Origin: Psammoneis japonica | Taxonomy: Eukaryota | Assembly: GCA_008632985.1 (NCBI GenBank) | Contig: QPGO01000058.1 | Coordinates: 310,001-374,000 of the forward strand | Reading direction: 5' to 3' | Length of the DNA stretch: 64,000 bases | The notes under the pieces: generated by a model | Told to the model about the DNA's origin: nothing | The model's input: only the letters and a program-made list of their open reading frames with translations | The model's database searches: none | Position numbers and translations under genes: made by a program | Shown here: piece after piece, positions 1 to 64,000 of the stretch | Numbering within the stretch: position 1 is the stretch's first letter | Layout of the letters: every line of letters starts with the position of its first letter

Positions 1-1160
1 GATCAGGCTGGGACCTGGCGCCAAAAAGCTCCTCCTCAAAGTCTCCCCAAAAAGCCCCAAAAGAGATCAGGCACTCACAGAACATGCTGAAATTAGAAAA
101 TTTAAATGCAAAGAGATGCAACAGCATGATGGCACCATCCCCCCGAGTGCAGACACAACAAAGTGTCCCCTCCGACACCTTTTGGTTTCTCTGTCATTGG
201 CGCAACTGCCTGATGTCCCAAAGTGCCCAAGGAGGTTGGCATTCCACCACACTCTCACAAGGGACAATCCTGCAGGCACTTGCATGGAATTGTGGTTTTT
301 GTGTCAGAGACAAAAGAAGTTGAAGAAGTGAGTGGGGTGCTTGGCTTCACATGGATCAGGTGGGGGCCAACACATTCGCCCGACGCGACACACACGTCCT
401 GACAAAGTCATCATTGCTGATGGCACTGTGATTCTACACAATTCTTTGGGCATGAAAGACAAAGTTGTGAGAGGCATGATTTCAACAGCTTGAAGGAGAC
501 ATTGTGGCAAATTGAATTTGCCCCAATTGCAAATTGTGCACATGCGTGCAACCAAAGCTTCTCTGTTGTGTCCCATTTAGTTGTGTGCGAAACAAGGTGT
601 GAACCATTTTGTCCTTCCCACACAAATCTGCCATTTTGTCCCGCACTGACAAAAAGAAGATGTTCAAGAAATGACTGGTTGATCATGACATCTCAATCAC
701 TGTGATGTGATGATGTCAGTGTGTTCTTTTTGAAAGATCGATCTTTCTGAGGTGTCAGCTTCCGATGCATGGCATGTGACATGCACACAAGATGTGTGGT
801 GCAAACAGGCACATGCACGCATGCACACATGCACTCAGCTGACAAAGCAAAGCCCTGTGCTCCCCCAGAAGTGGGCCTGCCTGGTGCAGCGACTGGGCAA
901 GCTCTCTCTTTGTGCCTTCTCTTTGTGCCTTCTCTTCTGCATTTCTTGGCTAAATGACCCAAAAGGATGCTGTGTTTGTCCCCAAACAGTTTTTGGAGCA
1001 ACGGGCCAGCTTGCCAAAAAGAGGCCCATGTGCAACAACAACCTGGCACAGAAACAAATGTCGGGGTGTGGCTCTCTCTCCTTGTGCTTTCCTCTCTGCC
1101 ATGTTGCAAAAACATGGCAAAACAGTGTTTCACTTTCTTGCACTGCTGCAAAACAATCTC

Positions 1161-1559
1161 GATGTGTTCCAGCTCTGGGTGGGACCTGTGCTGCTGAACT
1201 GTGACATCAATGGTTTTTTAGATTATGCCGCATGTCGCGCATGCAGATGGCTGCATGTGACATTCTATGAAATTGTTTCATGCTTCCTGTTTTGCGAAGC
1301 CAAAGGCTTTCTATTTTCAACATTTGTGAGAGTGAAAATGCGCTGGGTGTGTTCTTTGGTGTCTGCAGAACATGCCCGTGCAAACTGTCAATGACATGCT
1401 TCAAGTGTGAAGGAGGAGATGCATTCATAAAATTGCCTCTTTTTCTGTTGGTGATCATTTGTGTTTTGGTCACTTGATGAATTCACCATGGAGCTTGCAC
1501 ACAGAGTTCTGTCATGGGCCCAATGTCACACGGAGTCCCACCTGGGGCTGGAACCCATC
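1161..1559 (+). mobile_element. Non-autonomous TIR element (MITE family A), copy 1
   Basis: Imperfect ~25-bp TIRs GATGTGTTCCAGCTCTGGGTGGGAC...GTCCCACCTGGGGCTGGAACCCATC, flanked by a 4-bp direct repeat TCTC/TCTC. Colinear with 30836-31230. Confidence 0.85.
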
Positions 1560-1687
1560 TCTCAAACAAAGGCTCGTTTGGCGCTTGCATCTGCAGCGGG
1601 CACTGCAGTGTGTGTGCATCAAAAGGAAGGAGGAGAAAAGATGTGCTCGCACACTCCTTGGGCTTTCCAAGACAGGGTCAGAGCTTG

Positions 1688-1990
1688 TGCACACAACAAC
1701 ATGTGAAAAAAGTGAGGTGCGCAGCTCCTGTGGCAAGTGACAAGACAAGGGGCTCAAACAACACATTCTTCTTCTTGTGCAGCCAATGGCTTGAAGATGA
1801 AGTGGTCCCAGATGAGTTTGCAGCCACCCAACACTGAGCTGCGGTGCAGCAGGATGAGAGGTGTGTGCTCATTTGCGCTTCTTGCCACACTTGCGCAAGA
1901 GCGATGCTGCGTCCACAACACCAATCATGTCAAATTGATCTGTCCGCTGGCCACGCCCCACTCCCGGATTTAGATTCGGATTCCGCTCAC
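1688..1990 (+). repeat. ~300-bp dispersed direct repeat (second copy at ~2870-3255)
   Basis: Shared blocks GCACACAACAACATGTGAAAAAAGT, CATTCTTCTTCTTGTGCAGCCAATGGCTTGAAGATGAAGTGGT and GCCCCACTCCCGGATTT. Confidence 0.8.
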
Positions 1991-3325
1991 CACCTTCCAA
2001 CCTACCCATCTTTGCACGTTTTGGTTTTTTGCGGGTTTCCCTGCTCCCATCAACCTGCCAATGCACAATGCTTTGCTTTGTCTTGCAGCACCTTGCCACC
2101 CTTGAATCTGGAAAGTCATCTCACATGCCATTTTGCCAGTGGCAGCAAAACAAGAGAGAGAGCCCTTGAGCCAAGAGAGTGCAGTGGCCCTTGCTTGTAG
2201 ACAAAATCACAGTGGTGTGGTCATGCTTGTGAGCCTGTCTCATCTTCAGGAGGTTTGGTGCTTGCATGAATCTGCAGAGCTCTGCGAAATGCAAACAATG
2301 TGTCTGGGCACTCCACAAACAACTGTGTTTGTCAAGCTGTTGTCAGGGTCAAAGATGGCTCAACAAGATGCTGCTCAAGCACAAAAATGTTCAAGATGTG
2401 CACTTGCAAAGCTGAGAAAATTTTTGTTCAGACACAATGTGTGCTCACACTCAAGCTCCAGCAAACAAATGATCTCACAAGCACCCGCTTCTGCAGCTGC
2501 TGCTGCTGGAAAGAATGACACTTTTGGTGGGTTGCCACATGAGGTGACATTGTGCCACACATGCCAGAAGTGGTGTGTGCCAGCCACTGCACTTTTGCCC
2601 AATCTGGAAAGCTCATTTTGCTGTGTGTTTCTTTGTGGTGCACCAGCACAGCAGCCCTGCACAAGAAAACAAAAAGAGCAGAAGAGTGGCAAGCAGTGCT
2701 TGAGCAGTGTGTGCCAAAATGGCAGTTGATGCACTTGCAGGGCTTTTGGGCACAAGTTTCCCCACAGTGCATTTGGCAGCTTTGAGATGATTTTTTGTTG
2801 ACTCTGAGCATGGTGCCATTTCTCAGCTGAGAAAATGGTGGGGACAGAGGCAGGGCCGGCTTGTGCTGCTGCACACAACAACATGTGAAAAAAGTCAGCT
2901 GCAGCTCCTGTGGCACCAAGCAAGAGAGGCAAACATTCTTCTTCTTGTGCAGCCAATGGCTTGAAGATGAAGTGGTTTCTCAGATCAGTTTGCAGCCCCC
3001 AGCCATGGTGAACCACAGCAGCATGAGAGGAGGCATGTGGGCATGTGCGCTTCTTGCTGCACTTGCCCAGAGAGCAATGCCATGTCCATCATCCATTGAC
3101 CACACCACCCAATTGTGTCAAATCAATCTGTCTGCTGGCCATGCCCCACTCCTGCATTGTGGAATTTGGATTCATGCTCCAATCGTGCCAAATCGATCTG
3201 TCCGCGCGCTGGCCTCGCCCCACTCCCGGATTTGGTTCGGATTTATTCCGCACCTTCGCCTTTTATTTGCACGTTCGGTTTTTGGTTTCCCTCCCTTCTC
3301 ACATTTTCAATTTCTGATTTTACAC

Positions 3326-4873
3326 ATGGGAAGTGATTTAATTATACGACCTAACGACAACGATGTGCTGTTGGGAAGAGGAAGGGCCCTTCGAGAGCAC
3401 AGTGGAAATCGCCAATTCATTCAGCTTGTGCGAAGCTACAAGAGCACGTATGATGTGGCCCCAAAACGGCATGTCAAGAACGAAATTGCGCACCGAATTC
3501 TTGATGCCGTGCATGCGAGGCAGGGACGCTTCTTGGAATTCACTGAATTATGCCAATGGAAAGAAATAAGTTCAGAGCGAGCCTTGCTGAAAGTCAAACA
3601 GGCATTGAGGGATTATGTTTACCAAAGGCAAGAAGGTATACATGGCAATCCAAACATACCGCAGAATCTGCCGACAACTTCGGAAAGCATTCAACTTCGA
3701 AAAGAAGAAAACTTCTTGCCCGAAACAGGGGTGCGAGTAGTCCCCGGGAAGATTTATCACATTGATGGGACAGACAGCATTTCTAGAATATTATCTGATC
3801 CACGAGATGGGGAACAATGTGATGTTTTCGCTCCCGAACCGTCGAAACAGCTAGACGAGGACAACACCGAAGAGTCGCTTCTCAACCCATTGGATGACCC
3901 ATTTATGACGAGTCAGGAAGTTGTGGCTGCCGAATTCTTGTTTTCCATCATGACGGAATCATGGTCTGGTCAGAAGCTTCCAGAAGATTTTGCGCTCACA
4001 CAAGAGGAAGAGCTTGCTGGCGTCGAAGACCTCTTTGGAAAGTTATGCGTCGCGACACCCCCACCTACAAAACGCTTGAAAACTACAGCAGATCGCGTTC
4101 CATCCAAATTGTCGGAAATGAAGCAACATTTAGAACTCATTCCGACAGTTGAGAAACAGGCTTGGATAGAGGCGCGGCAGAAGGCGCGAGATATAGAAAC
4201 CAACGACCAACGAATGGAGTTGTTTCTGAAACGGGAAAGCAATGATCCAGAGAGAGCAGCACGACGGTTCATTACATATTGGGAAGAACGACTGCAGTTG
4301 TTTGGGCCAGATAAGTTCTGTCTACCTCTATCGCTCGATGGAGCTATGAAAGATGCAGAAGCAGCTGTTCATGCTGGAGTGTTTCAACTGCTTCCTTCAT
4401 TTGATGAGTCAGGACGGCAGTTGATATTTGAAATGCCTTGTAGGAATGACTACAACGGATACGACAGCCGCAACTTGATTCAAGCGTACTGGTATGTCCA
4501 TGACGTCATATCATACCACCCCAATGCTGCCAATGGCAAAGTAGTATTATATTTTGCAAAAGGCGCATCAGCGTGGGATATTGACTTTGAACTAGAACGG
4601 GCCTTTTCTCATCTCGAAGAAAATGTGTTTCCAGTACCACTTCGTGGATCACACGTGTTTTCTTTATCTACTATTTTGTCCGAAGTCATGTTGCCAGTTG
4701 TGCTTGCCCTTCATGCTCGGTATCATCTTGCAAGACTTATCATACACAAGGTCTCGGAGGAGAAGATTGTGGAGACGCTATCATACTATGGTATTTCCAA
4801 AGATGCAATTCCTCGGAATATGGGAGGGACATGCGATTGTCAGCACTTGGAATGGATTGAAAGTCATTTCTAA
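3326..4873 (+). CDS. DUF6824-domain protein with C-terminal CRAL-TRIO/Sec14-like region
   Basis: ATG at 3326 in ORF 2861..4873. PNDNDVLLGRG..HSGNRQF..KVKQALRD is the diatom DUF6824 pattern. FLKRESNDPERAARRFITYWEERLQLFG and IPRNMGG resemble CRAL-TRIO-type motifs. Confidence 0.8.
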   Translation: MGSDLIIRPNDNDVLLGRGRALREHSGNRQFIQLVRSYKSTYDVAPKRHVKNEIAHRILDAVHARQGRFLEFTELCQWKEISSERALLKVKQALRDYVYQRQEGIHGNPNIPQNLPTTSESIQLRKEENFLPETGVRVVPGKIYHIDGTDSISRILSDPRDGEQCDVFAPEPSKQLDEDNTEESLLNPLDDPFMTSQEVVAAEFLFSIMTESWSGQKLPEDFALTQEEELAGVEDLFGKLCVATPPPTKRLKTTADRVPSKLSEMKQHLELIPTVEKQAWIEARQKARDIETNDQRMELFLKRESNDPERAARRFITYWEERLQLFGPDKFCLPLSLDGAMKDAEAAVHAGVFQLLPSFDESGRQLIFEMPCRNDYNGYDSRNLIQAYWYVHDVISYHPNAANGKVVLYFAKGASAWDIDFELERAFSHLEENVFPVPLRGSHVFSLSTILSEVMLPVVLALHARYHLARLIIHKVSEEKIVETLSYYGISKDAIPRNMGGTCDCQHLEWIESHF

Positions 4874-5653
4874 ATGCTAGTCATAGCGCTCGTGCCACCT
4901 TGCACGCGAATTGAATGCCAAGCTGCAGTTGTTGTCTCACTTCTTCTCTAGTAGAGTGCATGTCGAGCAGGAACAAAGATTGAGCTATTGAAGAATGTGA
5001 CGGAGATTCAGATGCGTCGCACCTTTTTAGTTCGGCCAGGCGACGTCTAGACAATTGGAATGCATTTCGAATGTTGATAGAAGCTTACGAAGCTTTGGCA
5101 GTAATGGTCAGAGACGCGAGTACAAGAAATGGGTTGCTGCTACAGTCTCTAGTCATCTGCGGCAAGAGCTACCACATACTGGTAGATAGAGAGTCTCAAG
5201 TTATGAGAGCTACGGTAGCTACTGTAGCTGCTACTCTACTCTAGTAGGCTACTACTAGCTAGCTAGAGAGTAGAGACTATCCATCGATCTATTTCCATCT
5301 ATCTTTTATGATATGAATACGGTAGTGTCGTACAGGTACATGCAACTTTTCTTGATCGCACGATTTGACCCAATTTCAAATTTTGTCAGCCAACGGGTGT
5401 CACCGTAGAATTCAGTACCAGGTTTGGTCGCACTTTCATTCCACGTCTGACTTTGATTGGCTACCTTTTGACACCGCGACAGCACCATGTCACAGAATCT
5501 GTCTCTGAGAAACACAAAACCGACGAATCATCAAAGTCGCGATCGATGGTTTCAAACCGATTCGTATCCCAACGTTTGTGTCATTCTTAAGAATCGCATA
5601 CTAACCTTGACATCTGTTCCCGGTCCGTTTCGTCAAACGTTCTAGAAATAACA

Positions 5654-7426
5654 ATGGCAGAAGCAATGCTCGAAGAAGAACTGCGGTCTTCGCCGATACC
5701 CGAGCTAAAAATTCCTGTCGAGAATCCGCAAGACGAGAAGGGTGGCAAGAAAAGACGCGAAGTACAATCAGAAAAGGGAGGAGGGGGAGAAAATCGCAGT
5801 AAAACGGTGCAAATAATGGTACCCCCAAAGCGACAGAAGCTATCACAGACGGTGACTGCAAAGCAAGTCATTGATGGTACGTAGCAACGACTTGGTTATC
5901 GAACCTCAGTTGTTCTTTCTCAACTCGGTCGCTCTCACGTACGTCATAGCGTTGAGTGTCAGTGTATCGCAAGAGAGCCGATTTCACGCTTTATCTGAGG
6001 CTTTGCTCTCTTTTGGCCACAGCATTGAATGTGCACATGACGAGGAGTTGGCGACGGGGGCCGACGCTGTCATGACAAAACACCTGGCTTTTCTACTGTT
6101 TCGAAAGTACCACGTGGAGAATGAGCCATACGGAGACCCGCAAGATTCTGATGTTTCGACTGAAATTAGTCAAACATGTGAAGTTCTTGAGTTGCTATAT
6201 CGAGGGTCTGTAGAGGCCATTGCAGCATCGTTTGACGGCGTGTATCAGGAACTACTTCCCCTGTTAATTTGCATAATTGACAAGGAGATTACTTTTCGAT
6301 TCTCGGGTAAGACGAGAAAGACCGAGACGACGGAGGCACTTCCTCGGGCAATCCTCTGTCTTCAGTGTCAGTTGGCAACACTAGTGAATCAAGCTGGGAG
6401 AACAAGGTTGCTGCGGTGGAATCCGTAGATGAATTGAGAAGCGGGGCCGTCTCACCACCTTTACCCGGAACACAATATGGTGGGAAAGAAGCCGGGGATT
6501 TGGCACTCCGAAAGGCAACCAAAATACTTGGCCACTTTGCCAGAGTTGAAGCAGCCACACAGCGAATGGCTCACCACCCCGGTCTTTTGTCTTGCCTAAT
6601 CAGTGTCATAACGTTCCTCCCATACGACGGAATTCCTGCGCAATCGCGTCTAACTTCACTGTGGATCCTGGGGAATCTAGCCTGTAACACCGAGAATATG
6701 GTAATGATGGCATGCCAACCTGGGATAATAAATACGCTTCTCATGTCGTTGGTTCGCGAAGTCCATGAAGACGATGCCGTGGAGGTGAAGATGGAGGTAT
6801 TGCGTTCCCACTCGATTGCTGCTCGAGCGTTGCACAATCTTTGCTGGGCACCAGAGAACAAGATTCCAATGTCTGAGAATAACAGCCTAATTGAAGCTTT
6901 GGTGAAGACATCCTTGCTCCGAACCCCACCGTTCGAGATGCGGATGCGGGGTGTGGCGGACATGATGGTGCAGGCTCGAAGACATTCTGTCAGTGCGTTG
7001 AGACAACTTGCTTCCGCTCCACGAAGGAACAAGATTCGAATTTGCAGTTACCGAAATGCGAAGATCTTGGATGTGTTGACGGATATTGCCAAGAACGATC
7101 CAGACTCACTTGTCAGCGAGAAGGCGATTGCTACCATTCACGCCTTGGCGTGTGTGGACACCGCCGAACAAATGATGGCAAGGCCAGAGCTTCTCGCTTT
7201 GCTGAAAGACACAATGCTTTCTGACGATGCGGCTGACGAGTATATGAAGAATAAGAAAATGGAGGCATCTGGGACTTTGCTTGTGTTGGAAAGAAGCATA
7301 TCAGAAGACATGCCACAATTCGATGCTCTGAGGGAGCTGTTGAACAGTGTTTATCCTCCTGCGCTAGAAAAGGACACGGAACAAAGCGACATGGGGGGGA
7401 GCGAATCATCGACTCCCGTTGCCTAA
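5654..7426 (+). CDS. Armadillo/HEAT-like repeat protein (spliced)
   Basis: ORFs 5654.., 5871.. and 6365..7426 join through putative introns ~5877-5949 (GTACGT..CATAG) and 6307-6365 (GTAAG..TTCAG, in frame). ARM-like segments LWILGNLAC, ARALHNLCW, VSALRQLAS. Confidence 0.7.
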
Positions 7427-7564
7427 CAAGGGAAAATTAACATTGATTCTGTTATAATCACCTGCAGTATCGGTGCCTGAGTCGTCATGTCCCATTTAAT
7501 CCGAGCTAACTCTTCTATCGTGAGGAGATTGATGATGTCGCGCAATTTCCGTAGCTGTTGAAGT

Positions 7565-8820
7565 AATGTAGCCTGCAAAAGAAAAGAGCACTCTAGAGAG
7601 AGTGGTGAGAAAAGTATTTGCATCCCACTGATAGTGAGTCGTTGTGGTTGTCTGCGCCGTAAGTTGCAGGTCTTGTGTTCTCTCAAGGGGTACGTACCGA
7701 TACGTTTGTCCCCAGCACAAAGCACCAAACGGAAATCCATCATGAGGGATAGAAAAAGAGCGTTTGCGGGTTGATGGGATCGTGGTACTTCTGCAAAGCT
7801 TCTTATGATGTGTTTAACGCTCCCATTGAACCCATCCTCTTTCTAACATGAGAAGCAAAGCTAGAGAAAGTAATGTTCCCGAGGTCGTCGATAGCACCTT
7901 GCAGAAGATCGCGACTCCATTGGCTGAACCACTCTCGCTCTCAACATTCCACGACTATAAGATTTGCTGGCGTCTTTTATTCTTCTTGCACGGTAGTACC
8001 AGATCCTGCTAGTTTCTTTGACAGGGACCCTTGGGCTACGTGCTCCTTTGAGCACGGTAAACGAATTCGAGCGCTCTTACCTGTTTAAAAAGTCTGTCGA
8101 ACGGAAGCAGCAATTTCACTCACAGTTTCGAACGAATGAGTTTCATTGCAAGATCTTTTTTAATTTACTTGGAATGATCTCTTCTACCGTGAAGCGACAA
8201 AATGATGTGGTACAGAATTCTGTAACTGAAGCAATGTAGTCTGCAAAAGAAAAGCGCACAGAGTGTGAGAATTGCTCTTCATCCCACAGATACTGTATCG
8301 TTGTGATTGTCTGCGGCGTTAGTTGTAGCTCTTGTGTTCTCTCAAAAGGCTACGTTAGTCCCCACAGCGCAAGGCACCAAACGAAACTCCACAACGTGGC
8401 ATGAAAAAGAGCGTTTGCGAGTTGATGGAATCATGGCGCATCTGCAAAGCGTCTTACGACATCTTCATGTAAGGTGGCTTCGACCATGGCTCCCGTTGAG
8501 CCCATTCTCTTTCTCACAACGTGACAAAGAGGCTAGTACTACCATTCCCGAGAAAACTCGGTTGGTCGTCGCAAGCACCCTGCAGAAAACCACAAGCCCA
8601 TTGGACCAACCCACACTCGCTCTCGACATTCCACGAGTTCACAAGATCCGCCGATACCTTGCATGTTTCTTGCACGGTAGTATCAGATCCCGTAAGTTTC
8701 TTTGACAGGGATCCTTTCGCGACGTGCTTCTTCAATCACAACAAACGAATTCGAACAATCTTACCTGTTTACAAAGTCTTCCGTTCAGATCCCGCAACGC
8801 ATTCAAAGTTTCGAACGAAT
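7565..8820. repeat. Diverged tandem duplication (~7565-8137 and ~8232-8820) including the hydrolase stop region
   Basis: Shared segments CTGCAAAAGAAAAG, GAGCGTTTGCG.GTTGATGG, TCTTGCACGGTAGTA.CAGATCC, TTTCTTTGACAGGGA and AGTTTCGAACGAAT. Confidence 0.75.
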
Positions 8821-10488
8821 TATGGTCGTTGTTCTACTATCAGTGTCTGGAGAGACGCTCTTCGACGGCTCGCGTTCTTTCTTCTTTTCGTCGTCGCGAG
8901 GCCCATGCTGATTTCCATATGGCAAAGTAGATAAAACAGCCTCAATAAAGTCTGCTGTGGCAGTGTCTGCCCAGCTCGTGCCAAAGCCAAAAACGTTTTC
9001 GGCGTCTGGAGGACTTTCTTGCCAACCTAAGTGTCCACCGCATTTTGTAGTGACCACCATGACATTGGGGTTTTCTAAACAGAAGGACAGTTTGCGCGAA
9101 GACGGCCCGTACACTAGAAAATCGTCCTGCGACACCACATTGAGAAGAGGAACGGAAACATGTTGCACAACCCGATACGAGCTTCCATCCTCCCAGTATT
9201 CTTCTCCACCTTTATACCCAACCTTTGCATTGAAAGGGTAACTATCTTCATTCCGAATCATAATGTGCGACATGGCTTCGTCGAATGCGTCAAGTTTGTT
9301 TGCAAAAAGCGCCTCTCTAATCCTTTGCTGGTAATGAGAGCTTGTCATTTTCCGAAGCGTTTTCAAATGTTGCAGAATATGCACTCTTACACCTAGACTT
9401 AGGAGTTGCTTCCATGGTGTACGCATTGCCCGTGCATCCAACTTGAGCGGATTTCCCAAACTTATTCCTCCAGCCACACATTGTGGGAGACTGTCGCTCA
9501 AACCCTCCTCTCCAAGGTATTTGACAATAAGATTGGCGCCCAAGGAATTTCCCACCAAAAAGAGTGGCACGTCTTTAGCAAGACGGGTCGAAATGGATCG
9601 AACAACGTGGCGTAGGTCGCCCGTGTAGGACCCGTTGTATCCTCTTGGGGTCGTCAAGGGGACACCTCCGCATCCTCGAAAGTTCATGCCACAGGCAACC
9701 CAACCACGGTTGGTACAAGCACGCATGAGCGATCTCATGTATCCAAAACTGGCGTCGTTATTGATTCCATGAAGAATCAATACGACAGGTGCATCAATGG
9801 GACCACGTAAAATTTGTTCTTTTCGTTCGGTGGCGGTTTTTCGTGCAGCCACCGATGACGAGTACAAATCAACAGGCAACTCCCAATCAATGGCGATTGT
9901 TGCACCGTCCTGACTTGCGGTGAGTAATTCGCGAAAAAGTCTCGACTTGCCATGAGACGCTGGTCCTCCGGCTGCATATGCAACAGCACTCGCGAGGGAA
10001 CCTCGTGTTCCTACAAAGAGGCTGGGTTGAATTGTGCGAGACAATATAGATTTTTTCTTCTCAGTCAATCGACCATGAATTGCCTTCAACGGTCCATCCC
10101 GGCACTGACCAAAGACAAGCGGTGGACATGTCAAGCTCTGTTGCAATTGAATTTCGTAACCTAGACCCGCCGAAGACAGAGCAGCAAGCAACACGGTCCA
10201 ACCAACAGGTGTCTCTGGTAGATACTCAATGACAGACGATCCCCGACGCAAGATATCCTCCGAAAATTGACGAGACAGCCTTCGAAGTGAATCTCGCCTT
10301 GCGACAGGTCTCTTGTCTTTTGCAAGTTCCGATGTAACTACATCAGTCTCGTCGTCGTCAACAACAACAACTTCTTGAGAAGAGCAAGATGATTCTCTAG
10401 GCGACGACGATTCTTCTGTAGAAAACGAAATCACTTCCTGACATTCTTGAAATTCAAAATCAAGCTCATCTTCACTATGCTTGGACAT
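8803..10488 (-). CDS. Alpha/beta hydrolase, ABHD1-3/YheT-like, with C-terminal PTS1 (SKL)
   Basis: ILHGINN, NFRGCGG, GNSLG nucleophile elbow, SQDDF, GGHLGW. Ends ...RSKL*. Confidence 0.9.
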   Translation of the reverse strand: MSKHSEDELDFEFQECQEVISFSTEESSSPRESSCSSQEVVVVDDDETDVVTSELAKDKRPVARRDSLRRLSRQFSEDILRRGSSVIEYLPETPVGWTVLLAALSSAGLGYEIQLQQSLTCPPLVFGQCRDGPLKAIHGRLTEKKKSILSRTIQPSLFVGTRGSLASAVAYAAGGPASHGKSRLFRELLTASQDGATIAIDWELPVDLYSSSVAARKTATERKEQILRGPIDAPVVLILHGINNDASFGYMRSLMRACTNRGWVACGMNFRGCGGVPLTTPRGYNGSYTGDLRHVVRSISTRLAKDVPLFLVGNSLGANLIVKYLGEEGLSDSLPQCVAGGISLGNPLKLDARAMRTPWKQLLSLGVRVHILQHLKTLRKMTSSHYQQRIREALFANKLDAFDEAMSHIMIRNEDSYPFNAKVGYKGGEEYWEDGSSYRVVQHVSVPLLNVVSQDDFLVYGPSSRKLSFCLENPNVMVVTTKCGGHLGWQESPPDAENVFGFGTSWADTATADFIEAVLSTLPYGNQHGPRDDEKKKEREPSKSVSPDTDSRTTTIIRSKL

Positions 10489-11161
10489 GGCGTTGTGGGG
10501 CTTTCGAATCGTTCTACACACAACAACCACCTATCAGAGGATGATGCCGCATGCCATCAACAACAGCACGTCGTTGTGACAGCAACAGCGTGCATGAACG
10601 GCAAGATTTTCTGCAACCACGACTCCGCCGGAGCGTGCGCGTGTGGCGGAGGCGGACGGACGGATATCATAGCCGTTCTGTGACCGCGCGCGTAGCGCGC
10701 CGAGCGAGGTAGAAAGGGCCTCTCGCTTCCGCTGTGTTGATGCATGGGGGCTACTTACCGGTAGGGCCCTAGGACCACAGCTACGTTTTCAGAGCTACTA
10801 GCTAGAATCATACTGCATCATAGCAAAGAGCAAGAGAGTTGCTCAGGGGCATGTTGTTGGTTTTCTGGTCTTTTTTGGCGTGTGGAATGAAGGCGTCGGC
10901 GTTTTGTTTTCAACGATGGGCGGCAATGCTGATCGCGGCAAGGTATCGCGCGCGCGTGGACCGACTTGCGCCCTGCGCCTTTTTACAGCGACGACCAGCG
11001 ACAAACAGCCAATGACGACGACACCTTATCAGTGCGCATCTATCATTGTCAACCGTGTTTAGTCGACACAAAGCTCAAGCCCATTTGAATCGGTTGTTGT
11101 AGTTTGCCACAGATTGTGCCGTCCTATGTTCAGTATTACCGAAAACAAAAGTCAAAAAATC

Positions 11162-12889
11162 ATGTCGCTGTATTCAATCTTGTCAAAACTCTTGATGCTT
11201 CTCCTTTGCTGGCCACATGCCATTCACGCTCGAGAAGGATCAGATCAACGGCCCAACTTTATTTTCATATTTGCCGATGATTTGGGCTACGGGGATCTCA
11301 AGTGCTATGGTCATCCATATGCCAAAACGGACAATCTCGATCGCATGGCACGTGAAGGAACATTGTTTCGGTACTTTCACACGGTGGGCAACATTTGTCC
11401 GCCAAGCCGAGCTGGATTCATGACGAGTCGATATCCTTCGTGGTTTCCCAATTATACACCAGATTATGGCTTTATGGGGGCAATCACAGTCACGCAAATT
11501 CTCAAGGACGCGGGCTACGTGACGGGGCACATTGGGAAGTGGAACATTGGTGATCCGAAACCCGACAAGAGCAATGAAGGGTTCCCATACGATGCCTACG
11601 GCATGACGGATGTACGAGTCACAGGCGATGGGCGTACGGATCCGCGTGGAAAGGAAGGACCGCGTTTTGATTTAGCAATGGAATTTGTGGAGCAATACAA
11701 GGACGTGCCGTTTTATCTCAATGTTTGGATGTACGCGCCACACTCGCCGGTTGAGCCGCCCCAATACTTGATTGATGAATTTGACGACTTGGATGTGGAC
11801 CGGAGCTTGTTTGGGGAACACCATCAGGAGAAATTTGACAAAATTAGTCGTTTGGGTGGAAGCATAAACACTGGAATGAAAACATATTTGGGAGAGGTCT
11901 ACGGTATGGACATGCAAATCGGAAGGCTGCTGGACAAGCTCGATGATCTTGGCTTGACAAACGACACCGTCGTTTTGTTTTCAAGCGATAACGGACCGGC
12001 TAAGATTGACCATAGGGGAGAAATCAACTTTGGATCGGGATATGCAGGGGGACTTCGTGGGGGGAAGCACGCGTTCTATGAGGGTGGTGTTTCAGTTCCG
12101 TTCATCTTGAGGTATCCGGGTCATGTCCCTGCGGGAAAGGTAAACAATGCTTCCTTCACTTCAGCTCTTGATTGGCTTCCAACAGTGGCAACATTGGCAA
12201 AAGCAAATTTCTCTTGGGATCTTGTTGAGGGGGAAGACGTGAGTGATATTTGGTTTGGAAGTAACCGGTCTCGCAAGAAGCCCACATTTTACCAAGATCC
12301 CGGTTCGGGTAGCATTGCAGTGCACTATGGTGGGTGGAAGATGTATGATTATGATGATAGGCTTTACGATTTGAGCACTGATCGCAATGAGTTCGTAAAC
12401 TTATACGACGACGAACCGGAAATTGTGGCGGCTTTGAAGGCCCTCAAGTCACAATACAAGGCCACGATACCGGATGACCATCGGTCTGGGGGCAGCAATC
12501 CTCTTCCGTTTGACCCACTTCAACCAGTGACGCACCTTGTGATTCCACAGGTGCTTCTGGACAATGCTGTGACTGCTCCGCCGTCGTCTCCTCCAACATC
12601 GTCTCTGCCAACATCTTCTCCTCCAACGTCGTCTCCGCCAACATCTGCTCCTCCAACGTCCTCTCCTCCGAACGCGTCTCCTCCAACGTCGTCTCCTCCG
12701 CCGAACGCGTCTCCAACGCGCCCCCCGACACCAAGAGCGCCGTGGTTGACACCACCTACAAACCCTTTCGGGACACCAACGACGAGTTTCAATTCTCCCT
12801 CGGCTTCACCTTCAAATATCGCCAGTTCTTGCCTGATAAGCTTTTTCGCTGCTGCTTCAGTACTACTGGGTTACGCATTGTCGGTTTAA
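11162..12889 (+). CDS. Secreted/cell-surface sulfatase (arylsulfatase family) with Pro/Ser/Thr stalk and hydrophobic C-terminus
   Basis: Signal peptide, FADDLGYGD, CPPSRAGFMT (CxPxR formylglycine motif), GKWN, SSDNG, LRGGK..YEGG. Repeated SSPPT units, then a hydrophobic tail. Confidence 0.92.
   Translation: MSLYSILSKLLMLLLCWPHAIHAREGSDQRPNFIFIFADDLGYGDLKCYGHPYAKTDNLDRMAREGTLFRYFHTVGNICPPSRAGFMTSRYPSWFPNYTPDYGFMGAITVTQILKDAGYVTGHIGKWNIGDPKPDKSNEGFPYDAYGMTDVRVTGDGRTDPRGKEGPRFDLAMEFVEQYKDVPFYLNVWMYAPHSPVEPPQYLIDEFDDLDVDRSLFGEHHQEKFDKISRLGGSINTGMKTYLGEVYGMDMQIGRLLDKLDDLGLTNDTVVLFSSDNGPAKIDHRGEINFGSGYAGGLRGGKHAFYEGGVSVPFILRYPGHVPAGKVNNASFTSALDWLPTVATLAKANFSWDLVEGEDVSDIWFGSNRSRKKPTFYQDPGSGSIAVHYGGWKMYDYDDRLYDLSTDRNEFVNLYDDEPEIVAALKALKSQYKATIPDDHRSGGSNPLPFDPLQPVTHLVIPQVLLDNAVTAPPSSPPTSSLPTSSPPTSSPPTSAPPTSSPPNASPPTSSPPPNASPTRPPTPRAPWLTPPTNPFGTPTTSFNSPSASPSNIASSCLISFFAAASVLLGYALSV
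12575..12730 (+). repeat. 15-bp coding tandem repeat (SSPPT)
   Basis: Repeated TCGTCTCCTCCAACA-like units inside the sulfatase ORF. Confidence 0.85.
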
Positions 12890-12990
12890 AGACAACATGT
12901 GTGCCAAAGGGATTAAATCTTGCCTTTTGCGTGCGAGCACCGCTATCTTTACTAGGGTTCTTATTTTTAAGTATCAATGGAAATTGTTTC

Positions 12991-13443
12991 TCATAGCTTT
13001 GCAATTGTCGATTCTAATACAGCGACAGCTGCCAGCGCAACTTGCTCGTCTTGTTCGGGTTTCACGCCACTCACACCGACAGCGCCACAGCAGTTGCCAT
13101 TTCGATCCATGATTGGAACTCCACCACGCATCAGCACAAACGGAGAAGACAACAAGGCAGCACGACTCGTCCCTTCCGATACATTGACGGCAGCTTCAAG
13201 TCCAGCTGTTTCTTTTGAAAAGAGAGCAGCAGTCTTGGCCTTGCCCACTGCAATTTCGTACGATGCAGCAAACGCCTTGTCGCACCGTTTCACCAAGAGG
13301 GGAACGCCCCCCGCATCACTGATGCAAATCGTAACATTCCATCCATTCGCAGACGCCTCCGCCTCGGCAGCTGCCAATGCATTCACCGCGCCAGCTGACG
13401 TAATTTGAAGCGATGGATGGAGGAGATCTGAATTCGATGACAT
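12991..13443 (-). CDS. GlcG/HbpS-family (heme-binding) protein with C-terminal PTS1 (AKL)
   Basis: VTICISDAGG, IAVGKAKTA, GGVPI..GAVGVSG....DEQVA motifs. Ends STIAKL*. Confidence 0.85.
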   Translation of the reverse strand: MSSNSDLLHPSLQITSAGAVNALAAAEAEASANGWNVTICISDAGGVPLLVKRCDKAFAASYEIAVGKAKTAALFSKETAGLEAAVNVSEGTSRAALLSSPFVLMRGGVPIMDRNGNCCGAVGVSGVKPEQDEQVALAAVAVLESTIAKL

Positions 13444-14028
13444 GTCAGATTTTTGTGTTATTTGGTAAATCACCAACCTGATGGGATGATGGGCAAGATG
13501 CAAGATTGCAATATGGATATGATGCATCCATCAACCATCACTCGGATCGGATGGTCGGACAGGCATTTTTTGAAATTTGCTTTTGAAATTTTGCTCCCGA
13601 CATCGACATCCGAACACCGATGCGAACTCCCTCCAAGAGGCGCGCACTGCACTGACAACGACCGCAGAAGTGGAGCGCGGCGGCGCACGCAATGTTGTCG
13701 TCGTACAGTGCGGTAGTTCGTCGTCTCGACGCATCAAGATGCAACGGGAAACAGCGTCTGCACACGACGTCCCCACTCCTTTATCATAGAATTGAAGTGA
13801 CTCTTGAAGAAAACGGTCTCTGGATCACGATACGACCTCGTGCGATGGCGGTTGTCGACGTTTGGCCAGCGTTCTGCACAACGTCACTTCTTGACATCAC
13901 CATAAATGTTTCGATCTCGATGCAATCGAACCAATCGGAACACGAACGAAAGCGAAGCCGTGAGCCTTGTCACAATTTTTTGTTCCGCAACTTTACAAAA
14001 CACATCTCATCAAAACAAACAAAGTATC

Positions 14029-14688
14029 ATGAAGTTCAGCATTGTGCTCTTTGTAGGCCTTTTCACTAACAGCTGGTGTGATGTTCAAAGCATTCGTCTC
14101 GGAGGCGAAAGTTCGGCGATGACGGACGACACGAGAGAGCTCGCTTACGACAATTTCAAGGTGCGGAGGTGCATGAACAAACTCGGTCTTGCAAAGAAGG
14201 CGAGAGAGAACCAGAAGAAGAAGATATTCCTTATCGAAAACGAAGAAATCCCGAAGCCTCAAAAAGAAAGGCCCACGGTCCTTGTCCCTCCCGCGTCGTT
14301 GAACAATCAGAACGAAGTGTTGAACGCTCATTTTGAGAGGCATTGTGGCAACGATACTTGTGGACACGCGGATTGGTATAGAGGAAAGAACAAGAGGATC
14401 GTCAGTCATCATCTAGACAACTGTTCGCCTTTTGGCTCTTTGGTCAGCTACTGTCTCACCGTTGCCTTAATCGGTTCCCAAAACGAGATCAATGTCATTC
14501 TGAAGCGATGCGGCCAGGGTCCGTCTAAGCTTCAGAAGTGGAAGTTTGTCGGGAAAACCCTGCGCCCAGCTGGTTTCAAGAAAGCCCTGTGCCTTACAAA
14601 CGTTAAAGGGACTAACAACGCTGTAGTGAAAAAGTGCGTTGCTGGAGATCCGGATCAAACAATTGTGAGGTGGTTCAAAAGCACCTAA
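14029..14688 (+). CDS. Secreted protein, possible ricin-B-type lectin repeats
   Basis: Signal peptide MKFSIVLFVGLF. CLT...C....QKW and CLT...C....Q..W patterns. Confidence 0.6.
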   Translation: MKFSIVLFVGLFTNSWCDVQSIRLGGESSAMTDDTRELAYDNFKVRRCMNKLGLAKKARENQKKKIFLIENEEIPKPQKERPTVLVPPASLNNQNEVLNAHFERHCGNDTCGHADWYRGKNKRIVSHHLDNCSPFGSLVSYCLTVALIGSQNEINVILKRCGQGPSKLQKWKFVGKTLRPAGFKKALCLTNVKGTNNAVVKKCVAGDPDQTIVRWFKST

Positions 14689-15387
14689 GACGGGTGAACT
14701 GTGGATATTGACAATGCACATTACGTCGTAGAACAAGGAAGAGACAGAGTTTGGCTTGTCCAATCTGTTTCTTTCTCAAGCATCTTAATCCATGTCCTTT
14801 CATACAGTGAAAACGGCGAGGTTCGCTTTGAATGCTTTCGTTCGCAGCCACAGATAGTGATTCTCGTCTCTGTTGCTCTATTACCTTCTTCGAAGGTTAG
14901 GATATCCACTGCAGGTCTTGCAGCTGCTGTGATGTGTGTTTGGATTCGGTCAACTGGACCAATCACAGCTTCCCGTTCGTCCTCCCTCGCCTCCATCTCT
15001 GCTGTAGAGAGATTAGCTGCTACCGGTAGCTACATTAGGCTAGAGTAGCTACTATACAGAGAGTAGGGTAGTAGCTAGTAGATAAAGCTCTCTACTCTAG
15101 AGATGAGAAGAGATAGACTAGAGAGAGTACTGTAGTCTAGACCTACGAGTCCTACAGTGTAACCGGCCGCAGTGTCCAAAAATCAGAGATTCAGGATGGT
15201 TTGAGGCCGCCTGAGCGAAGCACATGATGGAATATCCTCGTCACTGAATATTTCACTATTCACTTTTCAGGGTGCTGAACAACGAACGCGGAAGCACACC
15301 ATGAAAACCTCTCATGATATGATAATTCTTTAGTTCTCATCTCGTTTCTATTTTATGTGGAGATATGCCTCTTGACATTCAAAAGTC

Positions 15388-17813
15388 ATGCCTGTCTCTT
15401 TTAAGACCGAGCCGTCTATTCACAATCTCGAAGATGCCCCTGCCCCGAGCGAAGAACTGCTCGTCGCCATCAGTCCTCCTATTTCACCTCGACCCACCAG
15501 GGAACATTCTTCTCTACTCAGGACCTCCAGATCCTCACCATCACCTCCATTAACCGTAATAACTGATGGACCAGGCGAGTCAGTGGCCGACACTGACAAG
15601 CTCAAACTTGCTGACGATGAGATGATTGACGAAGAAGGGAGTGGTGGATGTGACGACGAAGAATATGATAGCCAGAGTGGCGACTTACCCGAACAAGCAC
15701 AAAGAGACGAGATACCTGACGATGATTCTTCGCAAAGAGCCTGGGTTCATTTTCCATTTACCTGCTTGGCTATTCCAGCTCGTTGCAGAAAAGAATGTAG
15801 CTGGAACCGCTTATCTGTCTCTGTTGTGCAATACGCGCCTTGCTTTTGGTGCATGGCCGAAGGGGACAAAACAGATCGAAACATTCTTTATCGATTGAAT
15901 ATTTTGTGCGCTTTCTTTGCAACAGGCCAGGTCGTAGCTGGCGCGCTTGTGCTCTTCTCACAGATCGCCGGTGGCTTTATCAACAAATCAGAAGCAACCG
16001 GACGAACCGAGCGGAACTATTTTGCTCCTACTTTGTGGAGTTTGGATGAGATAGTCCTATTCTGTGGATTTGTTGGCTTGATTACCCTCATCACTACGCT
16101 TTTGACTCTGCGAGTGATCAAAGAAGTGCGAGTGGTTGGCTCCATAAGATATATGTGGGCCTTACTTGCTATCATTCCTGCAGAATTATTCCTCATCATA
16201 TCTCTCATAGGTATTTTTGGATTATGTTTTGGATCGTTCTTGCAAATGTTGAGCTCACTGAATGTCTTTGGGTTTCGTTATTTCAGACATCTATAGGGTT
16301 ACTGACGTTTATGTAAAACAGTGGTGGTACGTGAATTCAATGGCTTGGTACCGGGATCGGCTGTGCGCGAAAGGTACCGGTGAAACACGTTGTGTGGTTC
16401 CTATCTGCGGTTTGCCTCTCTTTGGGCAAGCTGCTGGTGAGTGATGTGCATGTAGCATCTAATGGGGTATGCCGAGGCTCTTCTTTTTCTCAACGACGCG
16501 ACAATCATTTCGTTGTTCTTACAGCTACAAATCCGTATATGGGAACCGATTCAGAAGAGTGCATTGACGGGGAAAACTCGTGGTGTAGTTTCTATTATAA
16601 CGCCACCGATTGCCGGTCGATTCGCAATGACGCCCAGGCTGAAATGCGACGAACATCCTATATTTTCTTTGCGGTAAGTTTCGTCGTCCACCAGAGCGCA
16701 CCTTCGTGCCTTACGAATTGCTCCTACAGCTGCACGCCTTTCTTCCGGTGTAGGCAAATTTTGTGTGGGGTGTGATTCTAATTATTCTGGTACGTTGTTA
16801 CAATTGAATCCATAGTTGCACACAGAGCGTGGTTTCTGGGATCGCTCTCACGTTTCAGTTTTATCTTAAGCTGCTTCTCACTATTAACACGTTGGAGGCA
16901 ATAATTACAAAGCCCGTTGTGCAGAAAGCCAAAGAATCCAATGTTCCGTAAGTTTTTATTGTAATTAATTGTGTATGGGAAAGGTATACAATGGACATAT
17001 CGGCGTAGATTCTCAAAAGAGTATTCTGTTTGGTTTGTGACTTGCATAATCCAGAGGATGGATGACATTGCCTTTTGTGTTTTCTACGACGGCTGGCGCA
17101 ATCATGATGTTTTCGCCAAACTCTGTGCTCAACGTCAATTCGGGGTCAGATCCATCATGGATTGCATCTTGTTTCATGGGGCTAGGGGGGTTGTTCTTGG
17201 CGGCGGGGGCGTTGGGGTGGATTTTGTCAACGTTCACGATCACAAACAGCCTAGACAAGCGCACAAAGCAGCTTGTGGCGTGGCTCTTCATAATCACTTT
17301 GGCTTTCACTCTTCTAGCAATCGGTACGTTCACGTCGGAAGGGCGTCCTCCCGTCAAAAATGGTCTAGAATATCTTCTGATTCTTTCTTTGATTCTCTTT
17401 TCGCGCAGTGGTCGTGTTTTCATTATCAATTTTCTATTCCACTGAAGCTGTCGATGTTGGCATATCCGTCGAAGGCCGGGGAGACATTGCTTGTGGTATT
17501 GATACTGTTGATAGTTGCTCATTTTGTGGTAATACAAACTCCAGTATAGTCGAGTGTCCAGAGTGGGTAAGTTCCAAAAGTCCATCATTGCTAAACCTAC
17601 CGACGTACACGAGACCATCCCTGACATCGTTTGTTTCGAAATTGTGTTGGCTTTTGTGGCTAGACTACAAATGATGTCACGCGTGTTATCCAGACACAAT
17701 TGAAGCAAAGTGCCATTCTGGCGGCGATTCTGTCTATATTTGCCTTTGGAGCGTTCCGTTTTGGTCTCGTGCTGCGTCGACACATTGCCGAATACGAGAT
17801 TGACTATGTCTAG
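15388..17813 (+). CDS. Multi-exon multi-pass membrane protein of unknown function
   Basis: Acidic N-terminus and several hydrophobic segments across ORFs 15388..16296, 16262.., 16380.., 17062.. and 17408... GT..AG introns. The last exon ends ...RHIAEYEIDYV* (TAG 17811-17813). Exon borders are approximate. Confidence 0.6.
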
Positions 17814-17968
17814 AGTAGAGACTACGGAGAGGGACGCAAGAAAAGTAGAAAGAAAAAACGTTCAAGTACGCAAGACTTGATTCGCCCAGTAGTAAATGTT
17901 GGGTAGAAATTATTCATAAATAAGTGTGTAGAATCAGATTGTGGGCCGCTAACTTCCTCGGATACTAT

Positions 17969-18461
17969 TTATATCCACTCACCGCCAGTGCACCCAACTT
18001 TGTTTTCGTCCAAAATGCAACGAGCTTCGGAGAGGCAGTATCGTCCTGGCGAGCAACTTGAACAAGCCCAATCATCAGGATAGCAGAGAACTTGTTCATA
18101 ATCAATATAGAATTTCGGTTGGCGGTCCTCGTAAAACTCGGTCTGGGAATTGACTCGATTGAGGCAAAGGTATTCATCGTCGTCGCACTCTGGGAAACGA
18201 TCAAAGTCGCATTGTCCCAATGTGCCGTCGTCGTTCAAACAGACATCGCGATTCGGCCAGAAAAAATCTGCACCGAGATTAATTCTTTCCTACAGCACGA
18301 TACATTAGAATCGAGAAGAGATGTGAGCGTCGTTCTCTCGCGCGCAAGAGATTTGCGCCATCGACTAAAACGCACAGAGTTGAACTTACATCATCATCAG
18401 CGAACACGGAAAGAGGGAAAGAGGAGAGAAGAAAGGAAAAGATAAATAGGCGAGAGATCAT
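17969..18461 (-). CDS. Small secreted Cys-rich protein (2 exons)
   Basis: Exon 1 18461-18390 encodes a signal peptide. Intron 18389-18290 (GTAAG..TGTAG). Exon 2 is in frame with ORF 17969..18238 (CSSCSPGRYCLSEARCILD). Confidence 0.75.
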
Positions 18462-19035
18462 GGTTTAGAAATAAAGGGGGCAGAAAGAGTTCGATTGAAC
18501 TGAAGTGACCAATCGTGATGATGCAAAAGATTGTCGATGGACCAGCAAAATTTCGCTTTTTTGTGGCTGATGTGGAGCATTGGCTCTTGAGTACGGTAAG
18601 TTGTTTCGTGAGACGCAACGAAAAATATATATCCATTTTATAAATTAATTAAGGTTTTATATATTCAAACAATTTTGGCGCCAAATTCTCCATAAATCTT
18701 GGATACCTTTTTTCGAGGCCGCCACCAATCTAATGATGGAAAAGATACTTGAATACTTATTAACGTCCACCGTTAAATTGTTTCAGTCACTATCGGCTTT
18801 ACCAGCAATTAATGGAAATTAATTTATGAATATGGAGTATATAGAAACAGCCGAAATTTTGTCAATTGGGTCGTGCCCGCGACCACAAAAGACTCACACG
18901 CCGCAGATACCGTATGAAACGACTCAAGCCACTTTTTACCTTCGAACAAAAACCACATACTCACGTCACCATTATTGCCACAAAACGACTCCATTACACA
19001 AACTGCATCTCTCGACCCTCTTGGATTTGTTGAAG

Positions 19036-20719
19036 ATGACTGATAAAGCTGTTGCAAACGAGGAAGTACCTCTGGAGTCGTCACCTCCTGAGCGAGACGC
19101 CGCATCCGAGGTGCCGATGGACTCAACTGTCCAAGCCATCATGGTGCCGCTGGGGGATTCCAGCGATCAAGACAACTCTACAGTTACAGGAGCTCTTTCG
19201 GTCGATGAAGAAGGAATCGCCGCACCTGTGTCTTTGAGGTCGAAGAGGACCAGAAGGAAAGGCCGGAAGGACGGAGAAGAGCAAAGCACTACTCGCGCCA
19301 AGCGCAACGTGCTTTTGTTCCTGCTGGTACTCATGATTGCGATAACGGCCGCTTCCGTGGCAGCCTTCGTTGTCATTAGCAAGAACGGCGAATCTTCCGA
19401 TGCATCGAAGAGCCAACAGGGTGATGGTTCTGCCGAGACGACTCAGAAACCCGACGCCCCTGCACCCACGGCATCTCCCGTAGTACCCGTTACTGGACCT
19501 CCCACCCAGGCGCCCGTCACGTCTGCTCCTCAAAACCCCACTGCAAATCCCACCCAAGCCACCATGAGCCCCACCGTTGACCCTGCTAAGCAGGTTTTGG
19601 TGGATTTCTTTTCCAACGTGTCGGGAGCTACCGCCTTCTCGGATGCCACTTCTGCGCAGTCTCGTGCCGTTGATTGGCTTGTCAAGAACAGCGACATTGA
19701 GACCCTTCAACAGCCGGCCTTGATCGAGCAACGCTACGCATTGGTTGTAATGCAAATGGCCCTGGGTGGTGATTTTGCTCTCCCCGCGGGTGTGGATGAG
19801 TGCCGCTGGGCCGGTGTTACATGCGAGAACCAGAAGGTTGTGTCGATCAATTTTGCACGATCCAACCTGAATGGATTCATTCCCGACGAAATCAGCTTGC
19901 TGTCTGAGTTGGTAGCATTAGACCTGGGCGAGAACGCAATTGGTGGCGAGATCCCCGAGTCTCTCTACTCCCTCACCAAGTTGCAGAAAATCTACATGCA
20001 CCAAAACAAGCTGACTGGGGAGATTTCCGAATCGATTGGTAATCTTTTCAGCTTGACTCATTTGTATTTGGGAATGAACCAGCTCTCCGGACCCTTCCCA
20101 ACCTCGCTTGGTTCTGTAAATGGTCAAGGACATCCTTTGCGCTATCTTGTTTTGAACCACAACAATCTCACAGGCAGCCTTCCTTCCAACCTTCGCTGGC
20201 GTGCCATGTTCTATCTGGACTTGTCCCACAACAAGTTTTCCGGTCCTCTTCCTGAAGATTTTGGTGGGAGAATGACCGGTGCCCGGTTGATGTACTTGAA
20301 TAACAACGAATTTAGTGGAGATATTCCCATTGGACTGGCCACCATGGCCGGCGCACGGTTGGAAGTCCTGCACCTGAACGACAACGAGTTCACGGGCAAG
20401 CTCCACCAGCAAACATAAATACTCGTAAGTGTGCTTTTTTTCATTGATTCTATGCTCTGTCGAAATCAAATGATCACTCACTCACATTCTTGCTCTCTGT
20501 ATAATGTGTGTGTTTTGTTTGACAGTATCCATGACTTTTCAAAACAACAAGTTTGACGAACTCGGAAAGAATGTCTGCAAAATGCAAGTTTTGGCTGATG
20601 AAGGCGAAATGATTAATCTCAAGGCCGATTGCGCAATTTGTACTTGCAAGTACAGTTGTGAAGACTGTTCACCGAACCGACCGAACCTTGGTAGGAACAT
20701 TTTCAAGCGATTTCCTTAG
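19036..20719 (+). CDS. Single-pass membrane leucine-rich-repeat protein, paralog 1
   Basis: TM segment, Pro/Thr stalk, QSRAVDWL..QRYAL, ECRWAGVTC cap, LxLxxNxLxGxIP repeats. Intron 20425-20525. Probable 1-bp error near 20405. Confidence 0.88.
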
Positions 20720-21245
20720 ACGGTAGGGAACTTGTTCGATTTCTCTAGAGCTCCATGGCCCGTACTCTATTGTGGCGCCAGCTCGGTTATAAACTACTGT
20801 ATATATCGACTACGATCTCATTTTCTAGCGTCAACCTATCGTTTTCCTTCAGTCTATTTGTCCTACAATGTCCGTGTCCTCTTCGTCACACGCATGTGTT
20901 TTTTCTCCTTTTACATTGTTGCTGCACTCGCAAAGCAATTTGACTTCGACGAACCTCCCGCAAGGCCGATCGCGCAATTTGTACTTGCAAGTACAGTTGT
21001 GGAGACTGTTCACCGAACCTTGGTAGGAACACTGTCAATCGATTTCAGTAGACGTTAGAGCACTTCTTCGATTTCCCTAGCCAGATGGCCCGTACTCTAT
21101 TGTGGTGCCAGCTCGGTTATAAACGATTTATCGACAATCTTATTTGCTGTCGTCAGCGTGTCGTTTTCCATCCCGCCCATCCTTCAGTCTATTCTTCCTG
21201 CACTGCCCGTGTCCTCTTCGTCACCCAAACGTGTTTTTTCTCATT
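20620..21245 (+). repeat. Tandem duplication of the LRR gene 3' end/UTR (~20620-20910 and ~20960-21245)
   Basis: CAAGGCCGAT.GCGCAATTTGTACTTGCAAGTACAGTTGTG, ACCGAACCTTGGTAGGAACA and ATGGCCCGTACTCTATTGTGG.GCCAGCTCGGTTATAAAC each occur twice. Confidence 0.85.
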
Positions 21246-21299
21246 ATACATTCTCTGAGTTGCAATTCCATTTTGATGTTAAGTTTTCTCGCGGCAGGC

Positions 21300-24200
21300 A
21301 TCATTGGCATTTTCTGCTTAACTCTCATCTCATCACAGCGTTTGGTTTTCATGGTGCCACATCTTTCATTTTTGCCACTCTCTTGTTTTTCTGTCCCTGT
21401 GTCACAAGAAGTTGACCCAACATCAAGCCTTTGCACAGCTCTGGCTTTTGCCACTTCTGCCGCTCAGCCAACTCTCTCTCAACCTCACTTGCTCTGAGGG
21501 GTGCTGGCTGTGCGAGGCAGAGAGTGCTTGTCGTGCACAACACTGAGAAAGCCTCCTTCCTGCCCTTCAGCATGAGCACAAGATAGCCAGCTTTTGTGCC
21601 TTCCTCTTCTCTCTGGTGTTTGGCTGTCACACCGGCAGCAGTGTGCCCTGCACCAAAGACAGGAAAAGAAGAAAAAAGCTGTGCAGCACAGTGTGGCCAT
21701 GTGCTGACTGCACAGTGAGAGCAATTTTTTTCTCACTTTTGCAGCATCATGTTCTTTTTTGCAAGAAATGGCAGTGGCAACAGCAGCAGGAAGTGGCAAA
21801 TGTGCAAGCAGGGGGCAGCAAAAAGCAGCCACTTGGTGCTGTCATGACAGCTTGTGGCAGCCTGCTCAAAAAGAGTTGCAGTTTCTTTTTTTTTCAAAAA
21901 GAACTTTCAGTTTTCAGCCCAGTTGTGCCACAATTGCACTTTGTGCTGATGTGACATGTTTGCACATGCTGGATGTGACAAACTTTTGTTTTGAAGGGTT
22001 GCTTGGTGTGCAGGTGCCAAAGACACATGCAAGTGCAGACTTGTTGCAATGGCGGGTGGTGGCCAACTTGTCCACCATTTCCTCTGAGTTTGGGATCCAA
22101 CCCAGCAGATGCTCTGGCATGGCTGGCTCTCTGCCCACATGTGGTGTTGTGCTGTGCTGGTTGTGCATGTGTGAGAGAAAACAAAGAGATGGGAAAGTGA
22201 GGCTGAAGAGCTCAAGCCATTGTGTCCAATGCAACAAAGTTTTAAAAGGAAAAAATCAGAGGCACCGCACCAAAAACTGAGGATGGAACAGAGAAGCAAA
22301 AGAACCTTTTTTTTGTTTTGAATGAGCTCTCAGCCCAAACAAGCCAAGAACAGCCTAAGACAGAGGAGCTCTCACAAGAAAAAAAGCCACTTCAAAGGAG
22401 ACACAATGGATGTGGCTGGGAAACAGCCAATCCAATTGAGAGAGCAAATTGCTCACCAAAGCTGTGTGCGCAGTGCCATCTGAATGAAGCAGAGGCAACT
22501 TGGCTTGCTTGCGACATTGTGCATGATTGGGCAGGTGTCTGTGGGGTTCCACCCCTGCTGCCATTTTGCAGCATGCCACCCCCCTTGCATCACAGCAGTG
22601 TTTCATGCCTTCTCTGTGCTTGGATTCCTCAATGGCCACTGAGTCTTCATGGAGTGCATTGGCTTGTGCCCCCTGTTGTTTTGTGCCAGTTGCACACAAA
22701 TCTCTCCCCACAGCATGCTGAAGCTTGCTTCTTTTCTTGCACTTCACCTCTTGTGTCAACCCAATCCTAGCACATCAATCTGAGTTGGCTCTGGGCTCAC
22801 ATGCAGTGATCACCCACATGAAAACACACGCAACTGAAGCCTGTTTTGTCATGTCAAATTTTGCAACACCCATCATGCCCACCAGCAGTGGTGTCTGGGA
22901 TTCATTCATGTGATGACAACATGCCTGCACATGCAGCACCCGATCTCCTCTTGCCCCACAAGGAGAAAGAGCAATGTGTTTGCAGCTGGGGCATGAAGTG
23001 CCATGATGTCCAAGAGAGTTTTCATGCTTGAGCCAAAGCAGGCAAAGACAAAGCTTGTGCCAGTCAATGTGTGTGTCTGTGGCTTGGAGGCGACTTGGAA
23101 AAAGTGGAGAAATGGGGAGTGAAGTGGCACTGGTGAACACACCTGGGAATGTCTTGCAATGCCAATTGACAACTTGGTTCAGGCTCCTTTGGCAAGGCAT
23201 CATTGGAGTGTCAATCAACTGTGCTCTTTTGATGGTGGCAAGAACCCCTCTGCACCCTTGCTGTTGGCAAAGATGACAACTCTGATGGTGGTGGTTGACC
23301 ATCAATTCTTTATGATGAAGGGTTCTGACAAGCTGTGTTTTCACTGTCCCAATGTCCCAATGAACTCCTTGTTGATTGAGACAAAGACTTCACCATGCAG
23401 CAAGCACAACCAAACGTTTGATGAGCACAAAGCATTTGCCAAGCTAAAAGGGTGCCAAGACAGATTTGAAGGGCTGAGTTGATTGGCAGTGCTGGCACTC
23501 TTGACTTGTTTTGACAAAATCTTGCCAAACCTTGCACCAAACTCACCAAAGTTGACAAAGTTGCCAAAGCTGACAAAGTCACCAATCTCACTGAAGCTGA
23601 CAAAGTCACCAAACTTGTTGCCAAAGTGGACAAAGTTTCCAAAGTTTGGCAAAAAGTTGAGAAAGTCGACAAAGTCACTAAACTTGCCAAAGTCACCAAA
23701 ATTGATGAAATCACCACAGCTGACAAAGTTGCCAAAGTTGATGAAATCATCAAAGTTGGTGAACTCGCCAATCTTGCTAAAGCTGACAAAGTCACCAAAC
23801 TTGCCAAAGTGGACAAAGTCACCAAATCTCAGTGCTGACAAAGTTGCCAAAGTTGCCAAAAGTTGAAAAGTTGCCAAACTTGCCAAAGCTGACAAAGTCA
23901 CCACAATTGATGACATCACCACAGCTGACAAAGTTGCTAAACTCACCAAAGCTGACGAAGTCACCAAACTCACCAAAGTTGACAAAATTGAAAAAGCAGT
24001 CACCAAAGTGGACAAAATCGCCAAAGTCACCAAAGTTGACAAAGACACCAAAGTTGACAACAAAGTCACCAAACTTGACAAAGCTGACAAAGTTGAAAAA
24101 GTTGCCAAAGTTGACAAACTTGCCAGAATCGCCAATGGCAGTCACTGTCGTCAAAGGTGAGAGACACACAACATGCCAGCCAGAACCCTTGTGTTTGATC

Positions 24201-25177
24201 TGACTGTGGGTGACAGCATCTCAATTGTGTTTGAAATCAGAGGTTGCCACAGAGGAGCCGATGTGCCTGATGATGAAAAGATGAGACTGGATTTTCTTTC
24301 ACACCATGTCACTCACCCCAATCCAACCTCTGTTGACCCCACTCCTGGGCCCACCCCGACCTCCATCGAAACTCAAAGTTCTTGGCCCAGTGACAGACCA
24401 AGCAAGAGTGCAGCAAGATCACAGACATTGGAGAACAAACTGCTGTGTGTGGCAAATGACAATGAGTCTGGAGCTAGCCAGCACACATCACATCATCTCA
24501 ACTGCATTGCCGCCATGGATCGAGACTTGTTTTGGTCACTGTGAACAACGAATTGCACAGCGGACTGGAGGCCTCAAGTTCGTTGCTACATTGTTTCCTT
24601 CCTGGCAGATTTTTCCTCAAGCACCTTATGGTGTAGACCCAGGTCCGACACGGGAACGCGTTCGACCCACGTGAGCGTTCCTCCACGACCTTCTGCTGAT
24701 TCCTGGCGATGCGAGCCAAACCATTTGCATCGAAATGCGAAAGCAACAGCCCTTGTTGTCTTCAGCAAACTCGGTGCACCAATCCTGAACCTGTTCTCCA
24801 ATGCGGCTGCAGTGATCAAGCGGTTCCGCTTCCGAAATCCGCTCCCAAACTGGGGCACACGGACCAAAGACCGAAACCTGTCTGCAGAGACCAGTGCAGT
24901 CGCATCCTTTGCATCTGGGTTCGCGTCATTCATTGGAGTTCATTGTGTTGAAATGGAGACGCTTTTCCACAAGGCTGCCGCTCTCATCAATCACCAGAAC
25001 GAGGCAGCAGCACTGGCGATGCTTGCTGCGGTGACCGTGAGGACGAAACACGTTGGCAGTCATGATCGGATGGTTGACAGCAATGTGTTCTCGGTTCTTG
25101 CTTTTCCATGTTCGCAGCTGTCGTGTGACGGTCTTGGAGCCTCACGTTTTCAGGCGCCATCTGTCGAGAAACGTCAT
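21300..25177. mobile_element. Decayed repeat/TE block 2
   Basis: Strong TpA depletion and Tyr-free ORFs. CpG is depleted up to ~24500 but retained in 24636-25177. Confidence 0.75.
23505..24130 (+). repeat. ~9-bp-period degenerate tandem array (AAAGTTGAC/AAAGTCACC/AAAGTTGCC/AAAGCTGAC)
   Basis: Visible periodicity over ~630 bp. Translates as KVD/KVA/KVT or TKS/PKL repeats. Confidence 0.9.
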
Positions 25178-25693
25178 TATACACATGCAACATCATTCGC
25201 TCTACGGTCATCGTGAGGGCATCGATCGTATGGGCGGGCCCGCCTCACGACGTTTTCAGGGGCTCCGTTTCTGTCGAGAACTCTGAGAATTCTCGTCATG
25301 CATGTATCATCATGCATGTATCATCATGCATTACCATTTTAAAATATAAAAATGATAGAACTTCAGTGATGAATATAAATTTTATTTTCACAGCCGTTAC
25401 CGCGCGCATGCAATGGAATTTTGGCGCCAAGAGCTGGTCAAGAGTCAGAAAAATTCCAATGAAACGTGGCAGTGTGAGGTGTGAGCTCACAAGACTCGTT
25501 TGAAACTCAAAAAGAGGCCAACGGAATGTCCGAGTTTGACCACGAGATCAGCTTCCGATCGGCCCATTCTTTTTGGTTGTTACGAGAGTACGTACATTCG
25601 CATTGCTAAGTATCCCCACCTGACTCTCTTGCGTAATTGCATTTTCAAAACATGACACACAAATTTGCTGTAAGACTGGAAGAATATCAGGAG

Positions 25694-27278
25694 ATGTCCG
25701 CTCTTGAACGAGAAGACGCATCTGATGCTAATGAACAGATAGGCTCCAACAATTGTGAAGCCTTCATGGTGCCGCTGGGAGGCACCAGCGATCAAGGCTT
25801 TTCAAGTGGTGCAGTGTCTCTTTCAGTCGGCGGCGAAGAAGAAACCACCACACCTGTGTCTTCACGCTCGAGGAGGACCAGGAGAAACAACTCCAAGGAT
25901 GGGTCAACCAGGACTGCTGCATCGAAACGCCGTGTTTTCTCGCTCGCACCTATGATTGCTTTATTGCCGCTGTTGCAGCTGGCGTCCTTGTGATTGGCAA
26001 GAGCGGTGCATGTTCCAAACTATTCAGCAGTCCACTAGATGCTGGTCCCAAGACGCTTCAGGAACGCGACTCCTCAGGAGAAAGGACCACCCTGAGGTCC
26101 GATAGGCCTGCCCACTGAACCAAAAAGACGATCCCGCCCAAGCCACCAGGAGACTCAACGGCGTCAGGGAGACTTTGGTGAATCACTTTGCCACAATTTC
26201 TGGGCCTGACGCCTTTGCCACTCTCACGTTGGGGCCTGGTCTCACGTTGGGGCCGTCGCCGCAGGATCGCGCTGTTAACTGGCTTGTCCAGAACGACGAC
26301 AGTGCCACCCTTCAACAGCCGGAATTGATTGAGCAGCGTTACGCCTTGCTTGTCATGCAAATGTCTCTTAACGCTAACTTTTCTGTCCCCATGGTGAATG
26401 AGTGCGAGTGGGCTGGCGTAACGTGCGATGAAGGAAACATTGCTGCTGTGTCGGTCAACTTTGCGCGATCCAACCTAAACGGTGTCATTCCCGACGAAAT
26501 CAGAGTGCTGACCGAATTGGAAACGTTGGATCTAGGCGAGAACGAGATTCGTGGTGAGATTCCCGATCTCTCTACACCCTTACCAACTTGCGGAAGATCT
26601 TTCTGCATCAAAACAGGCTCACTGGAGGTATTTCAGAATCGATCAGTAATATTTTCAACTTGACGCACTTGTATTTGGGAATGAACCAGCTATCGGGACC
26701 CATCCCCCGCTCGCTAGCGTTCGAATCTGGTGAAGGACGTCCATTGCGTTACGTTGTCTTGAACCACAACCAACTCACTGGCGATGTTCCTTCCGACCTT
26801 CGTTGGGCTTCGGTGTTCTACATTGACTTGTCTCACAACAGATTATCCGGTCCCCTTCCCGAAGACTTTGGCGACAGGCTTGGCAAAGTCCGGGTGATGT
26901 ACTTGAATAACAACGAATTCAGTGGAGATATTCCCGAAAAGCTCGCCGAAAAGACCGAAACTTCGATGCAAGTTGTGCACTTGAACGACAACAACTTTAC
27001 CGGGACAACCCCATCCGCCAACGATGCGACTGGTAAGTGTGCTTTCTTTCATTGATTCTATGCGTTGTCGAATCAAACTGTCACTCACATTCTTGCTCTC
27101 TGTACAATGTGCGTTTTGTTTGACAGTCTCCATGACTTTTCAAAACAACAACTTTGACGAACTCGGAAAGGATGTTTGTAAGATGAATGTTTTTGAAGAT
27201 GGCGAAATGGTTAATCTCAAGGCCGATTGCTCAATTTGTGATTGCGATTACAATTGTGGAAACTGTATATCAGGTTAG
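25694..27278 (+). CDS. LRR membrane protein, paralog 2 (several frameshifts; pseudogene or assembly errors)
   Basis: Homologous to 19036-20719 (MVPLG, PVSSRSRRTRR, QDRAVNWL..QRYAL, ECEWAGVTC, LRRs). Same intron at ~27032-27125. Frame breaks near 25950-26170 and 26570. Confidence 0.8.
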
Positions 27279-27511
27279 CCGTAAATCTGCAGATTGCTTC
27301 TTGCTGTACGACAATATTTTTAGTTTGATTTCATAAGACTTAGAGCACTGCTTCGATTTCTCTAGCTATATGGCACGTACTTGAATATGGTGTCAGTTCG
27401 ACTATAAACGATTTATCGATCACCATGTTATTGCTAGCGTCAGTGTATTAGTATTCTTTCTCTAACACGTTACTTCTCAGAGGACAGTATTTCTTTGGAA
27501 CTGGGCTCTTG

Positions 27512-28167
27512 CTATGAATGAACCCCGTCTTGTCGTGACATGAGCGATATTCCCACTTCCTCGTCTCCTTCTTCTCCTTCGTGGTCCGATTCATAAATAG
27601 TTTCGTTCTCGCCCGGTGGCCACCGCCCTTCTCGCATGAGAGACGCCAAGAGCGTTTGTTTTCCAATGGCCGTGACGACCACAATCCCCGAACCCTGCAC
27701 AACGTGGCTCCCGTAAAAGATTTGCGTCGGTTTCGTCGTTCCGTCGATGAAAGGGATGTGGACCTTGGCTTTGTCTCTCCGGTAATGTGCCTTACATCAA
27801 TCAGCATGTCATGGTCTACAGCCAAACAGACGCAGTCGGCCGGAACGATATCGCCTTCTTCTAGCCTCACAATGTCACCCGTCACTACTCCGGCGGCATC
27901 GTATCGTACCCACTGTCCGTCGCGTTTAATCTCGGCATCCTCAGGTTGAATCTGTTTAAATAGCTTCATACTAGGAATGTGCTTGATGCACGGCAACAAG
28001 CAACACACCCATGCAGGGCATTTAATGGGTGGATCCACAACATTGTAAGATTCGTCGTTTATTGCCTCCATTCGTCGTTTCGATGCTTCATCGTTCGACA
28101 AGCCATTCTCAAAGTCCGTCTCTAGTTGACTTAAGAGGTCCTGTTGTGCTTTGGAGAGCGTTGTCAT
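27512..28167 (-). CDS. Stand-alone P-type ATPase N-terminal plus actuator-domain protein
   Basis: GLSNDEASKRR, VVTGDIVRLEEGDIVPADC, ITGET. After a frameshift near 27730 it continues FYGSHVVQGSGIVVVTAIG to the stop at 27512. No DKTGT-containing P domain in the corrected frame. Confidence 0.75.
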
Positions 28168-29556
28168 GTTGAAAACAACGGCGCTGAAACTAAGGTCATT
28201 GCGAATTGCAAATCTGTTGCGCATGTGCAAGGTGCAAGATCGCAACCGATGCGACGTGGGCGGGTGCGCGGTAGCGTTTTCCCGCCATTTTTTTTATTTC
28301 ATTTGAGAGTGATTTCCGGGCTTCTTCACTCTGCTCATCCACGACCAAAACTGGAGCCTGTTTCATCTACGCAGGATCAGCACGATGAGGGAATCTTGGC
28401 AGTGGAAATGTGCTGGGTGCGCACATCGCATCAGATCTTCTCATTGTTCCTGATCATTCATCACGGCCACGCACACCACTTTCGAATCACCGTTGCTGCT
28501 GTCGGGCGTCTCGTTTTCGAGCCCATTGCACCCACGGTGCTGGCCTGGGCAGGCCATGTCTCTTTGATGCTGCCCTCAACACACCATGGATGATGTTTGC
28601 AGTCATTCCAGCCACATCCATGGCATCCATTGACAAGAACGGAAGCCCTGCGACAGAGAAGCGCTTTCGCTTCATGATTTTTGGGGCAAGCTGCACGTTT
28701 TCTTCCTTTTCCCCTGGTTTCAGCAAACAGCTCCAACTCTTCACAGACAATTTTCCACGGGCGTGGGTCTTGTTTGCAGCAGATGCAAAGAAAGGGAACA
28801 TCTTCCCCTTCACACTTGTGCTTTGCCTTCTTGAACGGTGGGAGACAGGAGAGTTGGGCGTCGGAGGGCATGGTGGCACTTTTGGAGCAGATGCTTGACA
28901 TTTTGCAAGGAGGAGGGTTTTGGCTCTCTCTGTGACAATTTTGTTTCTCCTTGTTGTGTTTGTTGTTTGTGACATTGTTTTTGATGTGTGCAAATTTGTC
29001 TTCGATCGTTGTGGACAATTGCACGCAAATCGAGCACCACATGCGATGGGTCCATCAGCAATTTGTTGTTCTGCACAGATGGAGACACAACAACAGCAAC
29101 ACAACAGACAAAACGAGAACTTTCATCATGCAATGGGAAGTCAAGTGCCGCAATGGTGAAAACAACATTTGTGGAGTTCTTGCTGAGACTGCTCTGCACT
29201 GCGGCAATCATCTTTTTGAACGCGGGCTGGCACTCAGTTTTTGAACATGACAAGCAAGCACAATGACCTTGTCACATTGAGCAATCCTCCAGCTCAATTG
29301 TCAATGACTGCCACACCCATTGCAGAGGAGGGTGTGTGATGAAAAATGTCATCTGCCCGCAACCATCTCCAGAATGGAGCCAGTGCAAGCCAAGGATGAG
29401 CAGCACTGTTGCCAGCAATGACAAAGTCTTTTTGGTTTTGTTGATCAAAATGATGATCAGGACGATGCAACGAGTCTGGACAGGGCTGCACAATGGAGTC
29501 TGAGTGGGACAATGCAACGGATCACTGCACGACGAGATCAAGCCAAGAGTGATGAG

Positions 29557-29949
29557 GATGTGTTCCAGACACAGGCGGGCAAATCCATGTGACATTGAGC
29601 CCGTGGAATTCTGCGTGCGAGCTCCGCAGCAAAATTGTCAGGCAATGCATGTGTCAATGATGCCAACAGAAAATGAGGCAATTTTGTGAATGCACAAACT
29701 GTCCATGATTGAAGCACATCATTTTTATTCAGCCAGGTGCATTCTTCAGACATTGCAGAATGCACCTGGTGCATTGTTGTGTTCCTGCAATTTTGTCAAA
29801 TGAAAATCTGCGGTTTTGCAAAACAGCGAGTCTGGAACATTTTTTGGAAGATCACATGCAGAAATGCACACTCGAAACATGTGACGGATGACAAAAATGA
29901 CTGTGTCACACGTCAGCACTGCAAGCTCCCGCCTGGGGCTGGGTGCATC
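29557..29949 (-). mobile_element. MITE family A, diverged inverted copy
   Basis: GATG...CATC ends, flanks TGAG/TGAC. The interior is reverse-complementary to copies 1 and 2 (GTGACATTGAGCCCGTGGAATTCTG, CCAACAGAAAATGAGGCAATTTT). Confidence 0.7.
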
Positions 29950-30232
29950 TGACAGTGCCAGCTGCATCCCACACCTTCCAAGTTTGAAGAGACACCTCAA
30001 TGAGATTGCTGCTTGCAAGAAATGCATTGAAAAAAAGCGTTGATGCTCCCATTCTCCTGCAGTTTGTTCACATCTTGAAGAGCAACAACTTCAATCAAGC
30101 GATGCATCAACCAATGTTGCAGAGCAGTGCAAAGGTTCAAGGAAGAAAAATGTGCCAAGCTGGAGCAGGTTCAGAAATCAGTGGCACAGATTGTGACATG
30201 GTGGAATGATTGGCTGTTGCAGCAACTGAAGG

Positions 30233-30487
30233 CCTGTTCCAGCCCCAGGTGATGAGAAATCCATCACGTGAGAGGCTGATTTTTTGTGCAGTTTAGCACA
30301 ATGAACTCCTTCAATTTTGGCATCTTTTCAAAAATCAAAAGGCAAGTGTGCACCCAAAATCACATGCAAAGTGCACACTTGCCCTTCGATTTGGCAAAAA
30401 AAGGATTTTGAAAAAGTTCAATGTGCCAAATGCAAAAATGGGAAATGATGGGTGTCAACCCTGTGCGCATCACCTGGAGCCAACAGG
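30233..30487. mobile_element. Small TIR element with internal hairpin
   Basis: Ends CCTGTTCCAGCCCCAGGTGATG / CATCACCTGGAGCCAACAGG. Internal perfect 13-bp inverted repeat GGCAAGTGTGCAC..GTGCACACTTGCC (30341-30383). Confidence 0.55.
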
Positions 30488-30835
30488 AGTCATTTGAAGA
30501 TGTTGCATGAGTCACAATTGATGTTTTGCACAAGGAAAAACAAAAAATCTGAGCTGAAATGCTGTCTGACCTACGGCATTTTTGCCTTCACCATGTGAGT
30601 CAAACTGCCGTCAATCCAGATGGCATTTCAATTGATCACCCAAGAAGTTGACATTCACACACGGATGGATGGATGGAAAGACTGACAACAATCATTTTTG
30701 GTGCTCTCCTGCAAAATTTCTGCGTGATGACTCTCAGGACCTGACTCACCTTCAATGCAGTGCCAGCGATTTTGATGGTCTTGCTCCACACCAACCAAAC
30801 CAAAATGATGCCTGAGCCTGCCATGAAACATTGCA

Positions 30836-31230
30836 GATGTGCTCCAGCTCTGGGTGGGACCTCACACTGCTGAACCATGACATCAACAGTTTTTTAGATT
30901 GCGTCGCATGTTGCGCACGTGCATTTCTGCATGTGACATTCTGTAAAATTGTTTCATGCTCCCTGTTTTGCGAAGCCAAAGGCTTTCTATTTTCAACATT
31001 TGTGAGAATGAAAATGTGCTGGGTGCATTCTTTAATGTCTGCAGATGCACCCAGGCAAACTGTCAATGATGTGCTCCAAGTGTGAAGGAGGAGATGCATT
31101 CGTAAAATTGCCTCTTTTCCTGTTGGCAATCATTTGCATTTTCATTGCCAACAAATTTGCTACGAAGCTCGCACACAGAATTCCACGGGCCAAATGTCAC
31201 ACGGAGTCCCACCCAGGGCTGGAACCCATC
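30836..31230 (+). mobile_element. MITE family A, copy 2
   Basis: Same TIRs as 1161-1559, flanked by TGCA/TGCA. Confidence 0.85.
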
Positions 31231-31287
31231 TGCAGCAAGAAAAGGATGGCAAAAGAAGCAAGATGGAAAGTTTAAAATGGTGCGCTG

Positions 31288-31675
31288 GACGTGCTCCAGC
31301 TCTGGGCAGGACCTTGCACTGCTGAACTGTGACATCGACAGTTTTTTGGATCACACTGCATGTCGCGCACGCAGAAAGGTGCGAGACTTTTGTGAAATTT
31401 TGTGTCATTTTGTGGCACACTTGTTGAGTGATCGTCCAACAACTTTTGACATTTTTTGTTGTGGCACGACTCTGTCATGTCTTAAAAATTGCATGGGGCA
31501 GGCGCACTTGCAAAAACGTCAAGTGGCAAGAGGCACAATTGTGCCACAAACTTGGCTGTTCATTTGATGTTGAAGACAAATGTGTCCGTCAATTAATTCT
31601 CGCACTGCGGGACTCACATGCAGAATTCTGCAGGCTCAATGTCACAAGGAGTCCCACCCAGGACTGGAACCCGCC
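31288..31675 (+). mobile_element. MITE family A-related copy (same ends, different interior)
   Basis: GACGTGCTCCAGCTCTGGGCAGGAC...GTCCCACCCAGGACTGGAACCCGCC, flanks GCTG/GTTG. Confidence 0.75.
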
Positions 31676-31954
31676 GTTGCTGCAAGCTGCCACCTGGTCG
31701 CCATGCGCCAATCCATGGGTGGTGGAGCAGAGGCTGCAAGTGCCTTTCTTGGTTTCTTGAATCTTCCAGGTGGGAACTCCTTTCGTTCTGAGGCTCGGTC
31801 TGCAGGTGAGCCACACCGAGTTGGATCACGGGATTGGATCTTGTCAGACTTCCGTCAGCCACAGGTGGAACCAGGTCAGATTGCAGATCAGATTTGACAT
31901 CTTGATGCATCGCAAAGCAACATTGGTTTTGAGATTCCAAATTCCCAAATGACA

Positions 31955-32520
31955 ACAAACGCTGACAAGCAGACAACAAGAAGTGTTGCCAAGATGCTTC
32001 ACATCTTGTCATGACATGATGATGTGACAAAAGAACCATGCTGTCATTGCTGCTTTGCACTTTGCATGTGTGGCCACATCATTGAACATCGTTGTCACTC
32101 AGTGTTTGCAACAATGCTGAGGAAGAAAAAGCCATCACTCTTCTGCAATTGAAAGAAACCAAAGAAATGTTTTCGTGTTGAAATTTCGAATTGCACAATG
32201 AGTGCTTGTCACTTTCCTCATTCAATGTTTCTCCAACAAATGACCCATGTTCCATGTGGCATCATTGGTTTGTCAAGCCACTCCATTGCCGTGCGACCTT
32301 TCTCATCTTCGTTTCGAGCACTGGAAGACTTTGACTGCAATGCCAAGGATGTTCCTTGCCCTCATTGCTGAATCTCATGCCGTTCTTCTGTGTCACAATT
32401 GTGTGATGTTGTGCCATTGTCATGATGACAGCACGGAATCTTCCAAATTTGATCCGACATCCAATCCGGATTTTCAGATTGGTGTTTGCTCTGAAGATGG
32501 TCCAATCCGAGATGTCGGAC
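31955..32520 (+). repeat. ~560-bp repeat (inverted copy at ~38275-38830)
   Basis: GACAACAAGAAGTGTTGCCAAGATGCTTCACATCTTGTCA and CCAAGGATGTTCCTTGCCC occur as reverse complements at ~38770-38810 and ~38445-38465. Confidence 0.8.
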
Positions 32521-33339
32521 AAACGCTTTCAGTTTTTCAAAATCAAGCAAGTGGGGGACGCGGCACTCAAACAGCATGGAATTCTGTGTGTCATGCTTCG
32601 CCAAGTTGCAAATCAAAATCACAATGGCGAAGCAGGTTGAAACTGGCAAGCAGTGGAGAATGTTCAAATGACAATTGGAGGGAAAGCAACGTTGTCGAGC
32701 TTGTCCTGGACACATGTTTTCTCATGCAAATGGAACTTTCATTCAGAATTTTCCCAAGTTCACCATGGTGAAGCGTGGGAAATCACTCGCCAAATTGCCA
32801 CACAAATCCCAGCAATTGTCCAGCGATGCTTCACAGAGCTGCAGCCAATGAACAACTTCTGTTCCGATGTCAAACTGGCACAACTTGTTGTCAGACATGT
32901 CAAAGCACAACTGTCATTTGGCAGAGTGTTCTTCCCAATGTCAAATGTGGTCAGAAGCAGTCGTGGCTTTCCACCGTGCTTTCATCGTGCTGTCAATTTT
33001 ATAACACGGTGAAGTGCGCACGTAAATTCGTGCCAGGTTCTACAGCAGTCCCCCATTTGATCGACTGAAAGCGTTCATCGGTCCCACAAAGGCCGCGGAT
33101 CGACTTTTTGACTCGATGGACTAACATTTTAATGGGTTATGAAGACCGAGCCAATCGTGCTCAAAGTAGCAGGACGACGGCCGGACGGATTCGCACATTG
33201 TCCGATGACGTCAAGATAACGTCATGGAAAACCGACAAAACAGCTGACATTTTTATTGCCTTCAGACATTTAAAAATATTTGCCACACCTTATTCCCGCT
33301 CCCGTCACAACTTTTTTACAGTTAGTCTAGGCCGACACC

Positions 33340-34218
33340 ATGGGCCACAAGTATTTAGTATATGCCACCGTTTCAGGTTTCATGGCATTATGGTATTGTT
33401 CATTGCAATTATTGCAAAGGCATCTAATTGTTGGTCCTTCGTTGCGGCAACAACAACAAGTCGATGCACCGATAGTCACGGGATCCAATTGGAAGACTTC
33501 AGCCCGTGCTTGTCAAACGCCATCACTGCAAGGGTTGTTTAAATCTCAGCAGAGTGAGGATAGGGGTCTGCTACACTGGTTTTACAATCTTTGTGGTGGA
33601 ACCTATGTAGAAATGGGTGGTCTTGACGGAGTTAAGTTCAGCAACACCCACGTCTTTAACAAGGGGTTGGGCTGGAAGGGCGTGCTCGTGGAGCTGGTCC
33701 CAGGGAACTATGAAAAGATGAAAATGAATCGACCCAATGAACTGGCGACGGTGAATGCGGCTGTTTGTGACAAGCGACAGACGCTTCACTACGTCAACCG
33801 AGAGGGTGCCGTCAGCGGGATTTGGGAGTTTATGGCACCCTCCTTTCGTAAGAAGTGGCACAATGGCCTTTCCCTCAACGACACGGTGCCCGTGGAATGC
33901 AAACCCCTCAATGACCTTTTCATGGAGACGGTCGGGGAGAGCTTTTATTTCGACTTCTTCTCGCTCGACATTGAAGGGGGCGAGTACGAGGCGCTGGCCA
34001 CGTTGGATTTTTCGAAATATGGGTTTGGCATTCTTGTCGTCGAATCAAGCAAGCACAATAATCGCAAGAATTTGGCACTAAGAATGCTTTTAGAAAGCAA
34101 GGGCTACAAATTTTTGAAAGATGAGCACCATAGCTATTGGTTTGTCAATGATGATTTTGGTTTGATCTACAAGGATTTGTTACACGACACGGAGGCCGGC
34201 GAAGAAAGTGTATCGTAA
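33340..34218 (+). CDS. FkbM-family (Methyltransf_21) methyltransferase with N-terminal anchor
   Basis: SQQSED, GTYVEMGGLDG..SNT, LGWKGVLVE, DFFSLDIEGGE motifs. Intact single ORF. Confidence 0.88.
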   Translation: MGHKYLVYATVSGFMALWYCSLQLLQRHLIVGPSLRQQQQVDAPIVTGSNWKTSARACQTPSLQGLFKSQQSEDRGLLHWFYNLCGGTYVEMGGLDGVKFSNTHVFNKGLGWKGVLVELVPGNYEKMKMNRPNELATVNAAVCDKRQTLHYVNREGAVSGIWEFMAPSFRKKWHNGLSLNDTVPVECKPLNDLFMETVGESFYFDFFSLDIEGGEYEALATLDFSKYGFGILVVESSKHNNRKNLALRMLLESKGYKFLKDEHHSYWFVNDDFGLIYKDLLHDTEAGEESVS

Positions 34219-35884
34219 GTGTATTTCAAGTTCACTTCTCCCCACGACACGGAATAAAAAAAGTCGGCTTACAAAATCTGATGTGGTCAAAGTTTCAATT
34301 GGAAAGAAAAGAATTAGCGTACATGGTCGATGCGCAACAGAATGTAGTCACTTGACAGAAAACTTCACAAATCTCGGTCAAGATATATGAATAGATCCTG
34401 TTGCATAATTAAATCTCCTTACTTGCTTAATTTTGCATGGAGTAGAGTTGAGAGTCCATCCCAGTCACAACTCAACATGGCGACGTAGTTCCTTGTTTAA
34501 TTGCTCCTTGCCTGTTCTATCGTTTTTTATACTACTACATATTCCTTCCCCCCCTGGTTTCCAGGTTGCTTTTTTTCCAAGTCTTGGGTTCTAGTTTGGC
34601 ATCGATCCATTTTGCCGTTTCCTCTTTGCTGGCCGTCCGCAAAGCCAGCGTGGTTTCCGAGTGAACACCTCAAAGGCACGCTCGTCATTGTGGTCTCTAC
34701 ATGGAACAATGGAACATTTCGACAATAGCACGGAAACAGTGGGAGTCACTTCTCGCGGAACTTGCCCCTTGGTGGTAGCCTGTTCGGGCCAATCTAAAAT
34801 GTCCAAAACGGGTTGGGGTTCCAGCTGCTGAAAGACTTGTTCCGGGTACGTCAAGTTGGTGAGTCTGTGTGGGGCGTGGAAAAGGTGTAAATGGGAATCA
34901 TCCACAGTCATGATGGCCAGTGCGGTTTGCCATTCCGTCTTGTTGCTGTTGCTGCACTGTTCGACCAACTTTATGGAAAACATCAATTGACTCTCCAAAG
35001 GTGACTGCAAAAGGCACAATTCTGCTGAACAGATTTGTGGTTCAATCAGTGTTTGTCTTGATCAATTCAAAATGGACAATTTGTGTTGAGCTTCTTGCCA
35101 TTGGACCATCTTGGAATGCTTTTCAATCGTGTCATGAATGTCTTCTTCTGCTTCCTGTCCATTTGGCATTCCACCAATTCTTGCAACACAGGAGAATGGA
35201 CTGACAAAAAGTCTGAAAGCAAATTCACTTGCTGGGCATGTGGTCCAAGAGCAAGCTGTGCAGTTTGAGTTGGCATTCCAGTTTGTTTGCCACGGCCGAA
35301 TCGGCCAATTGCAGCAATTCAGCTGTGATTTTGTCCACAAATTGGATTGAAGCTGAACGGCAATGTGGCACTGCATGTCGGCCAACCACAAGTCATGGCA
35401 GTTGGCATCCGACATGGGGCTCTTGGTGGACAGTTTGGAAAAGGGTGAAAAGGCAGAGCCAACTGGAGACCAGCAAAATGCTTGGGGCAAAAGAGTTGCC
35501 AAATGCAGGGGAAAAACATTGCTCATTTGAAGATGGGATGCCACACAGCAGCCTCATGGTTGGAAGCGGCTGTGGTGGTGGGTCACTGGTGTTCATGTCA
35601 ACAGCAACAATGCCTCAATGCATTTGAAGGGTTTGCCTGACTTTCATTGCAACCTCACAGACAATGCCAGCATTGCTCTTGACAGGATTTGAACAAGATT
35701 TTAGTTTGTCACACACAATTGTGTGTGGCTCTCACTCTGCACATGATGCGTGATGTCAGTCCTTCGGCTCCTGCAATGGTCTCTGCATGGAGACTCATCT
35801 GCCATTTTGACAGCAGCAAGGAGTTGTTGTTTTCTTCCACCCAGTCATCTTCAATTTCTGTCACTCCCCATTTTGCTTGAGGAG

Positions 35885-37240
35885 TCCACAGCAATGGATC
35901 CAGAGCCCACATCGTCAAAGCCGTTGAAGACCATGACTGGGAAATCAAAGACAACCCAGAACTGGTCAAGTTCATTTGCCATGTCAACAACAATGAATGC
36001 AAGGAAATCCTTGCCTGCAACAAAATCATGCACCACATCAAGCAAGAAGATGAGGATTCTACCCTCTGGAAGTTCTGACACATCGTCTCACATGAAGGAC
36101 CACATCTGAACCCCTTGCTGTCATTGCCAAGGACAATCCTGTCACCTGTGCCATTTGCGCACGCGAACATGGTTTGCTTGAGACTGATGGCTGAAATGCT
36201 TCCCAGACCACAGCTCTGAGCCAGAAGAAGCCATTCCTCATGGCCAACCAAGCCAAATTGCGCTCCTTTTGCACTGCCCATGATGCAAGTGCAAGCATGA
36301 AGTGCCCTGGACTGCAAGCATGCCTTGGCCCTCAATGAGTGCAATGGCAACCGCAAGTGGAAGATGCAATGGACCTTGAGATGACTCAGCTTGGTGAGTG
36401 CAAGGTCTTCCACGACTGCGGACATTGCAGGGACTCCAGTGCTCCATCAGGACACAAGAAGATCAGGGTGCATCTCATCTGCAATGTCAAACATGATGGA
36501 TGGCACAAAGCACAACTTGTTTGCTGATGGCACCTCACCAACGCACCCATTGACAGTGTCTGTTCTGGAGTGGTGTCTCTCCAGGCCTGCAAATGATGAT
36601 CTTCCTGGCAGAAATCAATGGCCTGGAGACTTGGGCGACTGACATTGGGAATGCCCATCTCAAAGCTGCGACCAAGGAGAAACTGCACATTGCAGCAGGC
36701 CCCAAATTTTTGGCAAGCAGGAAGGACACATCCTTGTCATCCACAAGGCCTTGTGCAGACTCGCAGCTCTGGCCTCAGTTGACATGAACGCTTTGCCGAT
36801 TGTTTGCATGCCAAAGGTTTCTTCTTCCTGTGCTGCACCGAACCTGACATCTGGCATGCAGGAATGGTGATCACTGCAAATGTGTTTGCCATTAAAAGAA
36901 CCCCAGGCTTTTGCAGACACTCTCATGGAGAAATGCAAGTTCAAGCTCAAGGGCACCAGACCATTGGAGCTCCATCTTGGTTGCAACTTCACCCGTGATC
37001 CGGGCAGCACCCTGTGTTGCATGCACATTGAGCACATGGTTGACAGCTGTGTGTGCCTCTTTGGGGAGAAGCCTGGCACTGATGTGCTTTCCCCTCTTGA
37101 CAAGGGGACCACCTGAGCTCGACACCTCCAATTGAGGCGCTGTGGCCAGAACATTGCAGGCACACTGCACTGGAAAACCATGCCAAGCTCCTGTGGGTCC
37201 CTCAGCATCAGACAACACCCAGAATCTTCATCCCTGCATC
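35885..37240 (+). mobile_element. Ty1/Copia (CoDi-like) pol remnant: linker plus reverse transcriptase
   Basis: LWKF*HIVSHEGP, GHKKIRVHLICNVKHDGWHKAQLV, DSVCSGVVSL, WATDIGNAHLKAATKEKLHIAAGPKF, KCKFKLKGTRPLELHLGCNF and SPLDKG match diatom Copia pol motifs, with stops and frameshifts. Confidence 0.9.
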
Positions 37241-38274
37241 ACCCTCCTCTGTCATCTCTTCATCAAAAAGAAGAGTCTCATCATGATTCTGCACAGAGTC
37301 TTCATGAGCATCAACTTGTTCCCCAGGCACAGGGTGGGTGTTGCCAATTCCTTTGTTGTGTGACAAAAATCAAGAGGTGGTGCATCAGGGATGTCCATTG
37401 CTGGAGATGCAGCACCTGCTGCAAGGGCAAAGGCTGGCTGACTGGGATGCTGCTTGCCATCCAAATTGTTGGTGGAGGGTTGACAGGCCAACTTGAACCC
37501 AGAACTGGGGTTGCCAGGTTCTTTGGAGCACCATCCAATGTCCTGTCAGAGGATGCAACAATGTCATGATGCCTCATGAAATGCTCAATGTCCTGGGTGA
37601 CATGCTTCTGCTTGGATTTCACCAACGGAACATTGGCTGTGAAGTGCTTGTGCCAGCATGCGCATTCTTGAACAGAGTCCTCAGCAGTGGATCACTGCCT
37701 TCGGGAGCTTGTGGCACCTCATCCATGTTTTGCAGGCTGTCAATGAGGCAGTCTTTGTGATGCCAGAATACATTGGTGAGGAGAGACTCAACAGGAATCA
37801 ACTGTGCAAGTGCCTCCTGCACAACACTGGGCATGCAGTGGGCACAGCAAGTCCCTGATTCTTGATGCAGAATTGGCCTGCTCCTGGTTCTTTGTTGATG
37901 GCCGAGTGCAATGCATGCACACAGCACAGGGCAGGAAGAGATCATTCACAAAGAAGAACCTTTGTTCAAAGTGGCAGGTTGCACAGAGATGGGCTGCATC
38001 ATGTCAACAAGCCATGGCTCTCTCTTCCTCAACATTGAGTCTGCAACCAGCAGGGGGTTGTCAAACAAGTTCACAGGAGTGTGAGCACCTCTGACAAACA
38101 GATCAACAAGAATGCTTTCGTGAGAATGGAACAAAATTGTTGGCAAGAGGTGACATTGGATCACATCACCAGGTGAACCAAGCCGGATCAGATTGCCAGA
38201 TTGACTCCTTCACAACCCATTAAAATGTCAGTTCATCAAGTCAAAAAGTCAATCCGTGGCCTTGTGGGACTGAT

Positions 38275-38830
38275 CCACCATCTCAGATCGGACGGTCTTC
38301 GGAGTGAAATGTTTTGCTCCGAAGACCATCCAGTCCAAAATCTGCATCAAATGTTGGATCTAATTTGCAAGATTCTGTGCTGTCATCACAACAATGGCAC
38401 AACATCACATGATTGTGACACAGAATGGCCAAGATTCAGCCACAAGGGCAAGGAACATCCTTGGCTTGTGGTCAAAGTCTTCCAATGCTCAAAATGAAGA
38501 TGAGAAAGGTCACATGGCAACAGAGTGGCTTGTCAAACCAACAAAGCCACACAGATTGTTGGAAAATCATTGAACAAGCAAAATGACAAGCATTTGCCAC
38601 ATGATTTGAGATTTCAACACAACAACATGCACTGGTTTTTAAATTGCAAAAGTGATGGCTTTTTCTTCCTTGGCATTGCTGCGAACACTGAGTGACAATG
38701 ATGCTCAATGATGCGGGTCACACATGCATGTAAAGTGGCAACAACAGCATGGTTCTGTTGTCATGTTGTCGTGACAAGATGTGAAGCATCTTGGCAACAC
38801 TTCTTGTTGTCCGCTGTTGTCAGCACTTTG
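38275..38830 (-). repeat. Inverted copy of 31955-32520
   Basis: Reverse-complement similarity along the whole length. Confidence 0.8.
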
Positions 38831-39920
38831 TTCGCGATCAGTGCCAGCAGCAAAAGGCTCCAACTGCCTCCAGTGCCAGTGGCACACAGGATCCCATCAC
38901 GCCAGTGCTGGCAGCAACATGCAGGCTCCCATTGCAACCACTGGCCAGCAGCAAAAAAGCTCTGTGGTGGCATTGTCAGCAGAGGCAGTCACATTTTCAG
39001 CAGCTGCACGACTGGCCATCGCAGTGGTCTCATTCATGATGGCTCCCATGCTCTCCACAGCAGATGTGTTGTCCATGTTAGTCCAATGGATCACTGCAAC
39101 ATTTGACAGTCTTGCTGAACACTGCTGCAATGGCAACGTCTCCATTTGCATGCTCCAGTTGTGTGTCATCATTTGCCAACTTGCGGTTTTGCCTTTTCTT
39201 GACAGGGTTGATCTTGAAGTCTGCAATTTGAATGCAAGCCCCACTGCAACAAAAGAAAAGTCACTGTCATTCCCAACTGCAATGACAATCGTTTTTTGAA
39301 TCAGCATTTGCTGAATTTTGCTGTCGGTGTGAAATGCCCCATGAGAGCAATTTCCAGTTCACCCGGGTGCATCCTCATCTCCAACTCTTCAACCACACTC
39401 TCTCCGTGACACTCCTCACACACACTCTGGTGCAAGACAACATGATGACACGTGGTCTCACAATCCACACCAACCACTGGTTTTCCCTGATGACGCCTGT
39501 GAGTTTCTCAATCTCATGCAGGAATTGTGACCCATGGTCAATTCCCATGGCTGCTGCTCAAGAATGCATCCCATGCAATTGTGACGGTGTGGATGACAGG
39601 CTGCCATAACGCATGACACCTGAGGCAGCACAGGAACTGCGTCAATCCAGTGCTTCTACTTGTGTTGCCATCATCAGCAGCGACGTGTCATTCCGACGGT
39701 TGGTGTGATGTGGGCATGATGTGATGATTTTTGGTTTTTGCAATCTGTGATCTGATGGAAGGACAGGCAGAGTGCGACCATTTTTTGAACCTGTCTCCAT
39801 GCATGTGTGTACCGGTAGACTAGAAGTAGTAGACGAGCCTCACCCGTGACTCGAGGCCAACGCGTCGTCACAGGCCATCATGACACGACCACATTCCTGT
39901 TGCTGTTGTTGGAAAACACC

Positions 39921-40693
39921 ATGACGTTGTCCATCACTCATGAACTACTTGCTATTCTATCAGGACTATGGGGTGGTGCTCGGTACGGATTCAAAATACG
40001 AATGCCTCATGCACTCGTCATGACGGTTCTCTTTCGTCGCGACTTGTCGTCACGGGAAAAACTCCGACAAGTGCTAAAGTTGGCACTGGAGCACGCTTCC
40101 AATTTGGCATCCTTTGTAACACTCTACAAGAGTATACTAATGGCTCTCAAGTGGGCGTCTCGGCGAATTCATCAATTTGCTCCTGGAGTGGGAGAATCGG
40201 AAGGGATGTGGAGGTATTTTGGAAGAATGTTGATTACCATGATTATTGACGGTCCGTACGTGGGACAACGGTTAGAATTACGGCCACCGGGATATCCCGA
40301 ACGCTCTCATCACGCCCTGTTAGCCGGTGCGGTTGGGGGATACTTTGTTGGGGTCGATACAGTTCGGTCAATTATCAAATTGTATTGTACTTAGCGAGTC
40401 GCGTCTTGGTGGCGGGTGTCAAGCGATTGCACCATCATGCGGAATTGCCTGAAAAGGTATCCAACCACAGTTATCCACTCTTTGCTGCAACCGTGTGGGG
40501 ACTGGTCATGATGTTGTTTGAATCGAGTCCAGAGGTTCTTCATCCATCATTGAAAAAGAGCATGGATGAAATTTATCGATTCCAATTGTCGTCTCATCGA
40601 TTGGATAGTAGCAACAGTGACGATTTTAGCAACATGGGGGGCTCCTCTGCAGTAGGAAAATCACTGCCAGCAGAAACATCATTAACGTCTTAA
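39921..40693 (+). CDS. PXMP4: Peroxisomal membrane protein 4 (PMP24, Tim17 family)
   Basis: GARYGFKIRMPHALVMTVLF, EHASNLASFVTLYK, LAGAVGGYFV. After a 1-bp frameshift at ~40349: GRYSSVNYQIVLYLASRV, VWGLVMMLFE..LHPSLKKSM. Confidence 0.88.
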
Positions 40694-40735
40694 GCAGCAG
40701 GAGATCACGCTTCTTCATCAGTAAGTCATTTCGTT

Positions 40736-42350
40736 TTAGTTTTTATTCAAAATGATAAAAATGGTGAGAAAGGCAAGAGTAGCCAGACGCACTGGACTCG
40801 TCAGGATTCGGATGGTACTTTCGATAAAATTTTGAAGCACTGAAACTTCTTTTACCGTCGGCGCTTGTCTCACGGCAGCTGTCATCGACTTCCGATGAAC
40901 TTTCGTTTTCTTCTGAGCAACGTCGTTCTCATTATCGGCAGTATCAGCGTCGTCTTGTTGCTTTGACTCTTCCTCCTCCACGTCGTCTCGTTCAATTACG
41001 CTTAATGGAAAGATCCCTTCTTGCGTCATGTACTCATGGTCCAGCCCAAATTTTGGTACACACCATGTCCGACTCGCCCTTGCCAATTCCCTTCGTTTTT
41101 CGCTAGACGCATTGACACCCCCAATTTCATTGGCTGTCGTGAGCATGTGAATACGCAAGGCATCCACCAAGGACAGTACGGTCCATCGGGGTGTCCACGA
41201 CTCGGGATGATAGCTCGATGCCGACAGACAAATGTCGTGGCCGGGTATAAACCGTCCCGACGGTGTCAAGACTTGAATCCGTGGTGGGGAGCCGGGATAA
41301 TCCTTGGGAAGCAAGACACGACCGTGATAGATTCCATCTTGATAGGCCGAATTGGCGGGACCCTGTACCGAAAAGTGCCACTGCAACAATTTTTACCAAA
41401 GGGACCAATGCGGACATAATTGTGCTTTGACTGCGTGTTGGGGCGTTTGATTGTTTTCATATCGATCCAGTCATAGGCAATGCCCATTTCTACCGCATCT
41501 CGCCATTCTCGTTTGATTCGGCGTAAGCAGGCACCTTCTCTTCCTCCACTCATGGATGATGACGATGATACCTTTCGCCGAGTTGTCCTTGTTCTTTCAC
41601 GTTTTCGAACAATTGTGGTGCTGTTGTTCTCGTCGTCACGAGACGCTACGAAATCCTCTTGTTGTACGTCCTCGGACAAAATTACTTCATCCTTTTTTTC
41701 GTAACAGCAGTATCGTCAATGGAAGTATCATCTGTCAGTTCGACAACTACAGCGGCACCCGATAGGTTGGGACGTGCAATGGTTCGAACGACTCGTTGTT
41801 GACGAACAAAAGTCGTGGCAGTGGCGGTGTGCGAAAGGGCTTCCGAGGAAGACCAAGAAGTAGTTGTTGTTTCTTCCAATTCAGGATTATGATTTTTTGT
41901 TTGCCCTTGTATTGATTCTGTCTTCTGTTCCGGTATTATGGTGACTATTTCTTCGTCGTCTTCTACTCGCTCTACGTCTGAATTTGATTTCTGTGCTCGG
42001 ATATCCTTAGGTGCATCGCTGCTTATAATCTCCAATTTGGTGGCATTCCTTGATGTTGAACGCTTCTTCCTCCGTTTCTTCTTATGGCGCTTGTGAACTT
42101 GAGAGCTGTCTAATGAGCGATGTATTGATGGTGTCGCAGACGGAGACGATGAGGCAGCCTCAACGGGTTGGCTCATGCAAGACAGCAGAAGAAGAAGTGA
42201 TACAAACATTACAGCGCCTGACCCCATCAATGTCCTCCTTCGTCGCCGACATTTCAACATATATTCAGACCCCTGTCGAGTGCTGCTGCAAATCCGAATA
42301 TGGGTGGTTCCCTGTTTCATTACAGCAACGCCTCTCCAACTCATCGTCAT
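40736..42350 (-). CDS. Ubc6/UBE2J-like ubiquitin-conjugating enzyme, tail-anchored, with long N-terminal extension
   Basis: LRRIKREW, WHFSVQGP, YHGRVLLPKDYPGSPP..LTPSGRF..ICLSASSYHPESWTP and a C-terminal TM. Frameshifts in homopolymers near 41395 and 41695. The start is uncertain. Confidence 0.8.
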
Positions 42351-42809
42351 TGTGAGATTATGAGAAAGGTATGTTGAATGTTGAATGTGAAATGTGATGC
42401 CGCGTGGCGTGGTGCTTCGAAAGATCGAGTCGAAGGATTCAAGTTTTGGCATTTTACTTCGTTTTTGAGCATTTTTTGAACCTTCTGCCTTGTACCGGCA
42501 TTGTTCAGTTGGCAGTTTTTCTTCATCCTTCGGCATGTGGAGGGTCTATCCAAGAAGTGTGCCACAAGAACACCCCCAGAGCCAAACACCACCAGAAGCT
42601 TGTGACTGAGCATCATCATCATTGGGGTGCCTCACAGAGTGTTGGTGTGCCAAAGTTGCTTCAGCAAAACAAGTGAGAAGCTGCAAAAGTTGGCAAAGAA
42701 GAGTCATTCCAAGAAGGGCTCAATTTTAATTCTTCTGGTCTTGTGGCAAGATGTCTTGGTCTGTCATCTGGGGAGTGGCCCAGGATGGTCAGCATGGAGA
42801 GCAACCCAC

Positions 42810-43540
42810 CAACAACCCACAAAGCAGCAATCTTGTGCAACCCAGTCAGCATCGCTTCATTGGCAGGCTTTGCAAAACAGTCTGTGAGTTGTTCAACAGC
42901 ATCAACGGCAGAGCAAATGCAGCAATTTTGTCCCATCTGGTTTGCAGCCAACACTTTCAAATGTCTTTCCCATTTCCAGCACACACCGCCATTGTTCTTG
43001 AAAATTTTGCCGTGGACTTTTGGGGTCAAAGGTTTCTTGGCTGGAAATTCATGGGCCTTGAGCTCCCTTGAGATTTCCATGGCTGGTGTTGCCTCCTCAC
43101 ACAGTGTGCACAACAAAACAGCATGCTTGCTTTCTGTGCCAGGACAAGCAGTCTTGGTGTGCAGCAGCCACAGCTTCCACAGAGTGGGCAATCCTCCAGC
43201 ACAAGTGTGGTGGTGCAACCATGCCCCAATCTTGCAGCACTGTGATCTTCCAACAGTGCTTCTTCTCCATTCCAGTTGCCAACAAAGTTGGTTGGTGACA
43301 AAGTCAGCATCAACACAGACCTTGAGGTCTTTGTTTTTGACCACAGCTTCAGAACAGCCCCTTTTCCATGTGTTGCATGGAGGCACTTTCATGTCCACCA
43401 AGCAGCTTTGCAGTGCTCCACCTTTGCCAGGTCAGCAGAGAATTTTGCACACTTGTGGGTTCTGCAGGCAATGTCATTTGAGTCTTGTGCACTTCTCAAC
43501 ACAGCTCAATTCCCTGGCAAGACCACTACAGCAGCCAAAC
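42810..43540 (-). mobile_element. Ty1/Copia RT C-terminus and RNase H remnant
   Basis: DIACRTHKCAKFSAD, LKVCVDADF, PTLWKL, TESKH, KIFKNNGG and EQLTDCFAKP correspond to DIAYA.HQCARF, VYVDADF, TESEY, FEDNSG and QLADYLTKP. Confidence 0.85.
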
Positions 43541-44839
43541 AACTGATCAAATGGATCAGAGATTGAGTGCCTCTCAATCAACAGGATTGCAGAAGAAGGT
43601 TGTGACCTTCATTCTAACATCAACCACTGTTTCCATTTCCTGATCTGAAGATGCCCCTTTGAGCACTCCTCTCTTTCCCAGCTTTCTTGACCTTGCTCCT
43701 TTTTCTGCTTCTTTGCTTCACATCTCTAAACTGCAATGTTGCTCCACAACCCCCCTGTTTTGCCCACTCCATGCTCAACACTGACATGCTCTGTCAGGGT
43801 TGGACACTCTGCCAGGGTGGGTCAACAACACACCAAGTCAGCTTCAGCAACAAGTCCATCAGATGGGCACCCAGCATTTGATTGAGAGTCTTCTCTCTGT
43901 CTCTGGCCACTTCCGTCATTTGCCCATGCCCTGAACAGAAATTTTGCAATGCTTTGTTCACACTCTTTGTGACAAAAAGCTGTGGCAGCATGTCAATCTG
44001 TTGTCTTGCTTGAATTTCTAACTTTGTCAGTTTTCCTCTCATGATCACATTGCTTCTCTGTTGTTCTTGAACACTGATGTCCCTGCCCAACAATTGCAAG
44101 CTGTTTCAGCTGTTCAAAAGTGCTTGTTGTTCATGTGCTGCTGCGCAAGCCCTTCACCAAGCTGAGTGCCATTCCCTGATGTTCACAAACCTGAAGCTGC
44201 TGACAACCCTGAAGATGCTGGTGGGACACTCAAGATGCAGCAGCAGAGACTGTGGATGACCTGGACAGTGAGTCTGCTGACAAACTGCCTGGCAAAAACA
44301 CCCCCACTCCATCCCTTGTTCCCTGTTCCCATTCACCATCCTTAAACCAGAGCCTGTTTCTGTTGCCTCTGCACATGACTCTTTTTTGCCAAAATGTTTT
44401 TGTCATTTGTCAACCTCCTGCCTGACTTCCCTCCCAGCCTCCTGCTGTTCCCTGTGTTGTTCAAGTTGGCCAGCCTGAGTCTAACCTCATCATGCTCACA
44501 CACCCCTGTCATTTGTTTCATCCATTGGTGGATTCAAAACCCTCAAAATGAAGGCTCCTGATCCCCTGTTGACAGCCACTTTTTGCCTGAAACCATGAAG
44601 ATTTGAGCTTGCAATTTGCCTTGCAACAGTCATCTCATCCATCCTCAAAAGGTTGACAACCAAGTGGCAGCCAAGGTAACTCAACAGTCATGCAGACAGC
44701 TTTTGCTTTTACATTGGCTGAACACTTCATTGTGTGGGTCCTTTTGACTGCACAACCATTTGACTTGTTTCTGCATGGCGCCAAATGCAAAGCAGAGTCT
44801 GAAGAAATCTGAGCTGCAATGTCTGTTTGCCAAGTCTCT

Positions 44840-45240
44840 CATCTTCTGGACAGCCTTGTCTCTCCATGGCAGCAGTGATGACAAAACTGGAGAATCAAGA
44901 CCAGGGTGCAATGGCCTGCCCACTGAAACAAAGTGTGGCCAGCCCCTCTTCCATGGGCACAGTCCCAGATGCTGTGCAAGATGTGTTTTGCCACCACAGG
45001 GAGACAACAGAAAATTGAGAGCTCCTTTGTGTGGAGCTTTGGAACACGTCCAATGAGACCAACTTGTTGTCCTTTATCAGGCAACAGAAAAGTTGGCTGA
45101 GGTTTCACACAGTCCTTGCTGATGCTGCCTTGGTTGTCCACGTGTGCAACAATGCGGAGAGCAGCCACACACACGACCCCACACATGCATTGTTCTGCAT
45201 TCACACCAGACATCATTCGACAATGCCCGTGGCTGGGACG
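44840..45240 (-). mobile_element. Possible second Copia RNase H C-terminal remnant
   Basis: RMMSGV...HVDNQG....KP and a terminal HGET loosely resemble CoDi LRMMGV..GDNQSV..P and FW.GDT. Confidence 0.45.
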
Positions 45241-46040
45241 AGGATTCTCTGGCATCAGCAATGGCTCCATGTGGAATGTAGAAGCTGTTCTTCTTGATGG
45301 ACTCTTGAGTTGTTGTCATCTTCTACCGCAATTCGGAAACCATTGTCAATTGTTCAATTTCTCTCCTTGTCACACGCGAAAAAAGGCAAAAAATTGTTGG
45401 TCCTGTAAGTGGGAGCGATTCGTAAACACGAGCTCGAAATTCGGACAAGCGCACATGTGGACGAGTGCGGGCATGACCGACATTCGCTCGGCGAATTCAA
45501 TTTCGCGCCAAAGTCAACTAATGCATAACTTTATGTACATTATCATTAAATCTCGATGATGTTGGACGTTGTTACGATGCTGTGATGATTTACATCCTGT
45601 GTTTCAGTCCAACACTTGTAGACTATCATGCGCAAAAAGGGTAATTTTTCTGCTTTTTTTGCATTTTTGAACATTTTTGCCTTTTCTGTTTGTACGGTAG
45701 GTTTTGTTCCTTGTCCATGCTGACTGTAGAATCCTCGCACTGCCGTGAGCACAGAATTATGGATTCATGGCCATGAGGACTTGTGTGAGGATGCCCTGAC
45801 CATGACAACTCTCCCGTTTAGGTCAACGCCACCGACCCACCAACTCGAGCAATAAAACAGCACTGAAGATGGGCGACGAAGGCAGAGCTTGAAACTGTGA
45901 CAGAATCAATTTCCCGAATGGAAAAGTCAAGTTGAACTTGATACACAAGCAATACACCTCCTTTTCTCAAAAGCTAGCACTGCAGGTTTTCTGTTGCTTC
46001 AACACATCAGTTACTGTTATTGAAAAGAATCGCACCCCGT

Positions 46041-49000
46041 TTACGTTTCATTTTTCTTTTCGTCTTCGGTCGATTCAGTCTTGAGCTTTTTCTCCGAGCT
46101 AACTCTGATGATTTCGTGTAAAACAGCAGATCGGTCATTGGCAAAAGAAGGTGACTCTTTCATGAGGTCACTGGTTGATTTGCTCCTTTGTGCCTTGGCC
46201 ATTCGCTCCCTCCGTTCCTGCTCAAAAGAGAATACAGAGATGAGAAATGGTGCACAGAAGAATGCATTTCCGCACACACGATGGGGAGCGGATAATGCTT
46301 ACCTTGGTTTCCTGCATTCGTTTCACGTCAGCACGAGCCCCTTCAAACATGGCGACAAACCGAGTAAGCGTAGTAAAGAATTCGTGAACTTTCATGTCTT
46401 GCTTCTCGCCAAAGTACTTCAAGAGATCCGCAAAAGCGGCCTTGGCTCCATCTAGTTCTCCCGACAGACGTTTCAATTCGCTATCGGCCTCCTTGACAAA
46501 TTTCTCCATGGAACTCGGTTCTCCGCCAACATTGTTGGATTCTTCTTCGATCTCCGCAGCCATGTCTTTGAGACGCTTCTGACCTTTTTGCAAGTCGCCA
46601 AGTGTCTTTGCCAGCGAATCGACGTCAATCCTTTCGGCTTTCAGAGCCGGCAAAAGATCTTCGCTTACATCCAGCACCCCCTTGTCGTTCTTGTGAATGA
46701 TGGACACCAGATAATGTAGAACGCTTGTCTTTTTGTCGAATGCTTTAGCCTGCACAACGGTGGCATGCAGTGTGAGGAACGAAATGCAGAACCAGCGTAA
46801 ACGCACAGCAACACGAGGGAAACAATAGCAGCCTATGATACCTACCTCATGAAGTTTAAGAAGTGAATCCAGAGTGATTGCTGCAACCCCCTTTCCAGCT
46901 GCCCCCGTGTTCAGTGTGTTTCCTAGACGCAGCGCAAACACCATTAACCGGGCCAATTTATCCGAGTTTCGCACGCACACCAAGGCTTCTCTTAGAGCAG
47001 AAATCTCTGACGCCAAATCTGTAACAGATCCGTCGAACTGAGCTCTGTACAGCATACATTCAAATTTGCTTTTGGAGTTAGTTACGTCGAGCATCGACGC
47101 CATGTACTTTTCGCATTCGCCAAGCTTAGAGACAGCGTCATCCTTGGCCGACTGAGAGGCGTCGGCGGGTGGAAGGTAGCTTCTGATTGCTAAGGATTCA
47201 TCTTTGGTAGGAAGTAGCTGCATGAGGGCGAGAAGCTGTTTAAACCAGAAAAAAAGATAAAGACGTTAGTAAGAAACTGAATTGCTTGCGCAGCAATGAT
47301 CAAAGCGCGGGCAACCAAGGGTCCTTACCTCAGTTTCGTCCATACCATCAGACTCTCTGCAACAGGTAGAGACAAACACAATAGAAATCAGCGTCAGACA
47401 ATATCGACTCGCTCGGTGCCCTATTCAGACGGAATGAATGACTTACAAACGGTTCATCTTCTCCGCCAAAACCGTGTAATCGTGCTTGTACTTCGCAAGA
47501 AGAATAGATCCGTTCATCTGACGTCTGCTGTCAATGAGTTGAACACTTGTCTGTTTTGACTTCGGTTGCTTCGTTGAAACATCTTTTGATTTACTTTCTG
47601 TTTTTTTGCCGGCGCTCGTCGAGGTGAAGAGACTTGCAAACTCATCCTCGTCGTACTCGAGGCCTTCGAGATTCATTGTTTCTCCCGACTGCGCATCAGC
47701 CCACAACGATCCATCTAAATTTGATTTGTCGATTGAATTCCAGAACAAGCGTTTTCTGACTACCTTTTCTTCCTTCTTTTCCGTCTTATCGGCTGCTGAC
47801 TCATCCTTCTCTTTCCCGTCCGACTTCCCATCCTTTGTGGTCACCGGCCTATTTTTATCGCCCTTTTGCGACTTTAGGCTCTTCTCTGGATCGAGATTCA
47901 AAATTTCGGGATCTACACCGTCACGCTGCATCGCGTTTCTCACAGCACCTTCTGGCATTTTCATCTTGAGCATTTTAAAGTACTTCGCATACTCAGGGTC
48001 ATCCTTCAGCGGTACCTCATCATTACTCGTATCATCGTTTGTTGCTTCTTGCTGAGACTTGAGGCTCTTCTCTGGGTCGAGATTCAAAATCTCTGGATCC
48101 ACCCCGTCACGCTGCATCGCGTTTCTGATAGCACCTTCTGGCATTTTCATTTTGAGCATTTTGAAGTACTTCGTATACTCAGGGTCATCCTTCAGCGGTA
48201 CCTCATCATTAGTCGTATCATCGTTTGTTGCTTCTTGCTGAGACTTGAGGCTCTTCTCTGGGTCGAGATTCAAAATCTCTGGATCCACCCCGTCACGCTG
48301 CATCGCGTTTCTGACAGCACCTTCTGGCATTTTCATCTTGAGCATTTTGAAGTACTTAGCATACTCAGGGTCATCCTTCAGTGGCACGTCGTCATTACTC
48401 GCATCATCGTTCGCTTCTTGTTGCTGAGACTTTAGGCTCTTCTCCGGGTCCAGCTTCAAAACCTCGGGATCCTTTCCGTCACGTTGCATTGCATGTTGAA
48501 CAGCATTCTCCGGTAGGCCGGCTCGCAGCATCTTAAAGTATTTTGTGTACTCCGGATCGTCTTTAAGCGGTACTTCTGCCTTGTCGACCTCTACTTTCTG
48601 TTGAGATTTCAGACTCTTTTCAGGATCCAGATTCAGAATGTCAGGGTTCTTGCCATCACGTTTTAAAGCGTGCCTTACTACCTCTTCTGGCATTTTCATT
48701 TGCAACATTTTGAAGTATTTCGCATACTCAGGATCATCCCGAAGCGCCATCTCGACTCCTTCAGTCGGTGTTGGTGGTTGGACGCATGCACGAACTTGTT
48801 CTTGCTTCGTCTCGATGGAAACGGGTACGACAGATGGTACTTGGACAACACCGGCAGCACGCCGAGCAAAGAGTGCGTTAAGGTTTGCCTTTGCCACCTC
48901 AGATCGGCCAGTGACTTGGGCGCTAACGACTGAGTCTTCTGGCATTGAAAGAGGTGCCGCACGTGACGTCAGTAGCTCGAGAGACTGTCTCATTTGAGAC

Positions 49001-51432
49001 TGGTGGAGCGGGGGAGCGCCCACATACGATTCTGGGAGTTCAAGCTGCGCCATGACCGAACGCGGTGAAATCATGTCATCAAGTGCATCAGTGACGGCTA
49101 AGCTGCCAGCTTCTTTCAGTCTAGTCGCTGTCTCGTCTCCAACTGATGGCGGCGTTTGCATGGGTTTACTCATGTTCTCATCGTCGCTGCTATCTTCAGA
49201 ACCGTCTGGTTCCGTTGCTGAAGGCTTCGAAACTTCTTTGTTGGCGACGGGATTCACCTGACTGGCGTATGAGCGGTTCGGGTCCAAGTCAAGAACTGAT
49301 GGGTCCTTGCCATCAAGCTCTACGACGTTTCGCACTCGATCAATGGGTACCCGTGCCTTCAACATGAGAAAGTACCGTGCGTAGGCTGGATCCTTACAGA
49401 GCGGTAGTTCTAACTGGCCATGGCTTGTGTTCTGGTTAGCATTCACGGTAACCTTCTTTGTCTCGTCCTCGCTTTCTCTATCGTGCTGTGAACGGCGATT
49501 GGCAACGACTTGACAAGAGTCGTGCTTCTCATTATCAGCTTTACCTGGCTTCTCCGTCGTCGCCAAGCCTTTATCGTCCGCCTCGGTCGAAGACAACTCA
49601 TTTGTCGCAACCTCGTCTATTCTAGTGTTGTCACTTTTCATTTTCTTCTTTTCCTCTCCCGAGTCTACCTGACTGGCATACGGAAGTTTCGGATCTAGCT
49701 GCAATATGCTTGGATCCTTTCCGTCCAATTCAAAAATGAGACTAACGCGATCCATGGGAACCCCGGCTTTGAGCATTAAAAAGTATTTGGCATAGACCGG
49801 GTCTTTTCCAAGTGGCAAGCCACCATGAATAAATTCTATAGCTTGGTCACTTTGCTGCACAGGCGAAGACGACAACGTGGTGTCGTCCTCGAGGGCATCC
49901 AGTGACGTCTTCTGTTCAACACTAGCAGTCATTGGTGAAGATGGCTCTTTGTCATTCTCATCGCTCTCGTCATTGTCGCTGCTATGCTCCGGTAGACAGT
50001 CGTCGGGTGAGACTTCGCCTGCAGATGGCGGAGCTGACGTCTCGAGAATTGGAGACTCTGATTCTGCTTGTTCCACAGCTTCGCAGTCACTTTCTTTTCG
50101 AGGCTCTCCTCCTTCTTCAGCACTACCATCGTCCTTATCAGCTTCTTCACTCGGCTCCTGACTCTGCTCTTCTTCCTGCGGTGTCGGTTTAGTTTCTTGT
50201 TTCTGTTGAGACTTTTTCGATGACTTCTTCTTTTTTCCAATTCCAAAAAACCCGAGAAAGCCGCCACCTTGATCGTTCTCATCGTCACTGTCGCCTTCAT
50301 CCTCGTCAACCTGTTTCGTCGTTGCCACGCCAAAATCACGATTCATGGCGTCCTGCGGAACGTGATTAACAAACAAAGGGTCCCTTTGCTTGCTTTTAAA
50401 ATCATACAAGATTGATTCTTGAACGGACTTTTCTTCCGTGTCGGGTGTTGCTTGCATCGTCTGTTCCATCTTGTCACTGTGCAAAGACGACTCATCGTTA
50501 GTCGCCTCCTCCGTACTCGCTTCGAGATTGTTTTCTTCCGTCTCTAATGTTGGACGTCCTGGTGACACTGGCGAATCGTTCGCATCGTGAATGTTATCTT
50601 TTTCGTCTTTATTGCAGTCCTCATGAACGTTGGATTGTGATTGCTTGGACGTTTCGTCGCCTTCTTCTTCCTCCTCGTCGACTTTTGCAATGATCTTACA
50701 ATCGTCGCTGGATTCAGAAATCGGTGTGATTGGCGTGACTACTCCATTCGCATCGGCTGTTTTCCACTCCCCCGTCGATACGTCATCCTCATTTGTACAG
50801 TCATCATCTATATCAATCTCAGCCTCTGAAACAACTACAAGATTCTCTTCTTCTTGTTCCTCCATGACAGAGTCGACGCTTTCCTCAAGGCTTTCCATAA
50901 CGGGCTGTTCATCACTACTACTACCCACTTGACTTTGCAGAGGCAAGTCCGGGTCCAACGACAAGACACTCGGGTCTTTACGATCCACTTCACAGACCTT
51001 GACGACCCATCCCATGGGCACCCCGGCATCGAGCATTTTGAAATACTTGGAGTATTCGGTACTGTGCCGGAGCGTGTTGGAGCGAACCGGAGAATACGAC
51101 GACGTCGTTTCTAGCTTTACTTTTTTCGGCGACTTGTGTTTTTCAGGAGTAACCACCCTGACAGAAGAAACGTTGTTATTTGTTCTCGAGCCCAACGAAA
51201 GCAAATCCTGCATTTCTTCTCGTTGTCGCTGTGCTCTGGCATCGTCCATTGCCGGTGATGATGAATAAAACGACGAGGAGGATGTCGTTGATTCGGTGCT
51301 ATTGAGTAGGGACGAGGTCAAGGACCAATCTGCGGTAGTTCCTCCATCGCTATCACAATCACTGCAGTCCTCATCATCGTGCTCCTCGACGCAAGGCAAC
51401 AAAGGCTCGTGGTAGCGGCGTGATGGTCCCAT
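46041..51432 (-). CDS. Formin (FH2 domain) with eight CCDC53/WASHC3-like repeats
   Basis: FH2 motifs RKRLFWNSI, LIDSRRQMNGSILL, QLLPTKDE, LRLGNTLN, LDSLLKL, LKYFGE, FFTTL. Repeats DDPEYAKYFKMLKM.MP..AV...MQRDG.DP. Introns at about 47446-47361, 47329-47241, 46844-46749 and 46302-46219. Confidence 0.9.
47870..48430 (-). repeat. Three near-identical 186-bp coding tandem repeats in the formin
   Basis: ORFs 48059..48241 and 48245..48427 are offset by 186 bp and nearly identical. A third unit starts at ~47873. Confidence 0.9.
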
Positions 51433-51920
51433 GGTTGCAATAACGAAATATGAAAAAGGCTTCTCCCTGGTCGTCGCACGAAACGACGCAAAAAAGTTGG
51501 CAAAAAACGAAAAAATGGGCCACACGCGACCCAACGGCGACTTTCGAAAATTCGCGCCGCGACTTACGTGGAATAACAAACCATCGAGTATGTATACTAA
51601 TAACAATGAAAAATCGTATCCAAGATATATGATGTATACAAATCTTAAACATATTTAATTTCTTTTTAGGTAATAGTAATTTCATACACTTTAGCGGTTG
51701 AAGTAGGTTAATATATTACCTTGAGCACTGTAGACATTTTAGTGAGCAATCGCGTTAGTCAAAAGATTCGGCGAACTGGAAGCGATCATTTTTTGTTCTG
51801 GGCGGGGAAACGGGAAAGCAACGGCATTGGGAAACAAGAAACAAGAGAACAACAGCAGCAGAACTGGGAATTCCGAAGGAGACAATCAGTAGTTCATTCG
51901 ATATATCATAAGAACAAACC

Positions 51921-53857
51921 ATGAGCTCGTGGTGTTGCAACGATTACGAGAGCTCCTCTGGCGAGGAAGTTGTGGATGACGACGCGGTTGGACTTTCTCA
52001 TGTCGGGGAAGCCTGTTACAACACGCTCCGAACCAAGTACAACCGGTTTCACCATACCGCGTGGAATGTGACGTCTGGAAAAGTCATTGGAGAATTACAC
52101 CAAACTCCCATTGACGCGTGGAAAAACATGAACGCTTCCGGTCCCGTCCCCGATGGACACGACGATTGGTTTCCCGAAAAGTTGGGTGAAATCATTGCTC
52201 GTACCGATATTTGGTGCGACGTCTTGTCCTTGGCACCGCCCGATGGTTCCTTTGTCACGACCTTTAACAAGGCACTCAAGACGTTGGATGAACGAGCCAC
52301 CTCGGAACGGCCATTACGGTGCGCATGATGTTTGGGAACATTGTGGGAATGCCCGTCAATTGCACCGTGGTGATTCGCAAGCTTACAGAAGGCTTGAGCA
52401 AGAGTGGGAATCTCAAGCTATGGGTCGGTGCTTGGCGCAAGGGTGTTTCCTGGAACCATGCCAAGATTATTGCCGTGGATGGGCGGTATTTGTGGACGGG
52501 TGGACATAATGTCTGGCATCGTAAGTACTCAACTTATCGTTGTTGTTGATGATGATGCGTGATGCGGCATACGTTAGTATGATGCTGCCAGCTCCTGATC
52601 TAGCGAATCGCCGGGGCATACCACATGGCATTGCAATCAGGCAGCTAGACAAAATTGCATGCAGAGCTGGCGACGTCCTTGTTGTCTCGAACGATCTCTT
52701 TCATTCTTCTAACTTATCTCTCTCATCGTCTCCTTACAACTAGATCACTATCTTACTTTTGATCCGGTGCATGACTTGTCTCTTGAATTAGAAGGCAGAT
52801 GCGCTCACGATGGTCACTTGTTTGCAAACATCCAGTGGGATTTTATTAATTCAACTCAATCCACATGTTTTGGCCAGTGCGTTGATAAAATGCCCGATGC
52901 CCTGCCCTTGGTGGCAACAACACGCGTCACCGTCAGTGAGTTCCCAGAGGGCGTTGCCACAGAGTTCCCACCCCGATACCAGAAACGCCTCGTGCCACGC
53001 CAATTGTATCGGGATCACATTCCCATCATCACCATGGGACGGTACGGTGCGCTCACTCCCTTTAAACAGAGGCCATCGGACGGTGGGATTCGTTCCATGC
53101 TGTTATCTGCCAAAACCATTATTCGCATGGCGCTTCAAGATTTGGGTCCCGTGTGTATTCCGGGAACCAAAATTTGTCTTCCCGGATGTGTTTGGCCGCA
53201 CGTGACGCTGGACGCACTCGCCACAGTCATGTGGACCAAGGGTGTCGATGTCGAGATCGTCTTGAGCAATCCCGGTTCCATTCCCGGTGGACTCAGCCCA
53301 ACGAAGCGTGTTATGGCAACGGTTGGAGCTGTGTCGACGTGGCGGCCGAAATTATCAAATCCATCGAAAAGCTCTTTCCAGAAGCCAAGGAATCCGAGTT
53401 GAGGCAAAAGGTGGAGGAGAACTTGAGGGTTTGCTTTTTGCGTCAGTATCGTGGAAACGCATGGGATGATGGAGAGACGCTCGGAATGCACGCCAAGCAT
53501 TTCATTGTGGATGACGTTTGTACTTATATTGGATCGCAGAATTTGTACATTTGTGACTTGGCCGAATGGGGCGTCGTAATTGATCATGACGCTACAACCA
53601 AGCAAATCATGGCCGAATACTGGAATCCAATGTGGGAAAGATCGTTTACTGGAGTAGATGTCGATGTCCAGGAGGTCATGAACGAACGTTTCAAAAATCG
53701 CGACGGAGAAAACCCACACTTTTTGTCAGAAGAAACCAAGCAAAAGCTGGCAGAGGCCGAAGCAGCAGGGGCCGATGTCACAAATTTGCGTGCAGAAGGC
53801 CAAGTAGCTCGTCCTTCTGCGTCTGATTCATTCTATGAAGAGGAGAAGAAAGAGTAA
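51921..53857 (+). CDS. Phospholipase D-family enzyme (two HxKxxxxD motifs)
   Basis: SWNHAKIIAVDG..TGGHN and GMHAKHFIVDD..YIGSQNLY. Intron ~52521-52743. 1-bp frameshifts near 52315 and 53300. Confidence 0.88.
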
Positions 53858-54499
53858 AGAAATGGTGGTGATTGGTGCTTCTCCAACGATATCGTGGTGT
53901 TTTTGTGGAACAATGTGCATGTTTGAATGTGTCGGTTTGATTTAATGTTGTGTAGTCAGCTTTGTCTGCTGGCTGTAGATTGTGAAATGTGATAAAAGAT
54001 TGTTTTAGCATAGAGAGAATGTCCAATCGCTTCTTTCATCGAAACCGGTGTGAGTTGGCCTGTACTTCAAATGTTGATATTGATTCTTAGTAGCTCATGA
54101 CGAAGCAGGGGGGTGCCTCAGAGGGAGGGATGCAAATACATGATGACGACTTAGTTTTGAGATTGCGACGCACTGAAGCGTTACCGCATTCTGTGCTCTA
54201 CGAAGTAAAATGGATAAGAGATATGGGTGTCGCAAAAAGGAGAAATTCAGGGTACCGGAAACAAAAGAACGAGTGTCGAGTTTGACTTCTTTTGTTCCCT
54301 AATTGAGTTTGGTCCTAATCAGAAGCAGGCTGCTTGAAGAAGTCGCGGCTCGTTCTACTTTTGAACAATTGACCTTCCTAATGCCACACTTGGTGCAACC
54401 AACAAGGCCAATGATTCTTTACAAAGGAATTCACATGTGTTCGGTTGGCACGACTCACTCGCAAAGCACGTCTCGAGGTTGCGCGGTTGGATTTGGAGA

Positions 54500-55640
54500 G
54501 TTTTGAAGTGTTTTTGTGAAAATGTTTTTGTGCCCCTGTTTTGACCGAAAAGACAACAAAGAGTGCCACCGCCAGCCCGCTTGACCCCCAAGATTTGCCC
54601 GGCTCAGCAGCCTCGATTTTGCTGTGGTTGACAGTGTCCATGTTGGAACATCTGGAAGACAGGAAATTTAAGGAATCTGGATGTGTTGAAGAAAGACACT
54701 GATGCTGCTCCTCATGACGCCGTGGAGATTCTCTTTGACTCTTTGTGGTTGAAGCTTCATTGTTGCGCCGCCAGCCAATCTCTCTCGCCTTTCCACTTGT
54801 CCACTCTTTGGAGCAAATAATTTGGTTTGTTCAGTTTGTGCCATTTTGTCAAAATGGCACCACTGGGCATTTGCTGTGTTTGAAGTTGTTTGAAGTTTGC
54901 GTCAACAACTTCTGGGCAACCCATGGCTGCGACAAGCAGCCAGCAGCACATGTGCGCTGGCCAGCTGGGGGCTGCAGGAGTGGACAACAACCAAAGCAAC
55001 AACAAAGACAAATGTGGGGCAAAGCCTGACCCACAATGATGATGCATGTTGGCTTTGCACTGATGTGGCCTCACCTCAAGCACTTCATGGCTGCACACAA
55101 ACATTCTCCAAGCAGCGTGTGGTCCAAAAACAACTTTGTCGGGTGGGGAGCAACATTCTTTGCAAAGGTTTTGGAAGCAGAGTTTGCAGCATGAAAATGA
55201 ACAAACAAACAACAAGCACAGCAAAATGTCTCTTGATTTGTCAAGAGACACCAGTGTGCTGAAAAGAAGTGCGGGAGAATCTTGGCTTTCTGTGTGATGG
55301 TCTTTTTTGAGAGTGCTCCTCATTTCACATCAACTTTGTGCGCACACAATGAACATGCCCCAACATTTGCTGAGTTCTGGGCAGCAACTTGGCTTCTAAT
55401 TGCAGTTTGCAATGCTCCACAATTCTCAGCCATCTTGCTGCTGATGATGGACCCGCACATTTGGACATTGCTGTGCCAGGAAATGACACCACCGCGGCGC
55501 AAGCACAAAGTGGCCAGACAGCTGCAAAAATTTGACCCACTGTTGCACCATGTGTGTTAGGTTTCAATGGATCTTCTCAATCTCTGCAGAAATGTGCACA
55601 AAGCCAGCACCTCATGGTGCCAGTGACAAGCTCACCCACG
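54500..55640. mobile_element. Decayed repeat block 6
   Basis: Only a handful of TpA, TG/CA-rich. No recognisable protein motif. Confidence 0.6.
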
Positions 55641-55680
55641 CCATCCATCCATCCATCCATCCAATTGATCCATCCATCCA
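55641..55680 (+). repeat. (CCAT)n microsatellite at the block boundary
   Basis: CCATCCATCCATCCATCCATCC...CCATCCATCC. Confidence 0.85.
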
Positions 55681-55891
55681 CGTCTCATCATGTGTAAAGC
55701 ACAGTAAACTATGTACGAGCTTGCCCATGCTGTACAATCGCAAGCAAGAGTTGGCCGCGCTGTCAACAAGCTTGACACCATGCGAATGCGTATCTCCGTC
55801 ATGGGACATGATGTATGGAAGGGGCGAAGCCGGCGGCACATCTGACTGTTGTGTCATGCACCACCCAACCATGCTGGTATAAAAGGCAACC

Positions 55892-57430
55892 ATGTGGTCT
55901 TTCAAAAAGAAAAAAGGAGTAACTTTTCTCGACACTGCACCTGGAATTGATCGCATTCAGAGTCATGATTCCTGCCTCCACCGCCGCCGCCACCACGCGG
56001 TGAAGAGCACGTTGATGACGATGCTTCGTCCGCTGAGTCCACGCCACCTCCTCCACCACCTCGACATGGACCCGTCAGTGTTTTTGACGATGATGAAAGC
56101 ATTGCGAAATGTCTCCAAGACCTCCAGACCCCAGCGTTTGTGATCAATCGGCATGCCTTTGCCCAGAATTGCAAGCATGTTTCTCAGCATGCCAAGAACC
56201 GCAATTATCCTTGCGACCACATGTCAAGACACACAAGACGCTTGAAGGCGCGTGGGTACAAGCTCATGGATTGCCGTTTGAAGACGAGGAACCCTTTGAT
56301 GGAGCTACCGTCAATGGCTTTGTCGCGTCAACGCTTCCAGAAGTATCGCTCCTGATGCAGGCAGCTGCTGATTTCGGTGGACCCTTTTGTGATATATTGT
56401 TTGGTGTACCTATTTCATTTTCCAAATTGATACCCTTGTATAAAATGAAGCTCAAGATAAAAGAATTGGCAGTGGACAGTAATCTGCATATTATGGTGGA
56501 CCACCCGGCGCAGGTAGAAATGGTTGAACAATTCTTGCAACGAGCTAGTGCAAAAGACCCATTTTCGGTCTTTCTCAAACTGGATACGGGATACCATCGT
56601 GCTGGTGTACCGTGTGGTGAACGAGGTATTGAACTCGCAAAACTCATAGTCTCGTCTCCATTTTTGAATTTGCACGGTGTTTACAGCCATTGGTACGTTG
56701 AGGTATCCTGCATGCTTCAGATGTTATAGGTGTATTGTGTTCTCTCACTCTTCCTGCGATATCGCTCAGTGGACACGCCTACAATGTCAAGGATCCCATG
56801 GAGCTGGCTAGAATCTCAAAAAGTGATATGGAACAGATTTCAGCCTTTCTGACGTCTCTTCAACAGAAAAGAATGGACACCGAAGCTTTCGCGGTATCCG
56901 ATTTGGTGGTAAGCGTTGGATCGACTCCAACCGTCTTTCATCATTATCGGCCGCCACCCGGTATAATCAAGCACATGGAGATTCATCCTGGAAATTATAC
57001 ATTGTACGATCGACAACAGCTATGGACCGGGGCTTGCTCGGATGAATCGCAGTGTGCAGGACGCGTTCTTGCTCGAGTGATTGGACACTATGAGGATCGT
57101 AACACACTCATGCTGGATGCCGGTGCGACAGCCTTGACCAAGGAAACCGCACCCCAAGACAATGACTGGTGTGCCATTGCCGGATTTCCAGAACTGTCGT
57201 GCTTTAGAATGTCTCAAGAAGTCACGCTTGTGCGACCCAAGAATCCAACGCAAAAGTGTCCTTACGACAGGCTTCCGCTCGGCGCCATGGTGAATTTGAT
57301 TCCTAACCACAGTTGTCTTGCGGCGGCCTGTTTTGAAAAGTATCATGTGATTGATGATGCGACGTGTTTGTTTCGACCTGGTGAAGTTGTAGTGGAAGAG
57401 TGGATCCCGTGTCGAGGGTTTGAAGTGTAG
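55892..57430 (+). CDS. D-serine dehydratase/D-threonine aldolase-like PLP enzyme (fold type III, DSD1-like)
   Basis: LQTPAFVI, LRPHVKTHK, KLDTGYHRAG, GVYSH, GSTPT, EIHPGNY, DAG, SQE, IPNHSC. Intron ~56693-56769. Frameshifts near 55970 and 56200. TATAAAA at 55878. The start is uncertain. Confidence 0.85.
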
Positions 57431-57473
57431 AAGCACTATTTCAAACGTACAGTAATCCCATTTCTATAACGCG

Positions 57474-59217
57474 CTATTCTTGTTCTTTTTGCATTTTGTC
57501 CCACTCTTCCACAAGTCTCCTCAATTGATGCATGAGAATCCATTCGTATGTTTCCTCGACACTCGCCACCACCATCTTCTCGATATCGTCGTTGAGAACA
57601 TCCTGCAACTGGCCAAGATTAGCGTCGTACAATGGATTGGACGATTCCTGTAGAGCCGTAACGGATCCGTGCTGTTCACCCCACGACGACGCTAGGGACG
57701 GCACGAGGGACCAAACGGGCGGCACAGCGGGATACTGTGCCGTGTCAATTGTGACTGTGGCTCGCAGTGTCGCGGCCTTGCGACGAATCATGGCGAGAAA
57801 CGACCTGCAATGTGGCCTTGTTTCGTTGCTTTCTACAGTCCAACCTACTAATTTGGACGAACAATCATTGCCAGTATCAGTAGCCGTCATGGACGGATGC
57901 ATGGGGATCGGATTTGGCTTTCGTTTTTCCAAGATATTAACAAATACTGTAGAGTCGTGTTCGCTCGAAGTCGAACAAGCAGCGCATTCATGACTGCTTT
58001 GGTATTGTGCTGCAAGGGTTCGTCTTGTTGCTTTGGCGACGGGAATTGCAGACCCGAAATATAGTTGCACCAATGATAAGGGCGCCCCAACAAATTGCTT
58101 TCCAAATCCTCCAATGTGAATTGTTCTTGTTGCATCAGGTTGGATCCGTTCAAGGACACGCTGCCATTGTCACCGGGAAACAGATTGACCAACAGAGATG
58201 AAAGATCCACCACCTTGTCATCACAACCGTATGCCCGAGCTGTGACAATCTGGAGCTTGGGAATGTAATCAAAGTGAATAGTCACGCGGCGTTTCGAGGT
58301 GGATTTGCGTCTTTCACATCCGGAATGGGTAGGCGCAGCAAGAGACAATTCGGATGGGGTTGAAACCATTCTTGTTGTTTGTTTGATAGCTTGCCATCCG
58401 AGTCTTTCGACGATGAAATCTCCAACTCCAACTCCTTGTCGGTGTACGCATCCACATAGGACTGAAGCTGGACAAAGAGTGTGTAGAGCGGAGCTGACAA
58501 GTCCGTCAGCGCCTTATTAAAGAGTTCTTGCCGTTTGGTTCCCAATAAATGACTAGTCGTCGAAGGTGATTTGGCAAAGAACTTTTGGAGTGGCAAACTT
58601 GCCGTCTCCACGCCCTTCAAGGTTTTTGGCAAATCCTGCAGGAACCGACGCGTCTGCTCAACTTGTTTCTTCTTTTCCTCGAGAGCACGCTTTTCCGTCG
58701 TGACTTGCCGCTCCAACGTACCACGCATATTCAGTTCCTTATGGAGTTTAGCCATGACGATCTTTTGCTGACTGGCGTCCATATGTGATGTTTCTGCAGA
58801 ACCACACAAAAACTTATTTACGATGGCCTCTGCAGACACCTCCTCAGAAGCAGGCAAAAGCTCATCACGGCTCATTTTTTCCAATTGCGGTGTGGCAAAT
58901 TCCTGGAGGGATCGACACTGCTTTTGTAAGTAGGACTGTTCATATAGGAGATTCTGGAGCTGCAATCTCTGCGATTCTAGCTTTTGGCGCTTGGCCTGAA
59001 CGGCCTCTTGCTTTTGCTGCATGTTGCTCAAAAGCTTTTGCTGCAGCAGCCTCATGGTAAGCAACGTTGTGGATGCCTTGTTGGAGTTTTTCACGTCATT
59101 AACGTCCTTTAGAAACTGAGTCACGGCCTCTTCGTGCAGCATGGAGAGTTCATCTTTGGACGACGACGACGACGACGCATCTAGCCGTGCCTTTTTCTTG
59201 ACGGGTTCATCCGTCAT
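57474..59217 (-). CDS. THOC5: THO complex subunit 5-like protein
   Basis: LQLQNLLYEQSYLQKQ, KLHKELNMR, FLQDLPKTL...ASLPLQKFF, LSAPLYTLFVQL, GRPYHW. Split by frameshifts over ORFs 58282.., 57887.. and 57474... Confidence 0.8.
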
Positions 59218-59489
59218 GGTCGGGGTGCTGTCGCGGTGTGCCGTGTTCGCGCCTTGGGCCTGGGGGGCCTGGGTTTTGCTATCCTGCGCGCGCGCTGCCT
59301 TGCGGCGCTGTGCACGAGCCGGTCGACAGGCAGAACTCGTTGGCGGATGATTGACAGACAGGATCTTTCTGCACGACCGACATAACATGACATACGGTAA
59401 GAGACGGCTGGACTGCACTGCACTGCCACGGTCAAACAAGCACATCATGCATGTGGTAAATGTAAACGCCACACCTGCCATTACCTTCT

Positions 59490-60530
59490 ACACAAATGAT
59501 CCCATGCCCGAACGATGGAAAGACCACGGTCACCATGCGACCGCTTGCTGGACCAATCTTTTCTGGAGAAAAAGCAGAGTTGCCTGTGTTTCTCTCAACT
59601 TGTTGTGCCAGCATGAGTGCCTGTTGCTGCACAACTCGGTTGCTGGCAATGCAGGCTCTCAGGCTGCAGGTTGCATGGTGGGTTGTGAGGCTGCTGCACC
59701 TTTCAAATCACTCTCTTGCTGGGTTGTGCTCCACTCTCCACACTCGCTCTCTTTTTTCAATCTTGTCGGGTTGGCTTTGGCGGGGAGCAACAATGTCCTG
59801 CAAAATTGCTGCTCCTTTGAGCTCACCTCTTTCTTTCTTCTTCTGCTTTTCTTTCCTCCTTTTCACATGATGTCAACCTTGGGGGTGGTCATCCCACAGC
59901 TTGATTGGGGCTCAACCACACTTTCATCCCCACAAAGTCTGCAGCCTCTGTCACAAGGCCCGCCTTGGGGCTGTGGTGCTGCACACACAGAGGGTCTTGT
60001 TGGACAGCAAAAAAAAAGATGAGTTTCCTTGCCAAGAGGCACAAAGAGGAGGTTGATGAGTGGCCAAAGGGCAGTGCATGCCTGGATCAGCTCCAATGCA
60101 AGTGTGCAACCGCAGTCACTGCAATCACAGATTTGGGGGGCAAAAATCAATTGCCCTTGCGTGCTCCTGTTGCACCTCCACCCAGCAACAGGCCACCTCC
60201 CCACACTTTCAGTGCACCGGGCATGCGGCAAAAGTGATGAGGGTTGGCCTGTTGCTCCAGCACCACTCTGTGGTCTGTGGCACCCACCCAAAGCAACCAG
60301 TGTGCAGCAATGTGATCATGGATCAAACTCACCTGACTTGGTTGCCAACTGAAAATGGACCCAATGTGAATGAACCAGGGAGATGTGGAAGCACGAGGCA
60401 ACATGGAAGAGAAATTCCAACATGGCCAAGGTGCTCATGAGCTAATGTGCATGCCACAGATGGTGGTGGGCGACTCAAGATTGGCGAGATGCTTTTGCAG
60501 AGCGAGGCTGGTGTGGACGCGACTGACAAT
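59490..60530. mobile_element. Decayed repeat block 7
   Basis: Essentially no TpA between ~59490 and 60440. CpG is also low. Confidence 0.65.
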
Positions 60531-60826
60531 TTTGGGTTAACTCTCATGTCGAAGATGCGAGTGTATTCGCGCTGGTTGTGACGTGGGTGCGCCATGCAAA
60601 CAACACAGAATGCTTGCGGACTCTACCGTATTGAGTAGCGGGCGCATAGGAGACAGCACGACTGTTAAAAAAGAATACCACTGAACGGCAGTTGTTGGGG
60701 AGTTAGCCTTCTCTGCTGTTGAAGTTGCAGGAGGCATGAGCTGCAACGTGTTTCGTGGCCGACCATCTAAATCTCGATTCATATCCACCACCAAAGAAAT
60801 TATCAAAAAGCACCATTCTTTATCAT

Positions 60827-62547
60827 TTACATTCCTCCTGTTTTCTTTTGCGCACGTTCTTTTCTATGATGATTCGCGATCTTAGCCTTGTTGTTGTTCT
60901 TTCTCCGTTGTTGATTTTCGTATTCTTCTTCTCGGTCTCCCCATCTTGTACAGGCTTGTTATTACCTTGTTGCTGCCGCCCTTTCTTTCCACCCTTTTGG
61001 AATGGAACGTATTTTCCATCTGGACCAATGATGCGGCCACCCTTGCCTTTATCTGGGCCACGGAATTCTCCTTCACCGGTCTTTTTTTGCTTCCAACTTC
61101 ACGATTGAGGTTCTTGTTTTCCTCCTGTGGAAAGTGAAAGATACAGAGATGAGATATAGCTCACGAAGCAAAGAAAACCACGGCATGACTAGAGAAAGAT
61201 AACGAGGCACTCTGTATCCCGAGATGGCGCCAACGTACCCAGAATGCTCCCTCTTGTTCTGCTTCTCTTGCAACTCGATTGTATGTTTTGATTGTATCAA
61301 AGTCAAAGTCGTACATGCCTACATCCGCACCACCCGTTCCGCCGTCCATCTCATCGTATTGATCATCATAATCATCGTTGTACTCGTCTGTAATAATCGC
61401 AGACAGAGCATGAGCTTCTGATTCTTGCTCCTGTTCCATTTCTTTAAACCTCGTCTTTGTGATGTTTCTGGCTTCGTCGTCATCCAGTTGGTACTTTGAA
61501 GTTTCCGGTGTTTGTTTTCGTCGGGCTGGCAAGGTCTTGTCCATAACTTGAAGTGCGGGATGCAATGTGGTGGGATCGCTGGCTCCCTCAATGAGTGCAG
61601 CAACCGTTTGAGACACGTCTCCGTGATAACACGACAAGGCAGTTTCAATGTAACCTTCTCCAAGGTCGGGCAGAACTTCTCGAACACTCTGAATTCGCCT
61701 TTCGGTAGCTGACAGTGGTTTAGAATCGCTCTTTTTGATCAATCTTGTTTAATATTATCGTGGTTCTGGTTGGTGATGCAGATGGTTGGTACAAGTCACT
61801 CTTTCTGGGACACGTCTGTAACATCCTTGTGAGATAGTCACGTTGCGCGGTGGATTCAAAACGAGATTGAACTGACGCTTCAAGAGTTTGCAAGCCTTGT
61901 AGCTGCTGCCACTCTTGTAAATCTCCCAAACATGTACTCTTCTCATTAGTCGTCAATGTCTTTGTGGCGTCCATGACGCGTTCCAAGTGTGATTCCTCGT
62001 CGGTGCTCGTGTTCGTGTCATCACCAGTCTCTCGGGCATTCAACAATCCATGCAGAAGAAGAGCTGATAATACTCGAAGTATGTTTAAAGAAACACCGTC
62101 ATCTTCTGGTTGTTGCTTCTTGGTCTGGAGTTCATCATAATAAGCCGCCAGAGATGTGCATAATTCCATAGAGTACCCAGCTTGACATGCGAGGGATGAA
62201 TTTGAATACAACCCGCAGAGTGAATTAAGTGCGAAACCTGAATCAATGCTCTCGCGCCCATTTGATACAATAGATATAAAAGCCGTGTTCAAGTCACAAA
62301 ATACTACCCGTTTCAAATACTGAAACGGAAGCTGCTTCATCCACTCCTGATACTTTTCTGCTATCAGTGTGTTGTTGTTCTCAGCTAGCACGAGGCCCAG
62401 TTGGTAAAACTGCAGTGGCGTCGGCAAATGCATGCGCTTCTCCTCGTTGGTTTTGATCTTGGAACTCACTCCCATGGCTTGAAAGGAAGACACCAGTTCT
62501 GAAAGGGCTGCCCCCGCGTTTAATTCTGCAGTTTTGCCGTCCACCAT
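60827..62547 (-). CDS. CUE-domain protein, ASCC2-like
   Basis: VREVLPDLGEGYIETALSCYHGDVSQTVAALIE (CUE), DEYNDDYDDQYD, C-terminal ANHHRK..AQKK. Intron ~61237-61126. Frameshifts near 61735, 61085 and 60860. Confidence 0.75.
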
Positions 62548-62770
62548 CTTGCTCGCTTCTCAAACGTGATGGTGCTCTGAGTTTCATATGGTTGCAGGTT
62601 GCAAAGTAGGGCCCTCACCGTAAACACAATAAACCGAAAACGCGCGCGGAGCGCGGGAGCTCCTTCCCATACACACGATAGCACCCAACGGCAATGGCGG
62701 CGATGGCGGCGGGCCATCATCATCGCTAAAAATCACTTCCAACTCCAACTTGCAAGATCCCTCTCCAACC

Positions 62771-64000
62771 ATGGAATCTACTACAGCATCTCCGCTACCA
62801 AACGTTTTTCGTCCGATGGACTCGAATGAATTATCTGCTTCTTCTGAACCTACTGCTGCTCCTCAACCTGTTGTTGCTCTTCCTCCTCCTCCCGCAAATC
62901 CGCTCGACGCGAACAACAATGTTGCTCAAGCACCCACCAATACTATCGTAGACGGTCTTGTCAAGGGCTCCTATCTCCCTCCGCTCAGTCAAGAGTCGGA
63001 CATTCCGTTTCTAAAATACAAGCTCTTTCGTCGAGTCGTTTTTGTGAATGAGTGTCCCGAAGAGTTGTTGGATTTGAATTCCGATCAGTGGAAAATCACC
63101 TCGTTTCTCGCAAAAGCCTTCAAACTCAAGGGCAAACAAGTGCCGCGTCAATTTCCATTTTGCCTACTAGACAAGCCAAGACTTTGACAGACCGCATGAT
63201 TGTCGTCAATTGGTGGATCAACCACACGCGGGAGGAACAGAAAATTTTCTGGACGGCTCTTCACAAACTCTTTTCTCGTCCCACCCGATCCTCGTCGCCT
63301 CTTGGTATTCATTGGAAAAGCAGTCAGGCACAACGAGAGGCTGTACGAGAACAATCGCGACAAGAGAATTTGCGATTGTTGCAGGAAAAACGCGAGGAAC
63401 AAGCACGACAAGAACAAGCCAAGCGGGAACAAGAACAACGGGAACAAGAAGAATTGCGGAAAGAGAACCAAGCCAAACAAAACTGACAGACAGTATTATG
63501 GATATCCTCGATACGACGGGCCATGCGGGTGGACAAGAGTGGATTGAGGATTTGGAAATGCCACAATTGCTCATTCGCGATCAACTCGTGATTGGGGATT
63601 GGATTCGACCGACCTTCAAGACATGCCGTGTCATGTCGGAGAACGGTTCATTCGGAACAATTTGTTGGATGTCATTGCCTGCGCCGAGCAAAAGCATTCT
63701 TCTCCAAAGCACTCAAGGAACGACTGTGGCAGAGAAGCGAAAAGGCGTGTTTGGAATACGGATCGTATAAAAAACACAAATTCGATCAGACCGAGCTCCC
63801 TCCCGACGCTATTTACACGAAAGCCATGGTGGAACTCAAAGCCAAACTCGATCAAGAATTACAAGAGAGCGAAGAGGCGTTTCGAGCGGCTGAACGAGAC
63901 TATCTGCACAAGCAAGGTATGGCGAGAGCCATGAATTTGCTGACCAAAGACATGGATCCGTCTTTGTTTGTTTCCAAAAAGACGAGTCGAAAAAGCGGAA
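62771..64000 (+). CDS. Uncharacterised protein with coiled-coil segment, frameshifted and probably running off the window
   Basis: Consecutive overlapping ORFs 62750..63187, 63052..63486 and onward, with gene-like dinucleotide composition. Family not recognised. Confidence 0.45.

What the first reader, a model, noticed from the sequence alone, without database searches (positions are those of the whole stretch)
1..60530. Candidate 'reverse-RIP': transposon-targeted TpA->TpG/CpA hypermutation
Seen: seven sharply bounded blocks (~21 kb) of TE/repeat DNA are almost free of TpA (about a dozen in the first 3.1 kb by eye), are TG/CA-rich, and give Tyr-free, Cys/His-rich translations. Adjacent genes use TpA normally. 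Established: CpG->TpG/CpA decay follows 5mC deamination, but it cannot remove TpA. Neurospora RIP does the opposite (CpA->TpA). Inference: a second mutational process converts A:T to G:C at TpA on both strands of silenced repeats. It would remove Tyr codons, TATA boxes and TA target sites, and could be a genome-defence system. Candidate mechanisms are a TadA-like DNA adenine deaminase (TadA-derived editors prefer TA), error-prone Pol-eta-type repair synthesis (WA->WG) recruited to methylated DNA, or mispairing of a modified base. I do not recognise this as described. No causal enzyme is visible in this window.
Basis: partly seen in the sequence, partly recalled or inferred. Interest (0 to 1): 0.95.

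Follow-up and report, generated by a model that had tools for sequence, protein, structure and literature searches.

The report
TpA-erased repeat relics in diatom-like genome
A third of this stretch of a diatom-like alga's genome is old repeat DNA in which nearly every TA and most CG steps have been turned into TG or CA, the long-term footprint of a TA-specific mutation process so far reported only in one 2026 preprint on an unrelated alga.

Summary
Seven sharply bounded blocks (about 21.5-23 kb) hold 73 TpA where 777 are expected at flank density. CpG falls to about 29%, and TpG and CpA rise by the same amount. Accurate-k-mer contigs of a public run reproduce one block in full, and an unrelated metagenome contig (L011) carries the same kind of block, so a base-calling artefact is unlikely.

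Repeat copies differ mainly by TG versus CA at the same place. More abundant relatives in the same sample read TA at 9 places where the window reads TG or CA. This supports TpA->TpG/CpA conversion after the copies diverged.

The process is no longer undescribed. A 2026 bioRxiv preprint measured TpA-only A:T->G:C hypermutation of integrated viral DNA in Bigelowiella natans.

New here:
- a stramenopile host (nearest named relatives are diatoms);
- saturation of the signature;
- a separable, slower CpG decay;
- a flank rule: RTAY almost extinct, YTAR surviving about 27%, repeated in L011.

No transposon or viral protein domain was found in the blocks, so "TE" is shown only as "multi-copy repeat", and only for parts of three blocks. 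The enzyme is unknown. An adenine deaminase is the leading guess and is untested.

The parts
1..3339 (.). Block 1, TpA/CpG-erased; runs off the left end of the window
   Evidence: TA o/e 0.074, CG o/e 0.295, TG 1.83, CA 1.75. Right edge lies between 3200 and 3400. Holds copies of the ~400-nt repeat unit.
21246..25229 (.). Block 2. It lies between two paralogous LRR-gene units and includes a 9-nt-period tandem array at about 23480-24250.
   Evidence: TA o/e 0.071, CG o/e 0.322. Tandem families D1/D3.
24600..25200 (.). Margin of block 2 where TpA is erased but CpG is normal
   Evidence: TA 2, 0, 2 and CG 13, 12, 16 per 200 nt. This shows that the two depletions can be separated.
28192..33041 (.). 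Block 3, partly a very high-copy repeat. Left margin 28200-28600 is TpA-poor with normal CpG.
   Evidence: TA o/e 0.052, CG o/e 0.523. Summed contig depth is 5,572-66,222 across 29536-32071 (five bins), against about 55 in genes. Margin counts.
34796..39816 (.). Block 4, partly high-copy repeat
   Evidence: TA o/e 0.046, CG o/e 0.251. Depth 7,639-43,099 at 35242-37143.
42371..45423 (.). Block 5, the most fully erased and single-copy by depth
   Evidence: TA o/e 0.078, CG o/e 0.167. One 6,534-nt contig of run X1 (k-mer depth 67) covers 41441-46000 with 8 other letters and 3 gaps. Depth is 67-76, the same as the flanks.
54317..55600 (.). Block 6 core. A partly depleted tail reaches about 56200. 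Left margin 54400-54800 is TpA-poor with near-normal CpG.
59458..60624 (.). Block 7; abuts the 5' end of the THOC5-like gene
   Evidence: TA o/e 0.09, CG o/e 0.352. Edges. Neighbouring gene.
1143..1560 (+). Copy A of a ~400-nt repeat unit
   Evidence: 83.7% identical to 30836-31231 in letters but 96.4% in purine/pyrimidine code. Aligned in A1.
29556..29959 (-). Copy D of the repeat unit, inverted relative to copy B. A short palindrome at 30291-30431 lies between them.
30818..31231 (+). Copy B of the repeat unit, in the region of highest depth
31279..31706 (+). Copy C of the repeat unit
31954..32512 (+). Segment shared, inverted, with 38297-38832 in block 4. Here more abundant relatives in the sample read TA where the window reads TG or CA.
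   Evidence: 79% identity in letters, 89.7% in purine/pyrimidine code. Polarised places 32200-32396.
38297..38832 (-). Inverted partner of 31954-32512
   Evidence: (I1-I3).

Best explanation
What the blocks are. They are relics of repeated, presumably silenced DNA in a stramenopile whose nearest named relatives are diatoms. Two context-specific transition processes have rewritten them in place.
1. Ordinary decay of methylated CpG to TpG/CpA. This is slow and varies between blocks.
2. A faster process that converts TpA to TpG or CpA (A:T->G:C on either strand) and has run almost to completion.

Link to the known case. The second process is of the same kind as the TpA-only hypermutation measured directly in Bigelowiella natans mutation-accumulation lines (2026 preprint).

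Flank rule. RTAY sites are essentially gone, YTAR sites survive best and the mixed classes lie between. This points to a preference for A followed by a pyrimidine (5'-TAY-3'), or equally for T preceded by a purine.

Consequences that can be seen in the sequence:
- loss of Tyr codons;
- loss of TAA and TAG stops, so long spurious ORFs appear in all six frames;
- loss of any recognisable protein domain.

What is shown and what is inferred. Shown: the composition, the independent TG/CA resolution among copies, the polarity at a few places, the flank rule and its repeat in a second organism. Inferred: that the blocks are methylated or silenced, and that the process works on DNA in place. My leading guess for the chemistry, held at about 0.4, is deamination of adenine to hypoxanthine by a TadA/ADAT2-like enzyme brought to silenced chromatin.
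For: Composition. Lost TA (-33/kb) plus lost CG (-41/kb) equals gained CA (+42.5) plus TG (+37), and all pyrimidine-purine steps together are unchanged.

Copies.
- In 2,235 aligned columns of block repeats there are 270 transitions and 142 transversions. TG-versus-CA double differences are the commonest class (55). In control gene duplicates (2,958 columns) the counts are 309 and 268, and that class is not in the top 14.
- Transitions hit bases inside Y-R steps at 192/957 against 54/898 elsewhere. Controls give 134/1089 against 141/1267.
- Copies A and B are 83.7% identical in letters but 96.4% in purine/pyrimidine code.
- In the four-copy alignment, 67 places are Y-R in all copies. 19 show {CA,TG} only, 14 keep CG in some copy, 6 keep TA in some copy (3 of them {CA,TA,TG}) and none shows {CG,TA}.

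Polarity. 35 of the 40 difference rows shown lie in blocks 3 and 4 (488 more rows were not shown). More abundant relatives read TA where the window reads TG or CA at 9 places, and CG at 3 places. One of the 9, at 31543, is carried by 31 contigs holding 50,027 of 74,202 depth.

Not an artefact. One 6,534-nt contig with k-mer depth 67 reproduces all of block 5 with 8 other letters. L011, a low-coverage contig from an unrelated metagenome, has a 2-kb block (7201-9200) with 17 TA and 23 CG between normal flanks.

Flank rule.
- Of the 73 surviving TA, 37 are YTAR (flanks 230/1301) and 2 are RTAY (flanks 383/1301); chi-square 58.4, P 1.3e-12.
- Estimated survival is RTAY 0.9%, RTAR 6%, YTAY 10% and YTAR 27%. 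CG survival is flat at 0.25-0.32 (base level).
- L011 repeats it: 14 of 17 survivors are YTAR, against 109/509 in its flanks.
- In mixed contexts the strand favoured by a TAY rule takes 0.63-0.80 of the gains in all 8 blocks.

Two processes. Three margins are TpA-erased with normal CpG. CpG survival ranges from about 0.1 to 0.5 between blocks, while TpA is at its floor in all of them.

Outside evidence. The preprint reports 230 of 231 new mutations in two integrated viral regions as A->G or T->C, all at TpA, at about 6e-7 per site per generation. It also reports 124 TpA-poor, CpA/TpG-rich clusters in that genome.

Rough inference from its numbers. 211 mutations over 6,169 TpA and 3,132 generations is about 1e-5 per TpA per generation. 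At that rate erasure to the level seen here would take on the order of 2e5 generations.

Diatoms methylate transposons. Loss of DNMT5a removes DNA methylation and de-represses young TEs in Phaeodactylum (PMC9998398, abstract and passages).
Against: - No methylation, chromatin or expression data exist for these blocks, so 'silenced' is an inference.
- No TE or viral protein domain was found in 173 window ORFs or 15 L011 ORFs.
- Block 5 is single-copy by depth, so the target class is unknown.
- Polarity rests on few places, most of them from two contigs within 240 nt. The run may be the sample the window was assembled from, and its platform is not on record.
- Ancestral composition of the blocks is taken from flanking genes. 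This is safe only for purine/pyrimidine classes.
- At the 7 polarised mixed-context places only 3 follow the TAY rule and 4 do not. A regression could not separate the TA and CG contributions to the strand bias.
- The order of TG and CA along the blocks shows no strand-coordinated runs (z from -1.9 to +2.2), so there is no sign of processive single-strand action.
- The one ADAT2 tested on DNA, from amphioxus, prefers GAA for adenine, not TA (PMC10354150 passages).
- CpG loss shows no TCG bias that would tie both losses to one deaminase.
Confidence: 0.75

Rival explanations
1. A modified thymine, not adenine, is the mutable base. A TET/JBP-type enzyme oxidises T in TpA steps of silenced DNA to 5-hydroxymethyl- or 5-formyl-uracil (or a J-like base). 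This base mispairs with G, or is repaired with errors, and gives T->C. The process would parallel 5mC->T at CpG.
For: - The signature is strand-symmetric at a palindromic step, so T->C and A->G cannot be told apart.
- The flank rule reads equally well as 'T preceded by a purine'.
- It runs beside a base-modification-driven decay (CpG) in the same domains.
- Recalled, not checked here: dinoflagellate 5hmU and kinetoplastid base J favour T before A, and 5-formyluracil mispairs with G.
Against: - My search found no paper on 5-hydroxymethyluracil in diatoms; the 12 listed of 15 hits are all about dinoflagellates (listing only).
- No enzyme candidate was examined.
- TpA-erased margins with normal CpG show only that the domains differ. 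They do not say which base is hit.
Confidence: 0.2
2. RNA-level editing followed by reverse transcription. Repeat transcripts form double-stranded RNA, an ADAR- or ADAT-like enzyme edits A after U, and the edited copies are reinserted. On this view the elements arrive already mutated.
For: - Block 3 holds inverted copies of the 400-nt unit and a palindrome, which could give hairpin RNA.
- ADARs favour a U before the edited A, as the preprint's Discussion states.
Against: - Both strands are hit equally and are interleaved site by site.
- ApA is not depleted, although ADARs also accept A before the target.
- TpA erasure reaches into margins with normal CpG and covers a single-copy block.
- Copies differ by independent TG/CA choices.
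- In B. natans the same signature arises in place in a single-copy, transcriptionally silent region.
- Recalled: ADARs are confined to animals.
Confidence: 0.05
3. Sequencing or assembly artefact. Modified bases in heterochromatin are miscalled by a long-read base caller, so TA and CG are written as TG or CA.
For: - The platform of the runs is not on record, and they may be the source of the assembly.
- A strand-specific miscall would also give a TG/CA mixture.
Against: - A single 6.5-kb contig with k-mer depth 67 matches block 5 with 8 differences. Strand-specific miscalls would split the k-mer graph at every site.
- An unrelated metagenome contig of short-read-assembler type shows the same block type and the same flank rule.
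- Block copies also differ by 142 transversions in 2,235 columns, so they are truly old and diverged.
- Illumina mutation-accumulation data show the process is real in B. natans.
Confidence: 0.03
4. Intrinsic composition or selection. The elements were always TA- and CG-poor, for example through horizontal origin or avoidance of a nuclease or binding site. Alternatively, error-prone Pol-eta-type synthesis (WA->WG) is responsible.
For: TpA is under-represented in the flanks as well (o/e 0.53).
Against: - Relatives in the same sample carry TA at the mutated places.
- Copies resolve the same site to TG in one and CA in another.
- Block translations are Tyr-free and match no protein family, which no functional element would tolerate.
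- AA is not depleted, against a WA motif.
Confidence: 0.03

Closest known systems
TpA-specific hypermutation of integrated viral DNA in Bigelowiella natans (bioRxiv 10.64898/2026.01.13.699255; abstract, Results and Discussion read)
   Same: - The change is the same: TpA->TpG or CpA, depending on the strand.
- It is confined to bounded regions of non-host-like or unannotatable DNA next to normally evolving genes.
- The long-term footprint is the same: TpA-poor, CpA/TpG-rich clusters of 3 kb or more.
- Most affected ORFs have no annotation.
   Different: - The host is a stramenopile with diatom affinities, not a rhizarian. The best protein matches in the database are 47-65% identical, and the named ones are diatoms at 44-45%.
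- The signature is saturated here (TpA o/e 0.05), against 0.45 in the viral region there.
- CpG is depleted too, which the preprint does not treat (0 occurrences of 'CpG').
- A flank rule is visible here.
- No viral or TE domain was found here.
Repeat-induced point mutation (RIP) of Neurospora and other ascomycetes
   Same: Bounded, repeat-associated transition hypermutation at a specific dinucleotide, which destroys coding capacity.
   Different: The direction is opposite. Here TpA is removed and G+C stays at 0.48. Dependence on duplication is not shown: block 5 is single-copy.
Decay of methylated CpG in silenced transposons (diatom TEs are CpG-methylated through DNMT5a; PMC9998398)
   Same: CpG falls to 0.17-0.59 of expectation with gain of TpG/CpA in the same blocks. 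WCG is lost slightly more than SCG, and there is no strong flank rule.
   Different: It cannot remove TpA. Its extent differs from the TpA-erased domain at three margins, and it is less complete.
TadA/ADAT2-type deaminases acting on DNA (adenine base editors; amphioxus BjADAT2, PMC10354150)
   Same: The natural target, A34, follows the invariant U33, so a T-before-A rule is expected (established knowledge). An ADAT2 can deaminate DNA in E. coli (abstract and passages).
   Different: BjADAT2 prefers GAA for adenine and TCG for cytosine. Here ApA is untouched and CpG loss has no TCG bias. No such gene is in the window.

Membership tests
TpA-targeted hypermutation of the B. natans type | Changes fall on TpA and give TpG or CpA | tested here: met
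   TA falls from 36.3 to 3.4 per kb with a matching TG/CA gain, and AA is not depleted. More abundant relatives read TA at 9 places where the window reads TG or CA. 6 places in the four-copy alignment keep TA beside TG or CA. The evidence is indirect, because CpG decay adds to the same products.
TpA-targeted hypermutation of the B. natans type | Clusters of 3 kb or more with TpA o/e <= 0.43 and CpA+TpG o/e >= 1.52 (the preprint's cut-offs) | tested here: met
   Five blocks of 3.0-5.0 kb have TpA o/e 0.05-0.08 and TG/CA o/e 1.64-1.85. Two shorter blocks show the same composition.
TpA-targeted hypermutation of the B. natans type | Rate raised about 1000-fold in mutation-accumulation lines, and episodic between lines | not testable with these tools
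   There are no lines or pedigrees for this organism. Only one sample with three runs was found.
TpA-targeted hypermutation of the B. natans type | Targets are foreign DNA (integrated virus, virophage, transposon) | tested here: inconclusive
   Parts of blocks 1, 3 and 4 are multi-copy. 0 of 173 ORFs has a credible Pfam match. One 245-aa ORF has two weak matches among 1.84 billion proteins. The atlas recognition score is low.
Fungal RIP | C->T at CpA, giving TpA gain and AT-rich DNA | tested here: not met
   TpA is lost, CpA is gained and G+C is unchanged.
Methyl-CpG decay | CpG depletion with TpG/CpA gain in repeats | tested here: met
   CG falls from 58.1 to 16.7 per kb. Some copies keep CG where others have TG or CA at 14 places.
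Methyl-CpG decay | 5-methylcytosine present on the blocks | not testable with these tools
   No methylation data could be reached.
Pol-eta-type WA->WG mutagenesis | A->G at both TpA and ApA | tested here: not met
   AA is 83.9 per kb in blocks against 72.9 in flanks.
ADAR-type hyperediting of retroelement RNA | Strand-clustered A->G with U or A before the site, carried in by new insertions | tested here: not met
   There are no runs of one strand. ApA is untouched. The erased domain includes a single-copy block and margins beyond the CpG-poor core.

The most novel reading that the evidence does not exclude
A chromatin-targeted DNA-editing defence that erases TpA, with an RTAY-type recognition rule, is shared by rhizarians and stramenopiles (diatoms) and may be ancestral to the SAR group. 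It acts several-fold faster than methyl-CpG decay. It turns invading DNA into Tyr-free, TATA-free, unannotatable sequence within roughly 1e5-1e6 generations. It thereby creates much of the 'dark', family-less repeat fraction and the long false ORFs of these genomes. Comparing the gene content of genomes with and without such blocks would then point directly to the enzyme.
Probability: 0.3. Interest if true: 0.9.

Novelty: new member of a known kind. Interest (0 to 1): 0.7.

Why it matters
- Standing of the process. In the literature I could search, TpA-specific A:T->G:C hypermutation is known from a single 2026 preprint on one chlorarachniophyte, and its enzyme is unknown. Finding its saturated footprint in a diatom-like stramenopile, and again in an unrelated metagenome contig, would make it a widespread force rather than a curiosity.
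- Route to the enzyme. It opens a comparative approach: which deaminase or T-modifying genes co-occur with the blocks.
- A testable fingerprint. The flank rule (RTAY lost, YTAR kept) can be checked at once against the published new mutations.
- Practical use. TpA-free DNA lacks TAA and TAG stops, so it yields long false ORFs in all frames and hides transposons from domain-based annotation. A third of this window is such sequence.

Tried and rejected
- Whole genome: none is held. Genome-wide scans and family consensus sequences could therefore not be made.
- Pfam on block ORFs: 26 plus 147 window ORFs and 15 ORFs in or overlapping the L011 block gave nothing credible.
- Purine/pyrimidine codon-periodicity scan for relic reading frames: the signal was too weak. 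The suggested frame in block 5 is full of stops.
- Protein atlas on a block ORF: recognition 919, no lead. The atlas on an unexplained flank ORF gave no taxonomy either.
- HMMER search of a 245-aa ORF from the high-copy part against 1.84 billion proteins: 2 weak hits. The best is E 7.5e-6 to an 87-aa ORF of no family, with one Tyr-to-Cys column.
- Purine/pyrimidine-coded self-comparison, to test whether the blocks are hypermutated copies of neighbouring genes: nothing new above the shuffled-query noise of 83 bits.
- Runs test for strand-coordinated TG/CA tracts: none found.
- Regression across 8 blocks to separate the TA and CG contributions to the strand bias: the two are collinear and were not resolved.
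- Naming the organism from protein hits: two searches and a cluster look-up gave no names. A third search gave diatom and oomycete names.
- Sequencing runs: no RNA holder was listed. All runs laid were contigs from one sample, so they give no read-level, strand or expression information.
- Earlier findings of this scan: none for this genome. A word search gave only phage cases that do not bear on this. A sequence search gave a chance match.
- Rfam and tRNA scans of the window: 0 matches.
- Literature searches for a diatom report of this signature found none (listings only). The only relevant paper is the B. natans preprint.

Full report
**1. The observation**

- Sliding 1-kb windows show seven stretches where TpA o/e falls to 0.00-0.15, CpG o/e to 0.03-0.6 and TpG/CpA o/e rises to 1.6-2.3, while G+C stays near 0.48.
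- Segmentation places them at 1-3339, 21246-25229, 28192-33041, 34796-39816, 42371-45423, 54317-56344 (core to about 55600) and 59458-60624.
- Block cores (21,506 nt) against flanks (36,007 nt), per kb: TA 3.4 vs 36.3, CG 16.7 vs 58.1, CA 113.1 vs 70.6, TG 110.4 vs 73.4.
- The sum of all pyrimidine-purine steps is unchanged (243.6 vs 238.4). The TA and CG that are missing are therefore present as TG and CA. AA is not depleted.
- At flank density 777 TpA are expected and 73 are found.
- Six-frame translations hold 0.09% Tyr against 2.02%, with Cys and His raised. TAA and TAG are almost absent, so ORFs are long in every frame.
- Edges are sharp to within 200 nt.

**2. Is it an artefact?**

- One search found three runs of a single sample, all kept as contigs, with the platform not on record.
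- Laid on 27000-46000, run X1 gives a 6,534-nt contig of k-mer depth 67 that covers 41441-46000. This includes the whole of block 5, with 8 other letters and 3 gaps.
- Strand-specific miscalls at modified bases would break a k-mer graph at every site, so this speaks against a base-calling artefact. The run may, however, be the source of the assembly.
- Independent support comes from a scan of metagenome contigs with the DUF6824 protein of the window. It gave 15 loci.
- One of them, L011 (a low-coverage contig of a microbial-mat metagenome whose DUF6824 protein is 34% identical), has a 2-kb block at 7201-9200. It holds 17 TA and 23 CG and about 41 TG+CA per 200 nt, between normal flanks.
- That is 1 of 15 loci. 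Of the five contigs with 8 kb or more held, it is 1 of 5.

**3. What the blocks are**

- Flank genes are eukaryotic: DUF6824, sulfatase, hydrolase, LRR, formin, FkbM methyltransferase and THOC5.
- The best database matches are only 52-59% (sulfatase), 47% (DUF6824) and 65% (formin, unnamed). Named formin relatives are Cyclotella cryptica (45%) and Thalassiosira profunda (44%), then Phytophthora at 26-28%.
- The host is therefore a stramenopile with diatom affinities. It has no annotated close relative in that database, and it is not Bigelowiella natans.
- Within the blocks, 0 of 173 ORFs of 75 aa or more has a credible Pfam match.
- Copies of a ~400-nt unit lie in blocks 1 and 3. One is inverted, with a palindrome between it and its partner. 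A ~550-nt segment is shared, inverted, by blocks 3 and 4.
- Summed contig depth reaches 5,572-66,222 across 29536-32071 and 7,639-43,099 at 35242-37143, against about 55 in genes, with 5,866 contigs laid. Block 5 has flank depth.
- So 'repeat' is shown for parts of three blocks. 'Transposon' is not shown for any.

**4. Evidence that the composition arose by mutation of the copies**

- In 2,235 aligned columns of block repeats there are 270 transitions and 142 transversions. The commonest dinucleotide difference is TG against CA (55). Gene duplicates in the flanks show 309 and 268, and that class is not among the top 14.
- Transitions strike bases inside pyrimidine-purine steps at 192/957 against 54/898 elsewhere. 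Controls give 134/1089 against 141/1267.
- Copies A and B are 83.7% identical in letters but 96.4% in purine/pyrimidine code.
- In a four-copy alignment, 67 places are Y-R in all copies. 19 show {CA,TG} only, 14 keep CG in some copy, 6 keep TA in some copy and none mixes CG with TA. TG and CA are two steps apart, so each such place needs a TA or CG ancestor.
- Polarity: one search showed 40 difference rows (488 more not shown), and 35 of them lie in blocks 3 and 4. More abundant relatives read TA where the window reads TG or CA at 9 places, and CG at 3.
- One of the 9, at 31543, is carried by 31 contigs holding two thirds of the depth. The window keeps TA once and CG three times where relatives have TG or CA.
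- Related contigs also run on into TA-rich sequence where they leave the window (loose ends).
- The family is therefore not inherently TpA-free. The numbers are small and come mostly from two contigs within 240 nt.

**5. Two processes, not one**

- TpA is at its floor in every block, while CpG survival ranges from about 0.03-0.1 (block 5) to about 0.5 (block 3).
- Three margins (24600-25200, 28200-28600, 54400-54800) are TpA-erased with normal CpG.
- CpG survival is nearly flat across flanking classes (0.25-0.32). WCG is somewhat lower than SCG, and there is no TCG bias. TpA survival, in contrast, depends strongly on the flanks.

**6. The flank rule**

- Of the 73 surviving TpA, 37 are YTAR and 2 are RTAY. 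In the flanks the figures are 230 and 383 of 1,301 (chi-square 58.4, P 1.3e-12).
- The purine/pyrimidine class of a neighbour is not changed by transitions, and the class make-up of all Y-R steps is alike in blocks and flanks. The comparison is therefore fair.
- Estimated survival is 0.9% (RTAY), 6% and 10% (the two mixed classes, which are reverse complements of each other) and 27% (YTAR).
- By base: ATA 3.5%, GTA 5.2%, CTA 12.5%, TTA 19%. TTAA and CTAA/TTAG survive at about 35%.
- L011 repeats this: 14 of 17 survivors are YTAR, against 109 of 509 in its flanks.
- In mixed contexts the product expected if A followed by a pyrimidine is the preferred target takes 0.63-0.80 of the gain in all 8 blocks.
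- Because CpG survival is flat, most of that bias should come from TpA. A regression could not separate the two sources, and only 3 of 7 polarised mixed-context places follow the rule.
- The flank dependence is firm. Which neighbour causes it is provisional.
- TG and CA are interleaved at random along the blocks, as expected from many independent events on both strands.

**7. Comparison with what is known**

- Searches for a diatom report found none (listings).
- One search led to bioRxiv 10.64898/2026.01.13.699255, of which I read the abstract, Results and Discussion.
- In mutation-accumulation lines of B. natans, two integrated viral regions mutate at about 6e-7 per site per generation. 230 of 231 changes are A->G or T->C, all at TpA, and they occur in 11 of 15 lines.
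- That genome has 124 TpA-poor, CpA/TpG-rich clusters, mostly without annotation. An ADAT2-like deaminase is proposed as the cause.
- The text does not mention diatoms or CpG or flanking context.
- From its figures I infer about 1e-5 per TpA per generation. That would erase TpA to the level seen here in the order of 2e5 generations, so saturation is the expected end state.
This window is a new member in another lineage.
- Added here are saturation, a separable CpG decay (plausible because diatom TEs are methylated through DNMT5a; PMC9998398) and a flank rule.

**8. Mechanism**

- What the sequence can say: the target is the TpA step with a flank preference, on both strands, confined to bounded domains, and faster than CpG decay.
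- Pol-eta-type WA->WG is disfavoured, because AA is untouched.
- RNA editing with reinsertion is disfavoured.
- Adenine deamination by a TadA/ADAT2-like enzyme fits the T-before-A rule. However, the one ADAT2 tested on DNA prefers GAA and TCG (PMC10354150), neither of which is seen here.
- A mutable modified thymine remains an equal-form alternative, because A->G and T->C cannot be told apart at a palindromic step.
- No candidate enzyme lies in the window.

**9. Verdict**

The finding is a new member of a kind known so far from one preprint. Confidence in the overall reading is 0.75, and in the deaminase chemistry about 0.4. Interest is 0.7.

Noticed in passing
window 19007-20883 and 25623-27496: A tandemly duplicated unit of about 1.9 kb holding an LRR-protein gene and its downstream region (75% identity). 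Block 2 lies between the two copies, and shorter repeats of the downstream region lie at 20620-20917 and 20961-21252.
   Followed up: partly
window 23480-24250: An array of 9-nt and 18-nt periodic repeats inside block 2. It is open in several frames and matches no family. It accounts for the local TG-over-CA skew there.
   Followed up: no
window 46222-51654 (-): A large formin gene (FH2 domain) split by a short intron near 47265-47443. It holds five 186-nt tandem repeats at 47833-48782 that match the proline-rich CCDC53 profile eight times. Its best named relatives are diatom proteins.
   Followed up: partly
window 27448-28293 (-): Only the N-terminal part (about 280 aa) of a P-type cation ATPase is present. 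It ends against the duplicated LRR unit and starts at the edge of block 3, so it is probably a truncated gene remnant.
   Followed up: no
window 33331-34218 (+): An FkbM-family methyltransferase gene sits in the 1.7-kb gap between blocks 3 and 4. Nothing links it to the signature, and such enzymes are usually small-molecule or sugar methyltransferases (recalled).
   Followed up: no
window, all blocks: TAA and TAG are nearly absent, so the blocks yield 173 stop-to-stop ORFs of 75 aa or more in about 23 kb, in all six frames. One of them extends the DUF6824 gene frame 500 nt upstream (2831-3340). Gene finders would call false genes here.
   Followed up: partly
window 29556-31231: Two copies of the ~400-nt high-copy unit lie in inverted orientation about 870 nt apart, with a 140-nt palindrome (30291-30431) midway. 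This foldback-like layout could give hairpin RNA.
   Followed up: no
L011 7201-9200: A 2-kb block in an unrelated metagenome contig is TpA-erased and CpG-poor. It lies between a DUF6824 gene and a hydrolase gene and has no Pfam match. Its right edge is followed by a 200-nt AT-rich stretch (G+C 0.25, 18 TA).
   Followed up: partly

Follow-up and report, generated by a model that had tools for sequence, protein, structure and literature searches.

A high-copy MITE in TpA- and CpG-poor islands of a diatom-like genome and the probable mutational origin of its TG/CA differences

In the 64-kb stretch of DNA analysed here (the window), two copies of a MITE differ at many places where one copy carries TG and the other CA. 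This raises the question of whether such places were TA in the common ancestor, with each copy losing a different TA after insertion, as the first-pass annotation proposed, or whether other processes gave rise to them.

A MITE family within TpA-free islands

Both copies are present, at 1161-1559 and 30836-31230, and so are the differences quoted for them: CTATGAAA at 1265 faces CTGTAAAA at 30941, and the pairs GATTAT/GATTGC, CACCATGG/TGCTACGA, AACTGTGAC/AACCATGAC, CAATGGTT/CAACAGTT and GTGTGTTC/GTGCATTC are all in place. In addition to these two, the window holds a further two copies that appear to be older, bringing the number to four; copy 3 is either an older copy or a member of a different subfamily.

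1161-1559, plus strand: MITE copy 1, 399 bp; target duplication TCTC at 1157-1160 and 1560-1563; 5 TpA, 7 CpG
30836-31230, plus strand: MITE copy 2, 395 bp; target duplication TGCA at 30832-30835 and 31231-31234; 6 TpA, 10 CpG
31288-31675, plus strand: MITE copy 3, flanks GCTG and GTTG; 2 TpA, 13 CpG; interior diverged, ends 82-83% like copy 2
29557-29949, minus strand: MITE copy 4, inverted, 71% like copy 2; flanks GTCA and CTCA; 1 TpA, 11 CpG

The element measures 395-399 bp and carries terminal inverted repeats of 25-29 bp, one at each end; the ends of copy 2 (30832-30860 and 31206-31234) are 90% complementary across 29 bp. Insertions are flanked by target duplications of a fixed length of 4 bp that differ from one insertion to another and are perfect for copies 1 and 2, with one mismatch each for copies 3 and 4. 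When the 1848 contig pieces of the public run X1 that match the MITE were aligned to copy 2, depth rose steeply at 30836 and dropped at 31230, with loose ends at both positions. Summed word depth in X1, which does not equal copy number, reached a maximum of 247,631 inside copy 2 versus 95-445 in the flanks. The sole ORF overlapping copies 2 and 3 (31106-31567) had no Pfam match, and neither a transposase nor an autonomous partner was found in the 64-kb window. Its short length, terminal inverted repeats, target duplications and many copies mark the element as a MITE, a presumably non-autonomous TIR transposon of high copy number, in a diatom-like eukaryote. It resembles MITEs of the TIR superfamilies with 4-bp target duplications in length, terminal inverted repeats, copy number and absence of recognisable coding capacity, but its duplications are TCTC and TGCA, not TTAA.

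All four copies, together with other repeats, sit within islands that cover some 20 of the 64 kb (19,924 bp). There we counted 53 TA (o/e 0.04) and 315 CG (o/e 0.27), together with 2192 TG (o/e 1.84) and 2280 CA (o/e 1.76), while the other 12 dinucleotides ranged from 0.84 to 1.25; the longest run free of TA extends over 1406 bp. The remaining 44,076 bp of the window, which are genic DNA, have o/e values of 0.52 for TA and 1.00 for CG. Since TA o/e is 0.8 in some stretches outside the islands (5001-6000 and 15001-17000), the bias is a property of the compartment and not of the whole genome.

1-3143: island, TpA-free and CpG-poor, broken only by copy 1 (5 TA kept); TA-free run 2198-3244
21446-25105: island, TpA-free; CpG o/e 0.10 at 22001-24000; 9-bp tandem array at 23530-24135
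28333-32922: island, TpA-free, carrying copies 4, 2 and 3; no TA at all within 28368-29726 (1358 bp) and 31594-33000 (1406 bp)
34977-39621: island, TpA-free; TpA o/e 0.01-0.06, CpG o/e 0.10-0.26
42571-45223: island, TpA-free; CpG o/e 0.03-0.04 at 43001-45000
54517-55510: short island, TpA-poor
59599-60429: short island, TpA-poor; TA-free run 59489-60443

In a Pfam search the 32 island ORFs gave no significant match, whether to viral and transposase domains or to others, as the only two weak hits (E 0.04-0.07) lay below curated cut-offs; the label of foreign DNA therefore comes from the MITE copies alone.

Family majority and TG/CA swaps

For the family as a whole, we derived majority letters, weighted by depth, from the 1848 X1 contig pieces that are at least 80% like copy 2. 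This majority is not a copy count, its table lists 40 of 103 variable places, and it is not independent of the window, since X1 may be the window's own assembly data. Copy 2 is 94.4% identical to the majority and 83.7% identical to copy 1 over 405 alignment columns. The majority holds 18 CpG (o/e 0.78), compared with 10, 7, 13 and 11 in copies 2, 1, 3 and 4, respectively. Copy 2 has lost 8 of these 18 CG sites and copy 1 has lost 12, whereas transitions away from YR steps affect just 2/196 places in copy 2 and 8/199 in copy 1 (1-4%).

The majority contains six TA (o/e 0.23), two of which are unphased TG/CA mixes. As this is no higher than the five and six TA of copies 1 and 2, there was no net loss of TA after insertion in those two copies. 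TA counts fall with divergence, from 6 and 5 in copies 2 and 1 to 2 in copy 3 and 1 in copy 4. Firm majority-TA sites, which are tiny in number, have been lost at 2/4 in copy 2, 1/3 in copy 1 and 4/4 in copies 3 and 4 alike. Gains occurred as well: at 30896 (common to copy 1), 30945 and 31162, copy 2 has acquired a TA where the majority is TG or CG. Decay has gone further at columns whose residue is TA and not CG than at the CG columns: 31184-85 (T 87/A 62), 31026-27 (52/54), 31135-36 (63/46) and 31149-50 (60/59).

The many TG-versus-CA double differences that had been pointed out between copies 1 and 2 are real and far in excess of chance. We counted 15 such swaps, accounting for 30 of the 55 transition differences, whereas 55 transitions placed at random yielded 1.6 on average and never more than 7 in 20,000 trials. 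Swaps made up 96/231 transition differences (42%) in four pairs of island repeats versus 10/231 (4%) in two pairs of genic paralogs of similar divergence (Fisher p = 3e-23). Two repeats other than the MITE are listed below:

31954-32474, plus strand: left arm of an inverted repeat, 79% identical to its partner at 38337-38832; 18 TG/CA swaps between the arms
33077-33156, plus strand: copy of a repeat on the gene side, with an island counterpart at 38199-38274

At all six YR steps where these last two copies differ, the gene-side one has CG or TA and the island one TG or CA. In copy 1, swaps are found at 11 of 72 TG/CA sites, about four times the two-step prediction from its non-YR transition rate (8/199), so that some of them must stem from differences between subfamilies that go further back, or from a faster first step.

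Precedents for transitions at CpG and TpA

Methylated transposon copies, such as those of the vertebrate Alu and L1 families, undergo CpG decay. The MITE resembles them in that the consensus has CG where single copies have TG or CA, and in that CG sites are lost 10-20 times as often as other sites. However, decay of this type leaves the TpA loss and the swaps at TG- or CA-majority columns unexplained. Fungal RIP converts CpA to TpA and thereby raises TpA in repeats. It shares with the present case its restriction to transitions, its dinucleotide specificity, a targeting of repeated or foreign DNA that is putative here and its distinct compartments adjoining normal genes, but it runs in the opposite direction, the islands having a TpA o/e of 0.04 and a CpA o/e of 1.76.

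A process acting at TpA has been described in Bigelowiella natans, where a 2026 preprint (Mettrop et al., bioRxiv 10.64898/2026.01.13.699255) reports that integrated viral DNA undergoes TpA-specific hypermutation. According to its Results, all but one of 231 de novo mutations were A-to-G or T-to-C, and those were all at TpA; elsewhere, the genome contains TpA-poor clusters rich in CpA and TpG, 124 of them genome-wide. A genome with hypermutation of the B. natans type would be expected to encode a candidate ADAT2-like adenosine deaminase that edits DNA. Using the thresholds given in the Results of that preprint with 1-kb windows and clusters of at least three, we found that 22 of 64 windows pass both thresholds and make 5 clusters. 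Island composition matches the long-term signature of the TpA-to-TpG/CpA hypermutation described there. TpA makes up about 0.27% of dinucleotides in the islands, compared with the 0.18% reported for the low-TpA CDS subset of B. natans, and in both cases the targets would include transposon-type sequences and TA would become TG or CA depending on the strand.

The two genomes also differ in several respects. TpA accounts for 2.5% of dinucleotides here versus the 6.0% given for B. natans, and cluster density is far higher here (5 per 64 kb versus the reported 124 per whole genome). Genes in the window are intron-poor, and the best named DUF6824 relative comes from a Nitzschia diatom. CpG is co-depleted here, while the preprint does not mention CpG, and Pfam found no viral genes among the 32 island ORFs. 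Finally, de novo mutations were seen in B. natans according to the preprint, whereas here we infer direction and rate. A footprint of TA-directed hypermutation has so far been reported once only, in that unrelated alga; here it would be encountered in a different, diatom-like genome and in transposon-rich DNA, where the TpA signature occurs together with CpG decay.

A mutational account and its alternatives

We consider it probable that the MITE copies lie in a repeat compartment in which CpG decay and TpA loss both yield TG and CA by transitions. CpG decay would most simply proceed via deamination of methylated cytosine; a signature of the 5-methylcytosine type is present, comprising the CpG deficit, the TG/CA excess and majority CG where copies have TG or CA. 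TpA would be converted to TpG or CpA through a process like the one observed directly in B. natans, directed at repeats or foreign DNA, with deamination of the adenine of 5'-TA-3' on either strand as the most likely chemistry. Long exposure of the compartment could have brought TpA near extinction and left the MITE majority already TA-poor. At TG or CA, G-to-A or C-to-T changes would produce a short-lived TA, and T-to-C or A-to-G changes a short-lived CG. Such intermediates would soon be resolved back or onto the opposite strand, and in the second case the outcome would be a TG/CA swap. Most of what separates copies 1 and 2 consists of such swaps and CpG decay. The general claim of the first-pass annotation, that TpA was lost to TpG/CpA at the DNA level and palindromic TA or CG was resolved on one strand or the other, is supported indirectly by this analysis, because the islands are free of TpA, the swap excess is confined to them, some columns have a TA majority (e.g. 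31184-85) and direct mutation-accumulation data from B. natans show such a process.

An unlikely alternative is that CpG decay acted alone, all of the TG/CA excess and the swaps deriving from ancestral CpG in methylated repeats and the low TpA being a by-product. The contrast in CpG o/e between islands and surroundings and the CG that the majority restores in copies 2 (8) and 1 (12) are in keeping with this, as is the fact that T and A arising from CpG decay end up in TG and CA, not in TA. However, TpA depletion is six times that of CpG ((TG+CA)/TA = 84 versus (TG+CA)/CG = 14), and CpG decay would not touch existing TA, yet there are 1.4-kb runs without any. The family majority still has most of its expected CpG when its TpA is already down to an o/e of 0.23. 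Moreover, only about 3-4 swaps are predicted from the retained and half-decayed CG/TA pairs in the alignment of copies 1 and 2, whereas 15 were seen; a CG majority is found at one of these 15 columns and another column is 99% TG.

Slightly less probable is the reading with which we began, taken literally, in which the named columns were ancestrally TA and each copy lost a different TA after insertion. It fares best at 30942-45, where the majority is T, A 90%, C 82%, G 56%, that is CTACGAAA: the first TA of the proposed ancestor CTATAAAA stands, at 90% of family depth, and copy 2 underwent TA-to-TG at 30942-43, but the second supposed TA is a CpG. At 31026-27 (GTGTGTTC/GTGCATTC) the family is a near-even TG/CA mix (T 52/C 48, G 46/A 54) and its small residue, about 6%, is TA and not CG, which is compatible with an ancestral TA. 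At 31184-85, a place that the first-pass annotation left uncited (T 87%, A 62%), TA amounts to at least 49%, copies 2 and 4 having CA and copies 1 and 3 TG. In contrast, the majority is CG at 30900-01, the GATTAT/GATTGC site (C 83%, G 77%), and at 31127-28 (G 71%). Where CACCATGG faces TGCTACGA (31161-65) it reads CTGCGG, i.e. TG and CG (G 94% at 31162, then G 75% and G 96%), and where AACTGTGAC faces AACCATGAC (30876-77), proposed to have been TA or CG, it is TG (T 99.6%, G 99.4%). The place 30887-88 is absent from the listed variable places, and from the table cut-off its copy-2 letters CA would be present at about 79% or more. A CG majority occurs at a single one of the 15 double-difference columns, 31127-28, and a firm TA majority at none. 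The column-by-column reconstruction therefore does not hold at most of the named columns, where the multi-copy majority shows CG or TG/CA; a true ancestral TA explains just one or two of them. Overall, the earlier interpretation is partly supported.

It is very unlikely that selection or filtering, rather than mutation, removed TA-bearing repeats, whether through a TA-reading nuclease, UpA RNA decay or TA target-site use. The TA-poor MITE majority, which looks as if TA-poverty had preceded amplification, and the lack of net TA loss in copies 1 and 2 would fit such a filter. Yet the YR total is conserved (4840 versus ~4980 expected) and only its split among TA, CG, TG and CA has shifted, as transitions would shift it; TA counts drop with copy age, one repeat has TA in its gene-side copy where its island copy has TG, and mutation of just this type has been observed directly elsewhere (bioRxiv 10.64898/2026.01.13.699255).

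Least probable of all is an assembly or base-calling artefact, in which modified bases in repeats were misread as TG or CA and left unpolished for want of unique short-read mapping: the pattern is repeat-confined and sharp-edged with strand-symmetric TG/CA outcomes, and only 65% of sampled 31-letter words of 26000-34000 are present in the best run, but the X1 contigs (records of 315 kb at most, the listed pieces having a depth of ~25-114), which may be the assembly's own data, give a TA-poor majority as well and carry private letters of copy 2 at a depth, obtained by subtraction, of ~110-270, e.g. 30876 C, 30877 A, 31119 C and 31162 A.

TpA-free islands and their composition

Across the window, TA occurs 1607 times against an expected 4329, and the shortfall is concentrated in islands, that is, stretches nearly without TpA that are poor in CpG and rich in TG and CA. 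Nine islands, 19,924 bp when summed, hold 53 TA (observed/expected, o/e, 0.04) and 315 CG (0.27) together with 2192 TG (1.84) and 2280 CA (1.76), while the twelve other dinucleotides have o/e values between 0.84 and 1.25. In the 44,076 bp outside the islands, the o/e values are 0.52 for TA, 1.00 for CG, 1.17 for TG and 1.21 for CA. The longest TA-free runs measure 1406, 1358 and 1046 bp. TA is highest in intergenic DNA outside the islands (0.8 at 5001-6000 and 15001-17000), and the bias is therefore a property of a compartment and not of the genome as a whole.

Summed over the islands, the pyrimidine-purine (YR) steps TA, CG, TG and CA number 4840, against approximately 4980 expected from base composition. 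The shift is confined to the split among these four steps, as transitions produce. The ratio (TG+CA)/TA is 84 and the ratio (TG+CA)/CG is 14, from which it follows that, at equilibrium, TA is removed several-fold faster than CpG, relative to the creation of each.

The MITE family and its ancestral columns

Four copies of one element with terminal inverted repeats (TIRs) were found by blastn against the window.

Copies of the element in the window and per-position family majority, with CG and TA counts
Copy 1: 1161-1559, plus strand; 4-bp flank duplication TCTC; 7 CG, 5 TA
Copy 2: 30836-31230, plus strand; 4-bp flank duplication TGCA; 10 CG, 6 TA
Copy 3: 31288-31675, plus strand; flanks GCTG/GTTG; 13 CG, 2 TA
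Copy 4: 29557-29949, minus strand; flanks GTCA/CTCA; 11 CG, 1 TA
Family majority: 18 CG (o/e 0.78); 6 TA (o/e 0.23), two of the six being unphased TG/CA mixes

The inverted ends of copy 2 (30832-30860 against 31206-31234) are 90% complementary across 29 bp. Since such TIRs are combined with a 4-bp duplication flanking every copy, perfect in copies 1 and 2 and with one mismatch each in copies 3 and 4, the element is of the MITE type, and its classification as a MITE in the first-pass annotation, which had compared copies 1 and 2, was confirmed. Identity between copies 1 and 2 is 83.7% in an alignment of 405 columns. Relative to copy 2, likeness falls to 71% in copy 4, and copy 3 is well conserved at its ends only (82-83%).

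For the family majority we used contigs of a public sequencing run, X1, in which 65% of the words sampled from 26000-34000 are present and from which 1848 pieces were placed on copy 2 at 80% likeness; a second run, X2, contributed a single contig piece. The loose ends of the X1 pieces are located at 30836 and 31230. Summed word depth in X1, which is no measure of copy number, is 95-250 in the left flank, peaks at 247,631 within the element and drops to 445 past 31231, and the family is highly abundant. A metagenome scan with a conserved 21-base stretch of the MITE gave 0 matches.

Of the 61 aligned positions that distinguish copy 1 from copy 2, 55 are transitions, and 30 of these transitions make up 15 double differences in which one copy has TG and the other CA at the same two columns (hereafter swaps). 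When 55 transitions were placed at random on copy 2, the mean was 1.6 doubles and the maximum did not exceed 7 (20,000 trials), which bears out the reported excess; every quoted motif pair was likewise found in its place.

It had further been proposed that such columns were TA in the ancestor. Column majorities were depth-weighted, and the best 40 of 103 variable places among the X1 pieces were tabulated; the lowest tabulated share was 21%, so that at untabulated places the copy-2 letter can be taken to reach about 79% or more. In this multi-copy consensus check, which had been set beforehand, most of the named columns proved to be CG or TG/CA and not ancestral TA. The majority is CG at 30900-01 (GATTAT/GATTGC; C 83%, G 77%), CTGCGG at 31161-65 (CTACGA in copy 2; G 94% at 31162, 75% at 31164 and 96% at 31165), TG at 30876-77 (AACTGTGAC/AACCATGAC; T 99.6%, G 99.4%) and CA at 30887-88 (CAATGG/CAACAG), the last judged from its absence among the 40 tabulated places. 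Two sites fared better. At 30942-45, where two ancestral TA steps had been suggested, the majority is T, A 90%, C 82% and G 56% (CTACGAAA): the first TA is real and became TG in copy 2, but the second step is a CpG in the majority, from which copy 1 has come to TG and copy 2 to TA. At 31026-27 (GTGTGTTC/GTGCATTC), T 52 / C 48 is followed by G 46 / A 54, a near-even TG/CA mix; for two adjacent places, the C share of the first plus the G share of the second minus one equals the CG share minus the TA share, and the resulting -0.06 corresponds to a small residue of TA, not CG, compatible with the proposal.

Across the 15 double differences, the majority is CG in one only (31127-28, G 71%), 99% TG in another and mixed in two (31026, 31149). 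The remainder appear to have copy 2's TG or CA as majority, judging from their absence among the 40 tabulated places, and several of these untabulated columns fall within the low-depth stretch 31040-31167. The column-level reconstruction of TA thus fails for the most part, whereas the broader claim of TpA loss at the DNA level has indirect support here and a direct precedent in another alga.

Relative to the majority, copy 2 has lost 8 of 18 CG and 2 of 4 firm TA, has gained 3 TA, and shows transitions at 2 of 196 non-YR sites. Copy 1 has lost CG at 12 of 18 sites and TA at 1 of 3, with swaps at 11 of 72 TG/CA sites and transitions at 8 of 199 non-YR sites. TA has been lost at 4 of 4 sites in copy 3 and likewise in copy 4. 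The CG losses in copies 1 and 2 demonstrate CpG decay following insertion. Per-site loss of TA looks as high as that of CG, though counted at 3-4 sites per copy and offset by the gains in copy 2. The TA-poverty of the family predates its amplification.

TG/CA swaps and a proposed two-process account

Swaps were counted in four island repeat pairs (74-86% identity) and in two pairs of genic paralogs that have diverged to a comparable degree (75-76%).

Swaps in island and genic repeat pairs
Copies 1 and 2: island pair, 15 swaps
Copies 2 and 4: island pair, 10 swaps
1688-2042 / 2870-3292: island pair, 75% identical, just upstream of the DUF6824 gene, both copies entirely in TA-free DNA; 5 swaps
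31954/38832: island pair, 18 swaps
Genic pair 1: 1 swap
Genic pair 2: 4 swaps

Transition differences lie inside swaps in 96 of 231 cases in the island pairs, against 10 of 231 in the genic pairs (Fisher p = 3e-23); the swaps are tied to the islands. The genic pairs often differ by TA against TG/CA (19 and 7 differences), and such differences are stable there. A further repeat occurs in two settings, at 33077-33156 beside the FkbM gene and just outside an island, and at 38199-38274 within an island. At all six of its differing YR steps, the gene side has CG (4) or TA (2) and the island TG or CA.

Larger repeats around these pairs
19062-20833 / 25678-27446: segmental duplication, ~70-80% identity, ~6.6 kb spacing, covering an LRR gene plus the DNA downstream of it; normal composition with TA and CG kept; genic control for the swap count
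31954-32474 / 38337-38832 and 33077-33156 / 38199-38274: inverted repeats, 79-85% identical, flanking an FkbM-type methyltransferase ORF (33331-34218) together with the island 34977-39621; the repeat ends at 33156, and an additional ~600 bp are present in its left arm

The most economical account of the island DNA combines CpG decay, presumably via methylation, with a TpA-directed A-to-G change that could act on either strand. Once TpA was exhausted, ordinary G-to-A or C-to-T mutations at TG/CA would make TA, which would promptly revert or become the product expected from the opposite strand. CpG, made by T-to-C or A-to-G changes, would decay likewise, and both routes would end in swaps. This mechanism fits the data only roughly. 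The swap frequency of copy 1 is about four times that predicted from its background transition rate, and older differences between subfamilies, at columns that were once CG or TA, therefore probably contribute; this would be the idea of the first-pass annotation, set at a level older than the sampled majority.

CpG decay by itself, although evident in the copies, is an improbable explanation: it is unable to remove pre-existing TA and leaves unexplained a majority with CpG at 0.78 yet TpA at 0.23. With CpG still at the former value and TpA already at the latter, an origin of the islands from very GC- and CpG-rich DNA was also rejected as the main cause. Selection against TA-bearing repeats is also improbable; it predicts neither the conserved YR totals nor the gradient of TA with copy age. 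An artefact is unlikely, since the majority from X1 contigs is TA-poor as well and copy 2's private letters appear in them at depths of 110-270, although X1 may be the assembly's own data. RIP, although analogous, was rejected because it acts in the opposite direction.

Our searches found a single report of TpA-specific hypermutation of foreign DNA, a 2026 preprint on the chlorarachniophyte Bigelowiella natans (bioRxiv 10.64898/2026.01.13.699255). According to that preprint, two viral regions integrated in the genome received 231 of 302 new mutations in mutation-accumulation lines; with one exception these are A-to-G or T-to-C, all of those at TpA, and the rate is ~6e-7 per site per generation. 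It also describes 124 clusters elsewhere in the genome, with 1-kb windows that are TpA-poor and CpA+TpG-rich, an enrichment of transposon domains in the low-TpA gene subset, and an ADAT2-like DNA adenosine deaminase as the proposed enzyme, one of whose residues it links to editing of DNA. For polymorphisms in B. natans, an A/T-to-G/C excess of 144:14 is reported. With the thresholds given there, 22 of 64 1-kb windows pass here, in 5 clusters. The genome studied here is not that of B. natans: TpA makes up 6.0% of dinucleotides in B. natans, as stated there, and 2.5% here, introns are few in the genes of the window, and the database contains no proteins identical to theirs. Literature searches on diatoms and TpA, A-to-G genome defence and DUF6824 returned nothing further on TpA hypermutation.

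The notable result is a repeat compartment without TpA, poor in CpG and rich in swaps, in a second algal lineage. We consider it quite possible, though just short of probable, that a TpA-directed genome defence, probably adenine deamination, operates in this second, unrelated (diatom-like) lineage, has driven about one-third of the window, all of it repeat-rich, near to TpA extinction and, after exhaustion, turns TG/CA mutations into strand swaps. The process as described for B. natans concerns two viral insertions and 124 small clusters. If the islands are a product of TpA hypermutation, it is not the oddity of one species but a major force on genome composition in another large algal group, one that has ordinary transposons among its targets, co-occurs with CpG decay and leaves a second, easily scored footprint in TG/CA swaps. 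This signature could reveal it in any genome, even where mutation-accumulation lines are lacking.

Reading frames and genes

The 64 kb contain 75 frames of at least 150 aa, and the islands hold long, overlapping stop-free frames because TAA and TAG are nearly absent there; in this genome, a long ORF cannot for that reason be taken as a sign of a gene. As a practical caution, where TAA and TAG vanish from repeats in such genomes, spurious long ORFs will be abundant. None of 32 island ORFs gave a significant Pfam match, transposase and viral domains included, nor did a search of the islands yield a decayed gene copy with protein homologs by which changes could be polarised.

Long ORFs carry DUF6824, alpha/beta hydrolase, sulfatase, LRR, formin FH2, THOC5 and FkbM methyltransferase domains, and most of these domain-bearing ORFs are uninterrupted. 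A collection of 5.8 billion proteins holds no near-identical protein to the sulfatase, THOC5 or the DUF6824 protein: the best matches are 58% identical for the sulfatase and 40% for THOC5, and among named matches to the DUF6824 protein the best comes from a diatom of the genus Nitzschia (37% identity across 21% of the query), on which the tentative description of the organism as diatom-like is based. An atlas look-up of THOC5 gave no useful taxonomic information. Three metagenome loci, obtained in looking for TA-free islands in relatives, contain distant sulfatase relatives (29-33% identity) and were left out.

Individual frames and tandem repeats
2831-4873: frame whose real part probably begins only near 3250, where TA returns
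23530-24135: tandem array of ~48 nine-base units (CAAAGTTGA-like) within a TpA-free island, the units differing from each other mostly by TG/CA swaps; overlaps a 266-aa stop-free frame (23341-24141, minus strand) with no Pfam match
47443-51654, minus strand: large formin-like ORF with five tandem 186-bp coding repeats at 47859-48753, in which the CCDC53 (WASH subunit) profile matches 8 times, upstream of FH2
12468-12757: TA-free run of 289 bp inside otherwise normal genic DNA
12558-12722: tandem repeat of 15 bp (CTCCTCCAACGTCGT-like), encoding a Ser/Pro/Thr-rich tail at the 3' terminus of the sulfatase ORF

The division of the FH2 domain between two ORFs points to a single short intron near 47265-47443.

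Follow-up and report, generated by a model that had tools for sequence, protein, structure and literature searches.

The window, by which we mean the whole 64,000-nucleotide stretch of DNA analysed here, contains 42.9 kb of compositionally normal DNA with observed/expected ratios (o/e) of 0.53 for TpA and 1.01 for CpG and 14.7 TG plus CA per 100 bp, together with seven blocks in which TpA o/e is 0.00–0.06, TG and CA o/e are 1.6–1.95, and CpG o/e ranges from 0.03 (in a per-kb table) to 0.54. The open reading frames of the normal parts include a formin with a WASH-CCDC53 repeat region, a sulfatase, Thoc5, LRR proteins, an alpha/beta hydrolase, and a DUF6824 protein, the last of a kind typical of diatoms. 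A frame of 1403 codons on the minus strand (47443–51654) contains eight WASH-complex CCDC53 stretches and, after them, the first part of an FH2 formin domain, whose remainder is in the next frame (46222–47265), and its internal repeats are also seen in self-BLAST. The features of concern here are these:

1–3244, 21300–25178, 28368–33000, 34972–39607, 42547–45279, 54420–55397 and 59489–60443, no strand: seven blocks of TpA depletion
21300–24519, no strand: old hypermutated block 2, stripped of both TpA and CpG
24520–24634, no strand: junction zone, where CpG density is back (changepoint 24511) and three TpA are left
24635–25177, no strand: TA-free, CpG-retaining patch, single copy and with no recognisable gene
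25178–25400, no strand: sharp right-hand boundary, with a TA changepoint at 25178
25655–27440, plus strand: second LRR gene (copy 2), paralogous to that at 19040–20800 (copy 1)
27448–28293, minus strand: N-terminal part of a P-type ATPase, an ORF of 281 aa with Cation_ATPase_N and the start of E1-E2
28369–33000, no strand: block 3, with TpA almost gone and CpG o/e of ~0.3–0.54
28369–28900, no strand: left-hand margin of block 3, the second stretch, TA-free and with CpG partly kept
54420–54787, no strand: third TA-poor, CpG-keeping margin, ~370 bp

Block 2 is flanked by the two LRR paralogues, which are 64–90% identical. Their intron (20425–20525) is 90% identical and their exons 64–81%, the reverse of the usual relationship, which points to either gene conversion at this locus or an intron with a function of its own. 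At the left edge of the block lie two tandem copies of the 3' end of LRR copy 1 (20620–20917 and 20961–21252, 78% identity). Across 21300–24630 the o/e values are 0.06 for TpA, 0.15 for CpG, 1.95 for TG and 1.66 for CA, and within the block there is a degenerate 9-bp minisatellite (23547–24125; consensus CAAAGTTGA, ~63 copies) with many length variants among the contigs of the second assembly described below (X1). To the right, the P-type ATPase ORF has normal TpA and CpG, adjoins the 3' end of the LRR gene, and is covered by a transcript-type contig of depth 50 from a further run, such that it may be an expressed gene fragment. The contigs of that run (X2, 'DNA?') skip the GT..AG intron at 20425–20525 and thus behave as transcripts; none of them lies on 21207–25413, a blank that is not counted as evidence.

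The original prediction described ~540 bp without TpA and with about 40 CpG beside block 2, and exact counts bear this out: the 543 bp at 24635–25177 contain 0 TpA and 40 CpG, with a CpG o/e of 0.99–1.0. The TA-free run, bounded by TAs at 24634 and 25178, is 544 bp long with a GC content of 0.54 (0.478 in normal DNA), and the dinucleotide table for 24636–25177 gives TA 0, CG 40, TG 46 and CA 48. From the base composition of the patch and the normal o/e of 0.53 one expects 14.7 TpA, and from the normal density 19.4. TG and CA together number 94 against 79.7 expected, and the surplus of ~14 matches the number of TpA missing. The CpG o/e of 0.99 compares with 1.01 in normal DNA and 0.15 in old block 2, and TpC is not depleted (TC o/e 1.22, and 1.13–1.23 in normal DNA).

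The patch lies outside all of the controls with which these counts were compared. Among 785 normal windows of 542 bp the lowest TpA count is 6, a minimum that holds also for the 62 of them with GC of at least 0.52. The longest TA-free run within the 42.9 kb of normal DNA is 289 bp, and the longest in 200 first-order Markov simulations of 64 kb is 365 bp; from an exponential tail, the expectation for a TA-free run of at least 544 bp over the 1528 normal gaps is 4e-6. TpA-free runs of this length are therefore not common in the ordinary DNA of the window, as they should be if the patch were merely an example of CpG-rich genic sequence. The window has 25 TA-free runs of at least 300 bp, and the patch alone among them has a CpG o/e above 0.54.

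A search for an unmutated homologue of the patch, from which its earlier state might be read, found none by self-BLAST of the window, by two degenerate-pattern scans of metagenome contigs (0 matches each), or by a transition-tolerant Smith-Waterman comparison of 24520–25300 with the rest of the window (best score 40.5, with shuffles scoring up to 38). That the patch once had TpA is thus something we infer from its composition only, as no ancestral or unmutated homologue turned up. The LRR paralogues do not supply one, since their homology begins only at the coding region (~19040 and 25655) and the patch has no paralogous upstream counterpart. At the ends of the patch there are no direct or inverted repeats defining an element, and by eye no clear target-site duplication.

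An absence of TpA could also be native, the patch being TA-free, CpG-rich DNA in which nothing has mutated, for example a promoter resembling a CpG island, an exon, or GC-rich DNA of foreign origin. An uninterrupted frame of 223 codons does run through the patch (24545–25216, plus strand), the first transcript-type contig of the LRR gene starts ~370 bp downstream, and the three-base periodicity of 2.6 is ambiguous, falling inside the ranges of both coding (1.7–9.2) and non-coding (0.9–3.5) sequence. We nonetheless regard this explanation as very improbable, given that every normal 542-bp window has at least 6 TpA and that the gain of TG plus CA roughly equals the loss of TpA. The open frame has little weight, because in DNA lacking TA only TGA can stop a frame and long open frames are expected. 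Its sole HMMER match among 1.84 billion representatives (E=3.5e-4) is an artefact, a 560-aa tandem-repeat protein matched in 10 stretches.

Searches for recognisable content gave the same picture. Pfam scans of 145 stop-to-stop frames of at least 80 aa, out of 147 overlapping the blocks (the two omitted from that run had been scanned separately), assigned 0 families to the patch frames, and no family met the cut-off in any block ORF, with two sub-threshold chance matches outside the patch. Rfam scans of 21000–33500 gave nothing in the patch and three sub-threshold miRNA-like matches at 30278–30445. As far as tested the patch is apparently non-coding. A foreign origin, viral or transposon, was considered and set aside, as there is no Pfam family, no real protein homologue, and a single copy.

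The two edges of the patch differ in character. On the right, TpA resumes abruptly at 25178, with 4 TpA in the 50-bp bins covering 25178–25277; a 14-bp tandem repeat (25296–25331) and an AT-rich tract then precede the LRR paralogue. LRR copy 2 is 480 bp from the patch edge and is unaffected: the TA o/e values are 0.46 and 0.45 for copies 2 and 1 respectively, and differences of TA to TG/CA between the copies number 12 and 17 in the two directions, so that neither is mutated at TpA and the hypermutated region is sharply bounded. On the left, CpG returns at ~24511, giving an offset of 667 bp from the TpA changepoint at 25178, and three TpA survive between the old block and the patch (24587, 24627 and 24634), where the probability of at least 3 TpA in 48 bp at block TpA density is 5e-4. 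The patch thus lies beside block 2, as originally described, but is not strictly contiguous with it; it forms a separate unit of 543 bp and does not continue the block without a break. The segment 24587–24634 may be a protected footprint, or a seam between two separate mutation events.

A second version of the locus is provided by X1, the independently assembled contigs of a public DNA run aligned to 17000–35000, which could represent another strain, another allele or the same sample. One X1 contig (3202 bp, depth 59.7) bridges 24095–27291 and is alone over the patch, from which it follows that the junctions are real and that the patch is single-copy at a likeness of at least 90%. Its version of 24635–25177 likewise has 0 TpA. 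Between the contig and the window there are 13 differing letters, 9 of them in 24549–24942, and all nine of these are transitions. Seven are CpG in one version and TpG or CpA in the other, the CG being in the window in 4 cases and in X1 in 3 (the differences are unpolarised), and three of the seven are in the junction zone (24549, 24562 and 24581). The other two are the adjacent letters 24694 and 24695, which form one TG-versus-CA double difference. CpG-transition differences per CpG site between X1 and the window are:

Patch plus junction, 24520–25178: 7/47
Covered parts of old block 2: 4/20
Normal DNA, 6.7 kb: 3/401

Block 3, which is high-copy and has at least 153 X1 differences, did not enter this count. 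The rate of CpG mutation in the patch is therefore about twenty times that in the neighbouring genes (Fisher, p=8.6e-6) and the same as that in the old block (p=0.72), although when the most polymorphic intergenic stretch alone (18200–18990, 1/47) is taken for comparison the excess has p=0.059. The 7/47 also argue against purifying selection, and so against the view that the patch is functional sequence in its native state. Since CpG in the patch mutates at the block rate and yet its content is normal, the exposure has apparently been short and the CpG sites are not protected. TpA conversion after the two versions split would leave about half of the 15–19 expected sites differing; only one double is seen, which indicates that TpA erasure was essentially complete before the split. 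These data agree with the prediction that the patch was recently targeted and that its TpA loss is saturated.

The asymmetry between the two losses extends across the window. When 255 windows of 500 bp are classified, TpA kept (o/e of at least 0.35) with CpG lost (o/e below 0.35) occurs in none of them, TpA lost (o/e below 0.15) with CpG middling or high in 23, and both lost in 55, such that TpA loss is uncoupled from CpG loss, as predicted, and in one direction only. A similar CpG-retaining stretch had been reported at 28375–28900. It is TA-free, with 0 TpA, but its CpG is only partly kept (22 CpG, o/e 0.60); with ~40% of CpG gone it is an intermediate case. The margin at 54420 has 12 CG and a CpG o/e of 0.81 in the run 54420–54669.

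The prediction had also allowed that TpA conversion might spread more widely than CpG loss, and changepoints at 11 reliable edges (two short-block edges, with unreliable fits, are left out) locate the limits of the CpG-poor and TA-free zones, the former falling short of the latter by 60, -27, 667, 167, 38, 74, 225, -16, 138, 366 and 53 bp. The median is near 70 bp and most edges fall within ~0–225 bp; TpA loss weakly tends to reach slightly further than CpG loss, and a gap of several hundred bases between the two boundaries is present only at the patch and at 54420.

We interpret the patch as a recently silenced margin in which a fast TpA hypermutation is done and a slower CpG decay has only begun, an account that we consider reasonably probable. 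In this scheme a silent, hypermutated domain would recently have drawn in the patch, a single-copy and apparently non-coding sequence, at its margin. A fast, site-specific A:T>G:C process would convert TpA to TpG or CpA on both strands, and all of the ~15–19 TpA of the patch would have been erased before the two genome versions diverged. A slower decay of CpG to TpG or CpA, most likely by deamination of 5-methylcytosine, would be at an early stage in the patch, with each CpG site there already mutating as readily as one in the adjacent old block. Within this scheme it is the sequence of events and the part played by methylation that are conditional. The three TpA at 24587–24634, between the patch and the old block, count against it, as they are not predicted by simple contiguous spreading.

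The relative speed of the two processes can be bounded. With at most 3 expected TpA surviving unseen and at least 73–95% of CpG remaining, the ratio of TpA conversion to CpG decay is at least 5, and the computed bounds run from at least 5.0 to at least 36. TpA conversion would thus be at least ~5 times faster per site, and more likely 10–30 or up to 36 times. The loss of TA with CG kept suggests that the TA-erasing process is much faster than CG decay, and the prediction of a separate and faster process is upheld by X1 and the rate ratio as regards speed, its separateness being our inference. If TpA conversion is so much faster, CpG o/e within TA-free DNA (0.03–1.0 here) becomes a rough scale of age.

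A different way to keep CpG is through low exposure, with the patch marking reach rather than age. It would then be the fluctuating fringe of a silent domain, where a fast TpA mutator records brief or rare excursions of the domain and CpG methylation is weaker or intermittent. The CpG-poor zone does end short of the TA-free zone at most block edges, and all seven CpG differences are left of 24943 (7/31 sites, and 0/17 to the right; p=0.04 for this post-hoc split), so that the right third of the patch may be less exposed rather than merely young; this split keeps the fringe explanation alive. Most edge offsets are small, however, and the left two thirds of the patch has the per-CpG difference rate of the old block, so its exposure is not weak. 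Moreover, the three surviving TpA at 24587–24634 are on the block side, where exposure should peak. We consider low exposure unlikely to be the main explanation, and rank it second to a faster process acting on a young margin.

It is also conceivable that a single domain-bound mutator acts on both dinucleotides at two rates, CpG being the poorer substrate and 5-methylcytosine having no role. TG/CA is the product of both changes, which at most blocks also stop at common sharp domain edges, and reports that ADAT2 enzymes can edit A as well as C in DNA are among the works cited in the available portions of a preprint on Bigelowiella natans (B. natans; Mettrop et al., 10.64898/2026.01.13.699255). 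In the B. natans data themselves 230 of 231 single-nucleotide mutations in the hypermutable regions are A>G or T>C at TpA and a CpG component is not reported, and CpG methylation of diatom transposons is described in the literature (PMC9998398, in the portion available to us). A single mutator accordingly seems improbable to us.

The preprint describes the closest known system to the process that we propose. The B. natans mutations were found in mutation-accumulation lines within two hypermutable integrated viral regions, the larger of which was confirmed as single-copy; they affect integrated giant-virus and virophage DNA at rates of ~6e-7 per site per generation, and the authors propose an ADAT2-like adenine deaminase (10.64898/2026.01.13.699255). 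The two cases would share A:T>G:C change confined to TpA on both strands, and they have in common confinement to a region, single-copy DNA, and a depletion of TpA with a gain of CpA and TpG. They differ in that the rate was measured there in lines and only a footprint is seen here, in that TpA is 1.8-fold depleted in the B. natans NCLDV region and zero in the patch, and in that we are dealing here with a diatom-like stramenopile and with a patch that cannot be recognised as viral or transposon DNA. 'CpG' has 0 occurrences in the preprint and diatoms are not discussed (10.64898/2026.01.13.699255), and the relation to CpG decay is what the patch locus adds. As to chemistry, we give about even chances to deamination of adenine in T-A context by an ADAT/TadA-like enzyme. 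ADAR, ADAT2/3 and TadA, which are discussed in the same preprint (10.64898/2026.01.13.699255), convert A to G with T (U) on the 5' side, as would be the case here, but are mostly RNA enzymes.

Two other systems of silent DNA share part of this pattern. RIP of fungi turns CpA into TpA, thereby enriching TpA, and needs duplicated sequence. It resembles the patch in being a domain-bound transition hypermutation of silent DNA, and goes together with cytosine methylation. It is described for fungi in the available text of the RIPCAL paper (PMC2621366), and Neurospora is among the fungi that have it. As an explanation it was rejected because its direction is opposite, TpA being zero in the patch and at o/e 0.03–0.06 in the blocks, and because duplication is absent, with one X1 contig at a likeness of at least 90% and no copy elsewhere in the window. 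The CpG component resembles decay driven by 5-methylcytosine, in which CG gives TG or CA by transition: the old blocks have CpG o/e of 0.03–0.3 and 7/47 sites differ in the patch, although the CpG o/e of the patch itself is still 1.0 and not reduced. Methylated transposons are known from diatoms (PMC9998398, in the portion available).

The same order of events could be produced by a different chemistry, a modification of thymine at T-A steps, such as 5-hydroxymethyluracil (5hmU) made by an enzyme of TET/JBP type. 5hmU mispairs with G, and TpA reads the same on both strands, in keeping with the equal gains of TG and CA (46 and 48). Dinoflagellates, in which such a mark is found, are alveolates, and we know of nothing on 5hmU in diatoms. 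According to the available portions of the sources, 5hmU made by a TET/JBP homologue marks and silences dinoflagellate transposons (PMC11572971), and early work gave a preference for TA and TC contexts in Crypthecodinium (PMC11071213). The likeness is thus to a thymine-centred mark of silent repeats in a SAR-group alga, with old reports of TA and TC contexts (PMC11572971, PMC11071213, PMC9998398, in the portions available). The dinoflagellate mark is a modification and not a mutation, and the available text of PMC11572971 and PMC11071213 reports no TpA depletion; the portion of PMC11071213 at hand also describes a base-resolution map in Breviolum with no 5hmU sequence motif. TpC, moreover, is not lost in the patch (TC o/e 1.22, within the 1.13–1.23 of normal DNA). 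On balance a thymine modification appears a fairly unlikely source of the TpA loss.

TpA-directed hypermutation has been described so far only for the chlorarachniophyte B. natans, in the 2026 preprint, and a literature search for TpA loss in diatoms or for a relation between TpA loss and CpG methylation decay found no description of either. What the patch adds is a stretch that is single-copy and unrecognisable as mobile DNA, is TpA-free in a second assembly also, and already has CpG transitions in excess. As single-copy, non-transposon DNA that is mutated at TpA, it indicates that the process follows the domain rather than repeats. It is in effect a natural point in a time series, with TpA erasure complete, CpG content full, and the CpG sites mutating at the pace of old silent DNA, and as such it places the two processes in sequence and sets a limit on the ratio of their speeds. 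A bolder generalisation, possible but doubtful, is that TpA erasure is the first, burst-like step whenever DNA of this diatom, single-copy and non-repeat sequence included, enters silent chromatin, more than 10 times faster per site than CpG decay and with no need of duplication or foreign origin. Read together, TpA and CpG content would in that case act as a clock with two speeds, by which the spread of silent domains could be dated, and the chemistry could be a so-far unknown T-A-directed system of DNA modification or editing, common to distant algae.

Several further observations concern the blocks and their surroundings. Block 3 has TA-free runs of 1358 and 1406 bp, and its middle is very high-copy in X1 (29020–32024, summed depth 4,000–61,360); the loose ends of other copies carry TA and CG, so that less-mutated members of the family are probably present elsewhere in the genome. 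Two repeat pairs inside blocks differ by 55 transitions and 6 transversions and by 68 and 15, with 15 and 18 TG/CA doubles respectively. Transitions and doubles between copies point to mutation in place after the copies had formed, with the reservation that the doubles could also come from former CpG. The longest TA-free runs outside the blocks in CpG-normal DNA are 55920–56206 (286 bp), which is 500 bp away from block 6 and may represent a further short mutated patch, and 12468–12757 (289 bp), which falls within the GC-rich sulfatase gene. The residual TpA of the blocks (n=59) are found in CTAA/TTAG in 32% of cases (8% in normal DNA) and in TTAA in 20% (5% in normal DNA), with 0 in ATAT and GTAC contexts; they are either contexts avoided by the mutator or newly made TpA. 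Some of them, for example those at 1219 and 30895, are common to repeat copies.

Follow-up and report, generated by a model that had tools for sequence, protein, structure and literature searches.

The stretch 35887-37212 of the window, that is, of the whole 64,000-bp stretch of DNA analysed here, is by its sequence a dead piece of reverse transcriptase (RT) from a Ty1/Copia-type retrotransposon. It lies in a probable diatom genome, and its present state very probably results from a region-confined conversion of TpA to TpG or CpA at the DNA level after integration, with decay of CpG in addition. The changes have a clear direction, affect both strands, were resolved independently in different repeat copies, are sharply confined and are specific to TpA and CpG.

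The remnant was located by phmmer, tblastn and profile alignment.

35887..37212, + strand: Ty1/Copia-type reverse transcriptase remnant (RVT_2 region)

Residues 1156-1638 of the polyprotein P0001 are placed on this interval by tblastn, and P0001 is the best match (E 1.1e-32) of the translated stretch 36108-36593 among 763 phmmer matches at E<=1e-3. Pfam RVT_2 (PF07727) is found in P0001 itself at residues 1367-1577 (E 1.9e-27). A frameshift-aware profile alignment of the remnant reached a score of 511 with 9 frameshifts and added an upstream piece, 35902-36102. At least nine frameshifts and several TGA stops in frame break the reading frame. Nothing is left of the catalytic YxDD stretch, where profile columns align to gaps or garbled sequence. 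The breaks and mutations are too many for a direct Pfam match, and none was obtained with the single-frame pieces of the remnant's own translation (8 + 3 pieces scanned). Searches for longer homologous proteins of 36339-36527 found none, and a close-relative search with the 162-aa read-through gave 9 matches, mostly intact relatives, of which P0169 alone was informative. Among known elements it comes closest to diatom Copia-like (CoDi) retrotransposons, in that its alignment follows the RT of 1000-1900-aa polyproteins with RVT_2. In contrast to these elements, only about 1.3 kb of RT survives, and this is not a complete LTR retrotransposon: no gag, protease, integrase or RNase H was found near it by tblastn of 15 polyproteins against the whole window (E<=5), where the best match elsewhere had E 0.002, and no LTRs or flanking direct repeats were found around it.

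The first-pass annotation had proposed that conserved Tyr in this remnant became Cys or His, and that Tyr would be lost more often than other conserved residues. Both proposals agree with our counts. The reference set consisted of 15 polyproteins of at least 1000 aa from the phmmer matches, with 3.4-5.3% Tyr and 0.7-1.7% Cys among their residues; a column was taken as conserved when at least 60% of these 15 intact relatives agree, and the window was placed on the columns by frameshift-aware profile alignment. Tyr is kept at 0/9 conserved columns (5 Cys, 3 His, 1 Trp), whereas residues other than Tyr and Arg are kept at 146/186 (Fisher p = 2.2e-6); Arg is kept at 3/12. The opposite pattern, with Cys or His already common in intact relatives, was not observed: their 128 residues at the nine Tyr columns include no Cys and 3 His. 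As these columns hold Tyr in intact relatives, with no Cys and little His, and Cys or His plus one Trp in the window, the change ran from TAY to TGY or CAY. The former Tyr codons below were placed by profile alignment, in one case under the setting marked.

36016..36018, + strand: former Tyr codon, now TGC (Tyr in 14/15 relatives; column 61, string ILACNK)
36156..36158, + strand: former Tyr codon, now TGC (Tyr in 15/15 relatives; string AICAREH)
36399..36401, + strand: former Tyr codon, now TGC (Tyr in 13/15 relatives; string QLGECKVF)
36453..36455, + strand: former Tyr codon, now CAC (Tyr in 11/15 relatives; string GHKKIRV)
36561..36563, + strand: former Tyr codon, now TGT (Tyr in 14/15 relatives; string DSVCSGVV)
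36656..36658, + strand: former Tyr codon, now CAT (Tyr in 13/14 relatives; string GNAHLKA)
36875..36883, + strand: two former Tyr codons, TGC at 36875 and TGT at 36881 (string DHCKCV), aligned under a lenient frameshift penalty only
37024..37026, + strand: former Tyr codon, now CAC (Tyr in 11/12 relatives; string MHIEHM)
37048..37050, + strand: former Tyr codon, now TGT (Tyr in 10/12 relatives; string VDSCV)

The evidence first offered for this direction was ten peptide strings set against a CoDi/Copia consensus. All ten occur in the three forward frames of 35885-37240, and GHKKIRVHLICNVKHDGWHKAQL does begin at 36450, as had been said. This consensus itself stands in part. Six strings (ILACNK, QLGECKVF, GHKKIRV, DSVCSGVV, GNAHLKA and VDSCV) have a well-supported former Tyr, present in 73-100% of relatives. 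Two more are intermediate: Tyr is found in 14/14 relatives at KALC, but the codon falls on a frameshift junction, and in 11/15 and 13/15 relatives at the two positions of DHCKCV, but with the alignment limitation given above. Relatives speak weakly for Tyr at the first C of ECKE (4/15), the second H of MHHI (5/15), LICNV (Tyr 8, Phe 7) and KCKFKLKG (6/15), and do not support it at EKLHI (Cys 6, Tyr 4, Phe 3, His 1). AICAREH and MHIEHM are further lost Tyr sites, absent from that list. The back-mutation check suggested at the same time also favours Tyr: reading Cys and His codons as Tyr raises the profile score at 21/52 codons, and the same test on five control residue classes raises it at 7/115.

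Of 58 changed conserved columns, 8 revert by TpA-type changes, and all of these are Tyr. Conserved Tyr was lost because nearly all TA in the surrounding repeat block became TG or CA. That block is one of seven sharply bounded TpA-erased blocks, which together occupy 23,000 of the 64,000 bp and have TA O/E of 0.04-0.14, CG O/E of 0.16-0.57 and TG and CA of about 1.6-1.9. They were delimited by dinucleotide counts, with no strand assigned.

1..3300: TpA-erased block; TA O/E 0.07, CG 0.30
21301..25200: TpA-erased block; TA O/E 0.06, CG 0.30
28201..33000: TpA-erased block; TA O/E 0.044, CG 0.51; high-copy repeats of ~450 bp (also from contig depth)
34973..39809: TpA-erased block holding the RT remnant; 11 TA in 4837 bp
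42401..45400: TpA-erased block; TA O/E 0.075, CG 0.16
54401..56300: TpA-erased block; TA O/E 0.14, CG 0.57
59501..60600: TpA-erased block; TA O/E 0.05, CG 0.34

From the 3.7% TA share of non-block DNA, ~178 TA would be predicted for 34973-39809. The 1326-bp remnant retains 2 TA, and the interval 31595-32999 inside 28201-33000 has zero. In 36108-36593 we counted TA 0, CG 8, TG 59 and CA 56; medians for the same RT stretch in 40 of 80 metagenome relatives are TA 23 (range 13-43), CG 27, TG 31.5 and CA 36.5. Over all blocks together, TA O/E is 0.06 versus 0.54 outside, a nine-fold drop, and CG O/E is 0.34 versus 1.02. Only TA, CG, TG and CA shift much: AT is 0.86 versus 0.94 outside, AA and TT are unchanged, and YpR steps taken together make up 0.244 of the dinucleotides in blocks versus 0.240 outside. 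TG and CA are equal when summed over the blocks (2519 and 2548), and block GC (0.47-0.53) is similar to that of the surroundings. The unchanged AT and AA/TT led us to discard both GC-biased gene conversion and a general A>G bias. Runs tests gave no signal of same-strand clustering of TG or CA in blocks (z -1.7 to +2.2), and hence no sign of the processive single-strand patches typical of many deaminases, in a test that pre-existing TG and CA dilute.

Comparison of repeat copies indicates how the sites changed. Among aligned YpR pairs of block repeats, 49/427 are discordant, TG facing CA, versus 7/500 in non-block control pairs. The two best block repeat pairs have Ts/Tv of 68/15 and 55/6. Copies thus split the same sites into TG or CA, which means that the TpA change was independent between copies and affected both strands. 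An inverted repeat with one piece inside a block and the partner just outside a TA-free block was compared by pairwise alignment.

38199..38274, + strand: repeat piece inside block, with CA/TG where the partner has TA/CG
33077..33156, - strand: less-mutated inverted partner, just outside the TA-free block

All 8 substitutions between these pieces are transitions; 2 are TA outside versus CA inside, and 4 are CG outside versus TG or CA inside. The inverted repeat as a whole holds a large indel, and this short piece was aligned alone. One repeat arm runs across a block border. In one DNA run, possibly from the sample behind the window's own assembly, summed contig depth over 35506-37173 is 4,900-66,500 versus ~52 for single-copy sequence, and high-copy depth is likewise found over 29251-31752; the bins 35089-35505 and 37174-37590 in the block are near single-copy (73 and 74). 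Other copies of the same repeat families in that run hold TA and CG. Among 40 listed differences between the window and these copies, 11 are TG or CA in the window against TA, and the reverse case occurs once.

The loss of CpG has its own signature in the protein. CpG-type changes revert 20/58 changed conserved columns. Among these are every D>N and every E>K change (4 each) and 7/9 lost Arg (three now Q, two H, one C and one W), in line with the earlier suggestion that the R and probably the D and E changes reflect a separate CpG decay. Cytosine-methylation-driven (5mC) decay of transposons shares with the blocks the CpG deficit with its matching TpG/CpA excess, and the replacement of Arg by Cys, His, Gln or Trp and, where the context is CpA, of Asp by Asn and of Glu by Lys. 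Diatom LTR retrotransposons are CpG-methylated, according to the available text of two reports (PMC2806351, PMC9998398). However, 5mC decay accounts for the CpG half alone and cannot remove TpA. The data support the separability of the two processes, because relatives such as the metagenome locus L049 lose CpG (CG 0.05) without TpA (TA 0.70), and the Tyr-free database fragment P0004 keeps 7/11 conserved Arg. P0004, P0122 and P0169 all carry Cys or His at the same Tyr columns with different choices between the two. Tyr-free RT fragments are known from three other assemblies. No TA depletion is seen in any of the 80 metagenome relative loci (TA O/E 0.47-1.02), which were collected with a pattern that accepted Tyr or Phe only and was therefore biased against decayed copies.

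The closest known system is the chlorarachniophyte Bigelowiella natans. In the available text of the preprint by Mettrop et al. (2026, bioRxiv 10.64898/2026.01.13.699255), a mutation-accumulation experiment yielded 231 mutations in two viral regions integrated in the genome, of which 230 were A>G or T>C, each at a TpA, at a mutation rate of ~1000x background; low-TpA coding sequences were enriched for reverse-transcriptase and DDE domains, and 1-kb windows poor in TpA and rich in CpA+TpG were clustered. As far as that text goes, the signature is identical: TpA to TpG and CpA, on both strands, towards GC. Here too TpG and CpA are about equal, other dinucleotides are spared, and discrete repeated or foreign regions lie beside normal host DNA. 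The systems differ in other respects. B. natans belongs to Rhizaria, while the present host seems to be a diatom (Stramenopila), judged by the nearest clusters of two host proteins. Non-block DNA has a TA share of 3.7% in the window, compared with a reported 6.0% in B. natans, and the process is near completion here, while the B. natans NCLDV region is given as still at Rho 0.45. Strong CpG loss coincides with the TpA loss here, and 'CpG' occurs 0 times in the preprint text available. In B. natans the rate was measured, whereas here a historical footprint alone is read from the sequence, and slow accumulation could in principle have produced it.

According to our model, the repeat block around the RT fragment would have met a region-confined DNA-level mutation process after integration, in which almost every TpA became TpG or CpA by an A:T to G:C transition on either strand of the palindromic TpA. 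In coding sequence, conversion of TAY to TGY (Cys) or CAY (His) would remove every Tyr codon. The Arg, Asp to Asn and Glu to Lys changes would come from another decay, slower than the first and separable from it, that turns CpG into TpG or CpA; by analogy with silenced transposons, this may be the ordinary signature of 5-methylcytosine deamination. We infer that the TpA process is of the same kind as the targeted hypermutation of foreign or repeated DNA in B. natans, a RIP-like defence. As for chemistry, our first guess would be an enzyme that deaminates adenine preceded by T, with hypoxanthine as the product. The same DNA-level process might instead start from a lesion on thymine, a modified or oxidised T that pairs with G or is repaired to C, since T>C on a palindromic TpA is indistinguishable from A>G on the opposite strand. 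Dinoflagellates do have such a base modification preferring TpA, hydroxymethyluracil. However, no evidence of it in diatoms was found, and the natural tRNA substrate of ADAT2-type enzymes has a U before the target A. The sole published proposal, in the available preprint text, is adenine deamination by an ADAT2-like enzyme (bioRxiv 10.64898/2026.01.13.699255), and we hold a thymine lesion to be rather unlikely.

A general mutational equilibrium would leave TpA and CpG hypermutable genome-wide, with the blocks as old unconstrained DNA and with selection keeping TA and CG elsewhere. TA is indeed already low outside the blocks, and the blocks are degraded repeats without recognisable genes (no Pfam family in block ORFs among 146 ORFs scanned in the window). 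Against this, the borders are abrupt. They fall within ~150 bp and adjoin non-coding DNA that is rich in TA, such as the ~30 TA in 34222-34972 downstream of the FkbM ORF; the right border of 34973-39809 is sharp as well, with dense TA from 39810 at the start of a Tim17-like ORF (Pfam Tim17 match on 39819-40391). Moreover, the repeat piece just outside the block keeps TA that its inside partner lost, and the fall in TA O/E left AT, AA and TT in place. These observations make an equilibrium quite improbable.

ADAR-like A-to-I editing of the element's transcript, made permanent when the RNA was reverse-transcribed and inserted again, would suit a retrotransposon. ADARs are, however, a metazoan family. 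Editing of one RNA strand would give sense A>G alone, whereas the Tyr columns show five sense A>G changes (to Cys) and three sense T>C changes (to His), and the remnant has CA 156 against TG 145. The same sites were also resolved differently in copies after their divergence, and the erased blocks reach far past the RT fragment, with no other Copia domain found in them by tblastn. One-strand RNA editing cannot yield patterns that are on both strands and discordant between copies, which points to a DNA-level process, as the first-pass annotation had argued from both strands being hit. The preference of ADARs for a 5' U, given in the available preprint text, would fit, but according to the same text B. 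natans shows this signature in single-copy integrated viral DNA (bioRxiv 10.64898/2026.01.13.699255); on balance RNA editing is very improbable as the source.

Equally little probability remains for a sequencing or base-calling artefact, in which modified bases in silenced repeats would be misread and CG and TA called as TG or CA. Some long-read base-callers do err at modified bases. Diatom repeats are CpG-methylated, according to the available text of PMC2806351. Against this, exact-word contigs (~52x) from the DNA run that is possibly of the same sample match the single-copy TA-free parts with 1-5 letters differing, other copies in that run show TA and CG, the Tyr-free RT fragments come from other assemblies, and the frameshifts and deleted catalytic stretch are real decay. 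A native composition, in which the element family avoids TA and CG and Cys or His is ancestral, has nothing in its favour beyond the composition itself and is scarcely credible, as relatives carry Tyr at these columns with ordinary TA in all 80 loci, the remnant is broken and other copies in the same run hold TA.

Among other known systems, fungal RIP follows the same logic as the DNA-level TpA conversion preferred here: repeated or mobile DNA, transitions in a dinucleotide context, both strands, sharp bounds and killed transposon genes. RIP turns CpA into TpA, so that TpA is enriched, GC is lowered and stop codons are created. The available text of PMC3318451 describes it as C-to-T. The blocks go in the opposite direction: TpA is erased and TAA and TAG stops are removed, inactivation is by missense, and the stops present come from CpG decay. 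RIP itself was ruled out, as TpA is depleted nine-fold and block GC is like that of the surroundings. Animal APOBEC3 (on cDNA) and ADAR (on dsRNA) also share host-inflicted, dinucleotide-preferring transitions on retroelements. Within the replication cycle they work on a single strand, and their footprint is asymmetric between strands. The changes in the blocks affect the two strands to the same extent, and the copies diverged once inserted.

Before the 2026 preprint on one chlorarachniophyte, no targeted A:T to G:C hypermutation of chromosomal DNA was known. A literature search, largely outside subscription journals, found no diatom report of a TpA-erasing signature, and there is no mention of one in the available text of 10.1101/2025.10.24.684338 or PMC2806351. 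A saturated footprint in a probable diatom, together with three Tyr-free RT fragments elsewhere, suggests that the process extends beyond one species.

Our results offer a cheap diagnostic for genome surveys: TA-free, TG/CA-rich blocks with Tyr to Cys/His changes at conserved columns. This could help to choose a genetically tractable organism for finding the enzyme. Transposons decayed in this way escape profile searches, as seen from the absence of any Pfam family for the window's own RT pieces. Moreover, blocks lose TAA and TAG stops, and consequently contain long spurious ORFs on both strands, a point for annotation of such genomes.

It is conceivable, though we put it at rather less than an even chance, that diatoms own a RIP-like defence with the polarity reversed. 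Its agent would be an enzyme of the nucleus, in the simplest case a 5'-T-preferring DNA adenine deaminase, that is aimed at silenced repeats and removes TpA from both strands; shared with chlorarachniophytes, the system would be old in SAR. If this is true, chromosomal DNA would have a natural adenine base editor, with a footprint in public databases in the form of pseudo-proteins that lack Tyr and are rich in Cys/His. TpA erasure may then be a wider genome defence in marine algae.

Each peptide string quoted by the first-pass annotation for a Copia reverse transcriptase (RT) at 35885-37240 was found in the three forward frames of 35700-37400. Read-through translation of 36108-36593, with TGA taken as W, was searched against 1.84 billion representative proteins and matched 763 of them at E<=1e-3, headed by P0001, a protein of 1881 aa (E 1.1e-32). 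Pfam places RVT_2 at residues 1367-1577 of P0001, and its residues 1156-1638 map by tblastn to 35887-37212 (+). Pfam searches with single-frame RT pieces matched no family. A frameshift-aware profile of 15 relatives (polyproteins of at least 1000 aa) scored 511 over 36102-37129 with 9 frameshift events and aligned an additional upstream piece at 35902-36102. In this alignment the catalytic Tyr-x-Asp-Asp stretch is missing. Moreover, tblastn of the 15 polyproteins against the window found no other Copia domain near the RT remnant, and no LTR-like direct repeats were found flanking it; thus the remnant is an isolated, dead piece of a Ty1/Copia-type element.

The proposed direction of change, from Tyr to Cys or His, was examined at 207 conserved columns (at least 60% agreement among the 15 relatives). 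The relatives are ordinary in composition, with 3.4-5.3% Tyr and 0.7-1.7% Cys, and at the nine Tyr columns their 128 residues comprise 112 Tyr, 3 His and no Cys, so that Cys/His is not the intact state. The remnant retains none of these nine (now 5 Cys, 3 His and 1 Trp) and 3 of 12 Arg columns (else Gln 3, His 2, and Cys, Trp, Leu and Ser 1 each), compared with 146 of 186 columns of other residues (Fisher test for loss: Tyr, p = 2.2e-6; Arg, p = 2.2e-4). At an 80% threshold, Tyr is retained at 0 of 7 columns (5 Cys, 2 His). With a lenient frameshift penalty, TGC appears at the single Trp column and TGT at a nearby Tyr column, while one more Tyr column, invariant in the relatives, has TG(C) split by a frameshift junction. 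When Cys/His codons were read back as Tyr, the profile score rose in 21 of 52 cases (14 of 24 for Cys); for five control residues treated in this way it rose in only 7 of 115. Part of the consensus given in the annotation did not hold against the relatives, namely EKLHI together with three Tyr positions of weak conservation; two clear lost-Tyr cases, at 36156 and 37024, had been absent from it.

Loss of Tyr is one face of a wider dinucleotide phenomenon. Seven blocks, together 23,000 of 64,000 bp, have observed/expected ratios (O/E) of 0.04-0.14 for TA, 0.16-0.57 for CG, 1.70-1.86 for TG and 1.59-1.86 for CA, against 0.54 for TA and 1.02 for CG in non-block DNA. AT, AA and TT are almost the same in both compartments; therefore the change is specific to TpA, and a drift from A to G in general does not account for it. 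Summed over YpR, the dinucleotide share is conserved (0.244 in blocks, 0.240 outside). Within 36108-36593 there are 0 TA, 8 CG, 59 TG and 56 CA, where the first 40 of 80 metagenome relatives have medians of 23, 27, 31.5 and 36.5, which is the mass balance expected with TA and CG both turned to TG/CA. Borders are abrupt: TA is dense through 34972 and again from 39810, with 11 TA in the block between, and 31595-32999 holds none. The 69 TA surviving in block cores (for example at 35702, 36060, 36893 and 38221) have non-random context (chi-square p = 2e-10): CTAA/TTAG make up 30% against 8% outside blocks, TTAA 16% against 5%, and ATAT 0% against 8%. As a lead, T-A-pyrimidine may have mutated fastest, or new TA may arise mainly in the surviving contexts.

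Since TAA and TAG are gone and the remaining stops are TGA, both strands of the blocks carry long frames free of stops (245-289 aa, no Pfam family), which gene finders would probably report as spurious genes. Among the long ORFs free of introns are those for a sulfatase, LRR proteins, a formin and an FkbM methyltransferase. Features in the window are:
35712-36446 (-), 42677-43543 (+), 23344-24141 (-) and others, stop-free block frames
2831-4870, DUF6824 protein ORF, and 8806-10530, hydrolase ORF; nearest protein-atlas clusters commonest in Bacillariophyta (scores 0.95 and 0.98); judged by these two proteins rather than by a marker gene, the host is probably a diatom
26260-27442 and 19655-20833, paralogous LRR-protein gene segments in normal-composition DNA, used as a control pair (75% identity over 1.2 kb)
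27451-28293 (-), ORF limited to the N-terminal portion of a P-type ATPase (E1-E2_ATPase and Cation_ATPase_N domains) and extending, upstream, ~90 bp into a TA-free block (border ~28201)
30836-31672, repeat units at ~450 bp spacing, families D1 and D2, 82-83% identity
31954-33156 and 38199-38832, inverted-repeat arms, complementary 75-93% in pieces, between which lie the gene for the FkbM methyltransferase (33331-34218) and the RT remnant

Editing that acts on a single strand, whether of the element's RNA (the ADAR type, against which the annotation had argued) or of its cDNA, cannot yield the patterns observed. Summed over blocks, TG and CA are equal (2519 and 2548). In five block repeat pairs, 49 of 427 aligned YpR pairs combine CA in one copy with TG in its partner (a sixth repeat pair contributed no mismatches), compared with 7 of 500 in four non-block control pairs; Ts/Tv is 68/15 and 55/6 in the two best block pairs. 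A partner outside still holds TA: between 33077-33156, just outside a block, and its inverted partner 38199-38274, inside, all 8 substitutions in 80 columns are transitions, 2 being TA outside and CA inside, and 4 CG outside and TG or CA inside. The TA-free border at ~33000 lies inside the first arm (31954-33156), hence the extent of TA loss does not match a repeat-unit edge.

Contigs of a DNA sequencing run, possibly from the same sample as the assembly, were compared with 28000-40500. Each transition type occurred at 88-102 places and each transversion type at 9-15; among 40 differences listed (442 further), the window had TG/CA against TA in another copy at 11, and the reverse at 1. Summed contig depth was thousands to tens of thousands both over the RT remnant and over the repeats at 29251-31752, against ~52 for single-copy DNA. 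It reached 78,000 for D1/D2, a family of very high copy number, possibly satellite-like, in a TA-free block. Three RT fragments predicted from other public assemblies (P0004, P0122 and P0169; Logan and ENA), all with little or no Tyr, also have Cys/His at conserved Tyr columns, often with the opposite choice to the window (five such columns in P0122), and P0004 has no Tyr in 335 aa; therefore, the same process marked other data sets.

CpG decay had been proposed as a separate process, and this reading held. Of 58 changed conserved columns, CpG-type reversion restores 20, among them every Asp>Asn (4) and every Glu>Lys (4) change, together with 7 of 9 lost Arg; TpA-type reversion restores 8, every one Tyr, another single transition restores 3, and none of these restores 27. 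CG O/E varies among blocks while TA is uniformly low, and P0004 has lost all Tyr, yet keeps 7 of 11 conserved Arg. Four metagenome relatives (L049, L013, L003 and L025) have CG O/E of 0.05-0.25 with ordinary TA of 0.47-0.70 (0.05 and 0.70 in L049). CpG decay is separable from the TpA process and goes on alone in other hosts. Diatom LTR elements are reported to be CpG-methylated (PMC2806351; PMC9998398).

A preprint on mutation-accumulation lines of Bigelowiella natans reports 231 mutations in an integrated NCLDV and a virophage region, of which 230 were A>G or T>C, with all of them on TpA and a rate ~1000 times the background; 124 clusters of 1-kb windows were poor in TpA and rich in CpA+TpG, low-TpA CDS were enriched in reverse-transcriptase and DDE domains, and an ADAT2-like deaminase was proposed as agent (bioRxiv 10.64898/2026.01.13.699255). 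'CpG' was counted zero times in that text, whereas CpG decay accompanies TpA loss here. A literature search, with subscription journals and preprint supplements outside its reach, found no diatom report of a TpA-to-TpG/CpA signature.

Our data show that, after insertion, a process at the DNA level caused transitions specifically at TpA, on both strands and within confined regions, alongside a separable CpG decay; we infer that silenced repeats were the target of hypermutation like that in B. natans. Such a process would work like RIP with opposite polarity, TAA and TAG stops being removed instead of created, and genes would be inactivated by missense such as Tyr to Cys/His. The simplest guess for the chemistry is adenine deamination in 5'-T context; enzymes of the ADAT2/TadA family act on a tRNA in which U precedes the target A. 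A lesion on thymine would leave a TpA signature that looks the same in sequence. No same-strand clustering of TG/CA outcomes was found in the blocks. Overall, the initial observation is confirmed and its interpretation as a DNA-level process is supported. The TpA-erasing phenomenon is real and striking, and it has a precedent, its kind having been described once before, in a lineage of a different supergroup.
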